Assembly (NCBI GenBank): GCA_049841135.1
Contig: JASGHK010000008.1
Location: 275,272 to 339,271 of the forward strand
From: Myxococcales bacterium
GTDB taxonomy: Bacteria; Myxococcota; Myxococcia; Myxococcales; UBA5297
Direction: 5' to 3'
DNA: 64,000 nt
The notes beneath the pieces are model-generated. The model did no database searches and was not told the origin of the DNA. It saw nothing but the letters and a program-made list of their open reading frames with translations. Below are positions 1 through 64,000 of the stretch, piece by piece. Numbering within the stretch: the stretch's first letter is position 1; each line of letters starts with the position of its first letter. The position numbers and the translations under genes were made by a program.

Positions 1-1047
1 TCTACACCTCCGACGAGCCGCCCAGCCGCCTGACCCCGGTCATCGAGGCCCTCAAGGCCGCCGGCGCGCGCGGCGTGCGGGTGCGGTTCCTGGTCGACGA
101 CTCCTTCTCGCTCAAGTACCCCAAGACCACCGACGCCCTCACCACCATCAAGGGCCTGCAGATGCGCAAGCTGGTCGGCGGCAAGCTCTTCGGCGGCATC
201 CTCCACGCCAAGTACTTCATCGTCGACCGCAAGGAGGGCTACCTGGGCAGCCAGAACTTCGACTGGCGCTCGCTGGAGCACATCCAGGAGATGGGCGTGC
301 GCATCAAGTCGCCGGAAGCTCTCGGCGGAGCTGCTGGACGTCTTCGAGACCGACTGGGAGCTCGCCGGCGGCGCCCCGAACGACCACCGCATCAAGCGCC
401 ACAAGCACTACGGCCCGGTGCGCATCGGCGACGACACCACCGCGACGCTCACCGCGAACCCCAAGGGCTGGCTGCCGGACGAGGCCAGCTGGGACCTTCC
501 GCAGATCATCGAGAAGATCGACCGTGCCCGGCAGAGCGTGGCGGTGCAGGTGCTGACCTACAAGCTCAAGGGCTACGGCGGCGACGAGTACAAGGGCCTG
601 GACGAGGCGCTGCGGCGGGCGGCCCAGCGCGGCGTGAAGGTGCGCCTGCTGGTCTCCGACTGGTCGAACAAGCAGGGCTCCGACGCGCGCCGGGACATCA
701 CCGAGCTGGCCAAGGTCCCGAACGTCGAGGTGCGGGTGATCACCATCCCGGCGTGGACGGGCGGGCCCATCCCGTTCGCGCGCGTGTGCCACTCCAAGAT
801 CATGGTGGTCGACGGCGAGGCGAGCTGGGTGGGGACGAGCAACTGGGAAGGCGACTACTTCTTCAAGAGCCGCAACGTCGGCATCATCATCGAGAGCCGC
901 CCCTTCACCGAGCGGCTCACGCGGGTCTTCGACGATTCGTGGGAGGCGCCCTACACCAAGGCGCCGCTGCCCATGCCGCCGGGCGAGAAGCCGGAGCGGG
1001 AGTGGAAGAAGACCGACTTCAAGGCCAACCCCGAGCCGACGTACTAG
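1..1047 (+). CDS. Phospholipase D / cardiolipin-synthase-like protein (two HKD motifs), 5'-partial. A +1 frameshift near 316 splits it across ORFs 75..1226 (frame 3) and 418..1047 (frame 1)
   Basis: Two HxK(x)4D(x)6G motifs: HAKYFIVDRKEGYLGSQNF (frame of 75..) and HSKIMVVDGEASWVGTSNW (frame of 418..). The reading frame switches at tcgccggaAgctctcggcgg; deleting one base restores SPELSAELLDVFETDW. The ORF continues off the window start. Confidence 0.75.
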
Positions 1048-1260
1048 CGCGCATCGGCGCCGCGAAGGGACGGCGCGGTCGAGTGGCGCCGTCGAGAGAC
1101 GGCGTCCCGCGTCTGAGCTGTAACCCCAGGCCCAGCCGCTCGTCTCTGTCGAGCCCGAAGCACCGAAGCGCTCTTTTCTCTCGAAGGGTGGTAGCCGCCG
1201 CAGCGCGTCATCAGCCGGGAGGATGACACTGCACTGGCTGCTGCTACAGTCCGGCACCTG

Positions 1261-3249
1261 ATGTCCGACCCGGTCTTCCAGAAGTTCGGCGTCTCCAGCC
1301 CTGACGAGGACAGCTTCCTCGCCACCTTGGGGCCGCACGTGGACCGCGACGGCCTCTTCGTCCCCAGCCCGAGCCCGCTGCCCGTCGGCACCCGCGTCAA
1401 CCTCGAGTTCGCGCTGCAGGACATGACCACCGTCCTGGCCTGCGAGGGCGAGGTGCTCCTCTCTCGCCGGCCCGGTGGAGCGGCGCGCCCGGGGATGCTC
1501 CTGCGCTTCACCTCCCTCTCCGAGGAGGACCGGGGCCGCGTCGAGCGCGCGCTGGCCACGCTGGACGGCACCCAGAACGCGCCCCTGCCCGGCTCGGCCA
1601 CGATGCCGGGCGAGCCCAGCGACCCGCTGCACCCGCCCGGGTCCGCCCGCCGCTCGCGGCCTTCGGGAGTGGACCTGTGCGTCGGCATCGACTTCGGAGC
1701 CACCTCGTGCCGGGCCGGCGTGCTGGTCGACCGGGGCGTGCGGGCGGTGGAGCTGGAGGGCCGCAGCCCGGTGCTCGCCAGCGCCGTCGCCGTGGACGAC
1801 CGCGGGCGGCTCATGCTCGGCGCCCGCGCCCGCGCGCAGCAGGCCGTCGACCCGCGCAGCGCCCTGGTCGGCTTCCGGCGGCTGCTGGGGCTGCGACCGG
1901 CCTCCGACCTCGCCCGCAAGTTCACCGCGCGGCTGCCCTTCGAGGTCTGCACCGACGCCTACGGCGACGCCGCGGTCCGGGTGCGCGGGCGGGTGATGAC
2001 CGTGGTCGAGACCGCGGCCTGCCTGCTCGCCGAGATCCGCAACCGCACCTCCAACGCGCTGGGGCAGCCCTTGCGTCACGCGGTCCTGAGCGCGCCGGCG
2101 GCGTTCTCGGAGCGCCAGCGCCAGGCGCTGAGGATGGCCGCGCACCTCGCGGGGTGGAAGGTGGACCACGTCGTCAGCGACCCGATCGCCGCCGCCGTGG
2201 CCTGGTGCCACCGGCGAGGATTGGGCTCGCGCCTGCTGCTGGTGTTCGACCTGGGCGGCAGCTCCTTCGCGGCGAGCCTGGTGCGGGTCACCGCCGACCA
2301 GCTCGAGGTCCTGGGCACCGACGGCGAGCCGCAGCTGGGCGGCGAGGCCTTCGACTGCCGGCTGGCGCGCTTCCTGGAGGACGGCTTCGAGAAGGCCCAC
2401 GGCGCCACCATCGACGACCCCCTCACCCGGCACCGCGTGCGCGACGCCGCCGAGGCCGCCAAGATCGCGCTGAGCCAGGAGGGAGAAGCGCGGGTCCACG
2501 TGCCCTGGGCGGCGGGCGACCTGCGCGGAGCGCCGCTGGACCTGGAGGCGACGGTCACGCGCGCGCAGCTCGACCCGCTCGTGGCCGACCTCGCCAGCCG
2601 GGCGGTGGTCGTGGCCCGCGCGCTCTGCCAGCGGTTCGGCGTGGGCGCCGCGCAGCTCGACGAGGTGATCCTGGTCGGCGGCCAGAGCCAGGCGCCGGTG
2701 GTGCGCCTCGCGCTGGAGGCCGCGTTCGGCGACAAGGTGGGCCGAGAGCTCTCACCGCTCGACGCCGTCTCCACCGGCGCCGCCATCGTCGGCTGGGCGC
2801 TGCGGCAGGAGCCCCGGCGGTCGGGGCCCGCGGCGACGGCGAGCCTGGCGCAGAGCCTGCACCTCGGTCTCTCGGAGCAGCGCTTCCACCGGGTGCTCGA
2901 GCGCGGGATGCCGCTCCCCTGCGAGCGCGCCTGCCAGGTCACGGTGGGGCCCGAGGGCATGGTGCGGCTGGGCGTCTGGGAGTTCGAGGGCACCCAGCCG
3001 ATGGATCGGGCCTACCTGGGCGCGCTGCACCTGCGCGCTCCGGTGGGCGAGAAGGTCGAGGCCGTCTTCTCGGTGTCGCGCAGCGGCGTGTTGACCGTGA
3101 CCGCGCGGACGGCGAAGGGCGGCGCGGCCTTCACCGCTGCGACGGCGAGCCTCACCGGGGAAGGCCGTCGCGAGCTCGAGGCGTCTGCGGCGCTGCCGGA
3201 GCCGACCGGGCGGGAGAAGGTCGACGCCAAGAGGTTGCTGGCGCGGTAG
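1261..3249 (+). CDS. PilZ-domain / Hsp70 (DnaK-like ATPase) fusion protein
   Basis: The N-terminal ~100 aa are PilZ-like (VPSPSPLPVGTRVNLEFAL...GMLLRFTSLSEEDRGRVERAL). Hsp70 motifs follow: VGIDFGATSCRAGV, VLSAPAAFSERQRQALRMAAHLAGWKVDHVVSDPIAAAVAW, LVFDLGGSSFAASLV, VILVGGQSQAPVV. Confidence 0.8.
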   Translation: MSDPVFQKFGVSSPDEDSFLATLGPHVDRDGLFVPSPSPLPVGTRVNLEFALQDMTTVLACEGEVLLSRRPGGAARPGMLLRFTSLSEEDRGRVERALATLDGTQNAPLPGSATMPGEPSDPLHPPGSARRSRPSGVDLCVGIDFGATSCRAGVLVDRGVRAVELEGRSPVLASAVAVDDRGRLMLGARARAQQAVDPRSALVGFRRLLGLRPASDLARKFTARLPFEVCTDAYGDAAVRVRGRVMTVVETAACLLAEIRNRTSNALGQPLRHAVLSAPAAFSERQRQALRMAAHLAGWKVDHVVSDPIAAAVAWCHRRGLGSRLLLVFDLGGSSFAASLVRVTADQLEVLGTDGEPQLGGEAFDCRLARFLEDGFEKAHGATIDDPLTRHRVRDAAEAAKIALSQEGEARVHVPWAAGDLRGAPLDLEATVTRAQLDPLVADLASRAVVVARALCQRFGVGAAQLDEVILVGGQSQAPVVRLALEAAFGDKVGRELSPLDAVSTGAAIVGWALRQEPRRSGPAATASLAQSLHLGLSEQRFHRVLERGMPLPCERACQVTVGPEGMVRLGVWEFEGTQPMDRAYLGALHLRAPVGEKVEAVFSVSRSGVLTVTARTAKGGAAFTAATASLTGEGRRELEASAALPEPTGREKVDAKRLLAR

Positions 3250-3430
3250 ACGCAGCCACGGGCCCCGCGGATCGGCGGCCCCTTGCCCGATGCCGATCAC
3301 CGAAGGCATTTCGACTTCGCGTGCCTGAAGGCGCCCCTCGGATCGCCGGCCTCGTGCCGGCTAGCTTCTGAACAGCCCCACCATGAGGCCCTGGCCCCTC
3401 GGCCCCGGAAGGCTGATACCTTTTGCCGCC

Positions 3431-5467
3431 ATGCGCTCTCCCCATCGCCTCCCGGTCCTCGCCGCGGCCCTCGCCCTCGGCGCCCTGCTGCCGTCCGCCT
3501 CCGCCTTCGCGTTCCAGGAGACCGTCATGGTCTCGATGCGCGACGGCGTGCAGCTCGCGACCGAGGTCTTCCGACCCGACGGAGCCGTCACGCCGCGCCC
3601 GGTGATCCTCCGGCGCACCCCCTACGGCCGCGCGATGGACTCGAACACCGTCAACGCCCTGCTCTTCTACGGCTTCAACGTGGTCTCGCAGGACGTGCGC
3701 GGCCGCGGGGGCAGCGGCGGCGTGTTCGTGCCGTTCATGGACGACCACAACGACGGCCCGGACACCCTGGCGTGGATCGCCCAGCAGCCGTTCAGCAACG
3801 GCAGCGTCGGCACCTACAGCGCCTCGGCCGAGGGCATCGTGCAGCTGATGGCCGCCGGCGAGGGCCCGCCGGCGCTCAAGTGCGCGCACGTCGGCGTGGC
3901 GACCGGCGACGTCTACGAAGGCATCATGCCCGGCGGCGCCTGGCGAAAGGAGCTGACCACCGACTGGCTCGTCGGCCTGAACGAGCCGGCCGCGCTCGCG
4001 CTCCTGCGCCAGCACGAGGCCAGCGACTCCTACTGGGACCCGGTGCGGCTCACGCCCGCCAAGCGCGCCAAGGTCAAGGCGCCCGTCTTCCTGTACGGCG
4101 GCTTCTTCGACATCTTCTCCAAGGACACCGCGAAGGCGCACCGGCTGCTGCAGCAGGAGGCGGATCCCTCCGTGCGCGGCGACATGTTCCTCGTGCTGGG
4201 CCCATGGACGCACGGGGGCATCAACACCAACGTGCAGGGTGAAGTCACCTTCCCCGCCGACGCCGCCTACCAGCAGCTCACCAACGAGTTCGCCTCGTGG
4301 ATCGCCTGGTGCCTCATGGGCAGCACGCGCCCCAGCTGGCAGGCGGTGCGCTACTACCGCATGAAGCTCTCCGACGACGGCCGCAGCGCCACCGGCCAGT
4401 GGCTGGGCACCGACACCTGGCCGCCCGCCTCCACCGCGACGACCTTCTACGTCCACGACGATCTGTCGCTCTCGACGCTCCCCCCGCGCGCCAACGGCAT
4501 CGCCTCGACGCTCCACTCCGACCCGGCGGCGCCCATCCCCTCGCGCGGCGGCGGCAACCTCAACACGGCCGCGGGCCCGATGGACCAGGCCTCCGTCGAC
4601 TCGCTCGGCGGCGTGCTGACCGCCACCACGCTGCCGGCTTCCGTGGAGGTCACCGTGGCCGGCGACGTCACCGCGCGGGTCTGGGCCGCCAGCAGCTCGA
4701 CCGACGCCGACGCCATCGTGCGCCTGTCGCAGGTGACGCCGGGCGGCCGCGTGATGATGCTCGCCGACGGCGTGCGCCGCGGCCGCTTCGTCCAGAGCAC
4801 CGACGCCCTCCAACCGCTGACCCCTGGGCAGCCCGCCGCCTTCGACATCGAGGTGGGCCCCGTCGCGTTCGTGCTGCCCAAAGGTCATGCGCTGCGCCTG
4901 TCCATCCAGGCCACGTCCAGCCCGCGCTACGAGCCGAACCCCGGCGTCGGCACGCCGCTCGCGCAGAACCCGGCTCCCGTCGCCTACGACCTGACCGTCT
5001 ACCGCGATCCGACGCACCCCAGCACCGTCACGCTGCCCATCGTCTCCGGCTCCATCCCGCTCCCCTCCGGCTCCGATGCCGGCATGCCGGCGGACGCCAC
5101 GACGGTCGCGCCGGCGGACGGTTCGTTGGCGGCCCTCGATGACGCCGGCACGCCGACCACCCCCGATGATGGCGGCGGAACGAGCGGCCCGGTCGACGGC
5201 GGCGCGCCTTCGTCGATCGACGGCGCTCTGCCGCCCACGGGCGATGGCGGTGCCGCGATCGCTTCCGATGGCGGCGCGACCGAGGTCGCCGACGGGTCGA
5301 CGTCGTCCGGCTCCGACACCGGCACGGTCGAGTCCACTGACAGCGGCTCGGTCGAGCCGACGGCGCCGGGAGGCTGCGGCTGCTCGAGCGCGGCTGGCGC
5401 CTGGCCCGCCCTCCTCGTCCTCGGCGCGTCCCTCAGCCTGTCCATCCGCGTCCGTCGGCGCCGCTAG
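3431..5467 (+). CDS. CocE/NonD (X-Pro dipeptidyl-peptidase S15) family hydrolase with Gly/Asp-rich linker and MYXO-CTERM sorting tail
   Basis: Signal peptide MRSPHRLPVLAAALALGALLPSASAFA. S15-type motifs RRTPYGR and GSVGTYSASAEG. The C-terminal tail is ...GGCGCSSAAGAWPALLVLGASLSLSIRVRRRR (GCGC plus TM plus Arg cluster). Confidence 0.8.
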   Translation: MRSPHRLPVLAAALALGALLPSASAFAFQETVMVSMRDGVQLATEVFRPDGAVTPRPVILRRTPYGRAMDSNTVNALLFYGFNVVSQDVRGRGGSGGVFVPFMDDHNDGPDTLAWIAQQPFSNGSVGTYSASAEGIVQLMAAGEGPPALKCAHVGVATGDVYEGIMPGGAWRKELTTDWLVGLNEPAALALLRQHEASDSYWDPVRLTPAKRAKVKAPVFLYGGFFDIFSKDTAKAHRLLQQEADPSVRGDMFLVLGPWTHGGINTNVQGEVTFPADAAYQQLTNEFASWIAWCLMGSTRPSWQAVRYYRMKLSDDGRSATGQWLGTDTWPPASTATTFYVHDDLSLSTLPPRANGIASTLHSDPAAPIPSRGGGNLNTAAGPMDQASVDSLGGVLTATTLPASVEVTVAGDVTARVWAASSSTDADAIVRLSQVTPGGRVMMLADGVRRGRFVQSTDALQPLTPGQPAAFDIEVGPVAFVLPKGHALRLSIQATSSPRYEPNPGVGTPLAQNPAPVAYDLTVYRDPTHPSTVTLPIVSGSIPLPSGSDAGMPADATTVAPADGSLAALDDAGTPTTPDDGGGTSGPVDGGAPSSIDGALPPTGDGGAAIASDGGATEVADGSTSSGSDTGTVESTDSGSVEPTAPGGCGCSSAAGAWPALLVLGASLSLSIRVRRRR

Positions 5468-5583
5468 CGCTCATTTCCGCCAGCAAATTCCCACGGTTGC
5501 CTCGGGCCTCCGGGACAGGCCTCGGAGACAACTTCGCCTTCAATGTTCCGATAATTCTCAGGATTTCCGCCCTCGAGGTCCCC

Positions 5584-7073
5584 ATGTCCCGCCGACCGGC
5601 CCTGCTCGTCGTCAGCCTCGTCGCCGCCCTCCTTGGCCTTGCGTCCTGCGGCGAGAACCACCGGTCGGAAGCTCGGCGTCGATGCGGCACTGGTCGTTCA
5701 CGCCGACGCCGGCGCGCTCGGCGACGCATCGCTGCCTTCGTCACCCGACGCCAGCGCTCAGCCGGGAGTCGATGCCACTTCCGGCGAGCCGCTCGACGCC
5801 GCAGTCATCGTGACCCTCGATGCGGGCCATCCAGCTGCCGACGCAGCGACGCCCTCCGGCGCCGACGGGGGCCTCTGCCCCACCCCCGGTTCCGGCACGC
5901 TGGCCGATCCCTTCTGCATCCCCGCGGCGCCGCACACCGTCTTCACCGACCGCCGCTCGACCGCCGACTCGACCTCCAGCGTCATCGACCAGTATCCGCC
6001 GAGCGACGCGGACGAGACCGGCCCGGAGTTCTTCTACAAGTTCCACGTCGCGCAGCCGATGCGCTTCTCCGCCGAGGTGAAGGCCCCCGAGCCCTCGGGC
6101 GTGGACGTCGACGTGCACCTGCTCAGCTCGCTCAGCCCGCAGACGCTCATCGTGCGCAACGACAAGGCCGTCTACGCCACGCTGCAGCCCGGCGACTACT
6201 TCCTCTCGCTCGACAGCTACAAGGGCCTCAAGGGCAGCTACATCCTCGACGCCACCTTCCGGCCGGTCACCGTCCCGGACTCCGACACCTTCAACCACTG
6301 GATCCTGCAGGCAGTGACCGAGCTGTTCGCGGGCTACGGCCTCCAGGGCTACTCCGACGTGGCGCTCACCCACGACCTGACCTACGGGAGCAAGGGCACC
6401 GTCAGCGCGATGGCGCCGCCGCGGACGATGTGCGTCGCGGCGGTGATGGAGGTGCTGGTCACCGCCCTGCAGATCTACGCGCGCGACACCGGGGACCAGT
6501 CGGTCTTCGACTTCTTGCCCATCAAGAGCTGGCAGAGCCTGTCCGCGAGCAACATCCGCGCGCACCTCTGGGTCAACCCGGACCTCGCGGCGGGCGGGTC
6601 GGCGGACGCGGTGCGCCACTTCGGCCTGGGCATGACCGTGCCCTTCGAGGAGCTGACGCCGGGCTCGTTGCTCAACCTGAACCGCACCACCGGCACCGGC
6701 CACGCAGTCATCTTCCTGGCGTTCCTGGACGCCAGCGGCACCGAGTACACGCGCTGGAACTCGAACGTCATCGGCTTCAAGTACTTCTCGTCGCAGGGCG
6801 GCTACGACGCGGGCGCCGGCGGCTTCGACTACCGCTGGGCGGTCTTCTCGGACTACGGGACCCCGACGATGCCCGGCAAGCGCGACGCCAACATCATCTA
6901 CAGCACCAGCCAGAAGATCCTGAACACCGGCATCGTCTACGCGCCGTCGCGCTGGCTGCGCACCAGCTGGTCGAACCCGAGCGGCACGCGCGACTTCGAC
7001 GGCCCGGAAGCTCGAGAGCGTCTTCGACCCCGTCTACTTCGACGGCAAGACGATCGACGACGAGCTGCCCTAA
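5584..7073 (+). CDS. Lipoprotein with pre-peptidase C-terminal (PPC)-like domain and putative Cys/His hydrolase domain. Two +1 frameshifts (~5667 and ~7006) split it over three frames
   Basis: Lipobox signal MSRRPALLVVSLVAALLGLASCGEN (frame 1) continues as ...KLGVDAALVVHADAGALGDAS... in frame 2. The C-terminus continues in a third frame as ...KLESVFDPVYFDGKTIDDELP* (stop 7071-7073). Both junctions lie at cggaAGCTC. Confidence 0.6.
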
Positions 7074-7432
7074 CCCGCTAGGCCCGCACGTCGGTGGCGC
7101 GCAGCGGACACCGGAGTCGAAGGCTCAGCCATCGGCTCGGAGACGCCAGCCCCAGGTCTGCCAGCGAATCCAACAACAACCGGGTCCGGTGAGATCCTGC
7201 GCGCATCACGGACGTTGATTCTCTGCCTCGGCGGCCCTGGCCGAGCTGTCGAAGAAGGACGGCACCATCCTCCGGGTGACGCACGGCAAGTGACTCCACG
7301 GCCTGGCGATCGAGGCGCCGCCTCCTCGCCAAGGGTCCTTGGCCCGGCGGCTAGTGCTAGTCTTCGGGCCGTCGACGCCGCCCCGAGGCCCCGTGCTCAC
7401 GCCCCCCACCCAGCTCCGAGCCTGCTCGAGGT

Positions 7433-9007
7433 GTGGGGCAGCTCCACCCTGAAGGCGACTGCCCTCTGTCGCCGACGGTGCGCCGCGCCTGTTCCGCCTG
7501 CGGAGAGCCCCACCCCGAAGGCGAATGCTCGCGGTCGGCGTCGGCGCACCGTGCCACGGACCTGCCTGCGCTCTCGGCTTCGCTCGCGCCAGCCCCCGAG
7601 CCCCCGTCGCTCGTCGGGCAGACCCTGGGCGAGTACCGCGTCACCTCGGTCCTGGGCGAAGGCGGGATGGGGACCGTCTACCGCGGCGTGCACCCACTCA
7701 TCGGCAAGCAGGTCGCCCTCAAGGTCCTCAAGCCGGCGCTCTCGCACGACCCGGAGCTGACGAAACGCTTCCTCGCCGAGGCCCAAGCCGCCAACAAGAT
7801 CGGCCACCGCAACATCGTGGACGTCTTCGCCTTCGGGACGCTGCCCGACGGCTCGCAGTACTTCGCCATGGAGCTCCTCGACGGCTGCAGCCTCGGCGGC
7901 CACCTGGCCCAGGTGGGCCGGCTGGGCTGGCGCGAGGCCCGGCACATCTTCGCGGAGGTGTTCGACGGCCTGCAGGCCGCGCACGAGCGCGGTGTGGTCC
8001 ACCGCGATCTCAAGCCCGACAACGTCTTCCTGGTGCGCGGCAGCGACGGCTCAGTCACCGTGAAGCTGCTCGACTTCGGGATCGCCAAGTTCACCGGCGG
8101 CGGAAGCGCGACCTCCACGCAGACCGGGGTCGCCATGGGCACCCCGCACTACATGTCGCCCGAGCACTGCCGGGGGCGCGACGTCGACGTGCGCTCGGAC
8201 CTCTACTCGCTGGGGGTGATGCTCTTCGAGGCCTTCACCGCTCGCCTGCCCTTCGAGGCCTCGTCGCCCTACGAGGTCATCAGCGCCCAGCTCACGGCGA
8301 CGCCGCCCTCGCCGCGCGACTTCGCCGCCGTCCCGGTCGAGCTCGAGCGCCTCATCCTGCGCTGCCTCTCCAAGGAGAAGGAGAAGCGTCCCGCCTCGGT
8401 CGAGGAGCTCCGCCTCGCCCTGCTGCCGATGCTCGACCGCCTGGCCGACTCCGACGCAGCTCCCGGGCCACTCCCCGTCGCCCCCACGCCGCGGTGGCGC
8501 AAGGCGCTGTGGGTCGCCGTCCCCGTCGCAGCAGCGGCCTTGGGCCTGACCGCGACGCTGGCGTTGTCGGATCTCGGGCACGCCCCGAAGCCGGCGATGG
8601 AAACGTCCCGCATCCCCGATCCTGTCCGCGATCCTCCGCCGGCTTCCGCCCCCGATCCCATGCCCGCACCGGCTGAAGCGCCTCCGCGGACGGTCACCAT
8701 CGAGGTCAAACTCACGCCGATGGCGGAAGGGGCGACGCTCTTCGTCGACGGGCAGCAGCGCGAGGCGCTGCGCTTCCAGGCCCCCTTCAGCGACACCCGG
8801 CCGCTCTCGCTGCGGCTGGAGGCGCGCGGATTCCGCCCGTGGCAGGCGGAGGCGCTGCCCAGCGCCGATCGCGTCTACGAGGTCGCGCTGGAGCGGCTGG
8901 CCGATCGGCCGCCCGCGAAGGCGAGCCCCAAGGCCGCGCCGCCGGTCACCGTCCCACCCGTCCCCCCGGAGCGCACGAAGCGAGTGCAGCGCGCCGACGA
9001 CCTGTAG
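7433..9007 (+). CDS. Ser/Thr protein kinase with TM segment and C-terminal PEGA-like region (start codon uncertain)
   Basis: Hanks motifs: LGEGGMGTVYRG, VALKVL, HRDLKPDNVFL, DFGIAKF, GTPHYMSPE. TM segment ALWVAVPVAAAALGLTATLAL. Confidence 0.85.
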   Translation: MGQLHPEGDCPLSPTVRRACSACGEPHPEGECSRSASAHRATDLPALSASLAPAPEPPSLVGQTLGEYRVTSVLGEGGMGTVYRGVHPLIGKQVALKVLKPALSHDPELTKRFLAEAQAANKIGHRNIVDVFAFGTLPDGSQYFAMELLDGCSLGGHLAQVGRLGWREARHIFAEVFDGLQAAHERGVVHRDLKPDNVFLVRGSDGSVTVKLLDFGIAKFTGGGSATSTQTGVAMGTPHYMSPEHCRGRDVDVRSDLYSLGVMLFEAFTARLPFEASSPYEVISAQLTATPPSPRDFAAVPVELERLILRCLSKEKEKRPASVEELRLALLPMLDRLADSDAAPGPLPVAPTPRWRKALWVAVPVAAAALGLTATLALSDLGHAPKPAMETSRIPDPVRDPPPASAPDPMPAPAEAPPRTVTIEVKLTPMAEGATLFVDGQQREALRFQAPFSDTRPLSLRLEARGFRPWQAEALPSADRVYEVALERLADRPPAKASPKAAPPVTVPPVPPERTKRVQRADDL

Positions 9008-9027
9008 CGGTCGAGGAGTGACCAGCG

Positions 9028-10058
9028 ATGTTCCGACGTGAGCGTCTTGGCTGCGTGGCGCTGCTGTTCGCCGTCCTGTCCACCGGCAGCTCGGGCGGGA
9101 CCGCGCGTGCGGCCGAGCGTGCCGAGCCCGGCCGCGACCGGGCGAAGGCCCTGCTGCTGGAGGGCAATCGCCTGCTCGACGAAGGCCAGTACCTCGAGGC
9201 GCTCAAGCGTTTCGAGGAGGCCTATGCCGCGTTTCCCAGCCCGAAGCTGCAGTTCAACCTCGCGCAGACCCTGCGCGAGCTGGGCCGCGACCTCCAGGCG
9301 CTGGAGCACTACGAGCGCTTCCTCATCGAAGCCCGCGAGACCGACGCTCCCGGACTGTTCCAGGCGGCCCGGGCGCGGGTCGCCGAGCTGAAGGGCCGCA
9401 TCGCCACGGTGGAGCTTCTCCTTGGGCCCCGAGGGCGCCGAGCTCGACCGTCGACGCCGTGCCGGCGGGTCGCGCCCCGCTCACCGCGCCGCTGCGCTTG
9501 ATGGCCGGGCCGCACGTCCTGGTCGCCTCCAAGCCCGGCCACGAGAGGCAGGTCCTCGAGGTCGTGCTCCAGCCCGGGCAGCGCCTGGTCCAGCAGGTCT
9601 CGCTCGTCACCGAGGAGGAGGCGGCGGCGACCCGCAAGGCGGTCCAGGAGGCCGAGGCCCGCCGCGCGCAGGCGCAGGAGAAGCTGCTCGTCGCGCAGAA
9701 GGAGGCGCGCGTGCTCGAGGAGCGGCGGCAGCGAGGCCTGCGCACCGCGGGCTGGGCGGGCCTGGGGGTCGGCGTGGGAGCAGAGGCCGCCGCGCTCCTG
9801 CTGGTGGGCCTGTCGCGCGCCGAAGCCGGACAGGTCGAGGGCGCTCCTCGCGACACCCCTTGGAGCAGCGTCTCCAAAGCCCAGGCCCGGTCGGAGGACC
9901 TGCGGACCGCCAGCGTGGTCTGCGCCGTCTCGGGCGCGGCCTTGCTCCTCGCCGGCGGGATCCTGTGGGGCCTATCGGCGGGCGAGCAGCCCAAGGTCGA
10001 GCTCGCGCCGGCCGTGGGCCCCAAGGGCGCTGGCCTGACCGTGGCGGGGAGGTTCTGA
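9028..10058 (+). CDS. TPR-like / PEGA-domain membrane protein (frameshifted around 9435-9450)
   Basis: Signal peptide plus TPR-like helices (ORF 9028..9501), then a PEGA-like stretch VDAVPAGRAPLTAPLRLMAGPHVLVASKPGHE in ORF 9459..10058, a coiled coil and a TM segment. Two nearby indels are needed to join the two ORFs. Confidence 0.6.
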
Positions 10059-12727
10059 TGCGCGCGCTCGCGACCCTCTCCTGCACCCTCTCCTGCCTGG
10101 CGCTGCTCGCCGGCTGTCCGGCCAGGGTCGAGTCCGGGCACTTCGCCTGCGAGCCGGGCAAGGTCGGCAGCTGCCCGGCGGGTTGGTTCTGCCAGTGCCG
10201 CGGCGCAGGCTGCAAGCACCACTGCTGGGCCGACGAGGGCCCCTACTGCGGCGACGGGATACTCAACGGCGGAGAGGTCTGCGACGGCACGCAGCTCGGG
10301 GCCGACAGCTGCCGGGCCCACGGCTTCTACGGCGGGACGCTCGGCTGCAGCGACGACTGCGGCGAGGTGCTCGTCGGGGGCTGCTCCGGGGTCTGCGGCG
10401 ACGGGACGGGGGATGGCCCCGAGGTCTGCGACGGGGCCGACCTCAAGACAGCCACCTGCGAGAGCCGCGGCTGGTACGGCGGCGAGCTGCGCTGCCAGCC
10501 CGGGTGCGCCGCCTTCGACGCCGCTCAGTGCGAGGGCACCTGCGGCGACGGGGTCGTCAACGGCGCCGAGAAGTGCGACGGGCTCGGTCGTGCCGAGGCG
10601 AGCTGCCTGGACTTCGGGGCCCAGGCGGGCGTGTTGGGCTGTAGCAGCGCCTGTGACCTCACGGTCGGGACCTGCATCAGCTCGCGCTGGAGGGAATGGG
10701 ATCGCGTCCAGGGGCAGCTGAAGGGCCTGTGGGGGACGACGACGGGCGAGCTGTTCGCCGTGGGCAAGAAGGGGGCCCTCCGCCACTTCGACGGCCAGGC
10801 GTGGTCGGCGATGGCCTCGCCGACCACGAAGGACCTGCTCGCGGTCTGGGGCAGCGGCCCGAGCGACGTCTTCGCGGTCGGCGAAGGCGGCACGCTCCTG
10901 CGCTACGACGGGAAGGCCTGGCGGCTCGAGACGGTCCCCACCACCGCGACGCTCTACTCGGTCACCGGGTGCTCGGCGACCAACGTCCTCGTCGGCAGCG
11001 AGGCAGGCATGATCCTGCGTTTCGACGGGACGAGCTGGAGGCTCGAGGCGGTGCCCGGCTCGACCTCGAAGCTCACCAGCCTGGCCTGCGCCGGGGACGA
11101 GGCCTGGGCCATCGACGAAGTCCGACTCCGTCACTACGCCAGAGGTACCTGGCACCCTTCCGAGGCGGAAGCGGTTTCGGTGTGGGCCAACGCCCCCACC
11201 GACGTGCTGGCGGTGCTGACCCTTGGCAGGCTCAAGCGCTTCGACAGCGTGACCAACACCTGGCTGGACGTGGCGAGCTTCCCGAGCGAGCCCCTGCAGA
11301 CCGTCTGGTCGAGCGGGCCGGACAACATCTGGCTCGCGGGCGACAATGGCGCGGTCGAGCATTTCGATGGCGTGCGCTGGACCTCCCTTCCGGCGAACTC
11401 GACCGACTGGCGCATCGAAGCCCTGTGGGGCCGCGCGGGCAACGACCTCTGGGCCGTGGGCTCGCTCTTTCAATCGCAGATCAGCGCCACCTTCCACTGG
11501 GAGAGCGTGTTCGGCCGGGTTGAGGCGAAGACGTTCAAGGAGCTGAGCGCCGTGTGGGGCTCGTCCGCCACCGACGTGCTGGTGGCCGGCGAAGCCGTCC
11601 GCCGCTTCGACGGCGTTGACTTCAGGGACGTGCCGGCGCCCGCGGGGAGTTGGATCCGCTCCCTCTGGGGCAGCGGCCCCACCGACGTCTGGGCCGCCGA
11701 CTTCTTCGGAGCCATCCTGCACTACGACGGGCAAGCCTTCTCGCCCGCCGGGCCCGCGGGCCCCATGCTGATGGCGGTGTGGGGTGCAGCAGCCGACGAC
11801 GTCTTCGTCGCGGGCTACGACGGCCACCTCGCCCACTTCGACGGCGCGGCCTGGACCCCGATGACCAGCGGGGCCACCGGCGCGCTCTACGGCCTATGGG
11901 GCACCTCGGGGAGGGACGTCTACGCGGTGGGCGAGGAGGCCCTGCTGCACTACGACGGGGTGAGCTGGTCACCCGCGACGAGCAACGTGACCTCGACCCT
12001 GCGTGCCGTGTGGGGCAGCGGGCCGGGCGACGTCTGGGCGGTGGGGGAATACGGGGCCATCCTCCATTACGACGGGGCGCGCTGGGAGCGGGTCCCCGGC
12101 GGCGCCGACCTGCAGCTGACCGGCCTCTGGGGCTCGTCGCCGCGGGACATCTACGCGGTTGGGACGAAGCAGCGCCTGCTGCGCTGGGACGGCAGCACCT
12201 GGTCCCCGATTGCCCACCAGGCCGGAGAGATCTTGAACAGCGTGTGGGGCGCCGGCCCGGGCGACGTCTGGGCGGCGGGGGGCTTTGGCTCCGTGGTGCA
12301 CCTGTCGGCGCGGCTGACCGAGGAGGGGGGTGGCGCCTGCGAGAACGCGGTGCCGCTCGGCTGCGGCGCGCGGATCCCAGGAACCACCCGCGGCGGGGCG
12401 AGGCGGTTCATCAAGTACGATGACGCCCCGCGGCAGGAGCCCGGCGACGAGGTGGTCTACCGCTTGGACGCGCCGATCGACGGGAGCATCGAGGTGAAGC
12501 TGACACCGGTCGGCGGCGACCTCGACCTGCTGGCGCTTGGCGCGCGAGTGGAGGGCGGTTGCGCGACGCAGTCGCCGGTCCTGGCGGCGAGCCAGGGACA
12601 TGGGCAGGTCGAGGAACGCGTGACCCTCGAGACCGAGTCCGCGCGCACGTACTACCTCGCCGTCGACGGTCCCGCCCTGGCCGACGTCAGCTACTGGCTC
12701 GAGGTCCAGTGCACGAAGCGGCCGTGA
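10058..12727 (+). CDS. Large lipoprotein: Myxococcus-type cysteine-rich repeats, tandem W-x-V-WGSGP-DVWAVG / HYDG beta-propeller-like repeats, C-terminal PPC-like domain
   Basis: Lipobox LALLAGCP. Repeated C-x-DG-x-x-C-DG units. At least 12 repeats of the form lWGsgpsDVwAVGe.GtilhyDG..W. The C-terminus is VVYRLDAPIDGSIEVKLTPVGGDLDLLAL. The ATG overlaps the upstream stop (TGATG). Confidence 0.75.
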   Translation: MRALATLSCTLSCLALLAGCPARVESGHFACEPGKVGSCPAGWFCQCRGAGCKHHCWADEGPYCGDGILNGGEVCDGTQLGADSCRAHGFYGGTLGCSDDCGEVLVGGCSGVCGDGTGDGPEVCDGADLKTATCESRGWYGGELRCQPGCAAFDAAQCEGTCGDGVVNGAEKCDGLGRAEASCLDFGAQAGVLGCSSACDLTVGTCISSRWREWDRVQGQLKGLWGTTTGELFAVGKKGALRHFDGQAWSAMASPTTKDLLAVWGSGPSDVFAVGEGGTLLRYDGKAWRLETVPTTATLYSVTGCSATNVLVGSEAGMILRFDGTSWRLEAVPGSTSKLTSLACAGDEAWAIDEVRLRHYARGTWHPSEAEAVSVWANAPTDVLAVLTLGRLKRFDSVTNTWLDVASFPSEPLQTVWSSGPDNIWLAGDNGAVEHFDGVRWTSLPANSTDWRIEALWGRAGNDLWAVGSLFQSQISATFHWESVFGRVEAKTFKELSAVWGSSATDVLVAGEAVRRFDGVDFRDVPAPAGSWIRSLWGSGPTDVWAADFFGAILHYDGQAFSPAGPAGPMLMAVWGAAADDVFVAGYDGHLAHFDGAAWTPMTSGATGALYGLWGTSGRDVYAVGEEALLHYDGVSWSPATSNVTSTLRAVWGSGPGDVWAVGEYGAILHYDGARWERVPGGADLQLTGLWGSSPRDIYAVGTKQRLLRWDGSTWSPIAHQAGEILNSVWGAGPGDVWAAGGFGSVVHLSARLTEEGGGACENAVPLGCGARIPGTTRGGARRFIKYDDAPRQEPGDEVVYRLDAPIDGSIEVKLTPVGGDLDLLALGARVEGGCATQSPVLAASQGHGQVEERVTLETESARTYYLAVDGPALADVSYWLEVQCTKRP

Positions 12728-12849
12728 CGCGAGCCGCCACCATCGCTCGCGCCGTCCGGTCCCACCGAGAATCGTCTAGGCTTCCAGTGGGCCGGGGAAT
12801 CGGCGCGGGCATCATGCCCCGCCACGGTTTCGGTCACCGAGAGTGCACG

Positions 12850-14140
12850 ATGGTCATCGGCCGCCTACGCGACGCCCGGGTGCGTCTTCGCCTCGCGCCT
12901 GACCTCTGCGTGCTGGCCCTCGCGCTGAGCGTCCTCGGCTGCGGAAGGACCGCTCCGTTCAGCCCGCGCACGGCGACCGAGCCCCGACGCCTCCCAGGGG
13001 CCGGCCTGCACGTCGCTCGCGGACTGCGACGACGGGGACTGGTGCACCGTGGAGCGGTGCGACCCGGCGCTCGGCTGCGTCGAGTCTCCCAGGGCGTGCG
13101 ACGACGGCATCGCCTGTCACCGCAACGGCTGCGACCCTGGGACCCGCGCCTGCGTGCACACGCCGGACGACTCGCTCTGCCCCGATGGTCAGTGGTGCGG
13201 CGAAGCCGGCTGCATCGCGTGCCTCGCCGACGGCGACTGCGACGACGGCGCGCTCTGCACCGCGGACACCTGCCTCCCCGACGGCTCCTGCCAGCACTTG
13301 CCGGACGACCGCCTGTGCGGCGGCCATCCCTGGTGCGACGGGGACTACACCTGCGCCCCATTCCTCGGCTGCGTCGTGGGGCGGCCCAGAGACTGCGACG
13401 ACGGCATCGCTTGCGACCGCAACACCTGCGTCGAAGCCATCCGGAGCTGCACCCACACTCCCGACGACTCCGCCTGCCCTCCCACCCAGCTGTGCGGGCT
13501 CTCCGGCTGCGAGCCGTTCATCTACGCCCAGACTCCGGTCGCGCTCTACCAGGTGGAGCTTCCGTCGGGCCGCGTCCTCGAGGTTGGGGCGACGGGTCTC
13601 ATGGCCTTCGACCTTGCGTTCACGCCGTCGCGGGTCCTGTACGGCACCCAGGGCGAGCTCGTCTTCACGCTGGACCGCAAGACCGGCGTCCCGCTCTCGA
13701 TGTCTCCGCTCCTCCCGGTCTTCGAGGGGATGAATGCGCTGGGCAGTGCCAGTGACGGAAGCCTCTATGGCGCAGGCGGCAGCACGATCTACCTGATCGA
13801 CCCCGACTCCTGGACCGTGGCGACGGTCGCCCACCTGCCGTCTCAGTACTCGTCCAGCGGAGACCTGGCCTTCGTCGGCGACGCGCTCTTCACGACGGTC
13901 TACCGCCCGGGCAACTCCTCCGACGACCTGGCGCTGGTGGACCTCGCCGCGGGCACCGCGAAGATCGTGGGCCCTATCGGCTACTCCGACGTCTACGGCC
14001 TGGCTCCCTATGACGGCGAGCTCTACGGCTTTGCGCAAGGTGGCCAGATCCTGCGCATCGACATGGCGACCGGCGCCGGGTCGCTCATCGCCGAGACCCA
14101 GCTGCAGTTCTACGGCGCGGGGTCCCTTCCGGGCCGCTGA
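12850..14140 (+). CDS. Lipoprotein with Myxococcus cysteine-rich repeats and beta-propeller-like C-terminal domain (+1 frameshift ~12982)
   Basis: Signal MVIGRLRDARVRLRLAPDLCVLALALSVLGCG in frame 1 continues as ...ACTSLADCDDGDWCTVERCDPALGCV... in frame 2. The junction is at gagCCCCgac, probably a C-run insertion. Confidence 0.6.
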
Positions 14141-14303
14141 CGCTTCGCAGGAGGCGTGAAGGAACCCTGCTAAAGATAGGCACCCTTTTTGTGACATGAG
14201 TCTGGCGCCCGCCGTCCCGCCCAGTCGTCACAGGTGCTCTTTCCGCTGAGAACGAGTTCAAGCTGTCGCAGAGAACGGGTTCGTCCGTGGTTAGATCCAC
14301 GGC

Positions 14304-14858
14304 ATGGGCCTCTTGACCTTCGGACTCAACGTGACGCTGGACGGGTGCTGCGACCATCGCGTGGGGATCGCGGACGACGAGCTGCTCGACTACTGGACGC
14401 AGCTCATGGACGCAGCCGGTGCGATGCTCTGGGGGCGCGTCACCTACGAGCTGATGGAGAGCGCCTGGCCGGCGGTGGCGCGCGACGAGAACGCCCCGCG
14501 CGCGACGCGGGAGTGGGCGCGCAAGCTGGAGGCCAAGCCGAAGTATGTGGTGTCGTCATCGCGGCGCGACTTCCCGTGGAGCAACACCTTCCGCATCGAA
14601 GGGGATGTGCACGAGGCCGTGAAGCAGCTCAAGGAGAAGACCCCGCAAGGCGTGCTCGTGGGCAGCCCAACGCTGTCGGCCGCGCTCGAGCGCCTAGGGC
14701 TGATCGACGAGTACCGTTTCGTCCTCCACCCGGTCCTCGCTGGCCATGGGCCGACCTTGTTTCAGGGCCTGCAGCCCTCGCGGCAGCTCGCGCTCATCTC
14801 GACGAAGCGCCTGAAGTCCGGCGCGCTGGCGCTCCACTACCGACGCCAGGCGGGATGA
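14304..14858 (+). CDS. Dihydrofolate reductase family protein (RibD C-terminal-domain type)
   Basis: 184 aa matching DHFR-like proteins: LDGCCDH, ...ELMESAWP, ...VVSSSRRDFPWSNTFRIEGDVHEAVKQLKEKTPQGVLVGSPTL. Confidence 0.7.
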   Translation: MGLLTFGLNVTLDGCCDHRVGIADDELLDYWTQLMDAAGAMLWGRVTYELMESAWPAVARDENAPRATREWARKLEAKPKYVVSSSRRDFPWSNTFRIEGDVHEAVKQLKEKTPQGVLVGSPTLSAALERLGLIDEYRFVLHPVLAGHGPTLFQGLQPSRQLALISTKRLKSGALALHYRRQAG

Positions 14859-15087
14859 CGCTCGGCTCGGGGTCGATCGCGCAGGGCGGTCCTCGTCGTC
14901 GACGGCCCGCCGCGAGCCGTACGCGGCGCCTTCCTCCACTGCGCGCCGAAGGACATCGTGAGCGCGGACCTTCATCCGTGCAGGTAGGCCGGCTGCCGTC
15001 TGCGGGCATCAAGCAGCTTGTGCGGCGAACGGGGAACTCTCAGGCTCCGCCGCGGCGCCAGACCTCGAGCACCTCGGACCTGCGTCT

Positions 15088-15859
15088 TCAGCTCCCGGCA
15101 GACGCGACCTGAGCCACGAAGCGAGCGAGCGCCTCCCAATACGTTTCCGATGCGGCGACGTCGTTGTGACCGCGGCCTGGGACGAGCACCAGTTCCTTCT
15201 TCTCCGCCCCGGCCGCTTCGTACGCCCGCTTCCCCTCGGTCGGCGAGATGGACTGATCCTGCTCGCCGTGAAGCACCAGCAGCGGGAGCCTGCCTCGCGC
15301 GAGCTTGGGCAAAGGATCGAAGGTTGCCTTTTCGGCGTCATCGAAGGAGTCAGGCGCCTCCAGACCTCGTCGCCGGATCAGCGCGGCCAGGTCCACGAAC
15401 CCGCTCTCGAAGACGACGGCGCGGACGGACGAGTCCAGGCTCGAGCCATACAGCTCCGCCGCACACGCCGAGCCGAGCGACCGCCCCATGACGATGATCG
15501 GCTTGCCGGCGGCCTTCGCCACGACTCCCGCCAGGACCGTCTGCGCGTCTTCGATCGCCAGGCGCAGCGTGGGCCTTCCCCGGCTCTCGCCGTACCCGCG
15601 GTAGTCGACGACCGCCAGGTCCACGCCCGCTTTCCGGAAGGACTCGGCCAGCGGGTCGTAGTCGGCCACCACCTCACCGTTGCCGTGGAAGAGCAGCAGC
15701 GTCGCCCGCGTGTCCGCACCGTGGTGCCAGCGCAGGTGCAGGCTCGCCCCAAGTACTTGGACCCGCAAGATCCTCCGCGCCCGCCGGTGCCTTGTGCACG
15801 AAGGGCCGGGGAAAGAAGAGCCGCTTGTTGAAGACGTCGCTGTCGAGGATGGAGGTCAT
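15088..15859 (-). CDS. Alpha/beta hydrolase (frameshift near 15775)
   Basis: The N-terminus MTSILDSDVFNKRLFFPRPFVHKAPAGAEDL is encoded in one frame (tail of ORF 15674..17965). The rest, RVQVLGASLHLRWHH...LLLFHGNGE...VMGRSLGSACAAEL, is in ORF 15088..15768. Nucleophile elbow GRSLG. Confidence 0.65.
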
Positions 15860-15897
15860 CGCTTTCGACTCCGGTTCGATTCGGGAGCCTTCCTGAA

Positions 15898-16923
15898 TCA
15901 GCTCGCCTTGGACGGCAGCCCGCGGATGCCCGAGCGGAACAGCAGCAGGAAGAGCAGGGTCGGGGTCCCCACGACGATTGAGGAGACCATCGCCTCGCTC
16001 GAGGTCAGCTCGCTCGAGCCCTCCAGCCAGACCGCGAGCACGAGCAGCACGAACAACGAGCCGAGACTGGCGCCCCCTCCACCGACCAGGATCTTGATGA
16101 TCGGCCAGCCAGCGCCCCCGCTTGCAGCCTGCTGCGGATGCGGAACGAGAGTGGGTCGCGAGCTCGCCGTGGACGCCTGAGCCGAAAGGACGGGAATCGT
16201 GGCGATCGGCTGCGCCTCCGCGCCGACCACCTCGGCCACCGCAGCGCCCAGCGCGACGTGGGGCGTAGCGACCTGCTCCTCCCGCATCCGGCGGATCAGC
16301 CGCCTGGCCCAGACGACCTGCACCACCATCACCACCAGCGCCAGGAGCGCGAAGCCGCTCTTGGTGAGCAGGAAGGTGTCGTACAGCCCGTGGAGCACCA
16401 CCGCGGCGAGGAAGCCCTTGAGCACGGACCCGCCCGGCTTGCCGAACTTCGCGGCCCCGACGTAGGCGCCCACGATGACGCCGCTGAGCGCGTGGCCGGG
16501 GACCGCGGTGAAGGCGCGCAGCGCGGCGACGCCCAGGCCGTTCTGCTCGACGTACATCACGTTCTCGAAGGCCGCGAAGCCGAGCGAGGCCGTCGCCCCG
16601 TACACCATGCCGTCCATCGGCTCGTCGAACGCCTCCTTGCCCCAGGCCCAGCCGCGAAGGACCAGCAGCTTGAAGGACTCCTCGGGGATGGCCGCACCGA
16701 GGAACGCCGACACCAGCGCCGTGCCCCACATCCCGGTGAACCCCTGGCCCAGGAGCTCGAGCCCCATGGCGCAGGGGATGACCGGGACGACGATGACCGC
16801 GCCGAGCAGGAAGGCCTTGGCGATCATCCCTTTCGGCTCGGGGTTCTTGTCCCGGCTGGTGAGGAACCACAGCAGCAGGAACGCCGGGACCAACGCGCTC
16901 GCCGCGAGCAGGAGTCCGAACAT
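15898..16923 (-). CDS. PrsW-family intramembrane glutamic protease with Gly-rich C-terminal extension
   Basis: Multi-TM protein with AIPEESFKLLVLR (EExxxR), FAAFENVMY and HGLYD motifs. Start chosen at the internal MFGLLLAAS preceding the first TM. Confidence 0.7.
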   Translation of the reverse strand: MFGLLLAASALVPAFLLLWFLTSRDKNPEPKGMIAKAFLLGAVIVVPVIPCAMGLELLGQGFTGMWGTALVSAFLGAAIPEESFKLLVLRGWAWGKEAFDEPMDGMVYGATASLGFAAFENVMYVEQNGLGVAALRAFTAVPGHALSGVIVGAYVGAAKFGKPGGSVLKGFLAAVVLHGLYDTFLLTKSGFALLALVVMVVQVVWARRLIRRMREEQVATPHVALGAAVAEVVGAEAQPIATIPVLSAQASTASSRPTLVPHPQQAASGGAGWPIIKILVGGGGASLGSLFVLLVLAVWLEGSSELTSSEAMVSSIVVGTPTLLFLLLFRSGIRGLPSKAS

Positions 16924-17041
16924 GGCCACCAGCGTAGCGACTTTCGGCCCCTGCGAGGCGTTCCGCCCCACCCGGACACCTCGGGCACCACGAGCCCGTT
17001 TCGAGCATCGAAGAGCGCGCGACCGAACCCGAGGAGCCCCC

Positions 17042-18235
17042 ATGTCCGAGTCCCTGCCGCAGAAGCTCCGGACCGAGCTGGCCCGCCACCCGAACCTCGC
17101 TCGGCTGGCCTCGCAAGCCCTGGACACGAAGTTGTCGGCCTCGGCCTGGCTGCACTCGGCGGCGCGGCACGCCGCCAGCGAGCGCGCCTTCTCCCTCTCG
17201 GGCCAGCTCCGCGGCCGGGTGCCGCTGACCGCGCTCTACGTGGGCGACCCCGTCTTCGTGCACGACCTCGACCAGCTCCTCTTCGCGAGCCGGGCGTCCA
17301 TCGCCGAGCTTGGCCGCGCCTCCGCCGACCGCCTCCGCCGCAGCGGGACGGATCTGGTCATCACCGAGGCCTGGCCCTCCGAGACCTCCGACGACCCGCG
17401 CCGGCCGATCGTCCAGCCTTGGCTCGAGTCGCGCTGCGAGCCGAAGACGACTTACGCCACCTATCTGCGCGACCACGTCAGCGAGAACGCGCGGCGGAGC
17501 CTGCGCAAGGCGCAGGACAAAGGCTTCACCCTTCGCTGGGAGCCCGCGGAGGAGTTCGCGGTCCGCTTCCTGCGCGAGGTGTCGGCCTCGATGGCGCGAA
17601 GGCTCTACGGCGACGAGAGCGTGATCGGCGCGCCCGAGCGCATCCTCGACTGGCGCGGTCGGTCCAACCGGATCGAGACGCTGATCGTCGAGTCCAGCAC
17701 CGGTGAGCCGCTGGGCGGAGCCGTCCTGGTGCACTTCGAGCTGCGGCGCGAGGTGATGCTCCACTCCTACGGGCTCCATCTGCCGGCGCTCGACGACCGC
17801 AAGCTGCGCGCCGAGGTGACCGCGGCGGTCAACGCCGCCGTCTTCGAGGCGGCCTGCGAGAAGGGCTTCGCCGTCAACCTCGGCCAGACCCGGCCCTTCC
17901 TGGACGACGGCGTCTTCAACCACAAGCGGCAGTGGGGCTGCCACCTCACTCCGGTCGTGCGCCAACCCCGCTTCCGCTTCGAGATGGTGACGGCGCGCTG
18001 GTGCTTCCTCGGCGCCGCGCCGCTGGCGGTGCTCGGAAGCGACGGCGTCCGCGGGATTTCCTCCTTCGACCCTTCCGAGGAGATGACGCCCAAGCTGCTC
18101 TCGGACCGGCTCGGCGGGTGGGTCTGCGACGGGCTGAAGGGGATCGAGGTGGTGATGCCCGTGGGCCTACCGGTCGGCTCGCTGAGCGCCGTGACCCAGG
18201 TCAAGGGCTGCCCGGTGAGCTTCGCGCACGAGTGA
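17042..18235 (+). CDS. GNAT-family / FemAB-like acyltransferase domain protein
   Basis: ~398 aa. Resembles FemAB-like (Acetyltransf_6) GNAT proteins by length, composition and C-terminal region. ATG at 17042 is preceded by a GA-rich stretch. Confidence 0.5.
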   Translation: MSESLPQKLRTELARHPNLARLASQALDTKLSASAWLHSAARHAASERAFSLSGQLRGRVPLTALYVGDPVFVHDLDQLLFASRASIAELGRASADRLRRSGTDLVITEAWPSETSDDPRRPIVQPWLESRCEPKTTYATYLRDHVSENARRSLRKAQDKGFTLRWEPAEEFAVRFLREVSASMARRLYGDESVIGAPERILDWRGRSNRIETLIVESSTGEPLGGAVLVHFELRREVMLHSYGLHLPALDDRKLRAEVTAAVNAAVFEAACEKGFAVNLGQTRPFLDDGVFNHKRQWGCHLTPVVRQPRFRFEMVTARWCFLGAAPLAVLGSDGVRGISSFDPSEEMTPKLLSDRLGGWVCDGLKGIEVVMPVGLPVGSLSAVTQVKGCPVSFAHE

Positions 18236-18253
18236 TGCCTCGCCCCACTGACC

Positions 18254-19132
18254 TCAGAAGAGGTCGACCGGGACCTTGTCGACGAGCAGCGCGTGCATCG
18301 CCTTGGCGTGCTTGGCGACGAAGGCCTTGCGCCGGGCGATCTCCGCCTTGGCAGCCTTGGCCTCGCGCTCCTTCTCGGCGGCGGTGAGCGGGCGCGGCGT
18401 CTTCATCGGCGGCACCCCGTCGCCCTTGTACTCGCCCTCGTCGAAGCCGAGGACCTCGCCCTTGGCCAGCGCTTCGTCCACCCGCGCCTGCAGCGCGTCG
18501 AGCATCTGCGTCGCCAGGGTCTCCAGCGACTTGGGCGAGGCAGCCATCTTCTTGAGCGTCGCGCGCCACGGGTCCGGGGAGGACGCCGACAGCTCCGTGT
18601 CGAGGATCTGGAAGCTGGCCCGCTCCCCGACGGTGACCTGCTCGGACACCTTGCCGTCCTTGCCGAGCACGAGGAACGTCGCGCCCATCGCCTCCCCGAC
18701 GATCGACTTGCCGCCTTCGGCGACGTAGAAGCGGACCGCCAGGTCGCCCTTCTCCGGGAAGTGGCCGAGGTTGACGACGAGCCCGAAGGCCTTGGGCAGC
18801 TCGTAGTGCAGCGCCTCGAGCGTCATCCACTCGGTGCCGCGCTGCTCGTTGGTCACCACCGAGCCGGCCGCGCAGACGTCCGTCGCGACCTTGGGCCCGC
18901 ACCAGCGCTCGGTCAGGAAGTTGCCGGCGACCTGCAGCGGCTGGTGCTTCCAGCCTCCAGCAGCCTTCTTCTCCATCCACGCCCGCAGCGCCTGGTGCCG
19001 CTCGCCCTCGGCCTTGGTCTCGAACTGCAGGTTGCTGGTCTTCAAAGCCATCTTGGGCTCCTGCGCCCGCGCCAGGGCGGGGCTGAGAAGGAGGAGGAAC
19101 AACGCCAGCGTCAGGGTGCGCTTGCTCGCCAT
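18254..19132 (-). CDS. Secreted hypothetical protein
   Basis: Clear signal peptide MASKRTLTLALFLLLLSPALARAQ. Balanced, protein-like composition. No recognisable catalytic motif. Confidence 0.55.
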   Translation of the reverse strand: MASKRTLTLALFLLLLSPALARAQEPKMALKTSNLQFETKAEGERHQALRAWMEKKAAGGWKHQPLQVAGNFLTERWCGPKVATDVCAAGSVVTNEQRGTEWMTLEALHYELPKAFGLVVNLGHFPEKGDLAVRFYVAEGGKSIVGEAMGATFLVLGKDGKVSEQVTVGERASFQILDTELSASSPDPWRATLKKMAASPKSLETLATQMLDALQARVDEALAKGEVLGFDEGEYKGDGVPPMKTPRPLTAAEKEREAKAAKAEIARRKAFVAKHAKAMHALLVDKVPVDLF

Positions 19133-19167
19133 CGGGATCGTCCTCGTCGGCAGCCGCCCCAGGCGGC

Positions 19168-20469
19168 CTACATCACCGTGTCCTTGGGGACGACCACGAT
19201 GTGGTCGCCATTCGCCAGAGGCTGGGTCTTGAGGCCCCGGCGCTCGTCGGCGGCGCGGTCATAGCCGATGACCGTGCCCTCCTCGAGCCGCACGTTCTTG
19301 TCGATGATGGCGTTGCGGATCTTGCAGCTGCGGCCGATGGAGGTCTCGGTGATGATGCCGCCCTTGATCGACCCGCCCATCAGCACCGAGTTCTCCACCA
19401 GCGCGTAGGAGTGGATGTAGATCCCCGCGGAGAGGACCGAGTTGCGCACCAGCGCGCCGCTGATGATGTTGCCGTCGGCGACGATGGAGTTGAGCGCCTG
19501 CCCGGTGCGCCCGGGCGACTCGTGGACGAACTTGGCCGGCGGGAAGTGGAGCGGGCAGTTGAAGAAGGCCCACTTCTCTCCGTAGAGGTTGAAGCGCGGC
19601 GCCGCCGCCACCAGGTCCAGGTTGGCGAGCCAGTACTGGTCGAGCGAGCCCACGTCGCGCCAGTAGTCCGAGTCCGAAGCGCGCGGAACGAGGTCCTTCA
19701 CGCGCCGGCCGTCGCGCGTCGTGTACTGGTACTCCTCGATGACGTTCTTCGAGGTGAAGTCGAAGGCGTAGACCGGCTCGCCCGCGGCGACCATGGCCGG
19801 GATGACCGCCGAGCCGAAGTCCTCGAGGTCGTTGGCCAGGCTCTTGCGCAGGGTCTCGTAGTTGAAGATGTAGACGCCCATCGACGCGTAGCAGTCTTCG
19901 GTGCCGGGGATGGTCTTGGGGGCCTGCGGCTTCTCCTCGAAAGAGAGGACGCGGCCGTCGCCGGCCACCTCCAGCACACCGTAGGTGCCACGCGCCTGGG
20001 CGGCGGGGACGCGGACGACGCTGATCGACAGGCAGGCCTTCGCCTCGTCGTGGAAGCGGCGCATCACCCCGTAGTTCATCTTGTAGATGTGGTCGCCGGG
20101 CAGCACGAGCACCTGCCGGGGGCGCGCGCGCTCGATGAAGCTCATGTTCTGCCGGATGGCGTCGGCGGTGCCCTTGTACCAGGACGAGCCGACCTGCATC
20201 TGCGCGGGGATCTCGTCGATGAACTGGTCGAGCCGGCGCGACAAGAAGTTCCAGCCGGCCTTCAGGTGGTTGGAGAGCGAGTGCGACTTGTACTGCGTCA
20301 GCACGTACACCTGGCGGATACCGGAGTTGATGCAGTTGGAGAGGGCGAAGTCGATGATCCGGTAGCTGCCGCCGAAGGGAACCGCGGGCTTGGCGCGCAC
20401 GTCGGTGAGCGGGCGCAGGCGCTCCCCAGCGCCGCCCGCCATCACCACCGCAAGCAGGTCCTCCGCCAT
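19168..20469 (-). CDS. glgC: Glucose-1-phosphate adenylyltransferase
   Basis: LAVVMAGGAGERLRPLT, YRIIDFALSNCINSGIRQVYVLTQYKSHSL, and a left-handed beta-helix C-terminus. Start chosen at MAEDLL (434 aa) rather than the ORF-track start. Confidence 0.85.
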   Translation of the reverse strand: MAEDLLAVVMAGGAGERLRPLTDVRAKPAVPFGGSYRIIDFALSNCINSGIRQVYVLTQYKSHSLSNHLKAGWNFLSRRLDQFIDEIPAQMQVGSSWYKGTADAIRQNMSFIERARPRQVLVLPGDHIYKMNYGVMRRFHDEAKACLSISVVRVPAAQARGTYGVLEVAGDGRVLSFEEKPQAPKTIPGTEDCYASMGVYIFNYETLRKSLANDLEDFGSAVIPAMVAAGEPVYAFDFTSKNVIEEYQYTTRDGRRVKDLVPRASDSDYWRDVGSLDQYWLANLDLVAAAPRFNLYGEKWAFFNCPLHFPPAKFVHESPGRTGQALNSIVADGNIISGALVRNSVLSAGIYIHSYALVENSVLMGGSIKGGIITETSIGRSCKIRNAIIDKNVRLEEGTVIGYDRAADERRGLKTQPLANGDHIVVVPKDTVM

Positions 20470-20662
20470 CGCTCTCGTCGGCCTCCGGCGGGGATTATGG
20501 TCCCCCCGGTCCGGCAGCGCCACTGGGGATCTCGGCCGCGGCCGGCAGTTGTCGGTCGACCGGTCGCCGGCCTCATGGGATTCTGCCGCGCCGCAGCTTT
20601 GACCACGACTTCGTCGGCCGCTCCGCTTCCCCAGCGCCGAAGTCTTCGGGAGCCCGACACCG

Positions 20663-21517
20663 ATGATCCGCCTCGCCCTCTTCGCGTCCCTCATCGCCGC
20701 AGCCGCGCCCGCGCCCAAGTCCGGTCCGGCGCCGGACCGCCTCCGCGCCGAGCGGCTGGCCAGGGGCCTGGAGCAGCAGAGGCAGCGCATCGAGGCGGTC
20801 CGCGCTCACCCGGAGTCCTTCAACCTGCGCACCGAGAGCCCGGGCCTGCATTACCTCTTCGACGCGGTCGGCAACTGCGCGACCGAGGAGCGCCTGGGCG
20901 CCGTCACCGATGGCGGCAAGTGGGTCTGCGACGCCTACAAGCTCGCGGCGAAGAAGGACTGCGTGGTCTACGGCTTCGGCGCCGGCAACGACATCTCCTT
21001 CGAGGAGGCGATGGCGGGCCTGGGCTGCGAGGTGCACGTCTTCGACCCCAATCCCAAGTCGGTCGCGCGCTTCGCAGAGCTGGCGAAGGGCAAGAAGATC
21101 GGCGGCGGCAGCGTCACCTACCACGGCGTCGGCCTGGGGCCGGTGTCGCGCGAGGCAGGCCAGGCGATGGCGCTGGAGATCGGCGGGCAGAAGGTGGAGG
21201 TCCGCACGCTCGACGACGTCCTGAAGTCGCTGGGGCACGAGCACCTGGACCTGCTCAAGGTCGACATCGAAGGCAGCGAGTGGGCCTTCTTCGCGGACCT
21301 GTTCAAGAAGGACCTGCTCGCGAGGCTCGGCGTGAAGGTCCTGTTGGCCGAGCTGCACCTGGGCCCGAAGTGGGGCGCCGAGCCCAAGGACTTGATCGAC
21401 CTGGTCGACCGGCTCGCCTCGAAGGGCTTCGTGCTCTACCGCAAGGAGTTCAACCCCTGGTCCGCCGGGTGCTGCAGCGAGTACGCCTTCGCGCGCAGGG
21501 ACTTCCTGCTGGAGTAG
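20663..21517 (+). CDS. FkbM-family methyltransferase
   Basis: VVYGFGAGNDISFEE...VHVFDPNP...LDLLKVDIEGSEW, typical of the FkbM methyltransferase family. Confidence 0.7.
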   Translation: MIRLALFASLIAAAAPAPKSGPAPDRLRAERLARGLEQQRQRIEAVRAHPESFNLRTESPGLHYLFDAVGNCATEERLGAVTDGGKWVCDAYKLAAKKDCVVYGFGAGNDISFEEAMAGLGCEVHVFDPNPKSVARFAELAKGKKIGGGSVTYHGVGLGPVSREAGQAMALEIGGQKVEVRTLDDVLKSLGHEHLDLLKVDIEGSEWAFFADLFKKDLLARLGVKVLLAELHLGPKWGAEPKDLIDLVDRLASKGFVLYRKEFNPWSAGCCSEYAFARRDFLLE

Positions 21518-21610
21518 CCCTTCGTTGGCATGCGCCGCTCTGCGAGAGAGTAGCGTCCTCGAGACTGCCGTGGCCTACTGCCAGCCAAACTCACCTGTGA
21601 AGAGGAAACC

Positions 21611-22774
21611 ATGCGAAGACTTCTCGGCCTTGCCCTCGCACTGACGCTCGGCGCCTGTGGAACGCCTCCCTCCGGAACGACCGACACCGGGAGCGTCGTG
21701 GGGGAGCCCGACGCAACCACGACTCCAGCCGACGCCGCGATTCTCCAGCTGGACTCCGGCAGCCCGACCGTGGACTCCGGTGGCGTGGATTCCGGCGTGG
21801 CAGAGACGCCCGATGCCCACGCTGAGCCGCTCGACGCAGGGACCGCGCAGCTGGCCGACTCGGGCGTGGCGGAGCCAGCGGACGCCAGCACCGTCCCCTC
21901 CCCTGACGCAGGGACCTCGACGGCCTGGGAGCAGGTGCCCAGCAACGCCACGGAGTGGCTCACTGGCATCTGGGGCTTCGGCCCCAGCGACATCTGGGCG
22001 GTGGGCATCAAGTCGACGACGGCGGCGCGGGCCGTGCTGCTGCACTGGGACGGGACGAGCTGGACCAACGCCAGCTACGCGACCCCCGTCAGCCTGCTGG
22101 AGGTCTGGGGTTCGTCGACCAACGACGTCTGGGCCGGCGGCATGACCTCCACGCTGCTCCACTACGGCAACTCGACCTGGACCGCCGCGACCGCGGGTCC
22201 CACCTTCTCCACCTACGGCCTCTGGGGCTTCGGCGCGAACGACGTGTGGGCCGTCGGCACCGGCGGCGGCGTCAGCCACTACACCGGCACCTGGTCGGAC
22301 GTCTCCGGCACCGACTCCGGCAACTGGCTGTGGGGCGTCTGGGGCGCAGCTTCCAATGACGTTTGGATCGCCGGCCACGAGGGCTCGGGGGCGTCCGCCA
22401 AGCTCTATCGCTGGAACGGAACCGAGCTCGCCGCCGTCACCCCGCCGACGGGCGCCAAGGGCCTCTGGGGCGTGCACGGCACCTCCGCCAACGACGTGTG
22501 GGCCTGCGGCAAGGAGGGCACCCTGCTCCACTACGACGGGAGCGCCTGGTCGTCCGTGCCCAGCGGCGTCACCACCGAGACCATCCACGCCGTCTTCGCC
22601 CTCGCGCCCAACGACGCCTGGGCCGTGGGGCAGACCGGGCTCGCGCTGCACTGGGACGGGACGACGTGGCAGAAGGACAGCCCGCCGACCACCGCCAACC
22701 TCTGGGGCGTCTGGGCGACCGGCGGCACGACCTGGGTCGTCGGCCGCGACGGGCTGATCTTCCGGCACCGGTAG
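21611..22774 (+). CDS. Lipoprotein with WGfGp-DvWAVG / HYDG beta-propeller-like repeats (paralog of the 10058..12727 repeat region)
   Basis: Lipobox LTLGACG, an acidic Ser/Thr/Asp linker, then about 8 repeats of the same type as in 10058..12727. Confidence 0.7.
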   Translation: MRRLLGLALALTLGACGTPPSGTTDTGSVVGEPDATTTPADAAILQLDSGSPTVDSGGVDSGVAETPDAHAEPLDAGTAQLADSGVAEPADASTVPSPDAGTSTAWEQVPSNATEWLTGIWGFGPSDIWAVGIKSTTAARAVLLHWDGTSWTNASYATPVSLLEVWGSSTNDVWAGGMTSTLLHYGNSTWTAATAGPTFSTYGLWGFGANDVWAVGTGGGVSHYTGTWSDVSGTDSGNWLWGVWGAASNDVWIAGHEGSGASAKLYRWNGTELAAVTPPTGAKGLWGVHGTSANDVWACGKEGTLLHYDGSAWSSVPSGVTTETIHAVFALAPNDAWAVGQTGLALHWDGTTWQKDSPPTTANLWGVWATGGTTWVVGRDGLIFRHR

Positions 22775-22893
22775 GCGGCGACCGGTCCAGCCACCTCGCG
22801 TCTTCACCTCCTCGCCCGGGCAGGCCGGGCAGGGCGGGGGGGCGACCCGCGCGCCTTCCGGGCGCGCGGCCACCTCGACAATAATGGCGGCGC

Positions 22894-25457
<2,564 letters not shown>

Positions 25458-25517
25458 GCGCGGATTGCGGTCCTCCTTCTGACCGACCGCCCGGCCTCGC
25501 TCAGCCGTAGCGAAGGA

Positions 25518-26773
25518 TTACTTCAGCGCCCGCTCCACCTCGGCCACCGTCGGGTCGATCTCGACCAACTGCTCCTTGGGCACGTGCTTGGTGACGACCT
25601 CCGGGTCCTTGAGCACGTTTCCAGTCAGGATGCAGACCACCGACTCTCCGGGCTTGATGACGCCCTCGCCGCGCAGCTTGCGCGCGCCCGCCAACGAGCA
25701 GGCCGAGGCCGGCTCGCAGCCGATGCCGCTGCGGTCGATCTCCCGCTTGGCGACGAGCAGCTCCTCGTCGGTCACCTCGGAGACGACGCCGTTGGCGAAC
25801 TCGATGGCCGCCCGCGCCCGCTCCCAGCTCACCGGGTCGCCGATGCGGATGGCGCTGGCCACCGTCTCCGCTTGCACCTTGTGCCGCGTCTTGAACTGCT
25901 CCAGGTAGCCGCGGAAGAAGGGGTTCGCGCCATGCGCCTGGATGGCCGCCAGCCGCGGAACCTTGCTGATCCACCCGGCCGCCTTCGCCTCGCGCAGCGC
26001 CTTGCCGAAGGCGCTGGTATTGCCGAGGTTCCCGGCCGGGAAGGCGATCCAGTCCGGCGGCTGCCAGCCCAGATCCTGGAGGATCTCCCAGACGATGGTC
26101 TTCTGGCCCTCGATGCGGAACGGGTTGATGGAGTTGACGAGGTAAATGCCCAGCGCGGCGCTCGCCTTCTGCACCAGGTCCATTGCCGCGTCGAAGTCAC
26201 CACGCACCTGCAGGGTCAGCGCGCCGTAGGCCAGGGTCTGCGCGAGCTTGCCCACCGCGACCTTACCCGCCGGCACGAACACCACCGCCTTGAGACCCGC
26301 CTGCCCGGCGTACGCCGCCAGCGACGCACTGGTGTTGCCGGTGGACGCGCAGGCGACGGCCTTGCTTCCCAGCCGCTTCGCCTGCGTCATGGCCACGGTC
26401 ATCCCGCGGTCCTTGAAGGAGCCCGTCGGGTTCTCGCCCTCGTGCTTGAAGTGCAGCTGGTCGATCCCCGCCCAATCGCAGAGCGCGCGCCGCTGGTAGA
26501 GCCGGGTGCCGCCCTCGGGATGCGTCACCACCTCGTCCGGCCGCGCGTCGAGCACGCCCTCGCGGAAGCGCCAGACGCCGCTGGCATCGAGGCCGCTGCG
26601 AACGGAGAGCCGCGCATCGAAGACCTTCGGCCCGAGAGAGGCGCCCCACCCCTCCGGCCGCTCGCAGCCCAAGAGGCCGCCGCAGTCGCACTGGTACCGG
26701 ATCTCCGCGAGCGGGAACTTGGCGTGGCAGCGGATGCACTCGAGCCAGGCGCTTTGCTGCTGGGCGGCGGTCA
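25518..26773 (-). CDS. thrC: Threonine synthase
   Basis: PLP-enzyme motifs ENPTGSFKDRG and CASTGNTSASLAAY, about 418 aa. The start ATG overlaps the thrB stop. Confidence 0.85.
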
Positions 26774-27707
26774 TGCGGGTCGTGCTCCTGAACGGGAGAT
26801 GGCTCCCACGTGCGCGGTGCTGGCGATCTCGGCGAAGGCCTTCTGCATCCCGGCGGCGCAGGCCTGCGCGACGGAACGGGTCTCGGCGAGGGCGAAGACG
26901 GTGGGGCCCGAGCCGGAGATGGTGCAACCGAGCGCGCCGGCCGCCAGTGCCGCGGCCTTGACGTCGGCGAAGTGAGGGATCAGGGCGGCGCGCCGCGGCT
27001 CGGCATAGCGGTCGTCGAGCGCGCGCCGGACGAGCGCGGCGTCCGAGGACGCGAATGCCCAGGCGAGCGAGGTGGTGTTGGCCATCTGCTGGACCCACTC
27101 GGCCTGCTCCCAGGCCTTGGGCAGCAGGGCCCGCGCCGCCTTGGTCTCCACGCGGACCGCCGGCGTCACCAGCGCCAGGTACCAGTCGGCAGGCACGGGG
27201 ATCTTCACGACGTCCTGCGGGTCCACCGACCGGACGATGGTCAGCCCGCCGAGCACGCAGGGCGCGATGTTGTCGAGGTGCCGGCCAGCCACCGCGGCCT
27301 CTCCCGCCAATGCCGCCTCGATGAGGACGTTCGGCTCGGGGGACTTGCCCGTCGCGGCCAAGTGGGCCGCCAGCGCCCCAGCCACCGAGCTCGCAGCGCT
27401 CCCGCCCAGGCCACCGGCGAGCGGCAGCCCCTTGTCGACCCACATGTGGAAGCGCTGGGAGACCGCGAGCTTGCCGAGCATGGCGCGCGCGGCGATGGCG
27501 GCAGCGTTCTTGCCGGCCTCCCGCGGCACCGAGCTCGGCGTCGCGCCCGGTGATCCCGTCCACCCGGTCCACTCCGTCGACTGCGTCCACCGCATCCACC
27601 AACTCCACCGTCACCCGGTCCCCGAGCCCCTCCACCGCGAGCCCGAGCACGTCGAACCCCGGGCCGACGTTCCCGATGCTGGCCGGTGCGAACGCCGTCG
27701 CCTTCAT
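26770..27707 (-). CDS. thrB: Homoserine kinase (frameshift near 27530)
   Basis: N-terminus MKATAFAPASIGNVGPGFDVLG (GHMP kinase start) lies in the ORF 25518..27707 frame. The rest, PLAGGLGGSAASSVAGALA...GSGPTVFAL, is in ORF 26771..27595. The junction is at gccGAGCTCggtgccg. Confidence 0.75.
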
Positions 27708-30270
27708 CGCGAGCCCACCCGGAGCGCCGTCGAAGGGCCCGCCTGCGCCGCCGTCGCGATCGCCAGGATGTCGTTGAGCACGCCGGCGGCCGTCACCTCC
27801 GCGCCCGCGCCCGGCCCGGTCACCACCAGCGGGTTGGCCTTGTAGCGGTCGGTGTAGAGCACCACCTGGTTGTCGGGCCCCTTGAGCCGGCCGGTGGGCG
27901 ACGCTTCGCTGACCGCCTCCAGCCCGACCCTGAGCCCGGACTTCTCGATGCGCGCCACGTAGCGCAGCACCTTCTTCTGGCGCTTGTTCTCGGCGACCTT
28001 CTGCGCGAACTCGGCGTCGAGCTCGCCGACGCGCGCGAGGAACTCGGCCGCCGACAGCTTGGCCATCGACGCCGGGAAGAGCGGCTCCACCGCGACGTCC
28101 GCGAGCTCCGCCTTCATCCCGATGGTGCGCGCCAGGATGAGCGCCTTGCGCGCCACGTCCATGCCCGACAGGTCGTCCTTGGGGTCGGGCTCGGTGTAGC
28201 CCAGCTGGTGCGCGGTGCGGACCGCCTCGGAGAACGCGACGCCCTCGTCGAGCTGGGTCATCAGGTAGCCCAGCGTGCCGGAGAGCGCGCCGACCACCGT
28301 GTGGATGCGGTCGCCGGCCTCCTGCAGCTTCTTGAGCGTGTCGAGCACCGGCAGCCCGGCGCCGACGGTCGCCTCGTAGCGCAGCGACAGCCCGCGCTCC
28401 CTGGCGATCTGGAAGAGCGCCTCGAACTCCTTCTGCGGCGCGACGAGCGGCTTCTTGTTGGCGAGCACCACGTGGAAGCCGCGCTCCAGCGCCTGCCGGA
28501 CGATCGCCGCGTCGTCGACGGCGGTGACGTCCACGAAGACCGGGTTGGGCAGCGGCAGCGCGCCCAGGCTCTTCACCATCTCCGGCCCGCGCTTCTTCAG
28601 GTCGCTCTCCGCGAGGTCAGCCATCTTCTTCTTGCCGACCAGCGGGCGCCCCGACTCCTTGCGCTCCAGCAGCGCCTCCAGGGCCTCGCGCGAGAAGCCC
28701 TTCTCCTCGGCAACGAAGCCCGAGCGGTCGCAGGCGGCGACGACGCCGACGTTCAGGCCCAGGTCGTGGCGGAAGTACGTCTCCTGGTGGATGAGCTGGC
28801 GCGCCAGCGCCCGGCCGATCTGCCCGGCGCCGAAGAGGACCACCGAGGCGCCGCGGCCGTGCGTCTCGGCCAGCGGGCGCTGCTTGTCGAGCTGGAACTC
28901 GGCGTGGAGCGCCTTGAGCGCCCGCGCCGCGTCCGGCTCCTTGACCGCGAACGTGATGTTCAGCTCGGAGGAGCCCTGGGCGATGGCCCGGATGTTGACC
29001 TTGTCGCGCGCGAGCGGGGCGGTGGTGCGCGAGGCGATGCCGGGCTTGCCGGCCATGCCCAGGCCGACCACGGCGATGAGGGACACCGGCCGCTCGACCT
29101 TCACCGCGTCGATGAACTTGCCCTCGATCTCTGCGGCGAACGCCTTGTTGAGCGCGCGCACCGCGTCGTCGGCCTCGGCGGCGGGGACCACGAAGCAGAT
29201 GGAGGCCTCGCTCGACGCCTGGCTGATCATCGAGACCGAGTGCCCGGCCTGCGAGAGGGCCCCGAAGGTGCGCGCGGCGATGCCCGGCACCCCGAGCATC
29301 CCCTTGCCTTCGACCGAGATGAGCGCCTGCGCGTGGATGGCGGTGAGCGCCTTGACCGGGTAGTCGCCGGCGCCGACGTCGCCGGCGATGCGCGTGCCGG
29401 AGAACGAGGGGTTGAAGCTGTTGCGCAGGAACAGCGGGATCTTGCGGTCGATGAGCGGCACCATCGTGCGCGGGTGGAGCACCTTGGCGCCGTAGTAGGC
29501 CAGCTCCGCCGCCTCGCGGTAGTGCAGCTCGGGCAGGACGCGGGCGTCGGCCACCGCCTTGGGGTCGGCGGTCATCAGGCCGTCGACCTCCTTCCACAGC
29601 GTCACCTTCTGCGCGCCCAGGCTGCGCGCGAGCAGCGAGGCCGAGAAGTCCGAGCCGCCGCGGCCGAGCGTCACCACCTGCCCGTCGGGGCCGGTGGCGA
29701 TGAAGCCCGGGACGATGACGACCTTGCCGGCCTTGAGCAGCGGCATCAGGCGCTTGCGCGCCTCCTTCTCGCAGCGGCCCAGGTCGGGCCAGAGGCTGTC
29801 GAGGGTGCGCTCGGTGAAGAGGATCTCGGTCGCGTCGACGTAGGCGGCCGACACGCCCCGCTCGACCAGGAACTCGGAGAAGACCCGCGCGACTACGCGC
29901 TCGCCGCGGGCGGCGACGGCGTCGAGCGTGCGCGGGGTCAGCTCGCGCAGGACGCGGATGCTCTCGCAGATGGCCGCCAGCTCGCCGGCCGACTCCTCGA
30001 CCACCGCCTCGAGCGCCGCGCGAGCGCCGCGCCGCGGGACCAGCTCGGCGATGAGGGAGAGGTGCTTGCCGCGGAAGGCGTCGACGGCGGCCTTCACCGC
30101 CTCCGAATCGCCCTTGAGCGCGCTGCGTGCGGCGCCAAGGAGCAGGTCGGTCACGCCGCTCATCGCGGAGACCACCGCCACCGGGCGGGGACGCGCCTCC
30201 TGGATACGAGCGAAGGCCAGGCGCAGGGCCTCCGCAGAGCCCATCGAGGTACCACCGAACTTGAAGATCT
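27704..30270 (-). CDS. thrA: Bifunctional aspartokinase / homoserine dehydrogenase
   Basis: VNLQIFKFGGTSMG aspartokinase start (GTG chosen). ACT-domain region. Homoserine dehydrogenase motifs VVLFGAGQIGRALARQL and TEPDPKDDLSGMDVARKALILAR. About 855 aa, collinear with E. coli ThrA. Confidence 0.85.
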
Positions 30271-30355
30271 GTAGGTTCACGGTGCCCGGGAGTATAGCGT
30301 CGGCGTCCGCTTTAGACGCTTGGACAGCAATCGCCGACGCGGGGATGATCCCCCC

Positions 30356-31711
30356 ATGTCGCTCGGCGATGCCCTGGGGTTCCTCCTCATCTTCGGCATC
30401 CCCGTCGTCTGGGGTCTGCGCACGTGGTACCTGCAGAAGCGGCGCGACGAGGCCCAGCTCGCCAAGGACGACCCGGTTCCCGACGCCCACGGCATCGTCG
30501 GGAGCGACGGCGCGGAGCACGACACCTACCGCTGCGGCTTCGACTGGAAGGCGCTGGGGGGCGAGCTGGGCTTGAAGCATGTGCCGCCGGGCGGCGGGTC
30601 GGGCGGCCACCTGCTGCTCGGGTCGACGGGCTCTCTCAAGGTCAGCATCTCGGAGCTCGCGCTGACCGACGGCCCCGACCGCGACGAGTCCGCGGGCGTC
30701 GCCATCGAAGTGGACAGCAAGGGGCGCATCCCCGCCGGGGTCGCGCTGCGGGCCGAGGAGCGCCTGGACGTCGTGCGCAAGACCGTCCAGGGAGAGGACC
30801 TGCTCGTGGGCGACGAGGAGTTCGACTCGCAGGCGCACGTGCAAGGGCCCGAGGACGCGGTGCTGGCGGCGCTGCGCGAGCCGGCCCGACGGGCGCTGCT
30901 GCCGCTCTTGACCGGCCACCGCGCCACGGTGACGGATGGGGTCCTTCGGGTGGAGCTGTGCGGCGACGTCGACGCCGAGATGGTCAAGCGGATGCTCGCG
31001 GGGATGTCGGCGACGGCGCAGGCGCTCTTCGTCCCGTCGGTGCCGGACGCGCTGGCCGAGGGCGCCCAGGCGGATTCCCACCCGGAGGTCCGGCTCAAGA
31101 GCCTGGAGGCGTTGCTGCGGTCCTGGCGCGAGCACGAAGCCGCCAAGCGCGCCGGCCTCGCGGCGATCATCGACGCCAACCCGCGGGCGCGACTGGCTGC
31201 GGCGCGGCTGCTCGCGGACGAGCAAGCGGCCCTGGCGCTCAAGGCGCTGGCGGACGACGGCGCGGTGCCCGCGGAGGTCCGCATCGGCGCGCTGGAGACG
31301 CTGCTGGAGCTTCGGCCGGAATTCCTGGGGGAGTCGTTGCGCCGCTGGGCCTCCTCGGACGAGAGCCTCGCGGCGCCGGCGGCGCGGGCCCTGGGGACGA
31401 TCGGCGATGCAGGAGCGGAGCAGGTGCTCATCGCGCTGCTCGCGCACCCGGTCGCGGGCGCGAGAGCCGCGGCGGTGGAGTCGCTGGGGGTCGTCGGCAC
31501 CATCCGTGCGGTCGAGCCGCTCACGGCGCTGCTCTCGGACCGGGCGCACCGCGAGCATGCCCAGAGCGCGATCCGGCAGATCCAGTCCAAGCTGGGCGAC
31601 GTCGGCGCGGGGCGGCTCTCGGTGGTCGTGGAGCAAGGCGAGAGTGGGGCCTTGAGCCTGTCTGACCGCGACGAGTCAGCTCTGGATGCCCCAGAGCGCG
31701 TGAAGAGCTGA
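30356..31711 (+). CDS. Membrane-anchored HEAT / PBS-lyase-like repeat protein
   Basis: N-terminal TM segment LGFLLIFGIPVVWGL. The C-terminal half has repeated ...AR..AA.ALG.IGD..A...LIALL.. HEAT-like helices. Confidence 0.55.
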   Translation: MSLGDALGFLLIFGIPVVWGLRTWYLQKRRDEAQLAKDDPVPDAHGIVGSDGAEHDTYRCGFDWKALGGELGLKHVPPGGGSGGHLLLGSTGSLKVSISELALTDGPDRDESAGVAIEVDSKGRIPAGVALRAEERLDVVRKTVQGEDLLVGDEEFDSQAHVQGPEDAVLAALREPARRALLPLLTGHRATVTDGVLRVELCGDVDAEMVKRMLAGMSATAQALFVPSVPDALAEGAQADSHPEVRLKSLEALLRSWREHEAAKRAGLAAIIDANPRARLAAARLLADEQAALALKALADDGAVPAEVRIGALETLLELRPEFLGESLRRWASSDESLAAPAARALGTIGDAGAEQVLIALLAHPVAGARAAAVESLGVVGTIRAVEPLTALLSDRAHREHAQSAIRQIQSKLGDVGAGRLSVVVEQGESGALSLSDRDESALDAPERVKS

Positions 31712-31782
31712 CACTCCTCCCTGGAGTTCGACCCCTCCTGGCAGTATGACGTGCGCCCTTCTCCCGCCCCCCGGAGGACTCC

Positions 31783-33114
31783 ATGGACCTGCACCCGGAA
31801 CACGACCGCAAGGTGGCCGCCGTCGCCCAGGCGCTGCGCGAGCGCGCCGAACGCGGCGAGCCGGTCCACATCTCGAAAGGCGGGGTCCAGCACGTGGTCC
31901 CGCTGCCGGGCGATCGACGGCGGCTGGGTGCACCAATCGATGTCTCGGGCCTGAACCGGATCCTCTCCATCGATCCCAAGGCGCGCACCTGCGTCGCCGA
32001 GCCCGGCATCGCCTTCTCCGAGGTCCTCAAGGCCACGCTCGCCCACGGCCTCATCCCCACCGTCGTCCCCGAGCTCGAGGGGATCGCGCTGGGCGGCGCG
32101 GTCGCCGGCTGCTCGGTGGAGTCGATGTCCTACAAGTACGGCGGCTTCCACGACGGCTGCCTCGAGTACGAGATCGTGACCAGCGCCGGCGAGGTGCTGA
32201 CCTGCTCGCGCGAGAAGGAGCCGCTGGCCTTCGAGATGATCCACGGCTCGTACGGCACGCTCGGCGTCCTGACGCGGCTGACCTTCAAGCTGGTGCCAGC
32301 GACGCCCTACGTGCGCATGGAGTACCGCACGCTCCCCTCGCCCGAGGCCTTCCGCGACTTCATGTTCGAGCGCTGCCAGGCCGACGACTACGACTTCGTC
32401 GACGGCATCATCCACTCACCGGACCGCTGCGTGGCCTGCCTGGGCAAGTTCGTCGAGTCGGTGCCGTACACCTCCAGCTACCGGCGCGGCGCCATCTTCT
32501 ACAAGAGCACGCTCGCACGGACCGAGGACTTCCTCACCACCGATGAGTACTGCTTCCGCTATGACGCCGACTGCCACTGGTTGACGCGCTCCATCCCGCC
32601 GCTCGAGTGGGAGCCCGTGCGCAAGATGCTCGGCGGGGTCTTCCTGGGCTCGACCAACCTCATCCGCTGGTCCAAGCGGCTCGACCGGGTGCTGGGGCTC
32701 AAGAAGCGCCCGGACGTCGTCTGCGACGTCTTCATCCCCGGCTCGAACTTCCACGACTTCTTCTCCTGGTACCGCCGCACCTTCGACTACTGGCCGCTGT
32801 GGGTCGTGCCGTACCGGATGCCCCTCCAGCCGTACGCGTGGATGAGCGACGCCGTGCAGCAGAGCCTCGGCTCGGCCCTGGCCTTCGACTGCGCGGTGTA
32901 CGGCAAGGTCAACGCCGGCGAGGAGGATTTCTCGGCGCTGCTGGAGGAGAAGACCTTCGAGCTCGGCGGCATCAAGACGCTCATCGGCCGCAACCACTAC
33001 TCGCCCGAGCGCTTCTGGCGCGTCTACCACGAGAAGAACTACGGCCAGGCCAAGCAGCGCCTGGACCCTCGCGGCGCCTTCCCCGGGCTCTACGAGAAGT
33101 TCCACCGCGCGTGA
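31783..33114 (+). CDS. FAD-binding (PCMH-type) oxidoreductase
   Basis: FAD_binding_4-like N-terminus (VPLPGDRRRLGAPIDVSGLNRILSIDPKARTCVAEPGIAFSEV, GIALGGAVAGCS). 443 aa, Trp/Tyr-rich C-terminal substrate domain. Confidence 0.65.
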   Translation: MDLHPEHDRKVAAVAQALRERAERGEPVHISKGGVQHVVPLPGDRRRLGAPIDVSGLNRILSIDPKARTCVAEPGIAFSEVLKATLAHGLIPTVVPELEGIALGGAVAGCSVESMSYKYGGFHDGCLEYEIVTSAGEVLTCSREKEPLAFEMIHGSYGTLGVLTRLTFKLVPATPYVRMEYRTLPSPEAFRDFMFERCQADDYDFVDGIIHSPDRCVACLGKFVESVPYTSSYRRGAIFYKSTLARTEDFLTTDEYCFRYDADCHWLTRSIPPLEWEPVRKMLGGVFLGSTNLIRWSKRLDRVLGLKKRPDVVCDVFIPGSNFHDFFSWYRRTFDYWPLWVVPYRMPLQPYAWMSDAVQQSLGSALAFDCAVYGKVNAGEEDFSALLEEKTFELGGIKTLIGRNHYSPERFWRVYHEKNYGQAKQRLDPRGAFPGLYEKFHRA

Positions 33115-33159
33115 GCGGCGGAGAAGTTCGTATCGATATGAACTTCGCCCCGTTTGGGG

Positions 33160-33520
33160 CTGTGCGCGTTCGTCCTATCTAGCGGGGCCGAGTTCGAATC
33201 GGGGCCAGGTTCCGAATTCGAATCCAGTCGGGGCCAGGTTCCGAATCCGAATCCGGGAGGATCGCGCGACAGATCAATGATGCGGGCCTCTCTGAAGAGT
33301 CCCGTCATATCAAGCATTTGGAAAGAGGCCCTCCGAGAACCTCAAGAAGTACCAGGGGTTGGCGGAGGCCGGTTTCCGGGCCCGGGACCGGGACCGGGAT
33401 GCTTTGCCTCCTTCCCTTGATTTTCGAGTTTTAGTTCGGCCGCCCATTCGGATTCGGAACCTGGCCCCGAGCCGAGTCCCCTTGGATTCGGATTCGGAAC
33501 CTGGCCCCGAACTCGGCCCC
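33160..33520. repeat. Nested imperfect inverted-repeat element (MITE-like): arms built of tandem 25-bp units GGGGCCAGGTTCCGAATYCGAATCC, flanking an AT-richer ~190 bp core
   Basis: Left arm: gggccgagttcgaatcGGGGCCAGGTTCCGAATTCGAATCCagtcGGGGCCAGGTTCCGAATCCGAATCC at 33175-33244. Right arm: reverse-complement copies GGATTCGGATTCGGAACCTGGCCCC twice, plus gaactcggccc, at ~33436-33512. Confidence 0.7.
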
Positions 33521-33595
33521 CCCATCGAGGACAAGCGCTTCCAGACCTCCGCCACTACCAATCCCTATCGATTTTGTAGGCAATAGGCGTGGAGG

Positions 33596-34054
33596 TTGGC
33601 AATGACGGCTGAGTGCCCGGTGTCCTTCGAGACGGTCGATGAGCGTGCGGCGCGCGGTGTCGCGCTGGTCGTGATGGCGGCGACCGCGGTGTTCGTCGCG
33701 ACTCCGTTCAAGTGGATCGCAGCCCTCCTCGCCGCCGACTTCCTGGTCCGGGCCTTTGTCACGCCCAAGGTCAGCCCCCTCGCGGCCCTGGTGCGCTCGG
33801 TGCTCCGCACCTTGAAGGTGGCGCCCAAGCCGACCGACGCCGCGCCCAAGCGCTTCGCCGCCGGCCTGGGCCTGGTCTTCAGCCTGACGGCCCTCGTCCT
33901 CTGGCTCGGCGGCCTGACCACCAGCGCGGTGATCGTCGCCAGCATCCTCGCCGCCTGCGCCACGCTCGAAGGCGTCTTCGGCTTCTGCCTGGGCTGCTGG
34001 GTCTACACGCTGCTCAAGCCGCTGTTCGCGCGCGCCCAGCCTCAGTCCCGGTAG
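33596..34054 (+). CDS. DUF4395-like small integral membrane protein
   Basis: 152 aa with 3-4 TM segments. The pattern GFCLGCWVY near the C-terminus is typical of the DUF4395 family. Confidence 0.5.
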   Translation: MAMTAECPVSFETVDERAARGVALVVMAATAVFVATPFKWIAALLAADFLVRAFVTPKVSPLAALVRSVLRTLKVAPKPTDAAPKRFAAGLGLVFSLTALVLWLGGLTTSAVIVASILAACATLEGVFGFCLGCWVYTLLKPLFARAQPQSR

Positions 34055-34182
34055 AACCGGATTCGCGAGTTGAGCAGCTCGATGTTCGCCGGCTTGTCGA
34101 AGCGGAGCAGGAACTGGCGCGTCGCGGCGTTGCCGGTGTCGACCTGGAGTTCATCGTCACGAGTTCATTCTTCCATCGCGCG

Positions 34183-34948
34183 CTACGTCGGCGCCGCCTT
34201 GCTCCTCCGGGCGCGCGGCGCCGACGGCAGCTCCTTCGTCAGCTTCTCGCGGGACCACTCCGTCCAGGGACCGAGCACGGTCTCCGGCTGACCACGTGCG
34301 AGGGCCTCGTCCAGGGCCGTGCACATCGCGACGTACTCCGCGCACCAGGTTACCCGGGGCGCCAACGCGGCGAACTGCTCTTTGGCCTGGGCGAGGAACG
34401 GCCGCGCTTCGTCGCAGCGCGCGAGCCTGGCGAGACAGCAGGCGCGGTTGAAGAGCCGGTGGTCCTTCGAGAGGATCTCGTCCTGCTCAAACACTCCCAG
34501 CAACCCGGTGACGGTCGCGGTCTCCTCTAGCCAAGGCTTCACCTCCTGGGCGACGTACTGCTCGAATCGCACCGAAGATGCGCGCCAGTTCGGGCTCGGG
34601 CTTCACCAAAGGGACCGACCAGTGGTCGGTCGCCAGCCAGTGGCTCGACGGTCCGTAACACACCGTGGCCTCGACCGGGGCCTTGCCGTGCTGAGGCACG
34701 CCGAGCGTCCCTCCAGGAGAGAGAAAGATGTGGCCGGGCTTGGTGAACAGCGCGCTCGAGGCGTAGGTGACACCGAACGTGGTTCCCAAGAACCAATCTC
34801 CCCGCGTGTCGATCGCTACGATCTGGAGGATGTCCTCGCGCACGCGGGAGAGCTGCAATGGCCGTCCGGACTTGGCGAAGCCGAGCGGTCCGAGAAGGGA
34901 GAGGAGGCTCTCGCGCAGCGGCCGGAACGGCTTGATGGGAACGCTCAT
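34183..34948 (-). CDS. Hypothetical protein (frameshift near 34560 joining ORFs 34487..34948 and 34183..34572)
   Basis: ...SVPLVKPEPELARIF in one frame continues as (V)RFEQYVAQEVKPWLEETATV... in the next. Both halves have protein-like composition. Confidence 0.45.
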
Positions 34949-35233
34949 GGGTCTCGGCTCCGAGTACGACGAACGGCGGCGTTCCGGTCACGCTACCCGC
35001 ACGCAGACGGGGCCGCGAGGGCTGGCACCGAGGCTCCAGAACTCCGAAGAAAGCGCGTGTCTCGAAACGCAACCGAATCAGCAGCGCCGTGAGACTGCCG
35101 AAGCCGACCGAGGTGGCGCCCGCATTCGGGGCCCGACCGAGGCGGCAGCGGGTGGTGTTCGAAGGCACGCCAAGACTGCTGCAGGGGGCGAAGAAGCCGC
35201 TGACCGGCGCGGCGAGATCTGAACGACCGAGCC

Positions 35234-35542
35234 CTATTCCGAGCAGTGACTGTGGGCCCGGTTGCACTCCACGAAGCTGGGGAAGACCCTTTTGCAGTCG
35301 GGGCCATCGCACCGGCAGCCGCACATCGTCGCTGGAGGCAGCGCCTCACAGGCGCTGCCATTCCACACCCACTGCGCCCCTATGCAGCAGGACTGGATTG
35401 AGTAGCGCGCGTCGAGAGCCAGGACTCCCGGCGAGGAGAACGCCGAGCTGCAGTGGGCGCGACAGCCCGGACTCAAAGCGGCCACGGTGGTCAGGAGCAT
35501 GACTGCGCCGAGCCGGCCCCTCTTCGCGATGAGCGCTCGCAT
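35234..35542 (-). CDS. Small Cys-rich lipoprotein
   Basis: MRALIAKRGRLGAVMLLTTVAALSPGCRAHC... with 10 Cys in ~100 aa. Start chosen at the internal Met before the signal peptide. Confidence 0.4.
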   Translation of the reverse strand: MRALIAKRGRLGAVMLLTTVAALSPGCRAHCSSAFSSPGVLALDARYSIQSCCIGAQWVWNGSACEALPPATMCGCRCDGPDCKRVFPSFVECNRAHSHCSE

Positions 35543-36208
35543 TGGGATCCCCGCTTTCAGTCGCAGCGCGTCGACCCGCAGTGCGACCAGACCCCGAATC
35601 TGCCGCGCCCGTCGCTCTTCTCGGTCCTCTGGAATCTCGCTCTCCCCGAGGTGGAACGGCCCGCAGGATACACCCATCGCCCGGCGGGCCTTCCTCCGAC
35701 CTCGCTTCGCGCCGGGAAGACCGGGTCGACTCCCTCGAAGCTCCGCCTTTGGGCGGCAGCTCCAGATGCACCTGCCCTCCGCGTGCCGGCCTCGGGCGGG
35801 ATGGCCAGGAGCGCCTGCGCACGCTCAAGCCCGCCCGGATCGGGTGCTGGCGGCGCTTCTGCGTCCGGCACTTCGATCTCCTGAGCGTCGGCGGCGAGCT
35901 GCGAGGCATCCCAGGGCGGAGCGACGGAGGCATCGGCCGGGGCGATCGAAGCGGCGTCCTCGGAGACGCCCCGCCACGTCCGCCGCCGTCGAAGAAGGAG
36001 GCTGGGGGCAGGCGGCGAGACCCAGGCCGCAGACGGGGACGAGCGGGAGAGAGGTCGCACGCTCCATTCATCGCCCAGCGAGGGGCTGCGGCCACCTCCC
36101 GGGACCTCGAGGCGCGACCGCCAACTGTCGACCCGAGGATGATCGCCACTTTTCGTTGGTGGGTCGGGTCGCCGGGCCCGAGCCCGATGGGCACAATTCC
36201 TCTCCGCC

Positions 36209-37525
36209 ATGCCCCCCCATTTCCAGCCCGAACCCCTGCGTACCGTCCCCTCGCCCCACCCCCTGACCGGTGAGCTCGGCACGTCCGTCCTGCGCCTGTA
36301 CCTGACGGTGCGAGCGGCCACCGAGGACCTGTGCAAGACGCTCGAGCCCGAGGACTACGTCGTCCAGTCCATGCCCGAGGCGAGCCCGGCCAAGTGGCAC
36401 CTGGGCCACACGAGCTGGTTCTTCGAGACCTTCCTGCTGCGCGAGCACCTTCGCGGCTACGAGCCCTACGACCCGAGCTGGGCCTTCCTCTTCAACTCGT
36501 ATTACGAGGCCGCCGGCCCGCGGATCGCCCGGGCCAGCCGCGGCATGCTGACGCGGCCGACCGTCGAAGAGGTCGTGGCCTACCGCCACCACGTCGATTC
36601 CCGGATGGAGGACCTGCTGCGCAAGCTCGACGAGTCGCGCCTCTCCGACCTCGTCCCGTCCATCCTGCTCGGCCTGCACCACGAGCAGCAGCACCAGGAG
36701 CTGCTGCTGACCGACCTCAAGCACGCCTTCTCGCTCAACCCGCTCGAGCCCGCCTACCGCCACCTCCCCGCACCGTGCGAGGGCGCGGCGATGCCTCACG
36801 CTTGGGCCGCCTTCCCCGAGGGCCTGCGCTGGCTCGGCTACCACGGCCTGGGCTTCTCCTACGACCACGAGCGCCCGCGGCACCGCGTCTTCCTGGAGGC
36901 GTACCAGCTGGCGACGCGGCTGGTCACCAACGCCGAGTTCCAGGGCTTCGTCGAGGACGGCGGCTACCGGCGTCCCGAGCTGTGGCTCTCGGAGGGCTGG
37001 GAGCAGGTCCAGCGCCACGGCTGGCGGGCGCCGCTGTACTGGCGCGACGCGGGCGACGGGACCTGGCGCACCTTCACGCTCGGCGGAGCGCGGCCGCTCG
37101 CGCCGGCCGAGCCGGTCTGCCACGTCAGCTACTACGAGGCCGACGCCTTCGCGCGCTGGGCCAAGGCGCGCCTGCCCACCGAGGCCGAGTGGGAGATCGC
37201 CGCCAACCACCTGGACGTGGAGGGCAACTTCGTCGAGTCCGGGCGGCTGCACCCATGCGCCGCCGGCCCCGGCGGCGAAGCCATCGCCCAGCTCTTCGGC
37301 GACGTCTGGGAATGGACCGCCAGCCCCTACGCGCCCTACCCCGGCTTCCAGCCCGAGCCGGGCGCCTTCGGCGAGTACAACGGCAAGTTCATGGTCAACC
37401 AGATGGTGCTGCGCGGCGGCTCGTGCGTCAGCCCGCGCAACCACCTGCGCGCGACCTACCGCAACTTCTTCGCCCCGCACTCCCGCTGGCAGTTCGCCGG
37501 CATCCGGCTGGCGAAGGACGCGTAG
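36209..37525 (+). CDS. egtB: Ergothioneine biosynthesis protein EgtB (hercynine sulfoxide synthase; DinB_2 plus FGE-sulfatase domains)
   Basis: DinB-type iron site HHEQQHQELLLTD. FGE-sulfatase C-domain GDVWEWTASPYAPYPGF...RGGSCVSPRNHLRATYRNFFAPHSRWQFAGIRLA. About 438 aa, with no OvoA-like methyltransferase extension. Confidence 0.8.
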   Translation: MPPHFQPEPLRTVPSPHPLTGELGTSVLRLYLTVRAATEDLCKTLEPEDYVVQSMPEASPAKWHLGHTSWFFETFLLREHLRGYEPYDPSWAFLFNSYYEAAGPRIARASRGMLTRPTVEEVVAYRHHVDSRMEDLLRKLDESRLSDLVPSILLGLHHEQQHQELLLTDLKHAFSLNPLEPAYRHLPAPCEGAAMPHAWAAFPEGLRWLGYHGLGFSYDHERPRHRVFLEAYQLATRLVTNAEFQGFVEDGGYRRPELWLSEGWEQVQRHGWRAPLYWRDAGDGTWRTFTLGGARPLAPAEPVCHVSYYEADAFARWAKARLPTEAEWEIAANHLDVEGNFVESGRLHPCAAGPGGEAIAQLFGDVWEWTASPYAPYPGFQPEPGAFGEYNGKFMVNQMVLRGGSCVSPRNHLRATYRNFFAPHSRWQFAGIRLAKDA

Positions 37526-37566
37526 CCTCGGCGGGCAGCGTCGACTGGCTCGAGGGCCCCAACGGC

Positions 37567-38321
37567 GTGGACAACCTCCCCGACAGGACCGGCAACGCGG
37601 CGGCGGCGCAGTGGGCCGCCAAGTTCTTCGCGCACTTCGCCGACCTCGCCGACGCTGCCGGCTACCCCCCGCTCATCGGCGCCATCCCCAGCGGCAAGCC
37701 GGCACTCTCGGGTGAGCTGGGCTCGGGCTCCGAGAACCTGTTCGAGCCCATCGCCACCGCGATGAAGGCCAAGAGCTACCGTTGGGGCTGGAGCTACCAC
37801 GCCTTCTCCACCTACCTCGCCCACGACAGCGTCCTCGAGGCCGCCACCACGCTGCGCTACCGGAGGATTGTCTCGGAGTGCGGATTGGAGCTGGTGCCGC
37901 TGGTCATCACCGCCACAGGCCAGGCCGGCGGCTGGCTCAACTCCAGCACGTCCGCGACCGCCTACCTCGAGTGGCTCGACTGGCTCGACGCGCAGCTCAA
38001 GCAGGACGGCGTGCCCGCGGCGCTCTTCCAGTTCGGGGACACGGCCTCCCAATACGAGCTGGCCGGCATCGCCGATGGCCTCGTCAACCTCCTCACGTCG
38101 ACCACCTCGCGAGACGCAGGCCTCGACGCCATCCCGGGTGCCCCCGCGACGGCGGCGTTGCCGTTCCCGCGGATGCCGCTTCGGGGAGCGAGGGACCTGG
38201 TTCGCACGGGGGGCACGGCATCCCGGTCGAGAACCAGAGCTGCTCCGCCGCGGGCGCGGGCTCGGGCACTGCGCTCTTCGCCCTGGCGGCGGGCTTCCTG
38301 CTCCTGCGCCGACGCCGCTGA
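37567..38321 (+). CDS. Hypothetical protein ending in a MYXO-CTERM-like tail (frameshift ~38170; start uncertain)
   Basis: Frame 1 reads ...YRWGWSYHAFSTYLAHDSVLEAATTLRY...LEWLDWLDAQLKQDG...APATAALPFP. Frame 3 then reads ADAASGSEGPGSHGGHGIPVENQSCSAAGAGSGTALFALAAGFLLLRRRR*. No in-frame ATG or signal peptide was found after the egtB stop. Confidence 0.45.
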
Positions 38322-38390
38322 TGGCGGCCGCGCAACTCGCGCGGCCGGTCCCTCATCCATAGCCTCTCTCGAAGGCTAGGAGAGCCATGC

Positions 38391-39455
38391 ATGCCCCACC
38401 TGTTCTCGCCGCTCCCCCTGCGGTCGGTGACGCTGCGCAACCGCCTGATGATCTCGCCGATGTGCATGTACTCGGCGAAGGACGGGCTGGCGAACGACTG
38501 GCATCTCGCTCACTTGGGGGCCCGCGCTGCCGGCGGAGCGGGCCTCGTCTGTGCCGAGGCGACCGCGATCGAGCCGCGCGGCCGAATCTCGCCCGCCGAC
38601 CTCGGGCTGTGGAGCGACGCCCAGATCGAGCCGCTGGCCCGCGTCGCCCGCTTCGTCGCCTCGCAAGGTGCGGTCCCGGCGATCCAGCTGGCGCACGCCG
38701 GCCGCAAGGCCTCGACCTCTCCGCCGTGGGAGGGAGGCGGACCGCTCGCGCCCACCCTGGGCGGCTGGGAGCCGGTCGCGCCCTCCGCGCTGCCCTTTGC
38801 GCCCGGCCACGCGATGCCCCGCGCCCTCGCTACGCACGAGCTGCCGGTCATGGTCGACGCGTTCGTGCAGGCCACGCGGCGCGCGCTCGCCGCGGGATTC
38901 CAGGCCGTGGAGATCCACGCCGCCCACGGCTATCTCCTTCACCAGTTCCTCTCCCCGCTGTCCAACGAGCGGACCGACGACTTCGGCGGCCGCTTCGAGA
39001 ACCGGGTGCGGCTGACGCTGCAGGTCGTCGAGGCGGTCCGCGCGGAGTGGCCGGAGCGGCTTCCGCTGCTCCTGCGCATCTCCACCACCGATTGGGCAAA
39101 AGGCGGCTGGGACGTCGAGCAGTCGGTCGAGCTGGCCCGGCTCGTCTCCAAGCGCGGCGTGGACCTCGTCGACTGCTCCTCCGGCGGCCTGGTGCCGCAC
39201 GCCAAGATCCCGGTCGGACCTGGCTTCCAGGTGCCGGCCGGCGAGCGGGTGCGGCGCGAGGCGGGCGTCCCGGTCGTGGCGGTGGGGCTCATCACCGAGG
39301 CTCGCCAGGCCGATGCGCTGGTCCGCGAGGAGAAGGCGGACGTGGTGGCCATCGCCCGCCAGTCCCTTCGCGACCCGAGCTTCCCGCTGCATGCGGCGAA
39401 GGAGCTGGGGGTGGACGTGGCCTGGCCGGTGCAATACCAGCGGGCCAAGCCGTAG
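38391..39455 (+). CDS. NADH:flavin oxidoreductase (Old Yellow Enzyme family, NamA-like)
   Basis: OYE motifs: SPMCMYS, HLGARAAGGAGLV, QLAHAGRKAS, VEIHAAHGYLLHQFLSPLSNERTDDFGG, and the C-terminal DVVAIARQSLRDPSFP. Confidence 0.85.
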   Translation: MPHLFSPLPLRSVTLRNRLMISPMCMYSAKDGLANDWHLAHLGARAAGGAGLVCAEATAIEPRGRISPADLGLWSDAQIEPLARVARFVASQGAVPAIQLAHAGRKASTSPPWEGGGPLAPTLGGWEPVAPSALPFAPGHAMPRALATHELPVMVDAFVQATRRALAAGFQAVEIHAAHGYLLHQFLSPLSNERTDDFGGRFENRVRLTLQVVEAVRAEWPERLPLLLRISTTDWAKGGWDVEQSVELARLVSKRGVDLVDCSSGGLVPHAKIPVGPGFQVPAGERVRREAGVPVVAVGLITEARQADALVREEKADVVAIARQSLRDPSFPLHAAKELGVDVAWPVQYQRAKP

Positions 39456-39691
39456 CGCGGCCCTCCCCCCTGCCCCACCCAAATTGCGGGAGGGGGTTAG
39501 TCGGTTGCCTTCGGCTACCTCGGTCGAAGCGCTTCGCACCTCCGCGTCCTCCGAGCCGGTCTTCTCGGCGCTCGAATGGGTTCGACGCACGCGGCCCATC
39601 GACCGCTCCGATGACATCATTCGGTGCCATCTGTTGGGTCTATCGCCGCGGCGATCGGTACCTTGCCTCGCCGATGTGAACGCGACCGCCT

Positions 39692-41092
39692 ATGGGCGAG
39701 ATCCGCGCCGACTCCGTCGCCATCTCCCAGGGCCTCGAGCGCGCAGCCCGAACTCCTCGAAGACTCATGGAGACCTCCTTGGCCGACTACGACTGGAATC
39801 GAATCAAAGCCCTCAACAACGGCGAGCCCGTCTTCTGCTGCGGTCCGGTCCTCGATACGCCAGAGGAGGTCTGGTTCTACATCCCGCCGACGTTCCTCCA
39901 CCCGGAGCTGCGGATCTGGAGCCGCGGAAAGCTCGCCGAGGCGGTCGAGACGACGCCCACCGGCCCGGTGGCGCGGCGCGAGGCGCTCTACCAACTGCTC
40001 GGGGAGCTCTTCGTCGAGATCGAGGTGCGCGGCGACCAGGCCATCGTGCGCCGCGGCAACCTCAACGGCGCCTACTTCGCCTCCCTCGCCCCCGCCTCCG
40101 AGGTCGACGGGCTGCTCGCGTGGTACCGCGGCCTCGGATTCGCCGACGGCTCGCCCTGGCACGCCACGCCGACCAAGGTCGCCAAGCGGACCTTCGCCAA
40201 GCCTCCACGGGTCATCGACCTCTGGGTCGACGGCAACTATCTCGTCGAGTGGCCGCGGGGCGCCGAGGCGCAGATCACCGAGCTGAAGAGCCGCGCCGAG
40301 GCCGAAGCCGCCGCCAGCCTGCGCGTCCAGGCCCTCGGCGACGACGGGATGCGCCTGCACGCCATCGAGCTCAAGGCCGCGACGCAGCCCAACCCGCCGA
40401 TCGTCTCTTCACGTCCAGCTCCGGAGCGCAGGCCTCCCGCCACGATCCCCGAGCCGACCAACGCCTTCGAAGCGGTCGATGCGGCCATCGCCACGCTCGC
40501 CGACCTGCACGACCGCCATCGCCGCGGGCACATGGTCCTCGAGCGCCTCGGCAGCGACGACCCGCGCATCGCCGAGCTCGGCCACGACAGCGAGTTCTTC
40601 CGCAAGCTCCACGACCACCGGTTCGCACGCTGGGCCAGGCTCGCCCAGGCCACCGAGCCCTCGATCAGTGAGTCCTCCTTCGCCTACTTCGAGCGCCGCT
40701 ACGGCGGCATCACCTGGATCATCAGCCCCAGCCTCGATGCGAAGGTCGCCGGCAGCCACGTCGACGAGCTGAGCGGCGGCGGCTACAGCCCGCTGCAGAT
40801 CGAAGCCTCTGGCACCTACGACATCGCGGAGCTGGCCGAGGCCAAGGGCTCTCCGGACCTGAACCACCTGCACGTCTTCCACGGCGGCTCGCACCACGGC
40901 TACTCCTTCGCCCTCGATCGGCGCTTCACCTCGCCCACCGGCGAGCACCCGGTGATCCCCTTCGACGAGGGCGCGCCGGAGCTGCCGGCTTCGGCTCCCA
41001 ACGAGATCCAGCCCTTCGGCTTCTGGTTGCTCGAGCACGTCAGGGCGATCGCGGAGAAGGTCGAGCCCGCCCTGCGCGAGGTCGACGGATGA
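39692..41092 (+). CDS. Hypothetical protein (possible start at internal Met ~39767)
   Basis: 466-aa ORF with balanced composition and no recognisable motifs. Confidence 0.45.
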   Translation: MGEIRADSVAISQGLERAARTPRRLMETSLADYDWNRIKALNNGEPVFCCGPVLDTPEEVWFYIPPTFLHPELRIWSRGKLAEAVETTPTGPVARREALYQLLGELFVEIEVRGDQAIVRRGNLNGAYFASLAPASEVDGLLAWYRGLGFADGSPWHATPTKVAKRTFAKPPRVIDLWVDGNYLVEWPRGAEAQITELKSRAEAEAAASLRVQALGDDGMRLHAIELKAATQPNPPIVSSRPAPERRPPATIPEPTNAFEAVDAAIATLADLHDRHRRGHMVLERLGSDDPRIAELGHDSEFFRKLHDHRFARWARLAQATEPSISESSFAYFERRYGGITWIISPSLDAKVAGSHVDELSGGGYSPLQIEASGTYDIAELAEAKGSPDLNHLHVFHGGSHHGYSFALDRRFTSPTGEHPVIPFDEGAPELPASAPNEIQPFGFWLLEHVRAIAEKVEPALREVDG

Positions 41093-41140
41093 CCGCGGTC
41101 GGTCGCTGGAGAGCGTCGCGGGCCTCTTCGCCGCCAGGCG

Positions 41141-41356
41141 CTAGTCCGCTCCCCACAAGTAGAGGTCCTCGACCTTCTTGCGCGCCCAGGGCGTTCGGCG
41201 CAGGAAGGTCAAACTCGACTTCACGCTTGGGTTGTTCTCGAAGCAGCGGATGGGGATCAGCTTCGCGAGCGAGGCCCAGCCATGCCGCTCGACCAGGGTC
41301 GTGACGATGGTCTCCAGCGTGATGCCGTGGAGCGGGTCCTTGTGTCCGGTCGTCAT
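41141..41356 (-). CDS. VF530-family (DUF2132) small putative DNA-binding protein
   Basis: 71 aa: ...[56 protein letters not shown] matches the conserved VF530 core. Confidence 0.65.
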
Positions 41357-41759
41357 CGGCGCTCCCGTTCCCCTCGCGCGCAGACCCTATCACCGCCGAG
41401 TATTCCGAACGCCGCCTCTTGAGAGTCGGCGCATGCTGCCACTCGTTCGCCGCCCAGCAGCGCAATCGGGACGCGCGGACTGCGTTCAACGCGGGGCCCT
41501 GTGCGCTGAGGCGGAAATTGAAGAGCCAGTGCGGGTGCACGCCCGTGCGGCCACGCGAACGGGTGAAGGACCCGCCGTGCTCCGCAGCCATTCGGCGGCC
41601 CAGCCGTTCACCTCCCACCTGCCGGTGCCGAACAGGGATCTGCGCGAACAACGAGCAGGCCCGTGCTGCGGTCCCGGCGTGCCTCAAACCAGCGGACATC
41701 CAGAAGTGCTGCGGCTAACGTCCGCGGCTCTCGCGTTCGCGTTCAGGAGATGCTGATTC

Positions 41760-42401
41760 ATGACTGCCGACAACAACGAGCCGACGACGTACCACCAGAT
41801 CCCCGGCGCGAGCTGGAAGAAGGTCGCCACGCAGGAGGCCCGCAAGGCCTACGACGTCATGGCGGTGACCCGGGGCAGCATCGGCCTGGAGGACCTCTTT
41901 GGTGTCGAGCCTGAGCACTTCCTGATCCACCGCGGCGACTTGCACCTTGTCGGCCCCCAGCGCTTCAGGCACGTGCCCGACCGCGACAACCGCACCATCT
42001 TCGTCGTCGATGGCAGCCTGACCGTCGATGGGGCGCTCGCGCTCGACAACTCCGACGCCTACACGCCGCTGTGGGTTCGCGGCTCGCTCACCGCCACCGA
42101 GCTGGTGCTTGCCTGCGATGCGTGCTTGTTCGTCGAGGGGCAGCTGGAGGTGAAGGGCGTGCTGGTCACCGATCTCAGCGACGCGGGCCACCTAGTCGTG
42201 CATGGAGCCACCGCGGCCAAGGCGTGGATCAAGTCGGGCGGTCGCGGCTGCGTCGAGCTCGGTGGGAAACCCCAGGCGCGAATCATCGGAGACGGGGGTG
42301 ACGCGATGGACCAGGCGTTGCGACCGGACGTCTTTCACGGGGGCGATCGCTTCACGGAGCTCCGTGACGCCCTCCTTGCCGGGGCGCCGGTCCTCAAGTA
42401 G
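41760..42401 (+). CDS. Hypothetical protein
   Basis: 213-aa ORF with protein-like composition. No family assigned. Confidence 0.45.
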   Translation: MTADNNEPTTYHQIPGASWKKVATQEARKAYDVMAVTRGSIGLEDLFGVEPEHFLIHRGDLHLVGPQRFRHVPDRDNRTIFVVDGSLTVDGALALDNSDAYTPLWVRGSLTATELVLACDACLFVEGQLEVKGVLVTDLSDAGHLVVHGATAAKAWIKSGGRGCVELGGKPQARIIGDGGDAMDQALRPDVFHGGDRFTELRDALLAGAPVLK

Positions 42402-42492
42402 CGGCCCCTCCTCTGGCCACCTGCCGCTGGCCCCCAGGCGTACGTCGCAGAAAGGTCGGGCTCGACTTCACGCTCGGGCCCTGGAGCCGGCC

Positions 42493-44074
42493 ATGGCCAA
42501 GCCCAAGCCCGACGCGCCGCAGACCCTGCGCCAAGCCGCCGCCTCGCTCGCGGTCGAGCCCGACGGCAGCTTCTTCTTCGCCTGCGGCCCCGGCGCCTAC
42601 CTCAACGGCAGCTGGAACGGCTTCGGCCGCTTCGACGCCGCCTCGGGGAAGGTCGCCAAGGTCGAGGCGCCGTTCAGCGGCCCCATCGCGCACCTCGGCG
42701 GCGACGTGGTCGGCCTGGAGCGCAAGTACGAGAAGGACCACTTCGTCTACGTGCTCAAGCGCGCCGACCGCATCAGCGGCGCCGTCCAGGCCGTCTTCGA
42801 GCCGCTGGAGCTCGAGGTCCAGGGCCTCGCGCCGAGCCCCAACGGCGGCTGGATCGCGGCGGTCGGGAAGGGCGAGGTCGCCGTCTTCGATCCCTCGGGC
42901 AAGAAGGTCGAGTCGCGCAAGGCCCAGGCGGCGTGCTTTACCGGGCCCGATGAGCTCCTCTACGCCACCTTCGCCACGACCGCGCGCCGCGACCTCGCCA
43001 CAGGCCGCGAGACTCCGGTGGACATCAAGGACAAGGTCTCGCTCCACGGCGTGCTGCGCCCGCGCGATGGCTGGGTGCTCTCGCCCCGAGGCGAGGTCCT
43101 CGAGCTGTCCACCGGCAGGGCGCGAGGCTCGGCCGCGGGACGTACTGCTGGGGCGTCGAGCCCGGGACCGTGGTGCGCTCCACGTTCGAGGGGATGGTCG
43201 AGGTGCTCGAGCTCGACGGCAAGGTCCTGCACTCGTTCGCGCGGCCGCGGGGCCGGGACATCCTCCAGGCCTGGACCGCCGCCGGCTGGTACGTGCTCAC
43301 CACCGGCACCTTCATCGAGCGCTACCCGCTGGCCAGAGCGGACTCGCTCCCGAAAGAGCGCGCCGAGCGCAAGCTCCCGTCCGCCCGCAAGCCGGTGACC
43401 TCCGAGGCCGACCAGGACGCCCGCGCCGCCCAGCTCCTCCAGGCCTACTTCGACCGCCCCGACGACCCCTCGCTCCTCGCCGTCTGGGCCGACGTCCTCG
43501 CCGAGCACGGCGATCCCCGCGGCGAGTTCATCCAGCTCCACCTGATCGGCCAGCAGGCGACGCCCGGCGGCTCGAGGTCCTGCGCGCCAACGGCGGCGGC
43601 AAGATGGTCGGACCGGCCCGGGAGTTTCTGCGCTCCTGGCGCTTCGGGGAGAATGGCCTCGTCGAGCACGCGACCTGCGAGGCCCAGAAGCTCGCCGAGG
43701 GCTTCGCGGCCATCGCGATGCTCAGCCCGCAGCTCTCGCTGCAGGTCACCTCGCTGCGCAAGAGGACCAAGGCCACCGTCCCCTTGCTCGCCAAGCTCCC
43801 GCTCGGCCGCGTCCCCACCCTCCACTTCAGCTCCAACTTGATGACCGACGCCGTCCTCGCGCAGCTCGCGCCCGCGTTCTCGGGCGTGCGCAGCCTCTCG
43901 CTCGAGTACAACGAGCTCACCGCGGACGGCCTGCTGAAGGCGCTGCCCCACCTGAAGAGCGTCAAGGAGCTCCAAATCGACCGGCCCCTGGCGAACGACC
44001 GCTCGGTCCGCGAGGCCCTCCTCGAGCAGCTTCCGGCTCTCGAGCTCCTCAACCAGGAGAAGGTGCGCGGCTGA
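42493..44074 (+). CDS. TIGR02996-type repeat-companion domain plus leucine-rich-repeat protein. Two frameshifts (~43130 and ~43570) spread it over three frames
   Basis: The segment QLLQAYFDRPDDPSLLAVWADVLAEHGDPRGEFIQLHL resembles the repeat-companion domain (..ADWLEE.GDP.R.EFI.L). C-terminal LRRs read LSLEYNELTADGLLKALPHLKSVKELQID. The three pieces are ORF 42202..43398 (from MAKPKP), ORF 43170..43841 and the tail of ORF 42950..44074. Confidence 0.6.
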
Positions 44075-44379
44075 CGGTCGTCGAGGGGGTCCGGTCGTGG
44101 CGAGGCGGTGCTCCACGACCTCGGTCGTCCGCTGGAGGAGCCTCGCGGGCCCTGGCGGCGACAGAGCGTAGATTTCCTCGCGACGCGAGCGAACGATGAC
44201 GCGCCTGAACAGGAGCGTCGGGAGCGCCCGCCTGAGGATGAGTCGACCAGACCCACGCCGAGCTTGGAGACGAGCCCGGACAGCGCGGGACTATCGCGGA
44301 GGGTCCGCCGGTTCCAGGCGCCTTCGGTCGAGAAGCTCCTCGGACGGGCTCGGGGCGGCGGCGGGGAGGTCGGACGAGC

Positions 44380-45141
44380 ATGACGCACGCAGGGAGTCGA
44401 GGACTTCGGTTCGGAGGGAGAGGTAGCGCTGAACCGAAGGCGCGGTCGAAGACCTCGGCGAGGAAGGCCGTGGCCTGGGCGATCGCCTTGGCGGCCACTG
44501 CCGCCAGCATCTCCTCGGCGAGCGCGATGCCGGCCACCATCGTCGACCAGATGACCGGGGCCCAGTTCGTCGAGCGCCCGGTCGTCGGCGGCACCGCGTT
44601 CCACTGCCTGGGCGTCGGCTCGCGCAAGGCGTTCGTCTTCAAGCTCTACTCGGTGGCGTTCTGCCTGGAGTCCTCCTCGGCGGACCGAGTGCTCGACGAG
44701 GCGCTCGGCTGGCACGGCCAGGAGCAGGGCAGGACGCTCGCCAAGTCGCTCGAGCGGGACGAGCGGCTCTTCGCGGCGCTGGCCTCCGCCCCGGGCGACA
44801 AGATGATCGTCCTGCGCTTCGCGCGAAACGTGAACCGCGGGCAGCTCGAGGGAGCGCTGCGCGGCGCGCTCGACGACATCCTGCCCGCCTCGGACGTGGC
44901 GCGCGTCGTCAGCGCCGCCGCCTGCCCGGACGGCGTCAAGGAAGGCGAGGTGGCCCTCCTGCGCTCGAAGGGCGACCAGTTCGTCGTGGAGCTCGGACCG
45001 GTCCAGCGCGTGCTCTCCCGAGCCGAGACCATCAACGAGCGGCTGTGGGGCATCTGGCTCGGCCCGCACAGCTCCACGTCCAACCTCAAGGAGTCCATCG
45101 CGACGCGGATCGCCCGCGCCCGCGACAGCTCGCTGCGCTGA
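44380..45141 (+). CDS. Chalcone-isomerase-like (CHI-fold) family secreted protein
   Basis: Signal-like AVAWAIALAATAASISSASA. Bacterial CHI-like signature VVGGTAFHCLGVGSRKAFVFKLYSVAFCLE. Start codon uncertain. Confidence 0.55.
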   Translation: MTHAGSRGLRFGGRGSAEPKARSKTSARKAVAWAIALAATAASISSASAMPATIVDQMTGAQFVERPVVGGTAFHCLGVGSRKAFVFKLYSVAFCLESSSADRVLDEALGWHGQEQGRTLAKSLERDERLFAALASAPGDKMIVLRFARNVNRGQLEGALRGALDDILPASDVARVVSAAACPDGVKEGEVALLRSKGDQFVVELGPVQRVLSRAETINERLWGIWLGPHSSTSNLKESIATRIARARDSSLR

Positions 45142-45156
45142 GCCGCTCGCCTCGGA

Positions 45157-46062
45157 TCAGAGGCGCCCCTCGCGCTTGTCTCGCGAGAGCTGCAGGTAGA
45201 GGCGCATCAGCTCCGGGTCGGTCACGGAGAGCTCCGCCGCCTTCTTGTCCGCCGCCAGCGAGTGCCGCGCCAGGTTCACCAGGAAGATGACCGGGATCAG
45301 CAGCCACGCCGGAGGGCAGCAGAACAGGAAGACGGACCACGCGGCGTAGCGGCCCCAGAAGCCGGTCACCGTCTGCCGTCCCTCGAGCTGGCCCTGCACC
45401 GAGGCGTGGACGTTGCGCAGCGCGACCTTGAGCGTCGGGTCGAGCAGCATCGCCGACTCGAACGCCAGCGTGGCGTCCTCCTCGAGCCCCAGCCTGTCCA
45501 GCGCGACCCCGTAGTTGTTGAGCACGCCCGCCTGCCGCGGGTCGAGCGCCAGGCTGTCGCGGAAGTGGACCGCTGCCTGCTGCGCGTTGCCGCCCTGGGC
45601 GTACAGCTCGGCCAGCTCCGCGTGAAGCGAAGCCGCCTCCGGCGCGAGCTTCAACGCCGTCTTGGCCTCGTCGATGGCCTTGAACAGGTCGTCGAGCGCC
45701 GCCAGCGCTCGGGAGCGGCAGGCGTGGGTCCACGGCGAGCTCGGATCGAGACGGGCGGCGGCATCGGCTGCCGCCAGCGCCTCGCCCTTGCGGCCCAGCG
45801 CGAGCAGCGCCGAGGAGCGCAGCCGGTGGAGCCATTCGTCCTGGGCGTCGAGCTTGAGCCCCGCCTCCGCCGCGGCGAGGGCTTCGGCGTCGCGGTCGAG
45901 GCCGAGCAGCGCCTGCGCCATCACGCCGTGCGGCGCCGCGTCCGAGGGCCGCTCGGCGATGGCGCGGCCGGCTTCGGCGAGCGCGTCCTCGTAGCGCCGC
46001 AGGTCCAGCGCGGCGCGGGCGCGGTTGAGGCTCTGGGGGCCGTTGTCGTAGCTCGGTGACAT
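45157..46062 (-). CDS. TPR-repeat protein with C-terminal TM anchor
   Basis: Repeated A..AL..A..A..LDP 34-residue units. C-terminal TM segment WSVFLFCCPPAWLLIPVIFLV. Start at MSPSYDNG. Confidence 0.6.
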   Translation of the reverse strand: MSPSYDNGPQSLNRARAALDLRRYEDALAEAGRAIAERPSDAAPHGVMAQALLGLDRDAEALAAAEAGLKLDAQDEWLHRLRSSALLALGRKGEALAAADAAARLDPSSPWTHACRSRALAALDDLFKAIDEAKTALKLAPEAASLHAELAELYAQGGNAQQAAVHFRDSLALDPRQAGVLNNYGVALDRLGLEEDATLAFESAMLLDPTLKVALRNVHASVQGQLEGRQTVTGFWGRYAAWSVFLFCCPPAWLLIPVIFLVNLARHSLAADKKAAELSVTDPELMRLYLQLSRDKREGRL

Positions 46063-46374
46063 CGGCGGGAGAGGATAGCAGGCGGGCGCGGGGCGGCGTC
46101 GCAGATGGAGTTGGCGTGCCGGCGGCGCGAGGTTGTCAGGAAATGCCGACATACCTTGTGCGAGCGGCGAGCGGGCCCAGCTCGAAAGCCAAGACGTTCT
46201 TGGCGACCTTGGTCCCTTGGCGACCTTGGCGTCAGAACACGTTCCCGCGTGCCGCCCGCGCCTCATCCACGGCCCCGCTCGCCGCGCCTTCCGCGAGCGG
46301 GCGGCCAGTTGGAACGCGGTCCGACTTGTGGTTCAAGTGTGGGCGATGGATCCCGCCGCCCAAGGGAGGGGCCC

Positions 46375-46833
46375 TTGAAGACCGTCATCACCGTTCTCGC
46401 CACGTTCCTGATCACCGGTGGCGTCATCACCGCCGTGGTGCTGTTCCTCGGTCTCGACTGGGGCGCCGAGAAGGCCCAGAAGGAGGCCCAGTCCGCGGCC
46501 GCCTCGGCGATGCAGGCGATGTCGTTCACGCAGGAGATGCACGAGCGGCTGGGCACGCCCTTCAAGCAGGGCGAGCTGACGGTGCAGAACTACGACATCC
46601 AGTTCATGGGCACGAGCACCTTGCAGCTGGCCATCCTGGTCTCAGGCCCCAAGGGCGGCGGCAAGCTGAGCGCCAACATGGCCAAGCCGCGCGGCGAGAA
46701 GATCTGGTACCTGACCAAGGGCACCTTCTTCCCCACTGCCGGTCCGCCCATCTCCATCAAGGGCCGCCCGATGCCGGGCGCCGAGGCCGAGAGCGGCGGC
46801 GGGGCGATGGGCGGTGCGCTGCCGGGCTTCTGA
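46375..46833 (+). CDS. Small membrane protein (TTG start assumed)
   Basis: KTVITVLATFLITGGVITAVVLFLGL TM segment followed by a ~120 aa soluble domain. The start codon is inferred. Confidence 0.4.
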   Translation: MKTVITVLATFLITGGVITAVVLFLGLDWGAEKAQKEAQSAAASAMQAMSFTQEMHERLGTPFKQGELTVQNYDIQFMGTSTLQLAILVSGPKGGGKLSANMAKPRGEKIWYLTKGTFFPTAGPPISIKGRPMPGAEAESGGGAMGGALPGF

Positions 46834-46861
46834 CCATCGCCGCCCAGCGCTCAACCCCTTC

Positions 46862-47950
46862 TCAGCTCCGCACCGTCGCCGGCACCACGTAGGGCATGGT
46901 GTCCGCCGTGGCCCTGCGCCCGAGCGCCGTGGCGAAGATGTAGCCGTCCACGACGTAGTGGATGAGCAGCGGGCTGAGAACGAACATCGCGTAGTACTGC
47001 TGGAACCTCAGGTGCCACGGATCCAGGTGCGAGAGCCCGGCGACCCCGGCCAGCACCGCCGAGGTGACCGCGAAGCAGCCGCCCCAGAAGCGCCAGGGCT
47101 TGCCCGGCGCTGCCATCCAGCGGATGGCCGGTGAGGCGACGAAGCCCTGCTGGCTGCGCACGCTCTGGATGAGCCAGACGAGCCCCAGGTACTGGATGGA
47201 GTGCCAGGCGTTGACGCCCTGGAACGCCAGCTCCAGCTTCCCGCCCTGCTCGGCCATGGGCACCACGAAGGCCACGAAGGTCGTCACCGCGATGAGCAGC
47301 GTCTTGGGCCGGTTGAGCACTCCGCGGCGCGTCTCGAGCGCGGTCTTGAGGAGCCACGCCGCGAGCAATGCGAAGAAGACCCCGAACACCGCGTAGTAGG
47401 TCGCCGGGACCAGCAGGAACTGCGGGATGAGGATGCGCGTGTGCCCCAGCGTGAACTCGCCGCGCACCAGCTTGTAGGCGGCCAGGGGGTAGATGCTCGT
47501 CATCAAGAGCCCGTAGTCGAGCCACCGCGACCAGCGCGGCTCCGCCCGGCCCAAGCGCAGCCGGTACACGTCGGAGAGGTAGGCGTTCTGCTGCAGCACG
47601 TGCAGCGAGGCCATGAACAGGAAGGTGCTGATGAGGATCTCGTAGTCGTGGATGGCCCAGTAGACGACGAAGGCCGGGACAATCAGCGCCGCGAGGACCA
47701 GGACGAGCCAATGCGAGCGGCGGAAGCGCGGGTCGAGGTAGGTCGCGGTGTAGGTGGAGAACAGGTGCGGTCCGCCGATGAGCGCGGTGACGCCGAGGTT
47801 CACCAGGTCGTTCGAGGCGCCCGCCTTGACCACCAGCAGCACCAGCGGCACGACCAGCGCGCTGCCCACCAGCCAGCGCAGGTCCCAGCCGCGCCCATTG
47901 ATCCACCCGCCGGGGCTGCGCCCCTGCCACGCCACGCTCGCCAGCTCCAC
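46862..47950 (-). CDS. Polytopic integral membrane protein of unknown function
   Basis: 362 aa, at least 8 predicted TM segments, Trp/Tyr-rich. Confidence 0.5.
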   Translation of the reverse strand: MELASVAWQGRSPGGWINGRGWDLRWLVGSALVVPLVLLVVKAGASNDLVNLGVTALIGGPHLFSTYTATYLDPRFRRSHWLVLVLAALIVPAFVVYWAIHDYEILISTFLFMASLHVLQQNAYLSDVYRLRLGRAEPRWSRWLDYGLLMTSIYPLAAYKLVRGEFTLGHTRILIPQFLLVPATYYAVFGVFFALLAAWLLKTALETRRGVLNRPKTLLIAVTTFVAFVVPMAEQGGKLELAFQGVNAWHSIQYLGLVWLIQSVRSQQGFVASPAIRWMAAPGKPWRFWGGCFAVTSAVLAGVAGLSHLDPWHLRFQQYYAMFVLSPLLIHYVVDGYIFATALGRRATADTMPYVVPATVRS

Positions 47951-47994
47951 GCGCGCCCCCCTCGAAAGACTCCACAGACGCCCACGTTGCGCAC

Positions 47995-48250
47995 TCGGCG
48001 CGGGCCGGGAGGGCCTGCTCCCCGAGCGGGAGCGGCCTCGCTTGCTGCCCGCTCAGGTGGCCTGGGCTGGACTGCGCGCCCAGCGGTTGGGGCCACCACC
48101 CGAAAGCGATTGGAGTTCATCGACGCCGCGCGCACCCTGGCGACTGCGCTGATGGCGCAACGTCACGTCTGCGACAACCTGCTCTGCAGGTTCTCCTTCG
48201 TCGTCGCCAGCCACCCTGCCTGGAAGGAATCCAGGCACCGGCCCGCCAGC
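47995..48250 (+). pseudogene. Truncated, diverged copy of the promoter and first ~60 codons of the acyltransferase-like gene at 54774 (internal ~95 bp deletion)
   Basis: 47995-48180 aligns at ~88% identity with 54690-54880 (gggcctgctccccgagcg.gagcggcct.gcttgctgcccgctcaggtggcctgggct.gactgcgcgcc...gtcacgtctgcgacaacctgctct). Then 48185-48240 aligns with 54935-54990 (ttcgtcgtcgccagc.accctgcctgg). Confidence 0.7.
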
Positions 48251-48465
48251 CCTTGGCGATGGGGCGGGGATCGAGCCAGGCAGGGCCGGCAACTTGGGCC
48301 ACGTGGCCCAAGTAGGTGCCGTGGACCAAGTAGTCCCGGGCCGCCGGGGCCTTTGCTACACGCTCGGAGCCCGGATTGACCGCCTAGGCCTGCCGCGGCG
48401 ACCGATGCTCCCGGCAGGTGCTGGAGGACGACCTCCAGCTCAATCTCGACCTTTCCCAAGGTCCC

Positions 48466-51400
48466 TCACGCGTTGCTCGGCGGGCCCTCGGCGGCGACGG
48501 CGAGCGCCCTCCGCTCGGCCCGGCCCGCGAGGACTGCGTAGAGCGTCGGGAGCACCAGGAGGGTCAGCGCGGTGGACGTGATGAGCCCGCCCATGACGAC
48601 CACCGCGAGCGGCTTCTGGATGTCCGCCCCGGACCCGGTGGCGTAGAGCATCGGCAGGTGGCCGATGAAGCTCGTGAGCGCCGTCATGAGCAGCGGGCGG
48701 AACCGCAGCTCGCAGCCCTTGCGGACCGTCTCGGAGACGCTCTCGCCGCGCTCCCGCAGCTGCCTGAAGAAGGCCACGAGCACGACGCCGTTCTGCACCG
48801 CGATCCCCAGCAGCACGATGAAGGCGACCGCGGCGGAGACGGACAGGGGCATCCGGAAGAGGACGACGGCGATGACGCCGCCGACCAGCGCGAACGGGAG
48901 ATTGAGCAGCACCAGCAGCGAGTGGCCGACCGAGCCGAGGGCCAGGTAGAGGAGCACCAGAATCAGCAGGAGCGCGATGGGGACCACGATCTCCAGCTGC
49001 CGCATGGCGCGCTGCTGGTTCTCGAACTGGCCGCCCAGCTCGATGAAGTAGCCGGACGGCAGCTCCTTCTGGATCGGCGCGAGGCCCGCCTGCACGTCCT
49101 CCACGAAGCTGCCAAGGTCGCGCCCGCGCACGTTGCACTCGACGACGACGCGCCGCATGCCGTTCTCGCGGCTGACCTGCGCCGGCGCTTCGACCATCGA
49201 GACCTTGGCGAGCTGGCCGAGCGGGACGCGCTCGCCCTTGGGCGCGGCGATGAGGAGCCGCTCGATCTCGGGAATGTCAGCGCGGGCCGCCTCGGGGAAG
49301 CGCACGACCACCGCGAAGCGGCGCTGGCCCTCGATGAGGGTGGACGCCTCGCGACCAGCGATGGCCGTCTCGATGGTGTCGTTGACGTCCGAGACGTTGA
49401 TGCCGTAGCGGGCCACCGCCTCGCGGTCGATCTCGGCGTCGAACTGCGTCATGCCGGAGATCTGCTCGACCTTGACGTCCTGGGCCCCGCGCACGCCCAT
49501 GAGCACCGCGGCTCCCCGGTCAGCGAACTGCTTCAGCACCTCGAGGTCGGGGCCGAACACCTTCACCGCGAGGTCGCTCTTGACCCCGGAGATCAGCTCG
49601 TTCACCCGCAGGGCGATGGGCTGGGAGAAGGAGTAGCGAAGGCCTGGGATCTGGGCGAGCTCCTCCTGGATGGCCTTCGTCAGCTCAGCCTTGTCGCGCC
49701 CGGTGCCCCACTGCTTGCGCGGCTTGAGCATGATGAAGACGTCGGTCTGCTCGGGCCCCATCGGGTCCTCGGAGATCTCCGCGCGGCCCGTCTTGCTGAC
49801 CACGGTGTCGACCTCGGGGAACTTCCTGAGCTGCTTCTCCATGTAGTCGGCGACCTTCACCGAGCCGTCGAGGGCGGCGTTGGGCAGGCGCACCACGTTG
49901 ATGGCGAGCGACCCCTCGTCCAGCGGCGGCATGAACTCGGTGCCGATGAGCGGCGTGAGCGCCCCGGCGGCCACGAGCGTGGCGACGGACGCAGCGAGGG
50001 TGATGCGCGGGTGCCGCACCGTCCCGCCGAGGAGGCGCAGGTAGCCCTGGTGCAGCCGACGGATGAAGAAGAACTCCTTCTCGGGGACCTGCCTGAGGAC
50101 CAGCTCGGAGAGCGCCGGGACGACCGTGAGCGCGACGACGAGCGACACGAGCAGCGCGATCAGCATCGTGAGCGCGAGCGGCGCGAACATCTTCCCTTCG
50201 ATGCCCTGCAAGGTGAACAGCGGCACGAGGATGATGGCGATGATCACCACCGAGAAGCCCACGGGGCGGGCGACCTCGGCGACGGCGGTGGCCACGACGT
50301 GGCGCTTCTGCTCCTTGTCCCGGTGCTCGGCCAGGTGCCGGCGTACGTTCTCGACCACGACGATCGAGGCGTCGACGACCATGCCGACCGAGAAGGCCAG
50401 GCCGCCCAGGCTCATGAGGTTGGAGGAGAGCCCCACCTGCCCCATGACGATGAAGCTCACCAGGAAGGTCAGCGGCAGCGAGAAGACGACGATGAGCGCG
50501 GTGCGCAGCTCCGCCAGGAACAGGAAGAGCACCAGGATGACGAAGATGCCGCCCTCGAGCAGCGCGTCGACCACCGTCTTGATGCACGCCTCGATGAGCG
50601 AGGTGCGGTCGTAGAAGACGCTGATCCGGGTGCCTTCGGGCAGCGTGGACTTCGTCCTCTCCACGGCGGCCTTCACGCGGCTGACGACGTCCTTGGAGTT
50701 CTCTCCCTTGAGCATGATGACCATGCCCGCGACCGCCTCGCCCTTGCCGTCGCGCGTCACCGCGCCCTGGCGCGGCTCGGAGCCGACGACGACGTCGGCG
50801 ACGTCGCGCAGGTAGACCGGCGCCCCGTCCTTGGCCTTGAGCACGATGCGCTCGATGTCGGGGATGTCGCGCAGCAGGCCGACGCCGCGCAGGTACATCT
50901 GCTCCCACCCGCGGACGACGACGCCGCCGCCCGCGTTGGCGTTGTTGCGCTCGATGGACTCGACCACCTGCGCGACGGTCAGCCCGTACTTGAGCAGTTT
51001 GTCGGGCTGGAGCAGCACCTGGTACTGCTTCACGTACCCGCCGAAGCTGTTGATCTCGTTCACCCCGGGGATCGGCTTGAGCAGCGGAGAGACGATCCAG
51101 TCCTGGATCGTGCGCAGCTCGGTGGGGTCGACCTTCTCGCTCTCGAGCGTGTACTGGAAGATCTCGCCGAGCCCGGTGCTGATGGGACCGAGCTCTGGCT
51201 CGACGCCGGGAGGGAGGCTCTCGCGCGCCTGCGCCAGGCGCTCGAAGACGACCTGTCGGGTCCAATAGGTCTCCGAGCCATCCTCGAAGACGATGACGGC
51301 CTGCGAGAGCCCGGCCTTCGAGAGCGAGCGCACCGAGGTGACCTTGGGGAGCCCGCGCATCACCTGCTCGATGGGGTAGCTGACCCGCTGCTCGACGTCG

Positions 51401-51570
51401 ACGGCAGCGAGCCCGGGCGCCTTGGCCAGGATCATCACCTGCGTGTTGGTGACGTCCGGGAAGGCGTCGATGGGAAGGCGGGTCCAGGCGACGTAGCCGG
51501 CGATGACGAGGACGCCGGTCGCGAGCAACACGAGGAACCGAGTCTCGAGCAACCACGTGAAGAATTTCAT
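48466..51570 (-). CDS. czcA: CzcA/CusA-family heavy-metal efflux RND permease
   Basis: 1034 aa from MKFFTWLLETRFLVLL. 12-TM RND architecture with two large periplasmic loops and the conserved DASIVVVEN motif. Confidence 0.85.
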   Translation of the reverse strand: MKFFTWLLETRFLVLLATGVLVIAGYVAWTRLPIDAFPDVTNTQVMILAKAPGLAAVDVEQRVSYPIEQVMRGLPKVTSVRSLSKAGLSQAVIVFEDGSETYWTRQVVFERLAQARESLPPGVEPELGPISTGLGEIFQYTLESEKVDPTELRTIQDWIVSPLLKPIPGVNEINSFGGYVKQYQVLLQPDKLLKYGLTVAQVVESIERNNANAGGGVVVRGWEQMYLRGVGLLRDIPDIERIVLKAKDGAPVYLRDVADVVVGSEPRQGAVTRDGKGEAVAGMVIMLKGENSKDVVSRVKAAVERTKSTLPEGTRISVFYDRTSLIEACIKTVVDALLEGGIFVILVLFLFLAELRTALIVVFSLPLTFLVSFIVMGQVGLSSNLMSLGGLAFSVGMVVDASIVVVENVRRHLAEHRDKEQKRHVVATAVAEVARPVGFSVVIIAIILVPLFTLQGIEGKMFAPLALTMLIALLVSLVVALTVVPALSELVLRQVPEKEFFFIRRLHQGYLRLLGGTVRHPRITLAASVATLVAAGALTPLIGTEFMPPLDEGSLAINVVRLPNAALDGSVKVADYMEKQLRKFPEVDTVVSKTGRAEISEDPMGPEQTDVFIMLKPRKQWGTGRDKAELTKAIQEELAQIPGLRYSFSQPIALRVNELISGVKSDLAVKVFGPDLEVLKQFADRGAAVLMGVRGAQDVKVEQISGMTQFDAEIDREAVARYGINVSDVNDTIETAIAGREASTLIEGQRRFAVVVRFPEAARADIPEIERLLIAAPKGERVPLGQLAKVSMVEAPAQVSRENGMRRVVVECNVRGRDLGSFVEDVQAGLAPIQKELPSGYFIELGGQFENQQRAMRQLEIVVPIALLLILVLLYLALGSVGHSLLVLLNLPFALVGGVIAVVLFRMPLSVSAAVAFIVLLGIAVQNGVVLVAFFRQLRERGESVSETVRKGCELRFRPLLMTALTSFIGHLPMLYATGSGADIQKPLAVVVMGGLITSTALTLLVLPTLYAVLAGRAERRALAVAAEGPPSNA

Positions 51571-51581
51571 GGTGGCTCCCT

Positions 51582-52967
51582 CTAGTCCGCGCAGCCGGCG
51601 CCCATCTTCGAGCGCAGGACGTCCGACTTCAGGAGGAAGGACCCGTCGGCGACGAGGGTCTCGCCGCCCGAGAGCCCGCGCGTGATCTCCACCCAGCCCG
51701 CCCAGGACTTGCCGCGCTGGACGGGGCGGCGGACGTAGTAGTCGTCGTGGTGGTGGACGAAGACGAAGGCGCGTCCCTCGTCCTCGAGCACCGCGTCCTT
51801 CGGGACCGCGAGGACCTCCTCCTTTCCGGGCAGGAAGATCTTCACGTTGGCGAACATGCCGGCGCGCAGCCTGCCCGAGGGGTTCTTGAGCTCGATGCGC
51901 ACCTTCACGGTGCGCGTGGCCTCGTCCATCGTCGGGCCCACGAAGTCCACGCTCCCCGGGAACTCGATTCCCGGGAACGCCTTGACGGTCACGATGGCCT
52001 GCAGGCCGCCGGCGGCCTGGTGGTCGACCACGGCCGCGAGGTCGCGCTCGTACAGGTCGGCCCAGAGCCACAAGGTGCTCAGGTCGCCCACGGTCATCAA
52101 CGGCTCCTCCGACTTCGCGACCTCGCCCGGAACGGCGTGGAGCACGAGCACCATGCCGTCGGAGGGAGCGCGCAGCACCAGGCGCGTGCGAGCGCCTCCC
52201 TGCCCCAGGTTCTTGAGCTCGCCTGGAGGCAACCCGAGCTGGACGAGCTTGTCCCCCGCGGTCCGAGCGCGAATCTGCGCGGCCTCGAACTCCTGCTTCG
52301 CCTGCAGGTACTCCTTCTCCGAGGTGATGCCCTCCTTGCGCAGCTCGGCCTGGCGGTCGAAGTTGCGCTGGGCGAGGGCGAGGGTGGCCTGGGCCTCGAG
52401 GTATTCGCTCTCGGCCTGGCCGTAGCTGACGCTCTCGATCTCGAGCAGCGCCTGCCCTCTCCTGACGTGGTCGCCCAGGTTTACGCTGACCTTGCGCACG
52501 ACGCCCTCCGTCTGAGCGCTGATGTGCGCGACGCGGCGCTCGTCGAAGCGAATCTCGCCCGTCAGGCCGATGGGGGCCTCGACCCGCCGCTTGCCCACGG
52601 TGGCCTTCTTGAGGAGCTGGCCTTCGAACAGGCCGGCGGGGGCCTTGACCACTCCGTTCTCATAGCGGCACTCGTCGCACTCGAAGGTCTTGGTGCCGTG
52701 CTCGCACTGGGTGGCGAAGAGCTCGTCGACCGGCTTGTCGAGATCGCTCTTCTCGCCCGCGTGGCCGTGCTCATCCTTCTCGCCCGCGTGGCCGTGCTCA
52801 TCCTTCTCGCCGTGCTTGTCCCCCGCCTTGCCGTGGCCTTCGTGCTCCCCCGCCTCGCCGGCCTTGGCGGCAGCGGGCTTCTCCTTCGGGGCTTCGGCGC
52901 TCGAGCCGCGGCATGCAGCCAACGACACAGCGGCGACGAGGGAAACGAGGATCTTGGTCGAGTTCAT
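51582..52967 (-). CDS. czcB: RND efflux membrane-fusion (periplasmic adaptor) protein with His-rich N-terminal segment
   Basis: Lipobox LAACRGS. His-rich HEGHGKAGDKHGEKDEHGHAGEKDEHGHAGEK, which includes a 30-bp tandem DNA duplication at ~52745-52805. HlyD-like beta-barrel and hairpin regions. The start ATG overlaps the czcC stop (ATGA). Confidence 0.8.
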   Translation of the reverse strand: MNSTKILVSLVAAVSLAACRGSSAEAPKEKPAAAKAGEAGEHEGHGKAGDKHGEKDEHGHAGEKDEHGHAGEKSDLDKPVDELFATQCEHGTKTFECDECRYENGVVKAPAGLFEGQLLKKATVGKRRVEAPIGLTGEIRFDERRVAHISAQTEGVVRKVSVNLGDHVRRGQALLEIESVSYGQAESEYLEAQATLALAQRNFDRQAELRKEGITSEKEYLQAKQEFEAAQIRARTAGDKLVQLGLPPGELKNLGQGGARTRLVLRAPSDGMVLVLHAVPGEVAKSEEPLMTVGDLSTLWLWADLYERDLAAVVDHQAAGGLQAIVTVKAFPGIEFPGSVDFVGPTMDEATRTVKVRIELKNPSGRLRAGMFANVKIFLPGKEEVLAVPKDAVLEDEGRAFVFVHHHDDYYVRRPVQRGKSWAGWVEITRGLSGGETLVADGSFLLKSDVLRSKMGAGCAD

Positions 52968-54209
52968 CGCGTTTCTCCCAGAAGGAGCTGAAGCCGACTG
53001 CAGTCGAGTTGGGTTTGGAGAAGGGCAGCGAGGTGCTCGCGGCGCGCTTCGCCGAGCACCCGCCGTGAGTCGAGAACGTCGAGGAGCGTCGTCTCGCCTA
53101 TCTGGAAAGAGCGCTCGAGCATGCTGGCGGCCTTCTCGGCGCGGGGCAGGATTCTGCTCCTGGTACCGGGCCGCCGCCTGCTGCCCCTGCGCGCACGAGG
53201 TACGCGCCTCGGTCGCGCTGGCGAGCAGGTCGCGAGTCTGCGCGTCGAGCCGGTGGGACTCGGCCCGTCGCGTCGCCTCGGCCTGCTCGATGCGGCCCGT
53301 GTTCCAGTTCCAGACCGGCAGGGTCACGCCGATCCCGCCGCCGAAGCTCTGGCGATCGAGCTCGTTGGTGAAGAAGCCCTTGATGGAGAAGGCGGGGATG
53401 CGCTGGCGGCGCTCGGCGGTGATCTCCGCGTCGAGCGCGCGCGCGCGGGCCCTGGAGGCGTCGAGCGAAGGGTGGCTCTCGCGAATGGCAGCCATCGCGG
53501 CCTCCAGGTCCGGCACCTTCGGTAGGGCCTCCAGCGCAGCGGGGTCGACCGTCCAGTCCTTCTCGGCGAGTCCCTGGATCCAGAGCTGCAGCTGGCCCCG
53601 GTGAGACTGGAGCTGCGACCGAGCGGCTGCGAGCTCGTTGCGCACGCGCTCGAGCTCCGTCTCGACCCGAGGCACCTCGATGGGCCGCGCCTCGCCCTTC
53701 TCCACGCGGAGCCCGACGAGCTTGGCGACCTCGGTGGCCTGGGCCTCGAGCGCCTGGAGGGATTCGACCCGGGCCTGGTCGAAGGCGGCGTTCCAGAAGA
53801 GGGTGCCCAGCTGCCCAAGGACGTCACGGCGGAGGGCACGAGCCTCGGCCTTGGCTTCTTCCAAGGTCGCTTGGGCTGCGTCGACGCGGGGGCCCCGCTC
53901 GGCCAGCCACTCGAGCGGAACCGTCAGCTCGAAGGCCTGCTCGAACCTGTCCGGGCCGGGGCCCTCCCGTGGGGCGCCGCGCCCGAGCGCCACGTCGAGC
54001 GAGGGGTTGGGGATGGCGCCGGCGGCTGCGATGCCTGCTTGTGCGGCGGCAGCGCGGGCATCCGCCTCACGAAGCCGCGGGTGTTCGTCGACGAGGCGGA
54101 CGACGTCCGCCCAGGAGAGGGGCTGCGACTGTGCGACTGCAGGCGCGGCGGCAAGAGTGACTGCCGCGCCCGCCAAGAGCGCGCGAGCGCTCGGCAGAAC
54201 GTGACCCAC
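52964..54209 (-). CDS. czcC: Outer-membrane efflux protein (TolC/CzcC family), +1 frameshift near 53150
   Basis: The N-terminal ~350 aa in the ORF 51582..54209 frame have OEP-family coiled-coil repeats, up to ...AARYQEQ. The C-terminus AEKAASMLERSFQIGETTLLDVLDSRRVLGEARREHLAALLQTQLDCSRLQLLLGETR* is in the next frame. The junction is at gcCCCCgcg. Confidence 0.7.
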
Positions 54210-54305
54210 GGGGGGCCTCCAGCATGTCCAAGAGGGCGACGCGCGAGGCGATCGCTGCCCGAGGGGCAGCGGTCCGCTTCGCCGCGCGAGAGCAGTGAGC
54301 GATCG

Positions 54306-54623
54306 CTAGGCTGCGCTCTTGGGGACGTGCCGGAGAGGCTTCGGCTCAGGGGAGGCCGGGACGAGGACATCCTCGGCGTGGTGCCGTTCGGCGGGAAGCT
54401 CGAGTCTTGCGACCTTCAGCTGCACCGCGCCTGGGCGAGACGGCGCGTGGCAGGCACACCAGCAAGTGGGCGGGCAGTGGCCTGTCTCGTCGTCGTTGGG
54501 GCAGCTCTCGAAACACTCGATCTGCATCGTCGACGCGACGGCGGCCGTCACCTGGACCCCGCTGAGGAGGCAAATGGCCAGCAGAGGGATGTAGCGCCGG
54601 ACACGTCGCATTGCGGCTTGCAT
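54306..54623 (-). CDS. Small secreted Cys/His-rich protein immediately upstream of czcC
   Basis: Signal MRRVRRYIPLLAICLLSGVQVTAAVAS, then CFESCPNDDETGHCPPTCWCACHAP. Co-oriented with the czc genes, 97 bp upstream. Confidence 0.5.
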   Translation of the reverse strand: MQAAMRRVRRYIPLLAICLLSGVQVTAAVASTMQIECFESCPNDDETGHCPPTCWCACHAPSRPGAVQLKVARLELPAERHHAEDVLVPASPEPKPLRHVPKSAA

Positions 54624-54773
54624 AACACGCGAGTTGTGCTGGCGCCAACCCGCAGAAGTGGGGGGTGGGCGGGCGCACCGCGGCTGAGAACGGTGCTGCG
54701 CGGGCCTGCTCCCCGAGCGCGAGCGGCCTTGCTTGCTGCCCGCTCAGGTGGCCTGGGCTAGACTGCGCGCCCC

Positions 54774-55883
54774 ATGGTCGAGGCCACCGCCCGAAAGCGA
54801 CTGGGGTTCGTCGACGCCGCGCGCACGCTGGCGATGGCGCTGATGGTGCAGGGTCACGTCTGCGACAACCTGCTCTCCCCCGAGGGCAAGGCCGGCTGGC
54901 TCTATCAGCACCACCTGGTCCTTCGCGGGATGACCGGCCCGCTCTTCTTCTTCGTCTCCGGCTTCGCCTTCGTCGTCGCCAGCAACCCTGCCTGGGAGGA
55001 GTACGGGCGTCCCGGACGGCGCCTCTGGGCCCGGCTCAAGCGGGTGGCGACGCTGCTCGCGGTCGGCTGGTTCCTGCAGGTGCCGCGGTGGAGCGGCCCG
55101 GCCTTCAGCCACGCCGAGTGGCGCTACGTCTTCCGCTGCGGCGTGCTGCACGCCATCGCCATCGCGCTCGTGGTGGCGCTCGTCCTCATCGCCGCCACCC
55201 GGACCCGCCGCGCGTTCACCGCCGCCGCCTTCACCATCGCCGTGCTCTCGGTGGTGGTCGGCCACCTCGCCTCGTCGGCGCCGATCCTCCCCGAGGCCGC
55301 CGGGCTGTTCCTGCGCACGCAGGAGGGCTCGCTCTTCCCGGCCACACCATGGATGGCGCACTTCCTCCTGGGGGCGGTCCTGGCGCGGCTGCACCTCGAC
55401 GTGCCCTGGCTCTCGTCCACCAAGCGCCTGGCGCTCTTCGTCGGAAGTGCCGGGGCGATCCTCCTCTCGACCGGGAGGGTCTGGCAGGCGTTCTCGCCGG
55501 TGGACACCGACAACCTCGCCGTCTGGGTCTCGGACCCCGAGGTCTTCCTCGCGCGGGCGGGCATGGCCTGGTGCGCGTTCGGTGCCTTCGCGCTGCTGCT
55601 GGACGGGCTGCAGTCGCGGGCCTGGCTGCAGGCGGTGGCCTCGCACGCGCTGAGCATCTACGTGGTCCACCTGGTCGCGCTCTACGGCTGGCCGGGGATG
55701 GACGGGCTGGTGCAGCGCTTCGGCCCGACGCTCGGCGTGGGCCCGACCTATCTCACCGGACCGCTGCTCTTCGCCGGCTGCGCGCTCTTCGTGGTGGCCC
55801 TCTTCGCAGCCGTCTCGTTCGTCCAGCGCCAGGGGCGCAGCGCGCTGGGACGCCTGTTCCCGGCCGCCGGGGCGCCGTCCTGA
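54774..55883 (+). CDS. Acyltransferase-like polytopic membrane protein (DUF1624 / heparan-alpha-glucosaminide N-acetyltransferase-like)
   Basis: N-terminal RLGFVDAARTLAMALMVQGHV, then about 9 TM segments and the conserved LSIYVVHLV. 369 aa. Confidence 0.6.
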   Translation: MVEATARKRLGFVDAARTLAMALMVQGHVCDNLLSPEGKAGWLYQHHLVLRGMTGPLFFFVSGFAFVVASNPAWEEYGRPGRRLWARLKRVATLLAVGWFLQVPRWSGPAFSHAEWRYVFRCGVLHAIAIALVVALVLIAATRTRRAFTAAAFTIAVLSVVVGHLASSAPILPEAAGLFLRTQEGSLFPATPWMAHFLLGAVLARLHLDVPWLSSTKRLALFVGSAGAILLSTGRVWQAFSPVDTDNLAVWVSDPEVFLARAGMAWCAFGAFALLLDGLQSRAWLQAVASHALSIYVVHLVALYGWPGMDGLVQRFGPTLGVGPTYLTGPLLFAGCALFVVALFAAVSFVQRQGRSALGRLFPAAGAPS

Positions 55884-57112
55884 GCCCGCTCGAGCTCGTC
55901 CGCGAGGCGCTGGCGGCCATCTTCGAGCAGGGCCGCGAAGCCGACCGCGTCCTCGACCGCACCCTGCGCCAGCACCGCGAGCTGTCGAGCGCCGACCGGG
56001 CTGCGGTCGCCCGCCGGGTGCTGGGCATCGCTTGCTTGCGCGGCCGGTTGGACTACCGCCTCGACACGGCCTGCCCAGGATGGCGCGACAACGACCCCTT
56101 TGCGTTCCGAATCGCCGCCTACGTCGCGCTCGAGGAGGGCGCCGGCCTGCAGAGCGCCGGCGCGGCCTCGGGGCTGGCCGACGAGCGAATCGCTGGTCTT
56201 GCGGCCCCTGCGAGCTGGCCTGAGGACCCAATCGACCGGCTCGCCTGCGAGCACTCCCTCCCCCGCTGGCTCGCGGAGCGCTGGCACCGCGAGTCGGTCC
56301 GGAGGCGGCCGCCGCCCTCGCCTCCTGCGTCAACCGGCCGGGCCCCGTCGTCCTGCGCACCAACACGCTCCGCACCGACCGCGAGGGCCTGCTGCGCGCG
56401 CTCGCCGGCGAGGGCATCGCGGCGCGGGCCACGACGCTCTCGCCGCTCGGCGTGAGGATCGAGGGCCGCGCCAACCTCTTCGGCTCGCGAGCGTGGCAAG
56501 ACGGGTTGTTCGAAGTGCAAGACGAGGGCAGCCAGGCGATCGCGCTCGCGGTGGATGCCTGCCCCGGTGAACGGTGCCTCGACTTCTGCGCCGGCGCCGG
56601 CGGCAAGACGCTCGCGCTCGCGGCGGCGATGGGCAACCGGGGCGAGCCTCCTGGCGACCGATGTCGACCCCCAGCGTCTGATCAACCTCGCCGCCCGGGC
56701 CCGGCGCGCCGGCGTCGAGATCGTCCGCACGCGCCGAGTCGACGCTGACCTTCCCCTTCCCGACCTGGGCCTCGCCGACCGCGTCCTCGTCGATGCCCCG
56801 TGCTCGTCGCTGGGGTCGCTGCGCCGCAGCCCGGACCTGCGCTGGCGGCTGCGGCCTGAGGAGATAGCCCCGTTCGCGCGCACCCAGCTGGAGATCCTCG
56901 GGCGCGCGGCCACCTGCGTCCGACCCGGCGGGCTGCTGGTCTACGCGACGTGCACGCTCACCCCCGAGGAGAACGAGGGCGTCGCGGCGGACTTCCTTCT
57001 CCAACACGAGGGCTGGCGACCCGAGCCACTGACCGACGCCGGACCGCTTCGGCTCTGGCCGCACGTCCACGGCACCGACGGGTTCTTCGCCTGCGCCTGG
57101 CGCGCACGTTGA
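55883..57112 (+). CDS. RsmB/Sun-family 16S rRNA m5C methyltransferase. Two frameshifts (~56290 and ~56650) spread it over three frames; start unresolved
   Basis: NusB-like N-terminus ELVREALAAIFEQGREADRVLDRTLRQ in the ORF 54665..56455 frame. SAM-binding DFCAGAGGKTLALAAAM in ORF 56452..56748. Catalytic LVDAPCSSLGSLRRSPDLRWR...LLVYATCTLTPEENEG in ORF 56555..57112. Confidence 0.65.
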
Positions 57113-57133
57113 TCCGCGCCTGCCGGACTGCGG

Positions 57134-58726
<1,593 letters not shown>

Positions 58727-58824
58727 GTTTGGTTTCCTACCCAGCTTTCGTTGCCCGTCACAACGTTCTTGGGTGCGCCTTGCTTCCCCCTGCACTCTCT
58801 CCAGCATTTCCGGGCAGTTAGACG

Positions 58825-58842
58825 CTGGCAAGCGAGTTGCTC
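58825..58842 (+). promoter_or_regulatory. Sigma-54 (-24/-12) promoter candidate upstream of the hemerythrin gene
   Basis: cTGGCAAGcgagTTGCTc matches the TGGCAC-N5-TTGCW consensus, with the -12 GC about 41 bp upstream of the ATG at 58881. It lies in the divergent intergenic region next to the sigma54 activator gene. Confidence 0.6.
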
Positions 58843-58880
58843 AAGGACTCCCCGACGACGCAATCGACGAGGAGCAAGAC

Positions 58881-59516
58881 ATGAGCCCGACCCTGAACCC
58901 CCTGGAAACCATGATGGCCGAGCACCGGCAGATCGAGCGCGCGCTCGCGGCGCTGGAGGCCTGCGCCCGGCAGATCGAGGGCGGCGACGACGTGCCTCCG
59001 ACGGCCCTCTCGCTCTTCGTCCGCTTCCTCAAGGGCTACGCGGACGACCTCCACCACGGCAAGGAAGAGGCGCTGCTCTTCGAGAAGATGATCGACGCGG
59101 GGTTCCCGCGCGAAGCCGGCCCGGTGGCGATGATGCGCCTCGAGCACGAGCGCGGCCGCGCGCTGGTCCGCGAGCTCAAGGCGCTGGGCGAGAAGGACGC
59201 GTTCTCGCCGGTCGACCGTCGCCGGGTCGTGGAGGTCAGCTTCCAGTTCGCGGCGCTCCTGCGGGCCCACATCCAGAAGGAGGACCGCATCCTCTACCCC
59301 ATGGCCGAGCAGCGGATGCCGCCCGAGTCGATGGAGAAGCTCGCTGAGGAGTGCCGCGCCCACCTCGCCCAGCACGCGCAGGCCGAGGCCGACCTCGTCG
59401 CGCTGGCCGTTTCGCTCGAGCAGCAGTTCATCGACCGGGGCCGAGTGCCGGCCGCCCCCGCCCAAGACCACCACCACCGCGCCGTCTGCCCCCTGTGCGG
59501 CGGCCACGCGAAGTAA
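58881..59516 (+). CDS. Hemerythrin-like (HHE cation-binding) domain protein
   Basis: His/Glu pairs HHGKEEALLFEKM, LEHERGRAL and HIQKEDRILYP. 211 aa with a C-terminal Cys pair CPLCGGH. Confidence 0.7.
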   Translation: MSPTLNPLETMMAEHRQIERALAALEACARQIEGGDDVPPTALSLFVRFLKGYADDLHHGKEEALLFEKMIDAGFPREAGPVAMMRLEHERGRALVRELKALGEKDAFSPVDRRRVVEVSFQFAALLRAHIQKEDRILYPMAEQRMPPESMEKLAEECRAHLAQHAQAEADLVALAVSLEQQFIDRGRVPAAPAQDHHHRAVCPLCGGHAK

Positions 59517-59532
59517 CGGAGGAACGCACGTC

Positions 59533-60992
59533 ATGCGCCTGAACCTGAATACCAAGATCAACGACCTCATCACCCAGCACCCGTTCCTGCTCGACTACCT
59601 CGTCAGCTACGCGCCGGAGTTCGAGAAGCTCAAGAGCCCCATCGCCCGCGCGACCATCGGCCGTATCGCCACCATCACCATGGCCGCGAAGCTGGCCAAG
59701 CTCGACCCGGCCAAGCTGCTCAACGACGTCGCCGCCGCCATCGAGAAGAGCACCGGCCAGGCGCCGCAGCTGGGCGAGCCCGAGCCGGCGACGCCGGAGC
59801 AGCTCAAGCAGCGCCGCGAGGCCCTGGCCGCCATCGTCCGCGAGCTGCACGAGGGCAAGTCGCCCGCGGAGCTCGAAGGGCCGCTTCGACCTGCTGCTCG
59901 GGGACGTCGGCCCCGCGGAGATCGGCAAGCTGGAGAACGAGCTGCATCGCCTCTGGCGTGCCGGTGGCCGAGGTGCGGCGCCTGTGCGAGCTGCACGTGG
60001 ACGTGTTCCGCGAGGGCCTCCAGCAGCAGCCCACCGTGTCCACGCCCGCCGGCCACCCGGTCCACACCTTCATGGCCGAGAACCGGATGTTCGAGCGCGT
60101 GGCCACCGCGCTGACCGAGGAGCTGCGCGTCGTCGGCAGCGACCCGGCGAGCCTGGGCAAGCGCCGCGACGGCCTGCTCGCCCAGCTCGAGCAGCTGGGG
60201 GCGGGGCTGGAGAGGCACTACGTGCGCAAGGAGAACCTGCTCTTCCCGCTCATCGAGAAGGCCGGCGTCAGCGGCCCGCCGCAGGTGATGTGGGGCGTGC
60301 AGGACGACATCCGCGCGCTGCGCAAGTCGACGGTGGCCGCGGCCAAGGCCGGCGACGCCGCGACGGTCGCCCGCGACGGGGCGGCTTTCGCCGAGGGCGT
60401 GACTGGCATGGTCTTCAAGGAGGAGGCGATCCTCTTCCCGCTCTGCCTGGACCTCTTCTCCGAAGCCGACTGGAAGGGCATTCGCGCGGCCGAGGGCGAG
60501 GTGGGCTATGCCTTCTCGGTGACCCCGGGCGCCGACTGGGCTCCGGGCGAGTCGAGCACCTCGGAGGAGACGCCGCGCACGCTGGGGCGCCTGCCGCTGG
60601 ACACCGGCCTGCTCTCGCTCGAGCAGGTGAACCTGATGCTCAACCACCTGCCGCTGGACCTCTCCTTCGTCGACGAGGAGGACAAGGTCCGCTACTTCAC
60701 CCAGGGCAAGGAGCGCATCTTCCCGCGCAGCCCGCAGGTCATCGGCCGCGCCGTGCAGAACTGCCACCCGCCGCACAGCGTGCACGTCGTCAACCGCATC
60801 CTCGAGGCGTTCCGCAAGGGCGAGAAGGACGACGCCGAGTTCTGGATCGAGATGAAGGGCCGCTTCCTGCACATCCGCTACTTCGCGGTCCGCGACGCCA
60901 AGAAGCAGTACAAGGGCTGCCTCGAGGTCACGCAGGACGTCACCCACATCCGCGCGCTGGAAGGACAGCGCCGGCTGCTCGACTGGAATTGA
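59533..60992 (+). CDS. DUF1858 / hemerythrin-like / DUF438 (PAS-like) three-domain protein. Two frameshifts (~59885 and ~59950) spread it over three frames
   Basis: DUF1858 N-terminus MRLNLNTKINDLITQHPFLLDYLVSYAPEFEKLKSPIARATIGRIATI. After ...GKSPAEL the frame shifts at gcgGAGCTCgaagggccgcttcgac (KGRFDLLLGDVGPAEIGKLENEL), then again into ORF 59958..60992, which carries the hemerythrin motifs and the DUF438 C-terminus. Confidence 0.65.
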
Positions 60993-61003
60993 TTCCAACC
61001 CGT

Positions 61004-61114
61004 GCCGGCCCGATGGCCGGCGATCCAGGCCGGCGGGATGGCCGGCGATTCACCGCTTGCCGGCCCGGTAGCCGGCGATCCAAAACCCAGGCCGGCCGGA
61101 TGGCCGGCGATGCC
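61004..61114. repeat. Four tandem ~27-bp repeats GCCGGC-N3-4-(G/A)T(G/A)GCCGGCGAT in the intergenic region upstream of the cupin gene
   Basis: gccggcccgatggccggcgatcc / ggccggcgggatggccggcgattc / gccggcccggtagccggcgatcc / ggccggccggatggccggcgatgcc. Confidence 0.65.
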
Positions 61115-61127
61115 AGAGAGGCACACC

Positions 61128-61469
61128 ATGCCGATGACCAAAGTCGAGTCCAAGTTCCCCGGCGCCCAGGCCCAGTCCATCGCCGATCTCGTGCAGTACG
61201 CGGAAGGCGCCATCGTCAGCCGCGCGCTGGTGCAGAAGAGCGTCGGCTCGCTGACCCTGTTCGCCTTCGACGCCGGGCAGGAGCTCTCCGAGCACAGCGC
61301 CCCCTTCGACGCCTTCGTCCAGGTCCTCGACGGCGAGGCGGAGCTGGTCATCGGCGGCAAGTCGGTGCCCGCCAAGGCCGGCCAGCTGGTGCTGATGCCC
61401 GCCAACGTCCCGCACGCCGTCAAGGCGCCGCAGCGCTTCAAGATGCTGCTCTCGATGATCCGGGGCTGA
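61128..61469 (+). CDS. Cupin-domain protein
   Basis: Cupin_2 fold: ...LTLFAFDAGQELSEHSAPFDAFVQVLDGEAELVIGGK...AGQLVLMPANVPHAVKA. Start at the ATG preceded by gagagg. Confidence 0.65.
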   Translation: MPMTKVESKFPGAQAQSIADLVQYAEGAIVSRALVQKSVGSLTLFAFDAGQELSEHSAPFDAFVQVLDGEAELVIGGKSVPAKAGQLVLMPANVPHAVKAPQRFKMLLSMIRG

Positions 61470-61474
61470 CCCGC

Positions 61475-62482
61475 TTGATCTCGCTCGCCGCCAAGGCCCC
61501 GGCTGCGCCGGCCTCCCCGTGGCTCCCGCGCACCGTCGCGGGAGCCCTCACCTTCGTGCTGCTCTCGACCATCCAGCTCAAGGTCGCCCGTCCGATGATC
61601 CTGGCGGAGCGGTTCCTTCCGGGCGCGGGCTGGGTCGAGGCGGCCCTGCTCGCGGCGTATTCGGGCTGGCTCGCGGGCACCCTGGTGACGGCACGGCGCA
61701 CCGGCCCGTGGCGGCGCAAGCTGTGGACGCTCTTCTCCCTCGTCTTCTTCTCGCAGCTGGCGCTCGGGCTGGCCGGGTTCGAGAGGTTCCTGATGAGCGG
61801 CAAGCTGCACCTGCCCATCCCGGCCATGTTCGTGGCCGGTCCGCTCTACCGGGGTGAGGGGCTGTTCATGCCCATCCTCTTCCTGGTCACCGTGCTGATC
61901 GTCGGCCCGGGCTGGTGCAGCTTCCTCTGCTACATCGGCTCCTGGGACTTCAACGCCTCGCTCAGCCAGCGCAAGGCGCGCGAGCTGCCGAAGTGGCGCC
62001 ACGCCGCCCGCCTGGCGATCTTCGCGCTGGTCGTCGGGGCGGCCCTCGCCTTGCGCGCCTGGGGCGCCCCCAGCTCGGTGGCCGCGCTGTTCGGCCTGGC
62101 GTTCGGGCTGGGTGGCGTGGCGGTGATGGTCCTCGCCTCGCGGCGCCTGGGCTCGATGGCCCACTGCGTGATCTGGTGCCCCATCGGCCTGCTCGCCACC
62201 ACGCTGGGCCGGCTCTCACCCTTCCGCCTGCGCATCCAATCCTCGTGCGAAGGCTGCAACGCCTGCGGCCCGAGCTGCCGCTACGACGCGCTCCAGCCCA
62301 TCCACATCTCGCGGCGCAAGGTGGGCCTGTCGTGCACCTTGTGCGGCGACTGCCTCTCGTCCTGCGGGCGCCGGTCGCTCACCTACGGCTTCCCCGGCCT
62401 CTCGGCGACCGCGGCGCGCACCGCCTACTTCGTGCTTGTCGCCTCGCTGCACGCCGTCTTCCTGGGCGTCGCGCGGATCTAG
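61475..62482 (+). CDS. Polytopic membrane protein with two 4Fe-4S ferredoxin-type Cys clusters (start uncertain; TTG 61475 or ATG ~61594)
   Basis: About 6 TM segments, then CEGCNACGPSCRYDAL and CTLCGDCLSSC. Confidence 0.55.
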   Translation: MISLAAKAPAAPASPWLPRTVAGALTFVLLSTIQLKVARPMILAERFLPGAGWVEAALLAAYSGWLAGTLVTARRTGPWRRKLWTLFSLVFFSQLALGLAGFERFLMSGKLHLPIPAMFVAGPLYRGEGLFMPILFLVTVLIVGPGWCSFLCYIGSWDFNASLSQRKARELPKWRHAARLAIFALVVGAALALRAWGAPSSVAALFGLAFGLGGVAVMVLASRRLGSMAHCVIWCPIGLLATTLGRLSPFRLRIQSSCEGCNACGPSCRYDALQPIHISRRKVGLSCTLCGDCLSSCGRRSLTYGFPGLSATAARTAYFVLVASLHAVFLGVARI

Positions 62483-62559
62483 GGCCGAATCGCCCGGTGC
62501 CTCGTCGCCGCACTTGGCTTATGCTGAGGCCTCCTCACAAGCCCAACGACGGACCCTGG

Positions 62560-64000
62560 ATGGCCGAAGCCAAGCACAACCCTCCCAAGCCGCCACCTGC
62601 GCCCCCGGCAAGCCCGCCCAATCCGCTCATCGGCATGAGGCTCGGCGAGTACGTGGTCGAGAAGGCCATCGGCAGCGGCGGCATGGGCCTGGTCTACCGG
62701 GGCATGCAGCCGCTCATCGGCAAGCCGGTGGCCATCAAGGTCCTGCAGTGGGAGACGGCGCGGAACCCGGAGGAGGTGCAGCGGCTGCTGGCCGAGGCGC
62801 AGCTGGTCAACGCCATCCGCCACCGCGGCATCGTGGACATCTTCGCCTTCGGCTCCACCCCGGACGGCCGCAACTACCTGGTGATGGAGTTGCTCGAGGG
62901 CGACGCGCTCGACGCCATCATCGCCCGCCGGGCTCCGCTGCCCATCACCGAGGTGCTGGACATCCTCGACGAGATCCTGGACGCGCTCGGCGCGGCCCAC
63001 GCCGCCGGGGTCATCCACCGCGACCTCAAGCCCCAGAACGTCTTCCTGGTCTCGCCGGCGCACGGCAAGCGGTACATCAAGCTGCTCGACTTCGGGCTCG
63101 CCAAGAAGTCGCTGACGCCGGGCGGCAAGGCCGCGCAGACCCGCGCCTCGATGATCGTCGGGACCCCGTACTACATGTCGCCCGAGCAGGCGCGCGGCGA
63201 AGAAGTCGCGCCGCAGACCGACCTCTACGCGCTGGGCGTGCTGGCGTACGAGATGCTGACCAGCCGCCTGCCGTTCGAGGCGCCGACCCCGTACGAGGTC
63301 ATCACCCAGCACCTGAACACCCCGGCGCCGCAGGTGCGCGCGCTCGAGCCCTCCATCCCGGAGGAGCTAGACGAGATGATCGCGCACATGCTGCAGAAGG
63401 CCCCGGGCGACCGGCCCGCCTCCGCGCAGGAGGTGCGCCAGAACCTCAACCGGTTGCGCAAGCGGCTGCAGTCCGACGCCACGCAGATCGGCGAGCCGCT
63501 GCCCCGCCCTCCGGCGCACGCGCAGCGGGCCCTCATCGAAGAGCCCGCGCCCGAGATTGCCAACACCGCGCGCGCCCCCTCCGGGCGGCCGGGCCCCAAG
63601 CCTGCGGCCCCACCGCCGCCGGTCGCCGAGGAGGACGAGAGCCCGCTGGAGCTGGCGGACGGTCCGTCCACGATGCCCTTCGAGGCGACCGAGCCGCCCT
63701 CCGACGTCGAGCGCCGCCTGGCATCTCGGGCCACCTCCGAGGACGACTCTCCGCTCGAGCTCGACGGTTCGGCCACGCCGCCGGCGCTGCAGTCGGTGCT
63801 CGAGCCCGAGACCGTGGACGACGCCCGGCCGGTCTCGAAGCCCCCGTTCCGCGCCTCCGCGAGCATGCGTCGCTCGCGCGCTGACCTGCCGCGCGACCTC
63901 AAGGTGCCGGTGGCCCGCCGCAAGCGGAACTACAAGCCGCTGTGGGGCACGTTCCTGGTCCTGCTGCTCCTGCTCGTCGGGGCCTATGCAGCGCTGCTCT
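62560..64000 (+). CDS. Ser/Thr protein kinase, 3'-partial (open to the window end; absent from the supplied ORF track)
   Basis: Manual translation from ATG 62560 is open for 480 codons: GSGGMGLVYRG, VAIKVL, HRDLKPQNVFL, DFGLAKK, GTPYYMSPEQ. A Pro-rich linker and a TM segment (WGTFLVLLLLLVGAYAALL) sit at the window end. Confidence 0.85.
   Translation, partial: MAEAKHNPPKPPPAPPASPPNPLIGMRLGEYVVEKAIGSGGMGLVYRGMQPLIGKPVAIKVLQWETARNPEEVQRLLAEAQLVNAIRHRGIVDIFAFGSTPDGRNYLVMELLEGDALDAIIARRAPLPITEVLDILDEILDALGAAHAAGVIHRDLKPQNVFLVSPAHGKRYIKLLDFGLAKKSLTPGGKAAQTRASMIVGTPYYMSPEQARGEEVAPQTDLYALGVLAYEMLTSRLPFEAPTPYEVITQHLNTPAPQVRALEPSIPEELDEMIAHMLQKAPGDRPASAQEVRQNLNRLRKRLQSDATQIGEPLPRPPAHAQRALIEEPAPEIANTARAPSGRPGPKPAAPPPPVAEEDESPLELADGPSTMPFEATEPPSDVERRLASRATSEDDSPLELDGSATPPALQSVLEPETVDDARPVSKPPFRASASMRRSRADLPRDLKVPVARRKRNYKPLWGTFLVLLLLLVGAYAALL

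Follow-up and report, generated by a model that had tools for sequence, protein, structure and literature searches.

Frameshifted pseudogenes are a feature of decaying genomes, such as those of Mycobacterium leprae and recent endosymbionts, and programmed frameshifts are known from prfB (+1), dnaX (-1) and the IS3 transposases. GATC is a classic methylation site. In nanopore data, consensus errors cluster in methylation motifs (PMC6591954). Motif-linked errors affect only some of the copies of a motif and can fall a few bases off it, and errors at GATC have been reported (PMC12392509). The errors that are linked to modification are mostly substitutions (mismatches), not indels (PMC10687267). 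The hexamer GAGCTC is known as a Type II target of m5C methyltransferases and has been seen as such in MAGs from soil and compost (PMC11954522).

Using a codon-usage model, Pfam domains and relatives, we identified single-base frame breaks (n = 19) across 13 genes of the window, the whole stretch of 64,000 nucleotides that was analyzed. Fifteen of them are extra bases (+1) and four are missing bases (-1). The original prediction had listed at least 19 single-base frameshifts; all 19 positions proved to be real and lay 0 to 15 nt from the coordinates refined here. Frame switches on the same strand were called by a self-trained codon-usage Viterbi procedure at 313/314, 7005/6, 9420/1, 15770/1, 24053/4, 24318/9, 27528/9, 34565/6, 43114/5, 43569/70, 53151/2, 56299/300, 56645/6, 59873/4, and 59943/4, with the switch at 9420 representing two +1 events. 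Three-frame translation contributed the breaks at 5667 and 12982, where lipoprotein signal peptides and mature parts lie in different frames, and at ~38170, where a C-terminal sorting tail was found in another frame. After refinement, the insertions were placed at 316, 5669, 7008, 9417 (alternatively 9427 to 9430), 9446, 12982 to 12985, 15766 to 15768, 24059 (alternatively 24054 to 24056), 24320, 27530, 34566, 53153, 56647/8, 59875, and 59945, and the deletions at 38146 to 38186, 43104 to 43118, ~43569, and 56293/4. Frame changes at 10041, 15905, 19168, 26796, 27734, 37522, 51582, 55868, 59512, and 61460 were rejected as ordinary gene boundaries. No further coding frameshifts were detected in the ~27 kb that could be aligned to a relative.

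Applying the 19 one-base edits, one or two per gene, wholly restored each gene. Codon-model segmentation before and after the edits showed that every affected gene became one uninterrupted coding segment, and Pfam domains reached full length only once the edits had been applied. Codon bias and homology were fully kept on either side of every break, and none of the broken genes contained an in-frame stop.

The insertion GA[A]GCTC (extra or missing bases are given in square brackets) recurred on the + strand. In a two-domain PLD-like gene (3 to 1047), it occupies 315 to 321, with the extra base at 316 or 317 and a likelihood interval of 307 to 316; PLDc_2 in the unrepaired gene ends at the break, at profile position 117 of 132, and the repaired protein scores 136.5 bits. 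A lipoprotein gene (~5578 to 7081) carries the same +1 event twice. At 5668 to 5674 (likelihood interval, 5655 to 5669) it leaves the signal peptide and lipobox in frame 0 and the mature part in frame 1, and at 7007 to 7013 it lies near the 3' end of the gene, where blastn alignment gave CCCG-AGCTCGAG in a relative (L006) and CCGGAAGCTCGAG in the window. In a Ser/Thr kinase-TPR gene (22894 to 25457), the insertion was assigned to 24058 to 24064, although codon likelihood did not distinguish position 24059 from a GGG run at 24054 to 24056. Three junctions had been said to share the 9-mer CGGAAGCTC, and indeed all three of its copies in the window (313, 5666, and 7005) sit at breaks, as does the fourth junction, GAGAAGCTC, at 24056. 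Two other +1 events also fall within the hexamer on the + strand. One is GAGCT[T]C at 9412 to 9418 in a TPR-PEGA protein gene (9028 to 10058), for which position 9417 has a codon likelihood of 11.2 versus 8.3 for the less likely alternative, a CCCC run at 9427 to 9430. The other is GAGC[C]TC at 56644 to 56650 in rsmB (~55880 to 57109). Here, the Methyltr_RsmB-F match extended from 37 to 195 before repair to 5 to 197 of 199 after it, and a relative (L122) reads GAG-ATC, an isolated gap. This break is at the hexamer and not at the supposed GGGG run at 56640.

The claim that four breaks adjoin an intact GAGCTC was borne out at 9446, 24320, 27530, and 59875. The TPR-PEGA gene contains a second +1, GAGCTC[G] at 9440 to 9446 (likelihood interval, 9442 to 9450); its first +1 is supported because the PEGA domain requires the intermediate frame, and the domain scored 26.4 bits with two insertions versus 17.1 bits with a single deletion. 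The second +1 of the kinase-TPR gene is GAGCTC[T] at 24314 to 24320 on the + strand, within a tight likelihood interval of 24318 to 24321. On the - strand, thrB (homoserine kinase, 26797 to 27734) is interrupted at 27530 to 27536 by [C]GAGCTC as read on the + strand, which is GAGCTC[G] (+1) in gene orientation. The GHMP kinase domains are found in the downstream fragment, CACCGAGCTC of the window aligns with GAC-GAGCCC of a relative (L027), and thrA and thrC, on either side of the broken gene in the thrA-thrB-thrC operon, are intact. In a gene encoding a DUF1858-DUF438-hemerythrin-PAS_10 protein (59533 to 60992, + strand), GAGCTC[G] at 59869 to 59875 (+1) corresponds to GAGCTC-AAG in L122, within a stretch of 93% identity, and tblastn with homologues located the frame change at 59875 to 59877.

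Deletions inside the hexamer were placed at 56293 and probably also at 43569. The former is GAG[C]TC (-1) at 56291 to 56295 on the + strand in rsmB; L122 reads GAGCTGGG where the window reads GAG-TCGG, and the RsmF-B_ferredox match of 17 to 71 before repair became 2 to 70 of 74 after it. For the latter, at 43569 to 43573 on the + strand in a gene at 42476 to 44071, the best fit is G[A]GCTC (-1), since adding A gave the best codon likelihood (14.6 versus 12.8 to 14.2). The same gene has another -1 event at 43104 to 43118, for which ACCGG|CAGG and GAGCT[C]G are equally likely candidates. A -1 event at 38146 to 38186 in the gene at 37525 to 38376 (+ strand) is confined to that interval; the C5 run at 38146 to 38150 and GAT[C]G at 38172 to 38175 have close likelihoods, and tblastn with a relative's 371-aa protein put the frame change between 38136 and 38145 or later. 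Placements outside the motif are possible at four sites, namely, 9417, 24059, 43104 to 43118, and 38146 to 38186. A +1 event in a C run, GAGCCC[C] at 12979 to 12985 (likelihood interval, 12974 to 12986), separates the signal peptide and lipobox from the Cys-rich mature part of a lipoprotein encoded on the + strand (~12850 to 14140).

The breaks at 53153, 59945, 34566, and 15766 lie at or adjoin GATC. On the - strand, the czcC/OEP gene (52970 to 54203) carries GAT[T]C as read on the + strand at 53150 to 53154, which is GA[A]TC (+1) in gene orientation; a relative (L118) has GGA-TCTG, five homologues encode Ile (ATC), and the OEP domain after repair covers 1 to 187 of 187. The second event of the DUF438 gene is G[C]ATC (+1) at 59944 to 59948 on the + strand. 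L122 has GAGCTG-ATCGCC there, that is, GATC, and the DUF438 score rose from 24.4 bits before repair to 67.5 bits (2 to 66 of 67) after it. In a gene of unknown function at 34183 to 34987 (- strand), GA[A]TC as read on the + strand was tentatively placed at 34564 to 34568 (+1), with the likeliest switch after 34567 and an interval of 34563 to 34576. Finally, CT[T]G in gene orientation (+1) at 15766 to 15772, near the 5' end of an alpha/beta hydrolase gene (15088 to 15860, - strand), falls 1 to 3 nt past a GATC. Homologues at this break read GAEDL..V.V, a relative (L119) is one base shorter there, and the deposited annotation is a truncated 226-aa protein (P0002). GATC as a second motif did not feature in the original prediction.

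Removal of the extra base restored GAGCTC, or the base directly flanked an intact copy, for 10 of 15 insertions (binomial P of about 8e-20). When break intervals were set from codon usage alone, blind to the motif, 13 of 19 fitted GAGCTC; 1000 simulations under the null gave 1.84 on average and never more than 7. The 18 other palindromes that served as controls showed no significant enrichment. About 12 events lie inside or right beside GAGCTC, equivalent to approximately 1 in 5 of the GAGCTC sites. GATC is involved in 3 to 5 events, and taking out the extra base restores it for at least 2 of the 5 other insertions (P of about 5e-4), an association that derives from few base-level placements only; in the loose interval test, 8 intervals were observed versus 5.5 expected, which was not significant (P = 0.11).

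Eight breaks could be aligned base by base to independently assembled relatives, namely, 7008 (L006), 27530 (L027), 53153 (L118), 15766 (L119), and 56294, 56647, 59875, and 59945 (L122). As the original prediction had advised, orthologues were compared, and the relatives were in frame at all eight. GAGCTC is intact in the relative at 7008 and 59875, as GATC is at 53153 and 59945.

Given that the breaks lie mostly in or beside GAGCTC and that the relatives are unbroken at these points, long-read sequencing error is almost certainly their source. The NCBI Myxococcales MAG from which the window comes, with a contig of 1,652,613 bp that implies long reads, is probably a long-read assembly. We consider it very likely that the 19 breaks arose as systematic errors of the consensus or the basecalling at modified motifs in this metagenome assembly and do not represent the DNA of the organism; we infer the platform (nanopore), the modification and the stage that introduced the errors. 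In the most likely scenario, both GAGCTC and GATC would be modified in this bacterium, and modification would perturb the raw signal across the motif and one or two neighboring bases in each direction. Basecalling or polishing may then miscount bases at some of the sites, on either strand, and the error would be retained in the consensus. No DNA methyltransferase genes are encoded in the window. The initial attribution of the frameshifts to systematic error tied to GAGCTC agrees with the enrichment of this hexamer, the in-frame relatives and the intact coding signal. As an artefact, the pattern is of low biological interest.

Generic homopolymer or low-coverage consensus errors of long reads, for which motif and modification would be irrelevant, are an improbable source of the breaks. 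Many insertions copy an adjacent base, and short-run placements exist at CCCC (12982 to 12985) and possibly at CCCC (9427 to 9430), GGG (24054 to 24056), and C5 (38146 to 38150). However, all 18 runs of 6 or more bases are free of breaks, the GGGG site at 56640 was ruled out by the relative, and several inserted bases are unlike their neighbors, as in GAGCTC[G]AAG and G[C]ATC; the extreme enrichment of GAGCTC is shared by none of the other control palindromes. Breaks in runs of 3 or more bases number at most 3 to 4 of 19, and at most 3 of 555 C or G runs of 4 or more carry one. It had been proposed that the breaks away from GAGCTC fall in C or G runs; this holds for those few at most, and the remainder are mostly at GAGCTC or GATC.

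A polishing or strain-mixture artefact, in which the consensus combines co-assembled strains with differing indels, is very improbable. The consensus of a MAG can be chimeric, but a mixture predicts indels in multiples of three and substitutions in coding DNA, not single-base indels at one hexamer.

Less probable still are real indels, that is, many recent pseudogenes in the lineage, for instance with GAGCTC (and GATC) acting as in vivo ±1 hot spots through SacI-type nicking and error-prone repair. If true, genes of an uncultured myxobacterial population would have been inactivated in a very recent, motif-targeted burst. The deposited sequence includes these bases, which annotators accepted, and a lesion specific to the site might in principle explain the motif specificity. 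Against this, the breaks fall in 13 unrelated genes, thrB and rsmB among them, without other lesions or stops and with undiminished codon bias and homology across the breaks, and the view that these are not 13 simultaneous pseudogenes is upheld. Insertions and deletions are both present at varying positions in and beside the motif, GATC is an unrelated second motif, the aligned breaks are in frame in relatives, and 19 disabling mutations within 64 kb would not become fixed in a consensus drawn from an environmental population. The least credible explanation is programmed recoding that is read through in vivo, whether by frameshifting on the ribosome or by slippage during transcription. Although a single +1 or -1 shift per break restores the full protein, the contexts are GAGCTC or GATC without slippery heptamers or A/T runs, shifts occur in both directions, the sites lack conservation, orthologues in relatives are encoded in one frame, and no Rfam frameshift element or other RNA family matched.

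Compared with known systems, the breaks share with programmed frameshifts that one shift yields a full-length product, but they lack a slippery site or stimulator, are not conserved in orthologues, and affect 13 unrelated genes within 64 kb. Decaying genomes likewise contain many genes interrupted by small indels; here, in contrast, stops, loss of codon bias and large deletions are absent, the lesions are motif specific, and the relatives read in frame wherever a break was aligned. As with long-read or flow-based homopolymer errors, single-base indels split genes, and several events change one copy of a base to two or three to four, whereas long runs are spared and most events occur at GAGCTC or GATC and not in runs of 3 or more. 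Published Oxford Nanopore methylation-motif errors are dominated by substitutions, while only indels, mostly +1, are visible here, as frame analysis detects indels only, and the platform and modification are those that we infer. The breaks nevertheless resemble such errors at Dcm CCWGG, GATC, and GCWGC, among other motifs (PMC6591954, PMC10687267, and PMC12392509), in their short, recurring palindromic motif, which is methylated elsewhere (GAGCTC as m5C; PMC11954522), and in that a fraction of copies is hit, within the motif or 1 to 2 bases off it, with the errors surviving into the consensus.

The 64-kb window has a G+C content of 71%, at which spurious open reading frames (ORFs) are long and the rebuilding of genes by longest ORF fails. 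ORF lists were useless at this composition. A codon-usage model was therefore fitted to confidently called long genes, and the window was segmented by a seven-state Viterbi procedure with one state for each reading frame of either strand and one noncoding state. Fifteen same-strand frame changes without a gap in coding were found in this way. Three-frame translation revealed three additional breaks. At 5667 and 12982, the mature protein is shifted to the next frame relative to its signal peptide and lipobox, and near 38170 a C-terminal tail, consisting of a hydrophobic segment followed by RRRR, lies in a different frame. The switch at 9420 was resolved into two +1 events 30 nt apart, since a PEGA motif is readable in the intermediate frame only; with two insertions the PEGA domain scores 26.4 bits, compared to 17.1 bits, under the cutoff, with a single deletion. 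In all, 13 genes are affected by 19 events (15 extra and 4 missing bases). Viterbi segmentation, three-frame translation, and Pfam thus agree with the original prediction on the number of events and affected genes. Ten further frame changes in the window are ordinary gene boundaries.

The gene content is of the Myxococcota type. Pfam searches identified an Hsp70-like protein, a peptidase S15, Ser/Thr kinases, a thrA-thrB-thrC operon, czcCBA-type efflux genes, rsmB, a sigma-54 activator, and a DUF1858-DUF438-hemerythrin-PAS protein. Fragments of the interrupted genes matched successive pieces of single domains; PLDc_2, for example, stops at profile position 117 of 132, at the break. After 19 single-base edits, Viterbi segmentation returned each gene as one unbroken segment. 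Repair extended the DUF438 match from profile positions 41 to 66 of 67 (24.4 bits) to positions 2 to 66 (67.5 bits), the second copy of OEP from a partial match to 1 to 187 of 187, Methyltr_RsmB-F from 37 to 195 to 5 to 197 of 199, and RsmF-B_ferredox from 17 to 71 to 2 to 70 of 74. The repaired lipoprotein at 5578 to 7081 has no Pfam domain of its own. Among the matches listed, its single distant relative is a 1,209-aa protein annotated as N-acetylmuramoyl-l-alanine amidase, with 47% identity over approximately 390 residues.

The nearest genomes found were Myxococcales metagenome-assembled genomes (MAGs), foremost SMAG_U4749 (GCA_036504155.1), with 84 to 93% DNA identity across shared genes. 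For eight events, an alignment to an independently assembled relative was obtained, a comparison for which the original prediction had called, and the relative was in a single frame at all eight. At 7008, the window reads CCGGAAGCTCGAG and the relative CCCG-AGCTCGAG; at 27530, the window reads CACCGAGCTC and the relative GAC-GAGCCC; at 53153, the window reads GGATTCTG and the relative, a Logan contig, GGA-TCTG, the codon being Ile (ATC) in all five homologues. One T is extra at 15766, right after GATC in gene orientation, and the protein register is set by homologues. The remaining four sites were aligned to SMAG_U4749: GAG-TCGG in the window and GAGCTGGG in the relative at 56294, GAGCCTCC and GAG-ATCC at 56647, GAGCTCGAAG and GAGCTC-AAG at 59875, and GAGCTGCATC and GAGCTG-ATC at 59945. 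The stretch surrounding the last two sites, both in the DUF438 gene, is 93% identical to the relative. A metagenome scan with the DUF438 protein returned relatives of at most 62% identity, which were of use at the protein level only. SMAG_U4749 was aligned to the window over approximately 27 kb, and all isolated gaps within genes of a length not divisible by three coincided with breaks already listed. When GAGCTC sites were compared between the window and the relatives in a search for substitution-type errors, few sites were shared.

The alignments also showed differences in gene content. Four blocks (7073 to 15898, 21515 to 25524, 39460 to 44530, and 48185 to 54731) are without a counterpart in the syntenic SMAG_U4749 contigs and look like lineage-specific insertions or losses. 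They carry a kinase, a TPR-PEGA protein, two large lipoproteins, RibD_C, a hydrolase, a kinase-TPR gene, the gene at 42476 to 44071, and the czcCBA efflux operon; these blocks contain 10 of the 19 breaks. The gene at 37523 to 38376 begins right after the stop codon of the preceding FGE-sulfatase/DinB gene and lacks approximately 103 N-terminal codons, including the start codon and signal peptide, as well as the intergenic spacer, both of which are present in SMAG_U4749. Approximately 362 nt of the relative (positions 474 to 835 of the aligned DNA, L122) are unmatched here, which could reflect either a collapse in the assembly or a real deletion, in which case the gene is truly truncated at its 5' end. 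The 1.26-kb stretch at 34935 to 36194 (66 to 74% G+C) separates the FGE-sulfatase gene from a gene of unknown function; the codon model detected no coding signal in it, its six ORFs had no Pfam hit, and Rfam returned none. A search for further broken genes or RNAs in this stretch, 41085 to 41754, 7066 to 7589, and others gave no coding signal and no Pfam or Rfam match.

To avoid circularity, the credible interval of each frame switch was derived from codon likelihood alone. A motif was considered to fit if a one-base edit of the right sign within the interval restored the palindrome or directly flanked an intact copy. GAGCTC fitted 13 of the 19 intervals, or 14 if 24059, which misses by 3 nt, is counted. 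Randomly placed intervals gave a mean of 1.84 fits and a maximum of 7 in 1,000 trials, and none of 18 other control palindromes was enriched in the same test. With the extra or missing base in brackets, removal of six insertions yields GAGCTC (four GA[A]GCTC, one GAGCT[T]C, and one GAGC[C]TC), and four further insertions lie immediately next to an intact GAGCTC. The restoring property is shared by only 0.37% of coding positions and the flanking property by 0.19%, resulting in a probability of approximately 8e-20 for 10 or more of 15 insertions. Each of the three CGGAAGCTC 9-mers in the window coincides with a break, and the remaining 14 copies of GAAGCTC either read in frame as ordinary Lys-Leu or Ser-Phe codons or fall outside called genes. 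For two of the four deletions, the best placement is within the hexamer: GAG[C]TC at 56293, supported by the relative, and G[A]GCTC at 43569, placed from codon likelihood only. Approximately 12 of about 60 ancestral GAGCTC sites (20%) are affected. A broader motif, GRGCYC, suggested by GAGCCC[C] at 12985 and GGGCCC[C] at 9430, was rejected because its variants have at most two events, compared to approximately 12 at the 60 or so GAGCTC sites. In-frame GAG CTT C at 13556 and 31307, with the rare CTT codon, resembles GAGCT[T]C; neither site has a frame break, the relative has no isolated gap near 31307, and both appear natural.

Breaks without a fit to GAGCTC pointed to GATC. The respective relative has plain GATC at 53153 (53150 to 53154), where the window reads GAT[T]C, and at 59945 (59944 to 59948), where it reads G[C]ATC. 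GA[A]TC at 34566 (34564 to 34568) was placed from likelihood only, the extra T at 15766 (15766 to 15772), GATCT[T]G, is 1 to 3 nt from GATC, and GAT[C] near 38174 is possibly missing a base. GATC is common, with 254 copies in the window, and its fit did not reach significance in the loose interval test (P = 0.11); at base level, GATC is restored by at least two of five events (P of approximately 5e-4). With this mixed support, GATC is likely a second, subordinate error context, which suggests that a second palindrome is modified.

The original prediction, that these are systematic errors tied to GAGCTC, is supported by the motif statistics and the in-frame relatives; its interpretation needs correction in that GATC is a probable second motif and four events are deletions. 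It had assigned the remaining breaks to homopolymer runs. Three or four events at most can be placed in runs of three or more bases; most of the breaks assigned to homopolymers are motif cases, and the proposed site ccGGGGcg is excluded by SMAG_U4749. None of 18 runs of 6 to 7 bases is affected, and of 555 C/G runs of four or more bases, no more than 3 are. Homopolymers account for little of the pattern, and the motif statistics contradict noise from homopolymers or low coverage alone. Four observations contradict genuine pseudogenes or a genuine mutational process targeting GAGCTC: the genes show no decay, the targets are essential, a second motif is involved, and the relatives are in frame. 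The lack of slippery sites and the single reading frame of the orthologues contradict programmed recoding, and a consensus built from mixed strains would not yield indels of one base at a single hexamer.

We conclude that the breaks are almost certainly consensus errors and that the genes are almost certainly intact in the organism, because the disabling breaks leave no other trace (no stops, with codon bias and homology unchanged downstream), because the genes struck include rsmB and thrB, the latter between intact thrA and thrC, because the breaks run in both directions at several positions in and beside one hexamer, because relatives are in frame at all alignable breaks, and because the source MAG has a contig of megabase size (1,652,613 bp). 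From such contigs in the deposited MAG, we infer assembly from long reads. As an assembly artefact, the 19 breaks are of practical rather than biological interest; with the genes almost certainly intact, they are biologically of no matter. Approximately a quarter of the genes in this stretch of a public MAG are wrongly annotated, appearing there as truncated or split. At 15088 to 15768 (minus strand), the deposited annotation is a truncated 226-aa hydrolase starting at an internal TTG, MGC4122179.1 ("MAG: alpha/beta fold hydrolase [Myxococcales bacterium]"), to which a protein fragment from the window is identical, and frameshift errors have therefore already spread to public protein databases. 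Motif-aware or homology-based polishing offers a route to repair.

The error pattern is a usable fingerprint that predicts modification of GAGCTC, and perhaps GATC, in this bacterium. In the most likely mechanism, modified bases in GAGCTC, and probably in GATC, would disturb the reading of the long-read signal across the motif and its immediate flanks. GAGCTC is a documented target of an m5C type II methyltransferase (M.Sgr13350I) and was identified de novo in MAGs from compost (PMC11954522). In nanopore data called with untrained models, approximately 70% of consensus errors were in Dcm motifs (PMC6591954), and assembly quality suffered from untrained modifications at specific pentamers (PMC10687267). 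Only a fraction of the copies of a motif are reported to be affected, with errors up to a few bases off and errors at GATC (PMC12392509). Single-base indels, besides substitutions, at a putatively modified hexamer represent a failure mode beyond homopolymer-aware polishing. The match to published nanopore modification errors is imperfect in one respect, in that these are mainly substitutions, whereas those visible in the window are exclusively indels with a bias toward insertions. Frame analysis is blind to substitutions, and the two patterns are therefore not in contradiction.

Follow-up and report, generated by a model that had tools for sequence, protein, structure and literature searches.

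An HME-RND operon of the czc type lies within 48239-54694 of the window (the whole 64,000-nucleotide stretch of DNA that was analysed), between two diverged copies of the promoter-proximal region and 5′ end of an acyltransferase gene. We conclude that this DNA was most probably inserted horizontally, with duplication of its target and decay of one target copy into a remnant, and we assign this core claim a probability of roughly 0.9. The complete account, in which the insertion, the ~314-bp target duplication and the remnant decay are combined with homology-independent joining, appears probable and is held with distinctly less assurance. It would represent an ordinary kind of gene-acquisition event, clearly recorded and well documented at this locus. 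The features that bear on it are as follows, with L040 denoting a locus in another assembly that carries a close relative of the operon.

46862-47950, minus strand: left neighbour gene, 362-aa membrane protein, native backbone (GC3 0.97)
48004-48238, plus strand: left repeat copy, read as a dead remnant (48004-48082, 79 nt of upstream sequence; 48083-48238, codons 1-79 minus 27)
48239-48392, no strand: junction DNA, 154 bp, with a perfect 22-bp palindrome at 48292-48313
48393-48465, minus strand: P1B-type ATPase gene remnant past czcA, first ~24 codons (aligns with L040 from 13108 onward)
48466-51570, minus strand: czcA, 1034-aa HME-RND permease (Pfam ACR_tran, 1e-295)
51582-52967, minus strand: czcB, 461-aa periplasmic adaptor with a His-rich N-terminal region (Pfam HlyD_D23, 2e-52)
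52964-54209, minus strand: czcC, outer-membrane factor, frame interrupted (Pfam OEP, 5e-29)
54306-54611, minus strand: first operon gene, 101-aa signal-peptide protein of an uncharacterised family (conserved Cys motif)
54612-54694, no strand: 83-bp segment unique to this locus, filling the gap from the operon start to the right repeat copy
54695-55010, plus strand: right repeat copy, still working: promoter-proximal region plus codons 1-79 of the acyltransferase gene
54774-55883, plus strand: acyltransferase-3/HGSNAT-like membrane protein gene, intact, 369 aa (Pfam)

The direct repeat and its left copy

Positions 48004-48238 are a direct copy of 54695-55010, 87% identical (203 of 233 aligned positions, 87.1%). 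A repeat search resolved the match into two segments, 48004-48185 versus 54695-54876 (88%) and 48183-48236 versus 54955-55008 (83%), and blastn returned 89.7% identity over 175 nt (E = 1.5e-64) between the copies and 83.3% over 54 nt (E = 8e-11) for the second segment. The repeated unit comprises 79 nt of upstream sequence and the first 79 codons of the acyltransferase gene (54774-55883), corresponding to a duplicated target of ~314 bp. The longest run of identity between the two copies, 29 bp, is located in the interior of the repeat, away from its boundaries. Local alignments detected no homology beyond the right edges (48239-48392 against 55011-55300) or the left edges (54612-54694 against 47900-48003), with scores no better than those of shuffled sequences. 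These limits refine a sequence-only reading of this DNA, which had recognised in 47995-48250 an internally deleted copy of the acyltransferase promoter and 5′ end at ~85-88% identity; its estimate of the first ~60 codons was approximately right, the unit covering 79 codons, of which the left copy retains 52. The same reading had raised the possibility that the left copy belongs to a longer repeat family, which is excluded because the 64-kb window holds two copies only.

The left copy reads as a decayed, dead remnant that has no role as a second promoter or 5′ end. Its start codon is lost (CATGG to AGCGG, that is, ATG to GCG), and it lacks 81 nt (27 codons, in frame) that both the right copy and the outgroup L001, the nearest relative, retain. 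This deletion is bounded by two TCTCC pentamers, at 54874-54878 and 54955-54959 in right-copy coordinates. Copy-specific substitutions number 27 in the left copy and 2 in the right, and in coding sequence the left-specific ones are distributed 9/7/5 over codon positions 1/2/3, compared with 4/0/10 in the functional lineages (Fisher p = 0.013). We regard the left copy as dead because of this 27 to 2 imbalance, the changes at all codon positions and the lost start codon; start codon loss, internal deletion and substitutions over all codon positions are together the marks of a gene remnant. The 27:2 asymmetry exceeds the roughly 3:1 of a simple neutral-versus-constrained expectation, and at least 4 of the 27 left-specific changes cluster next to the deletion and resemble the product of a single template switch.

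The empty site and the age of the duplication

The nearest sequenced relative, a Myxococcales metagenome-assembled genome (L001), is syntenic with window positions 36000-64000 at 77-88% nucleotide identity (about 84%) and is the only close relative to supply an empty site. There, the left neighbour gene directly adjoins a single acyltransferase gene, with neither operon nor duplication. Window positions 46872-48185 align with L001 8770-10103 and positions 54731-57102 with L001 9959-12329, a single copy of the repeated segment joining both flanks. The left neighbour gene, whose 5′ end faces the left repeat copy and whose product matches no Pfam or NCBIfam model, encodes a protein 89% identical in amino acid sequence to that encoded at L001 9848-8769, directly beside the acyltransferase gene. 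The acyltransferase itself (Pfam HGSNAT_cat, 4e-19; Acyl_transf_3, 5e-18; GC3 0.95) is 86% identical to its L001 orthologue at the amino acid level. Its right repeat copy, 88% identical to L001, has diverged like the rest of the gene (0.88 identity versus 0.80-0.90 elsewhere). The czc genes are also absent upstream of the acyltransferase gene in L003 and L041/L042. All comparison genomes are metagenome bins, and the placing of L001 with L038, and of L002 with L040, in the same genome rests on binning. The L001 site lends support to the earlier proposal that duplication or recombination at the acyltransferase 5′ region brought the efflux module in, and the arrangement set against that proposal, a duplication lacking the operon, was seen in none of the relatives compared.

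The two copies have the same base, and L001 another, at 36 sites. Twelve of these 36 lie in the coding part, where polarisation with L002 and L003 identified 3 changes as certainly and 6 as probably derived on the common ancestor of the copies. Because both copies share derived changes, the duplication arose in the lineage of the window. The right copy carries 2 specific changes against 12 shared by both copies versus L001 (binomial p = 0.006 under equal ages), and a duplication as old as the split from L001 is disfavoured.

The operon and the source of the cassette

Between the copies, the minus strand encodes a small Cys-rich protein, czcC, czcB and czcA, the gene content described in the sequence-only reading with the strand now added; these four are the only coding-like ORFs in 48239-54694. 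Judged by its permease model and adjacent adaptor gene, the operon is classified as a member of the HME-RND CusA/CzcA family. CzcA scores 1173.7 bits against the NCBIfam model TIGR00914 (CusA/CzcA; cutoff 701.45), with ZneA (721 bits) and CusA (640 bits) as its closest solved structures, and CzcB scores 185.8 bits against TIGR01730 (cutoff 94.9); czcB ends 11 nt ahead of the czcA start. The czcC frame is interrupted by a 1-base insertion at 53152/53153 (an extra A relative to L040) that puts the last 62 codons out of frame, and the shifted frame meets no stop before running into czcB. Removal of one base gives a 414-aa protein of the same length as the L040 and L038 orthologues; the frameshift, read from the assembly alone, is either a real mutation or a sequencing error. 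The 101-aa protein carries a Cys motif that is conserved and, at its C-terminus, an HVPK motif; it has no Pfam or NCBIfam match, and its gene has an alternative upstream ATG at 54623.

The assembly of L001 contains its own czc operon on another contig (L038), between GMC oxidoreductase and HGD-D genes. The small protein, CzcC, CzcB and CzcA of the window are 60/80/86/93% identical to those of L040, versus 40/69/80/90% for L038, whereas the acyltransferase in L040's assembly is only 66% identical to that of the window, against 86% for L001. Because all four operon proteins are closer to L040, although the L040 genome is much more distant, a foreign origin is indicated. In L040, a large serine recombinase is found upstream of the operon and a P1B-ATPase downstream, and in L043 the operon occupies yet another gene context. 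Homology to L040 by blastn spans window positions 48393-54611; it begins, for L040 and L043 alike, exactly at the ATG of the 101-aa protein (54611) and reaches past czcA into what in L040 is the 5′ end of an HMA/E1-E2_ATPase gene. Since ~24 codons of this L040-type ATPase persist after czcA, the insert is a fragment of a larger metal island, and on these comparisons the cassette is horizontally acquired, having been cut from a larger metal-resistance island. Its assignment as foreign is based on phylogenetic incongruence and gene context, not on base composition: GC3 in the czc genes (0.82-0.97) shows no contrast with the backbone (0.93 +/- 0.03), and the comparison of operon and flanks once suggested as a check does not mark the cassette as foreign.

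At the ends of the insert, the 154-bp junction (48239-48392) matches nothing in the window or any comparison locus and, by local alignment, is not a continuation of the acyltransferase gene. The 83-bp segment (54612-54694) has no match in L040, L038, L043, L001 or the rest of the window and presumably came from the donor as the operon's upstream region. Because neither junction matches a known source, microhomology at the original joints is unreadable, and the way the DNA was joined has left no diagnostic trace.

Insertion model, rival explanations and known systems

We propose that, after the split from L001, a foreign segment of 6.46 kb (48239-54694) entered the acyltransferase gene within its 5′ portion, accompanied by duplication of a target of ~314 bp. 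The foreign piece would have been cut just upstream of the small first gene and ~24 codons into the P-type ATPase gene. With promoter-proximal region and start codon both inside the duplicated stretch, the right copy would have stayed complete and expressed; the left stub, freed from selection, would have lost its ATG, suffered the 81-nt deletion and accumulated about 12% substitutions. The joining was probably homology-independent, either through unequal end-joining or template switching between misaligned sister chromosomes, capturing a linear incoming fragment, or through entry of the DNA into one of the copies of a short-lived tandem duplication. The operon may be transcribed from its own 83 bp, divergently from the acyltransferase gene. 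When new, the repeats would have destabilised the cassette, and the excision or amplification envisaged in the sequence-only reading is plausible only for the time just after the event. Today the copies match at 87% of positions, differ by an 81-nt gap and share no identical stretch beyond 29 bp, a divergence probably too great for RecA to excise or amplify the cassette efficiently, which makes such events unlikely.

A circular DNA carrying czc and a ~314-bp acyltransferase segment could also have entered by one RecA-dependent crossover, like a suicide plasmid. Such a Campbell-type crossover gives exactly the final architecture, in which the copy joined to the left flank is truncated and the one at the right complete, and the derived substitutions of the lineage carried by both copies would then point to a homologous segment from a sibling strain. 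However, it needs a donor with the cassette already beside the gene, as well as circularisation, and the original insertion would still be unexplained. The insert contains no replicon, vector or mobilisation gene, czc stands beside the acyltransferase gene in no relative compared, and the czc loci L038, L040 and L043 adjoin no acyltransferase fragment. Plasmid records in databases hold only ~64% identical czcA, a database absence that is not proof, and the left-specific changes resemble neutral decay in place rather than the import of a diverged functional allele. We consider this route unlikely, though not negligible.

Much lower still in our estimation are two other histories. A site-specific integrative element that restored the 5′-targeted gene and later lost its recombinase is suggested by the likeness of a 5′ insertion with the gene intact afterwards to such elements (PMC8409611), and by the large serine recombinase adjoining L040's close relative of the operon. 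Against it, neither 48239-54694 nor its vicinity contains a recombinase or excisionase gene, the ends share no short core but a repeat of ~314 bp diverged throughout, the working 5′ end is native, with lineage-specific changes that also occur in the remnant, and the cassette stops at cuts within genes rather than at element termini. The other history, an ancestral duplication and operon lost in the L001 lineage, has in its favour that recombination between near-identical 314-bp direct repeats would regenerate the L001 structure precisely. It is hard to reconcile with the derived substitutions shared by the copies and absent from L001 and the outgroups (3 certain, 6 probable), with the 2 private changes of the right copy versus 12 from L001 in coding sequence (p = 0.006), with the lack of the operon at this site in L041 and L003, and with the greater similarity of the window operon to one from a distant genome than to the L001 genome's own copy. 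The source being a metagenome-assembled genome, a chimeric contig might be suspected, but misassembly of identical repeats cannot yield a diverged, start-less, internally deleted copy, and both flanks are collinear with L001; with E-values of 1e-64 and 1e-10 speaking against chance similarity, artefact or chance can be practically dismissed.

The preferred reading, insertion with target duplication, can be set beside known integrating systems. No integrase or transposase domain was found in or around the insert and no recombinase domain in 36-62 kb; the search for a tRNA gene or Rfam match returned none, and the insert ends display no inverted similarity above shuffles and no short identical sequence resembling an att core. 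A transposon or insertion sequence was rejected on the lack of a transposase and terminal inverted repeats and on a duplication of 314 bp, not 2-14 bp. An integrative element of the SXT/prfC or dusA kind was likewise rejected, as recombinase, att core and foreign promoter or N-terminus were all missing. SXT/R391 elements in prfC and dusA-specific elements target the 5′ end of a gene, which they restore on insertion; they rely on a tyrosine integrase with a short att core, and they bring in a foreign promoter and a diverged N-terminus (PMC8409611). The window resembles them in having foreign DNA in the 5′ part of a gene, with promoter and complete frame on one side, and differs in its native 5′ end and ~314-bp target duplication, with no recombinase or att core.

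In its genes, the cassette resembles the CzcCBA, ZneCAB and CusCBA systems (HME-RND, TIGR00914) by its C-B-A order and an adaptor with a His-rich N-terminus, and differs by starting with a 101-aa Cys-rich signal-peptide gene instead of czcN/czcI or cusF and by a czcC frameshifted in this assembly. Campbell insertion duplications share the direct repeats flanking the insert, one copy truncated and one complete; here, there is no sign of a circular vector or of a donor linking cassette and gene fragment. Homology-facilitated illegitimate recombination (summarised in PMC3240628) resembles the window in that linear foreign DNA, its ends falling arbitrarily within genes, is integrated with no dedicated recombinase. 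It requires an anchor of homology at one end of the incoming DNA and in most cases removes recipient sequence, whereas the window displays a duplication instead, and insert-end alignments detected no homologous anchor in the czc cassette. In Streptococcus pneumoniae, merodiploids form when a cassette is forced by transformation into a needed gene, and they arise by unequal sister-chromosome exchange triggered by the incoming DNA (Johnston et al. 2013, PMC3784515). Those duplications span 100-900 kb between IS-derived repeats that were already present (PMC3784515), whereas that of the window, in a myxobacterium, spans 314 bp and involves no pre-existing repeat; both arrangements leave a broken target gene alongside a whole one.

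The repeat copies and the operon between them

Two diverged direct copies of the promoter-proximal part of an acyltransferase gene enclose a czc operon, with an internal deletion in the left one; this arrangement, proposed by the sequence-only reading, is confirmed, with 203 of 233 aligned positions identical between the copies and 81 nt missing on the left. Genes were picked by third-position G+C in the ~70% G+C window, and all of those between the copies lie on the minus strand.

Features of the locus
46862-47950, minus strand: left neighbour gene, 362-aa membrane protein
48004-48238: left repeat copy
48239-54694: insert (cassette) carrying the czc operon
czcA, minus strand: ACR_tran (1e-295); TIGR00914 CusA/CzcA (1173.7 bits against a cutoff of 701)
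czcB, minus strand: HlyD_D23 and RND_mfp matches
czcC, minus strand: OEP domain
54306-54611, minus strand: small Cys-rich gene, 101-aa (or 105-aa) signal-peptide protein
54695-55010, plus strand: right repeat copy, 79 nt upstream plus codons 1-79 of the acyltransferase gene
54774-55883, plus strand: acyltransferase gene, 369-aa membrane protein, Acyl_transf_3 / HGSNAT_cat

The repeat search matched 48004-48185 to 54695-54876 (88%) and 48183-48236 to 54955-55008 (83%). Blastn aligned the copies in two segments, one of 175 nt at 89.7% identity (E 1.5e-64) and one of 54 nt at 83.3% (E 8e-11), and the window contains no further copy. Outside either repeat boundary, alignment scores are no better than those of shuffled sequence. 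Both the right copy and the outgroup have the 81 nt that the left copy lacks, and the deletion is flanked by two TCTCC pentamers. Beside it, at 48186-48194, four changes private to the left copy each improve complementarity to the GACAACCTGC that precedes them, and the result is a 7-nt inverted repeat, AACCTGC tct GCAGGTT (48173-48195); the clustered changes and the deletion look like the product of one template-switch event.

The solved structures nearest to CzcA are ZneA and CusA. In czcC, the frame changes near codon 352, where there is one extra A relative to two intact 414-aa orthologues. This extra base, at 53152/53153, puts the last 62 codons out of frame, with the shifted frame stop-free into czcB; removal of one base there recovers a 414-aa CzcC, as in the orthologues. 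It is either a recent inactivating mutation or a sequencing error, and annotation should allow that czcC may be inactive. In each of the four loci compared, the small gene lies immediately 5' of czcC (54306-54611, minus strand, in the window; 6987-7298 in L038, the czc locus of the nearest relative's assembly; 6986-7288 in L040, a related czc island; and 1027-1332 in L043, a further locus with a related operon). It belongs to an uncharacterized family for which a search at E<1e-3 gave 75 cluster representatives, and it matched no Pfam or NCBIfam model. The protein carries the motif C-x-E-x-CP-DDD-x-x-G-x-CPP-x-C-x-C-x-C(C) and a C-terminal SPEP-x-x-ILHVPK. This ~100-aa protein may act alongside these pumps as a periplasmic metal-binding or regulatory protein.

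Scans for consensus sigma-70 promoters and intrinsic terminators found nothing at either junction, and RNA folding of the czcA 3' region gave stem-loops with a modest z-score of -2.0. Within 54758-54776, a TAnACT hexamer stands 9 nt ahead of the acyltransferase ATG, reading TAGACT in the window, TAAACT in the nearest relative, and TGGACT in the left copy. Its likeness to a -10 box is an impression from the alignment, and the consensus promoter scan is negative there; the hexamer hints that the acyltransferase mRNA may be leaderless or near-leaderless.

An empty site in the nearest relative and the age of the duplication

Scanning species-representative genomes with the acyltransferase identified L001, a locus in a Myxococcales metagenome bin whose acyltransferase is 86% identical to that of the window. 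Window 36000-64000 is collinear with it at 77-88% nucleotide identity, and the alignments place 46872-48185 at L001 8770-10103 and 54731-57102 at L001 9959-12329. Comparison of the locus with related genomes, a check suggested with the original claim, therefore shows an empty site: in L001, the left neighbour gene (89% amino acid identity) adjoins a single acyltransferase gene, without the operon and without the duplication. The czc genes are also absent upstream of the acyltransferase in the more distant relatives that retain upstream sequence, L003 and L041/L042, and no comparable duplication occurs at the matching slot in L001 or L041. The slot 5' of the acyltransferase gene has three gene contents in three relatives.

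Gene content of the slot 5' of the acyltransferase gene
L041, 1045-1722: the 46105 homologue, then the acyltransferase gene directly; nothing extra
L001, 6309-9848: a 654-aa gene without Pfam hits and the 362-aa left neighbour gene
Window, 46833-47950 and 54695: left neighbour gene and czc operon

Elsewhere in the collinear stretch, window 39460-44530 (~5 kb) is missing from L001; it includes two coding-like ORFs (39692-41092 and 41760-42401), neither of which matched Pfam. L001 12329-13398 is in turn missing from the window. A scan of metagenomes with the acyltransferase gave no relative closer than 65%, and the protein search returned nothing between 100% and 86% identity.

A three-way alignment with L001 yielded 36 sites at which the copies agree against L001, 27 private to the left copy, and 2 private to the right. 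With L002 and L003, loci of other relatives, added as outgroups for the coding part only, of the 12 coding sites shared against L001, 3 certainly and another 6 probably changed in the ancestor of both copies. Because the copies share derived sites, the duplication arose in the window's lineage after the split from L001, and L001 shows the locus as it was before the insertion. The imbalance of 2 versus 12 also speaks against a duplication dating back to the split itself (p = 0.006).

The left-private coding changes (n = 21) fall on codon positions 1/2/3 as 9/7/5, versus 4/0/10 in the functional lineages (n = 14; Fisher p = 0.013), and the ATG is gone. This spread over codon positions and the lost start codon mark the left copy as a remnant decaying in place, and lead us to reject an imported diverged allele. 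For annotation, 48004-48238 is a pseudogene fragment and not a second promoter. The first 237 nt of the right copy are 0.88 identical to L001 and the rest of the gene 0.80-0.90, with no seam at 55010 in that comparison. At third positions the window and L001 have diverged by 25%, whereas the private divergence of the left copy is 12%, which makes the insertion old yet younger than the split.

The suggestion that the repeats could mediate excision or amplification of the cassette holds for the past more than for the present. With new, identical 314-bp repeats, the cassette would have been unstable at first, and its survival through 13% divergence suggests that it was useful or at least tolerated. 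Homologous recombination depends on sequence identity; the longest identical run between the copies is now 29 bp and they also differ by the 81-nt gap, so RecA-dependent excision or amplification should be rare today.

Source of the cassette and possible routes of capture

Outside the source genome, CzcA has its nearest match (93% identity) in L040, which belongs to the assembly of L002; the L002 acyltransferase and that of the window share only 66% identity. The second closest (90%) is that of L038, which shares an assembly with the empty site but lies at a site unrelated to it, flanked by GMC oxidoreductase and HGD-D genes. Each of the four operon proteins shows higher identity to its L040 counterpart (60/80/86/93%) than to that of L038 (40/69/80/90%), an affinity opposite to the backbone relationship. 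The plasmid collection held czcA genes only ~64% identical. The surroundings of the operon in L040 look like a mobile metal-resistance island.

Genes flanking the operon in L040
4165-6775, upstream: DUF2924, large serine recombinase, 171-aa unknown protein
13108-15468, downstream: P1B-type ATPase, overlapping the czcA stop

Nucleotide homology to L040 spans window 48393-54611 and includes the first ~24 codons of the ATPase past the czcA stop. Since these codons are kept at one end, the insert is a piece of a larger metal island, cut at that end inside a gene. At the other end, homology to both L040 and L043, whose operon lies beside a MeaB-like GTPase, starts exactly at the small-gene ATG. The junction segments 48239-48392 (154 bp) and 54612-54694 (83 bp) match nothing in the window or the fetched loci, and alignment rules them out as diverged extensions of the repeat. 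The 83-bp segment probably came from the donor, where it would have preceded the operon; no similarity to it is detectable in the DNA upstream of the operon in L038 or L040. Within the 154-bp segment lies a perfect 22-bp palindrome, ACTTGGGCCACGTGGCCCAAGT (48292-48313), with no second copy in the window or loci. The composition check suggested with the original claim was uninformative: czc GC3 is 0.82-0.97 versus 0.93 +/- 0.03 for the backbone, and GC content and skew are flat. It does not set the cassette apart, which is consistent with a donor from the same high-G+C group.

The end product is a foreign fragment between copies of a ~314-bp target duplication, with one complete gene kept. No integrase or transposase domain was found at the insert or around it, tRNA gene and Rfam searches returned nothing, and the insert ends have neither an att-like identical core nor terminal inverted repeats, all of which is evidence against both site-specific integration and transposition. 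The fragment could instead have been captured in a compound homology-independent event, by unequal sister-chromosome joining or template switching, or the target could have been transiently duplicated in tandem, with one of the two copies receiving the insertion. We favor these two routes over a single homologous crossover with a circle already carrying a fragment of the gene, although the sequence does not discriminate among the three. Such a crossover requires that the cassette and the gene already lay side by side in the donor, and no locus of that kind was found among the related czc loci or in the plasmid collection. The boldest reading, less likely than not at a probability of roughly 0.3, is recombinase-independent duplicative capture in one event, in which a linear metal-island fragment would have been joined between misaligned sisters or by template switching, the ~314-bp target duplication rescuing the gene that was hit. 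The broader proposal that the efflux module entered through a duplication or recombination event at the 5' region of this gene is supported in its main reading by the empty site and the foreign affinity of the operon.

Significance and published parallels

A horizontally acquired HME-RND operon has left a clean insertion scar here that can be dated, and the locus is a well-resolved natural case of an accessory operon entering a chromosome with neither integrase nor transposase. The reconstruction can draw on both junctions, on a sister genome in which the site is empty, on a dated remnant, and on an island that is probably of the donor type. Because one complete copy is kept, insertion into a gene can be survived, and a long target duplication can thus let a gene-hitting insertion persist; the decaying stub is usable as a local neutral clock. 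If the slot is repeatedly filled in this way, it could represent a general myxobacterial route to accessory operons without obvious mobile-element machinery at the site.

This kind of event is already known, and the locus is a fresh instance of it, no new kind of system. Some integrative elements target the 5' end of prfC or dusA and restore the gene (PMC8409611); our locus resembles them in outcome but falls outside that group by the tests that define it. In merodiploids, a needed gene struck by a cassette is still present as an intact copy (PMC3784515), and with these, too, the locus shares its outcome.
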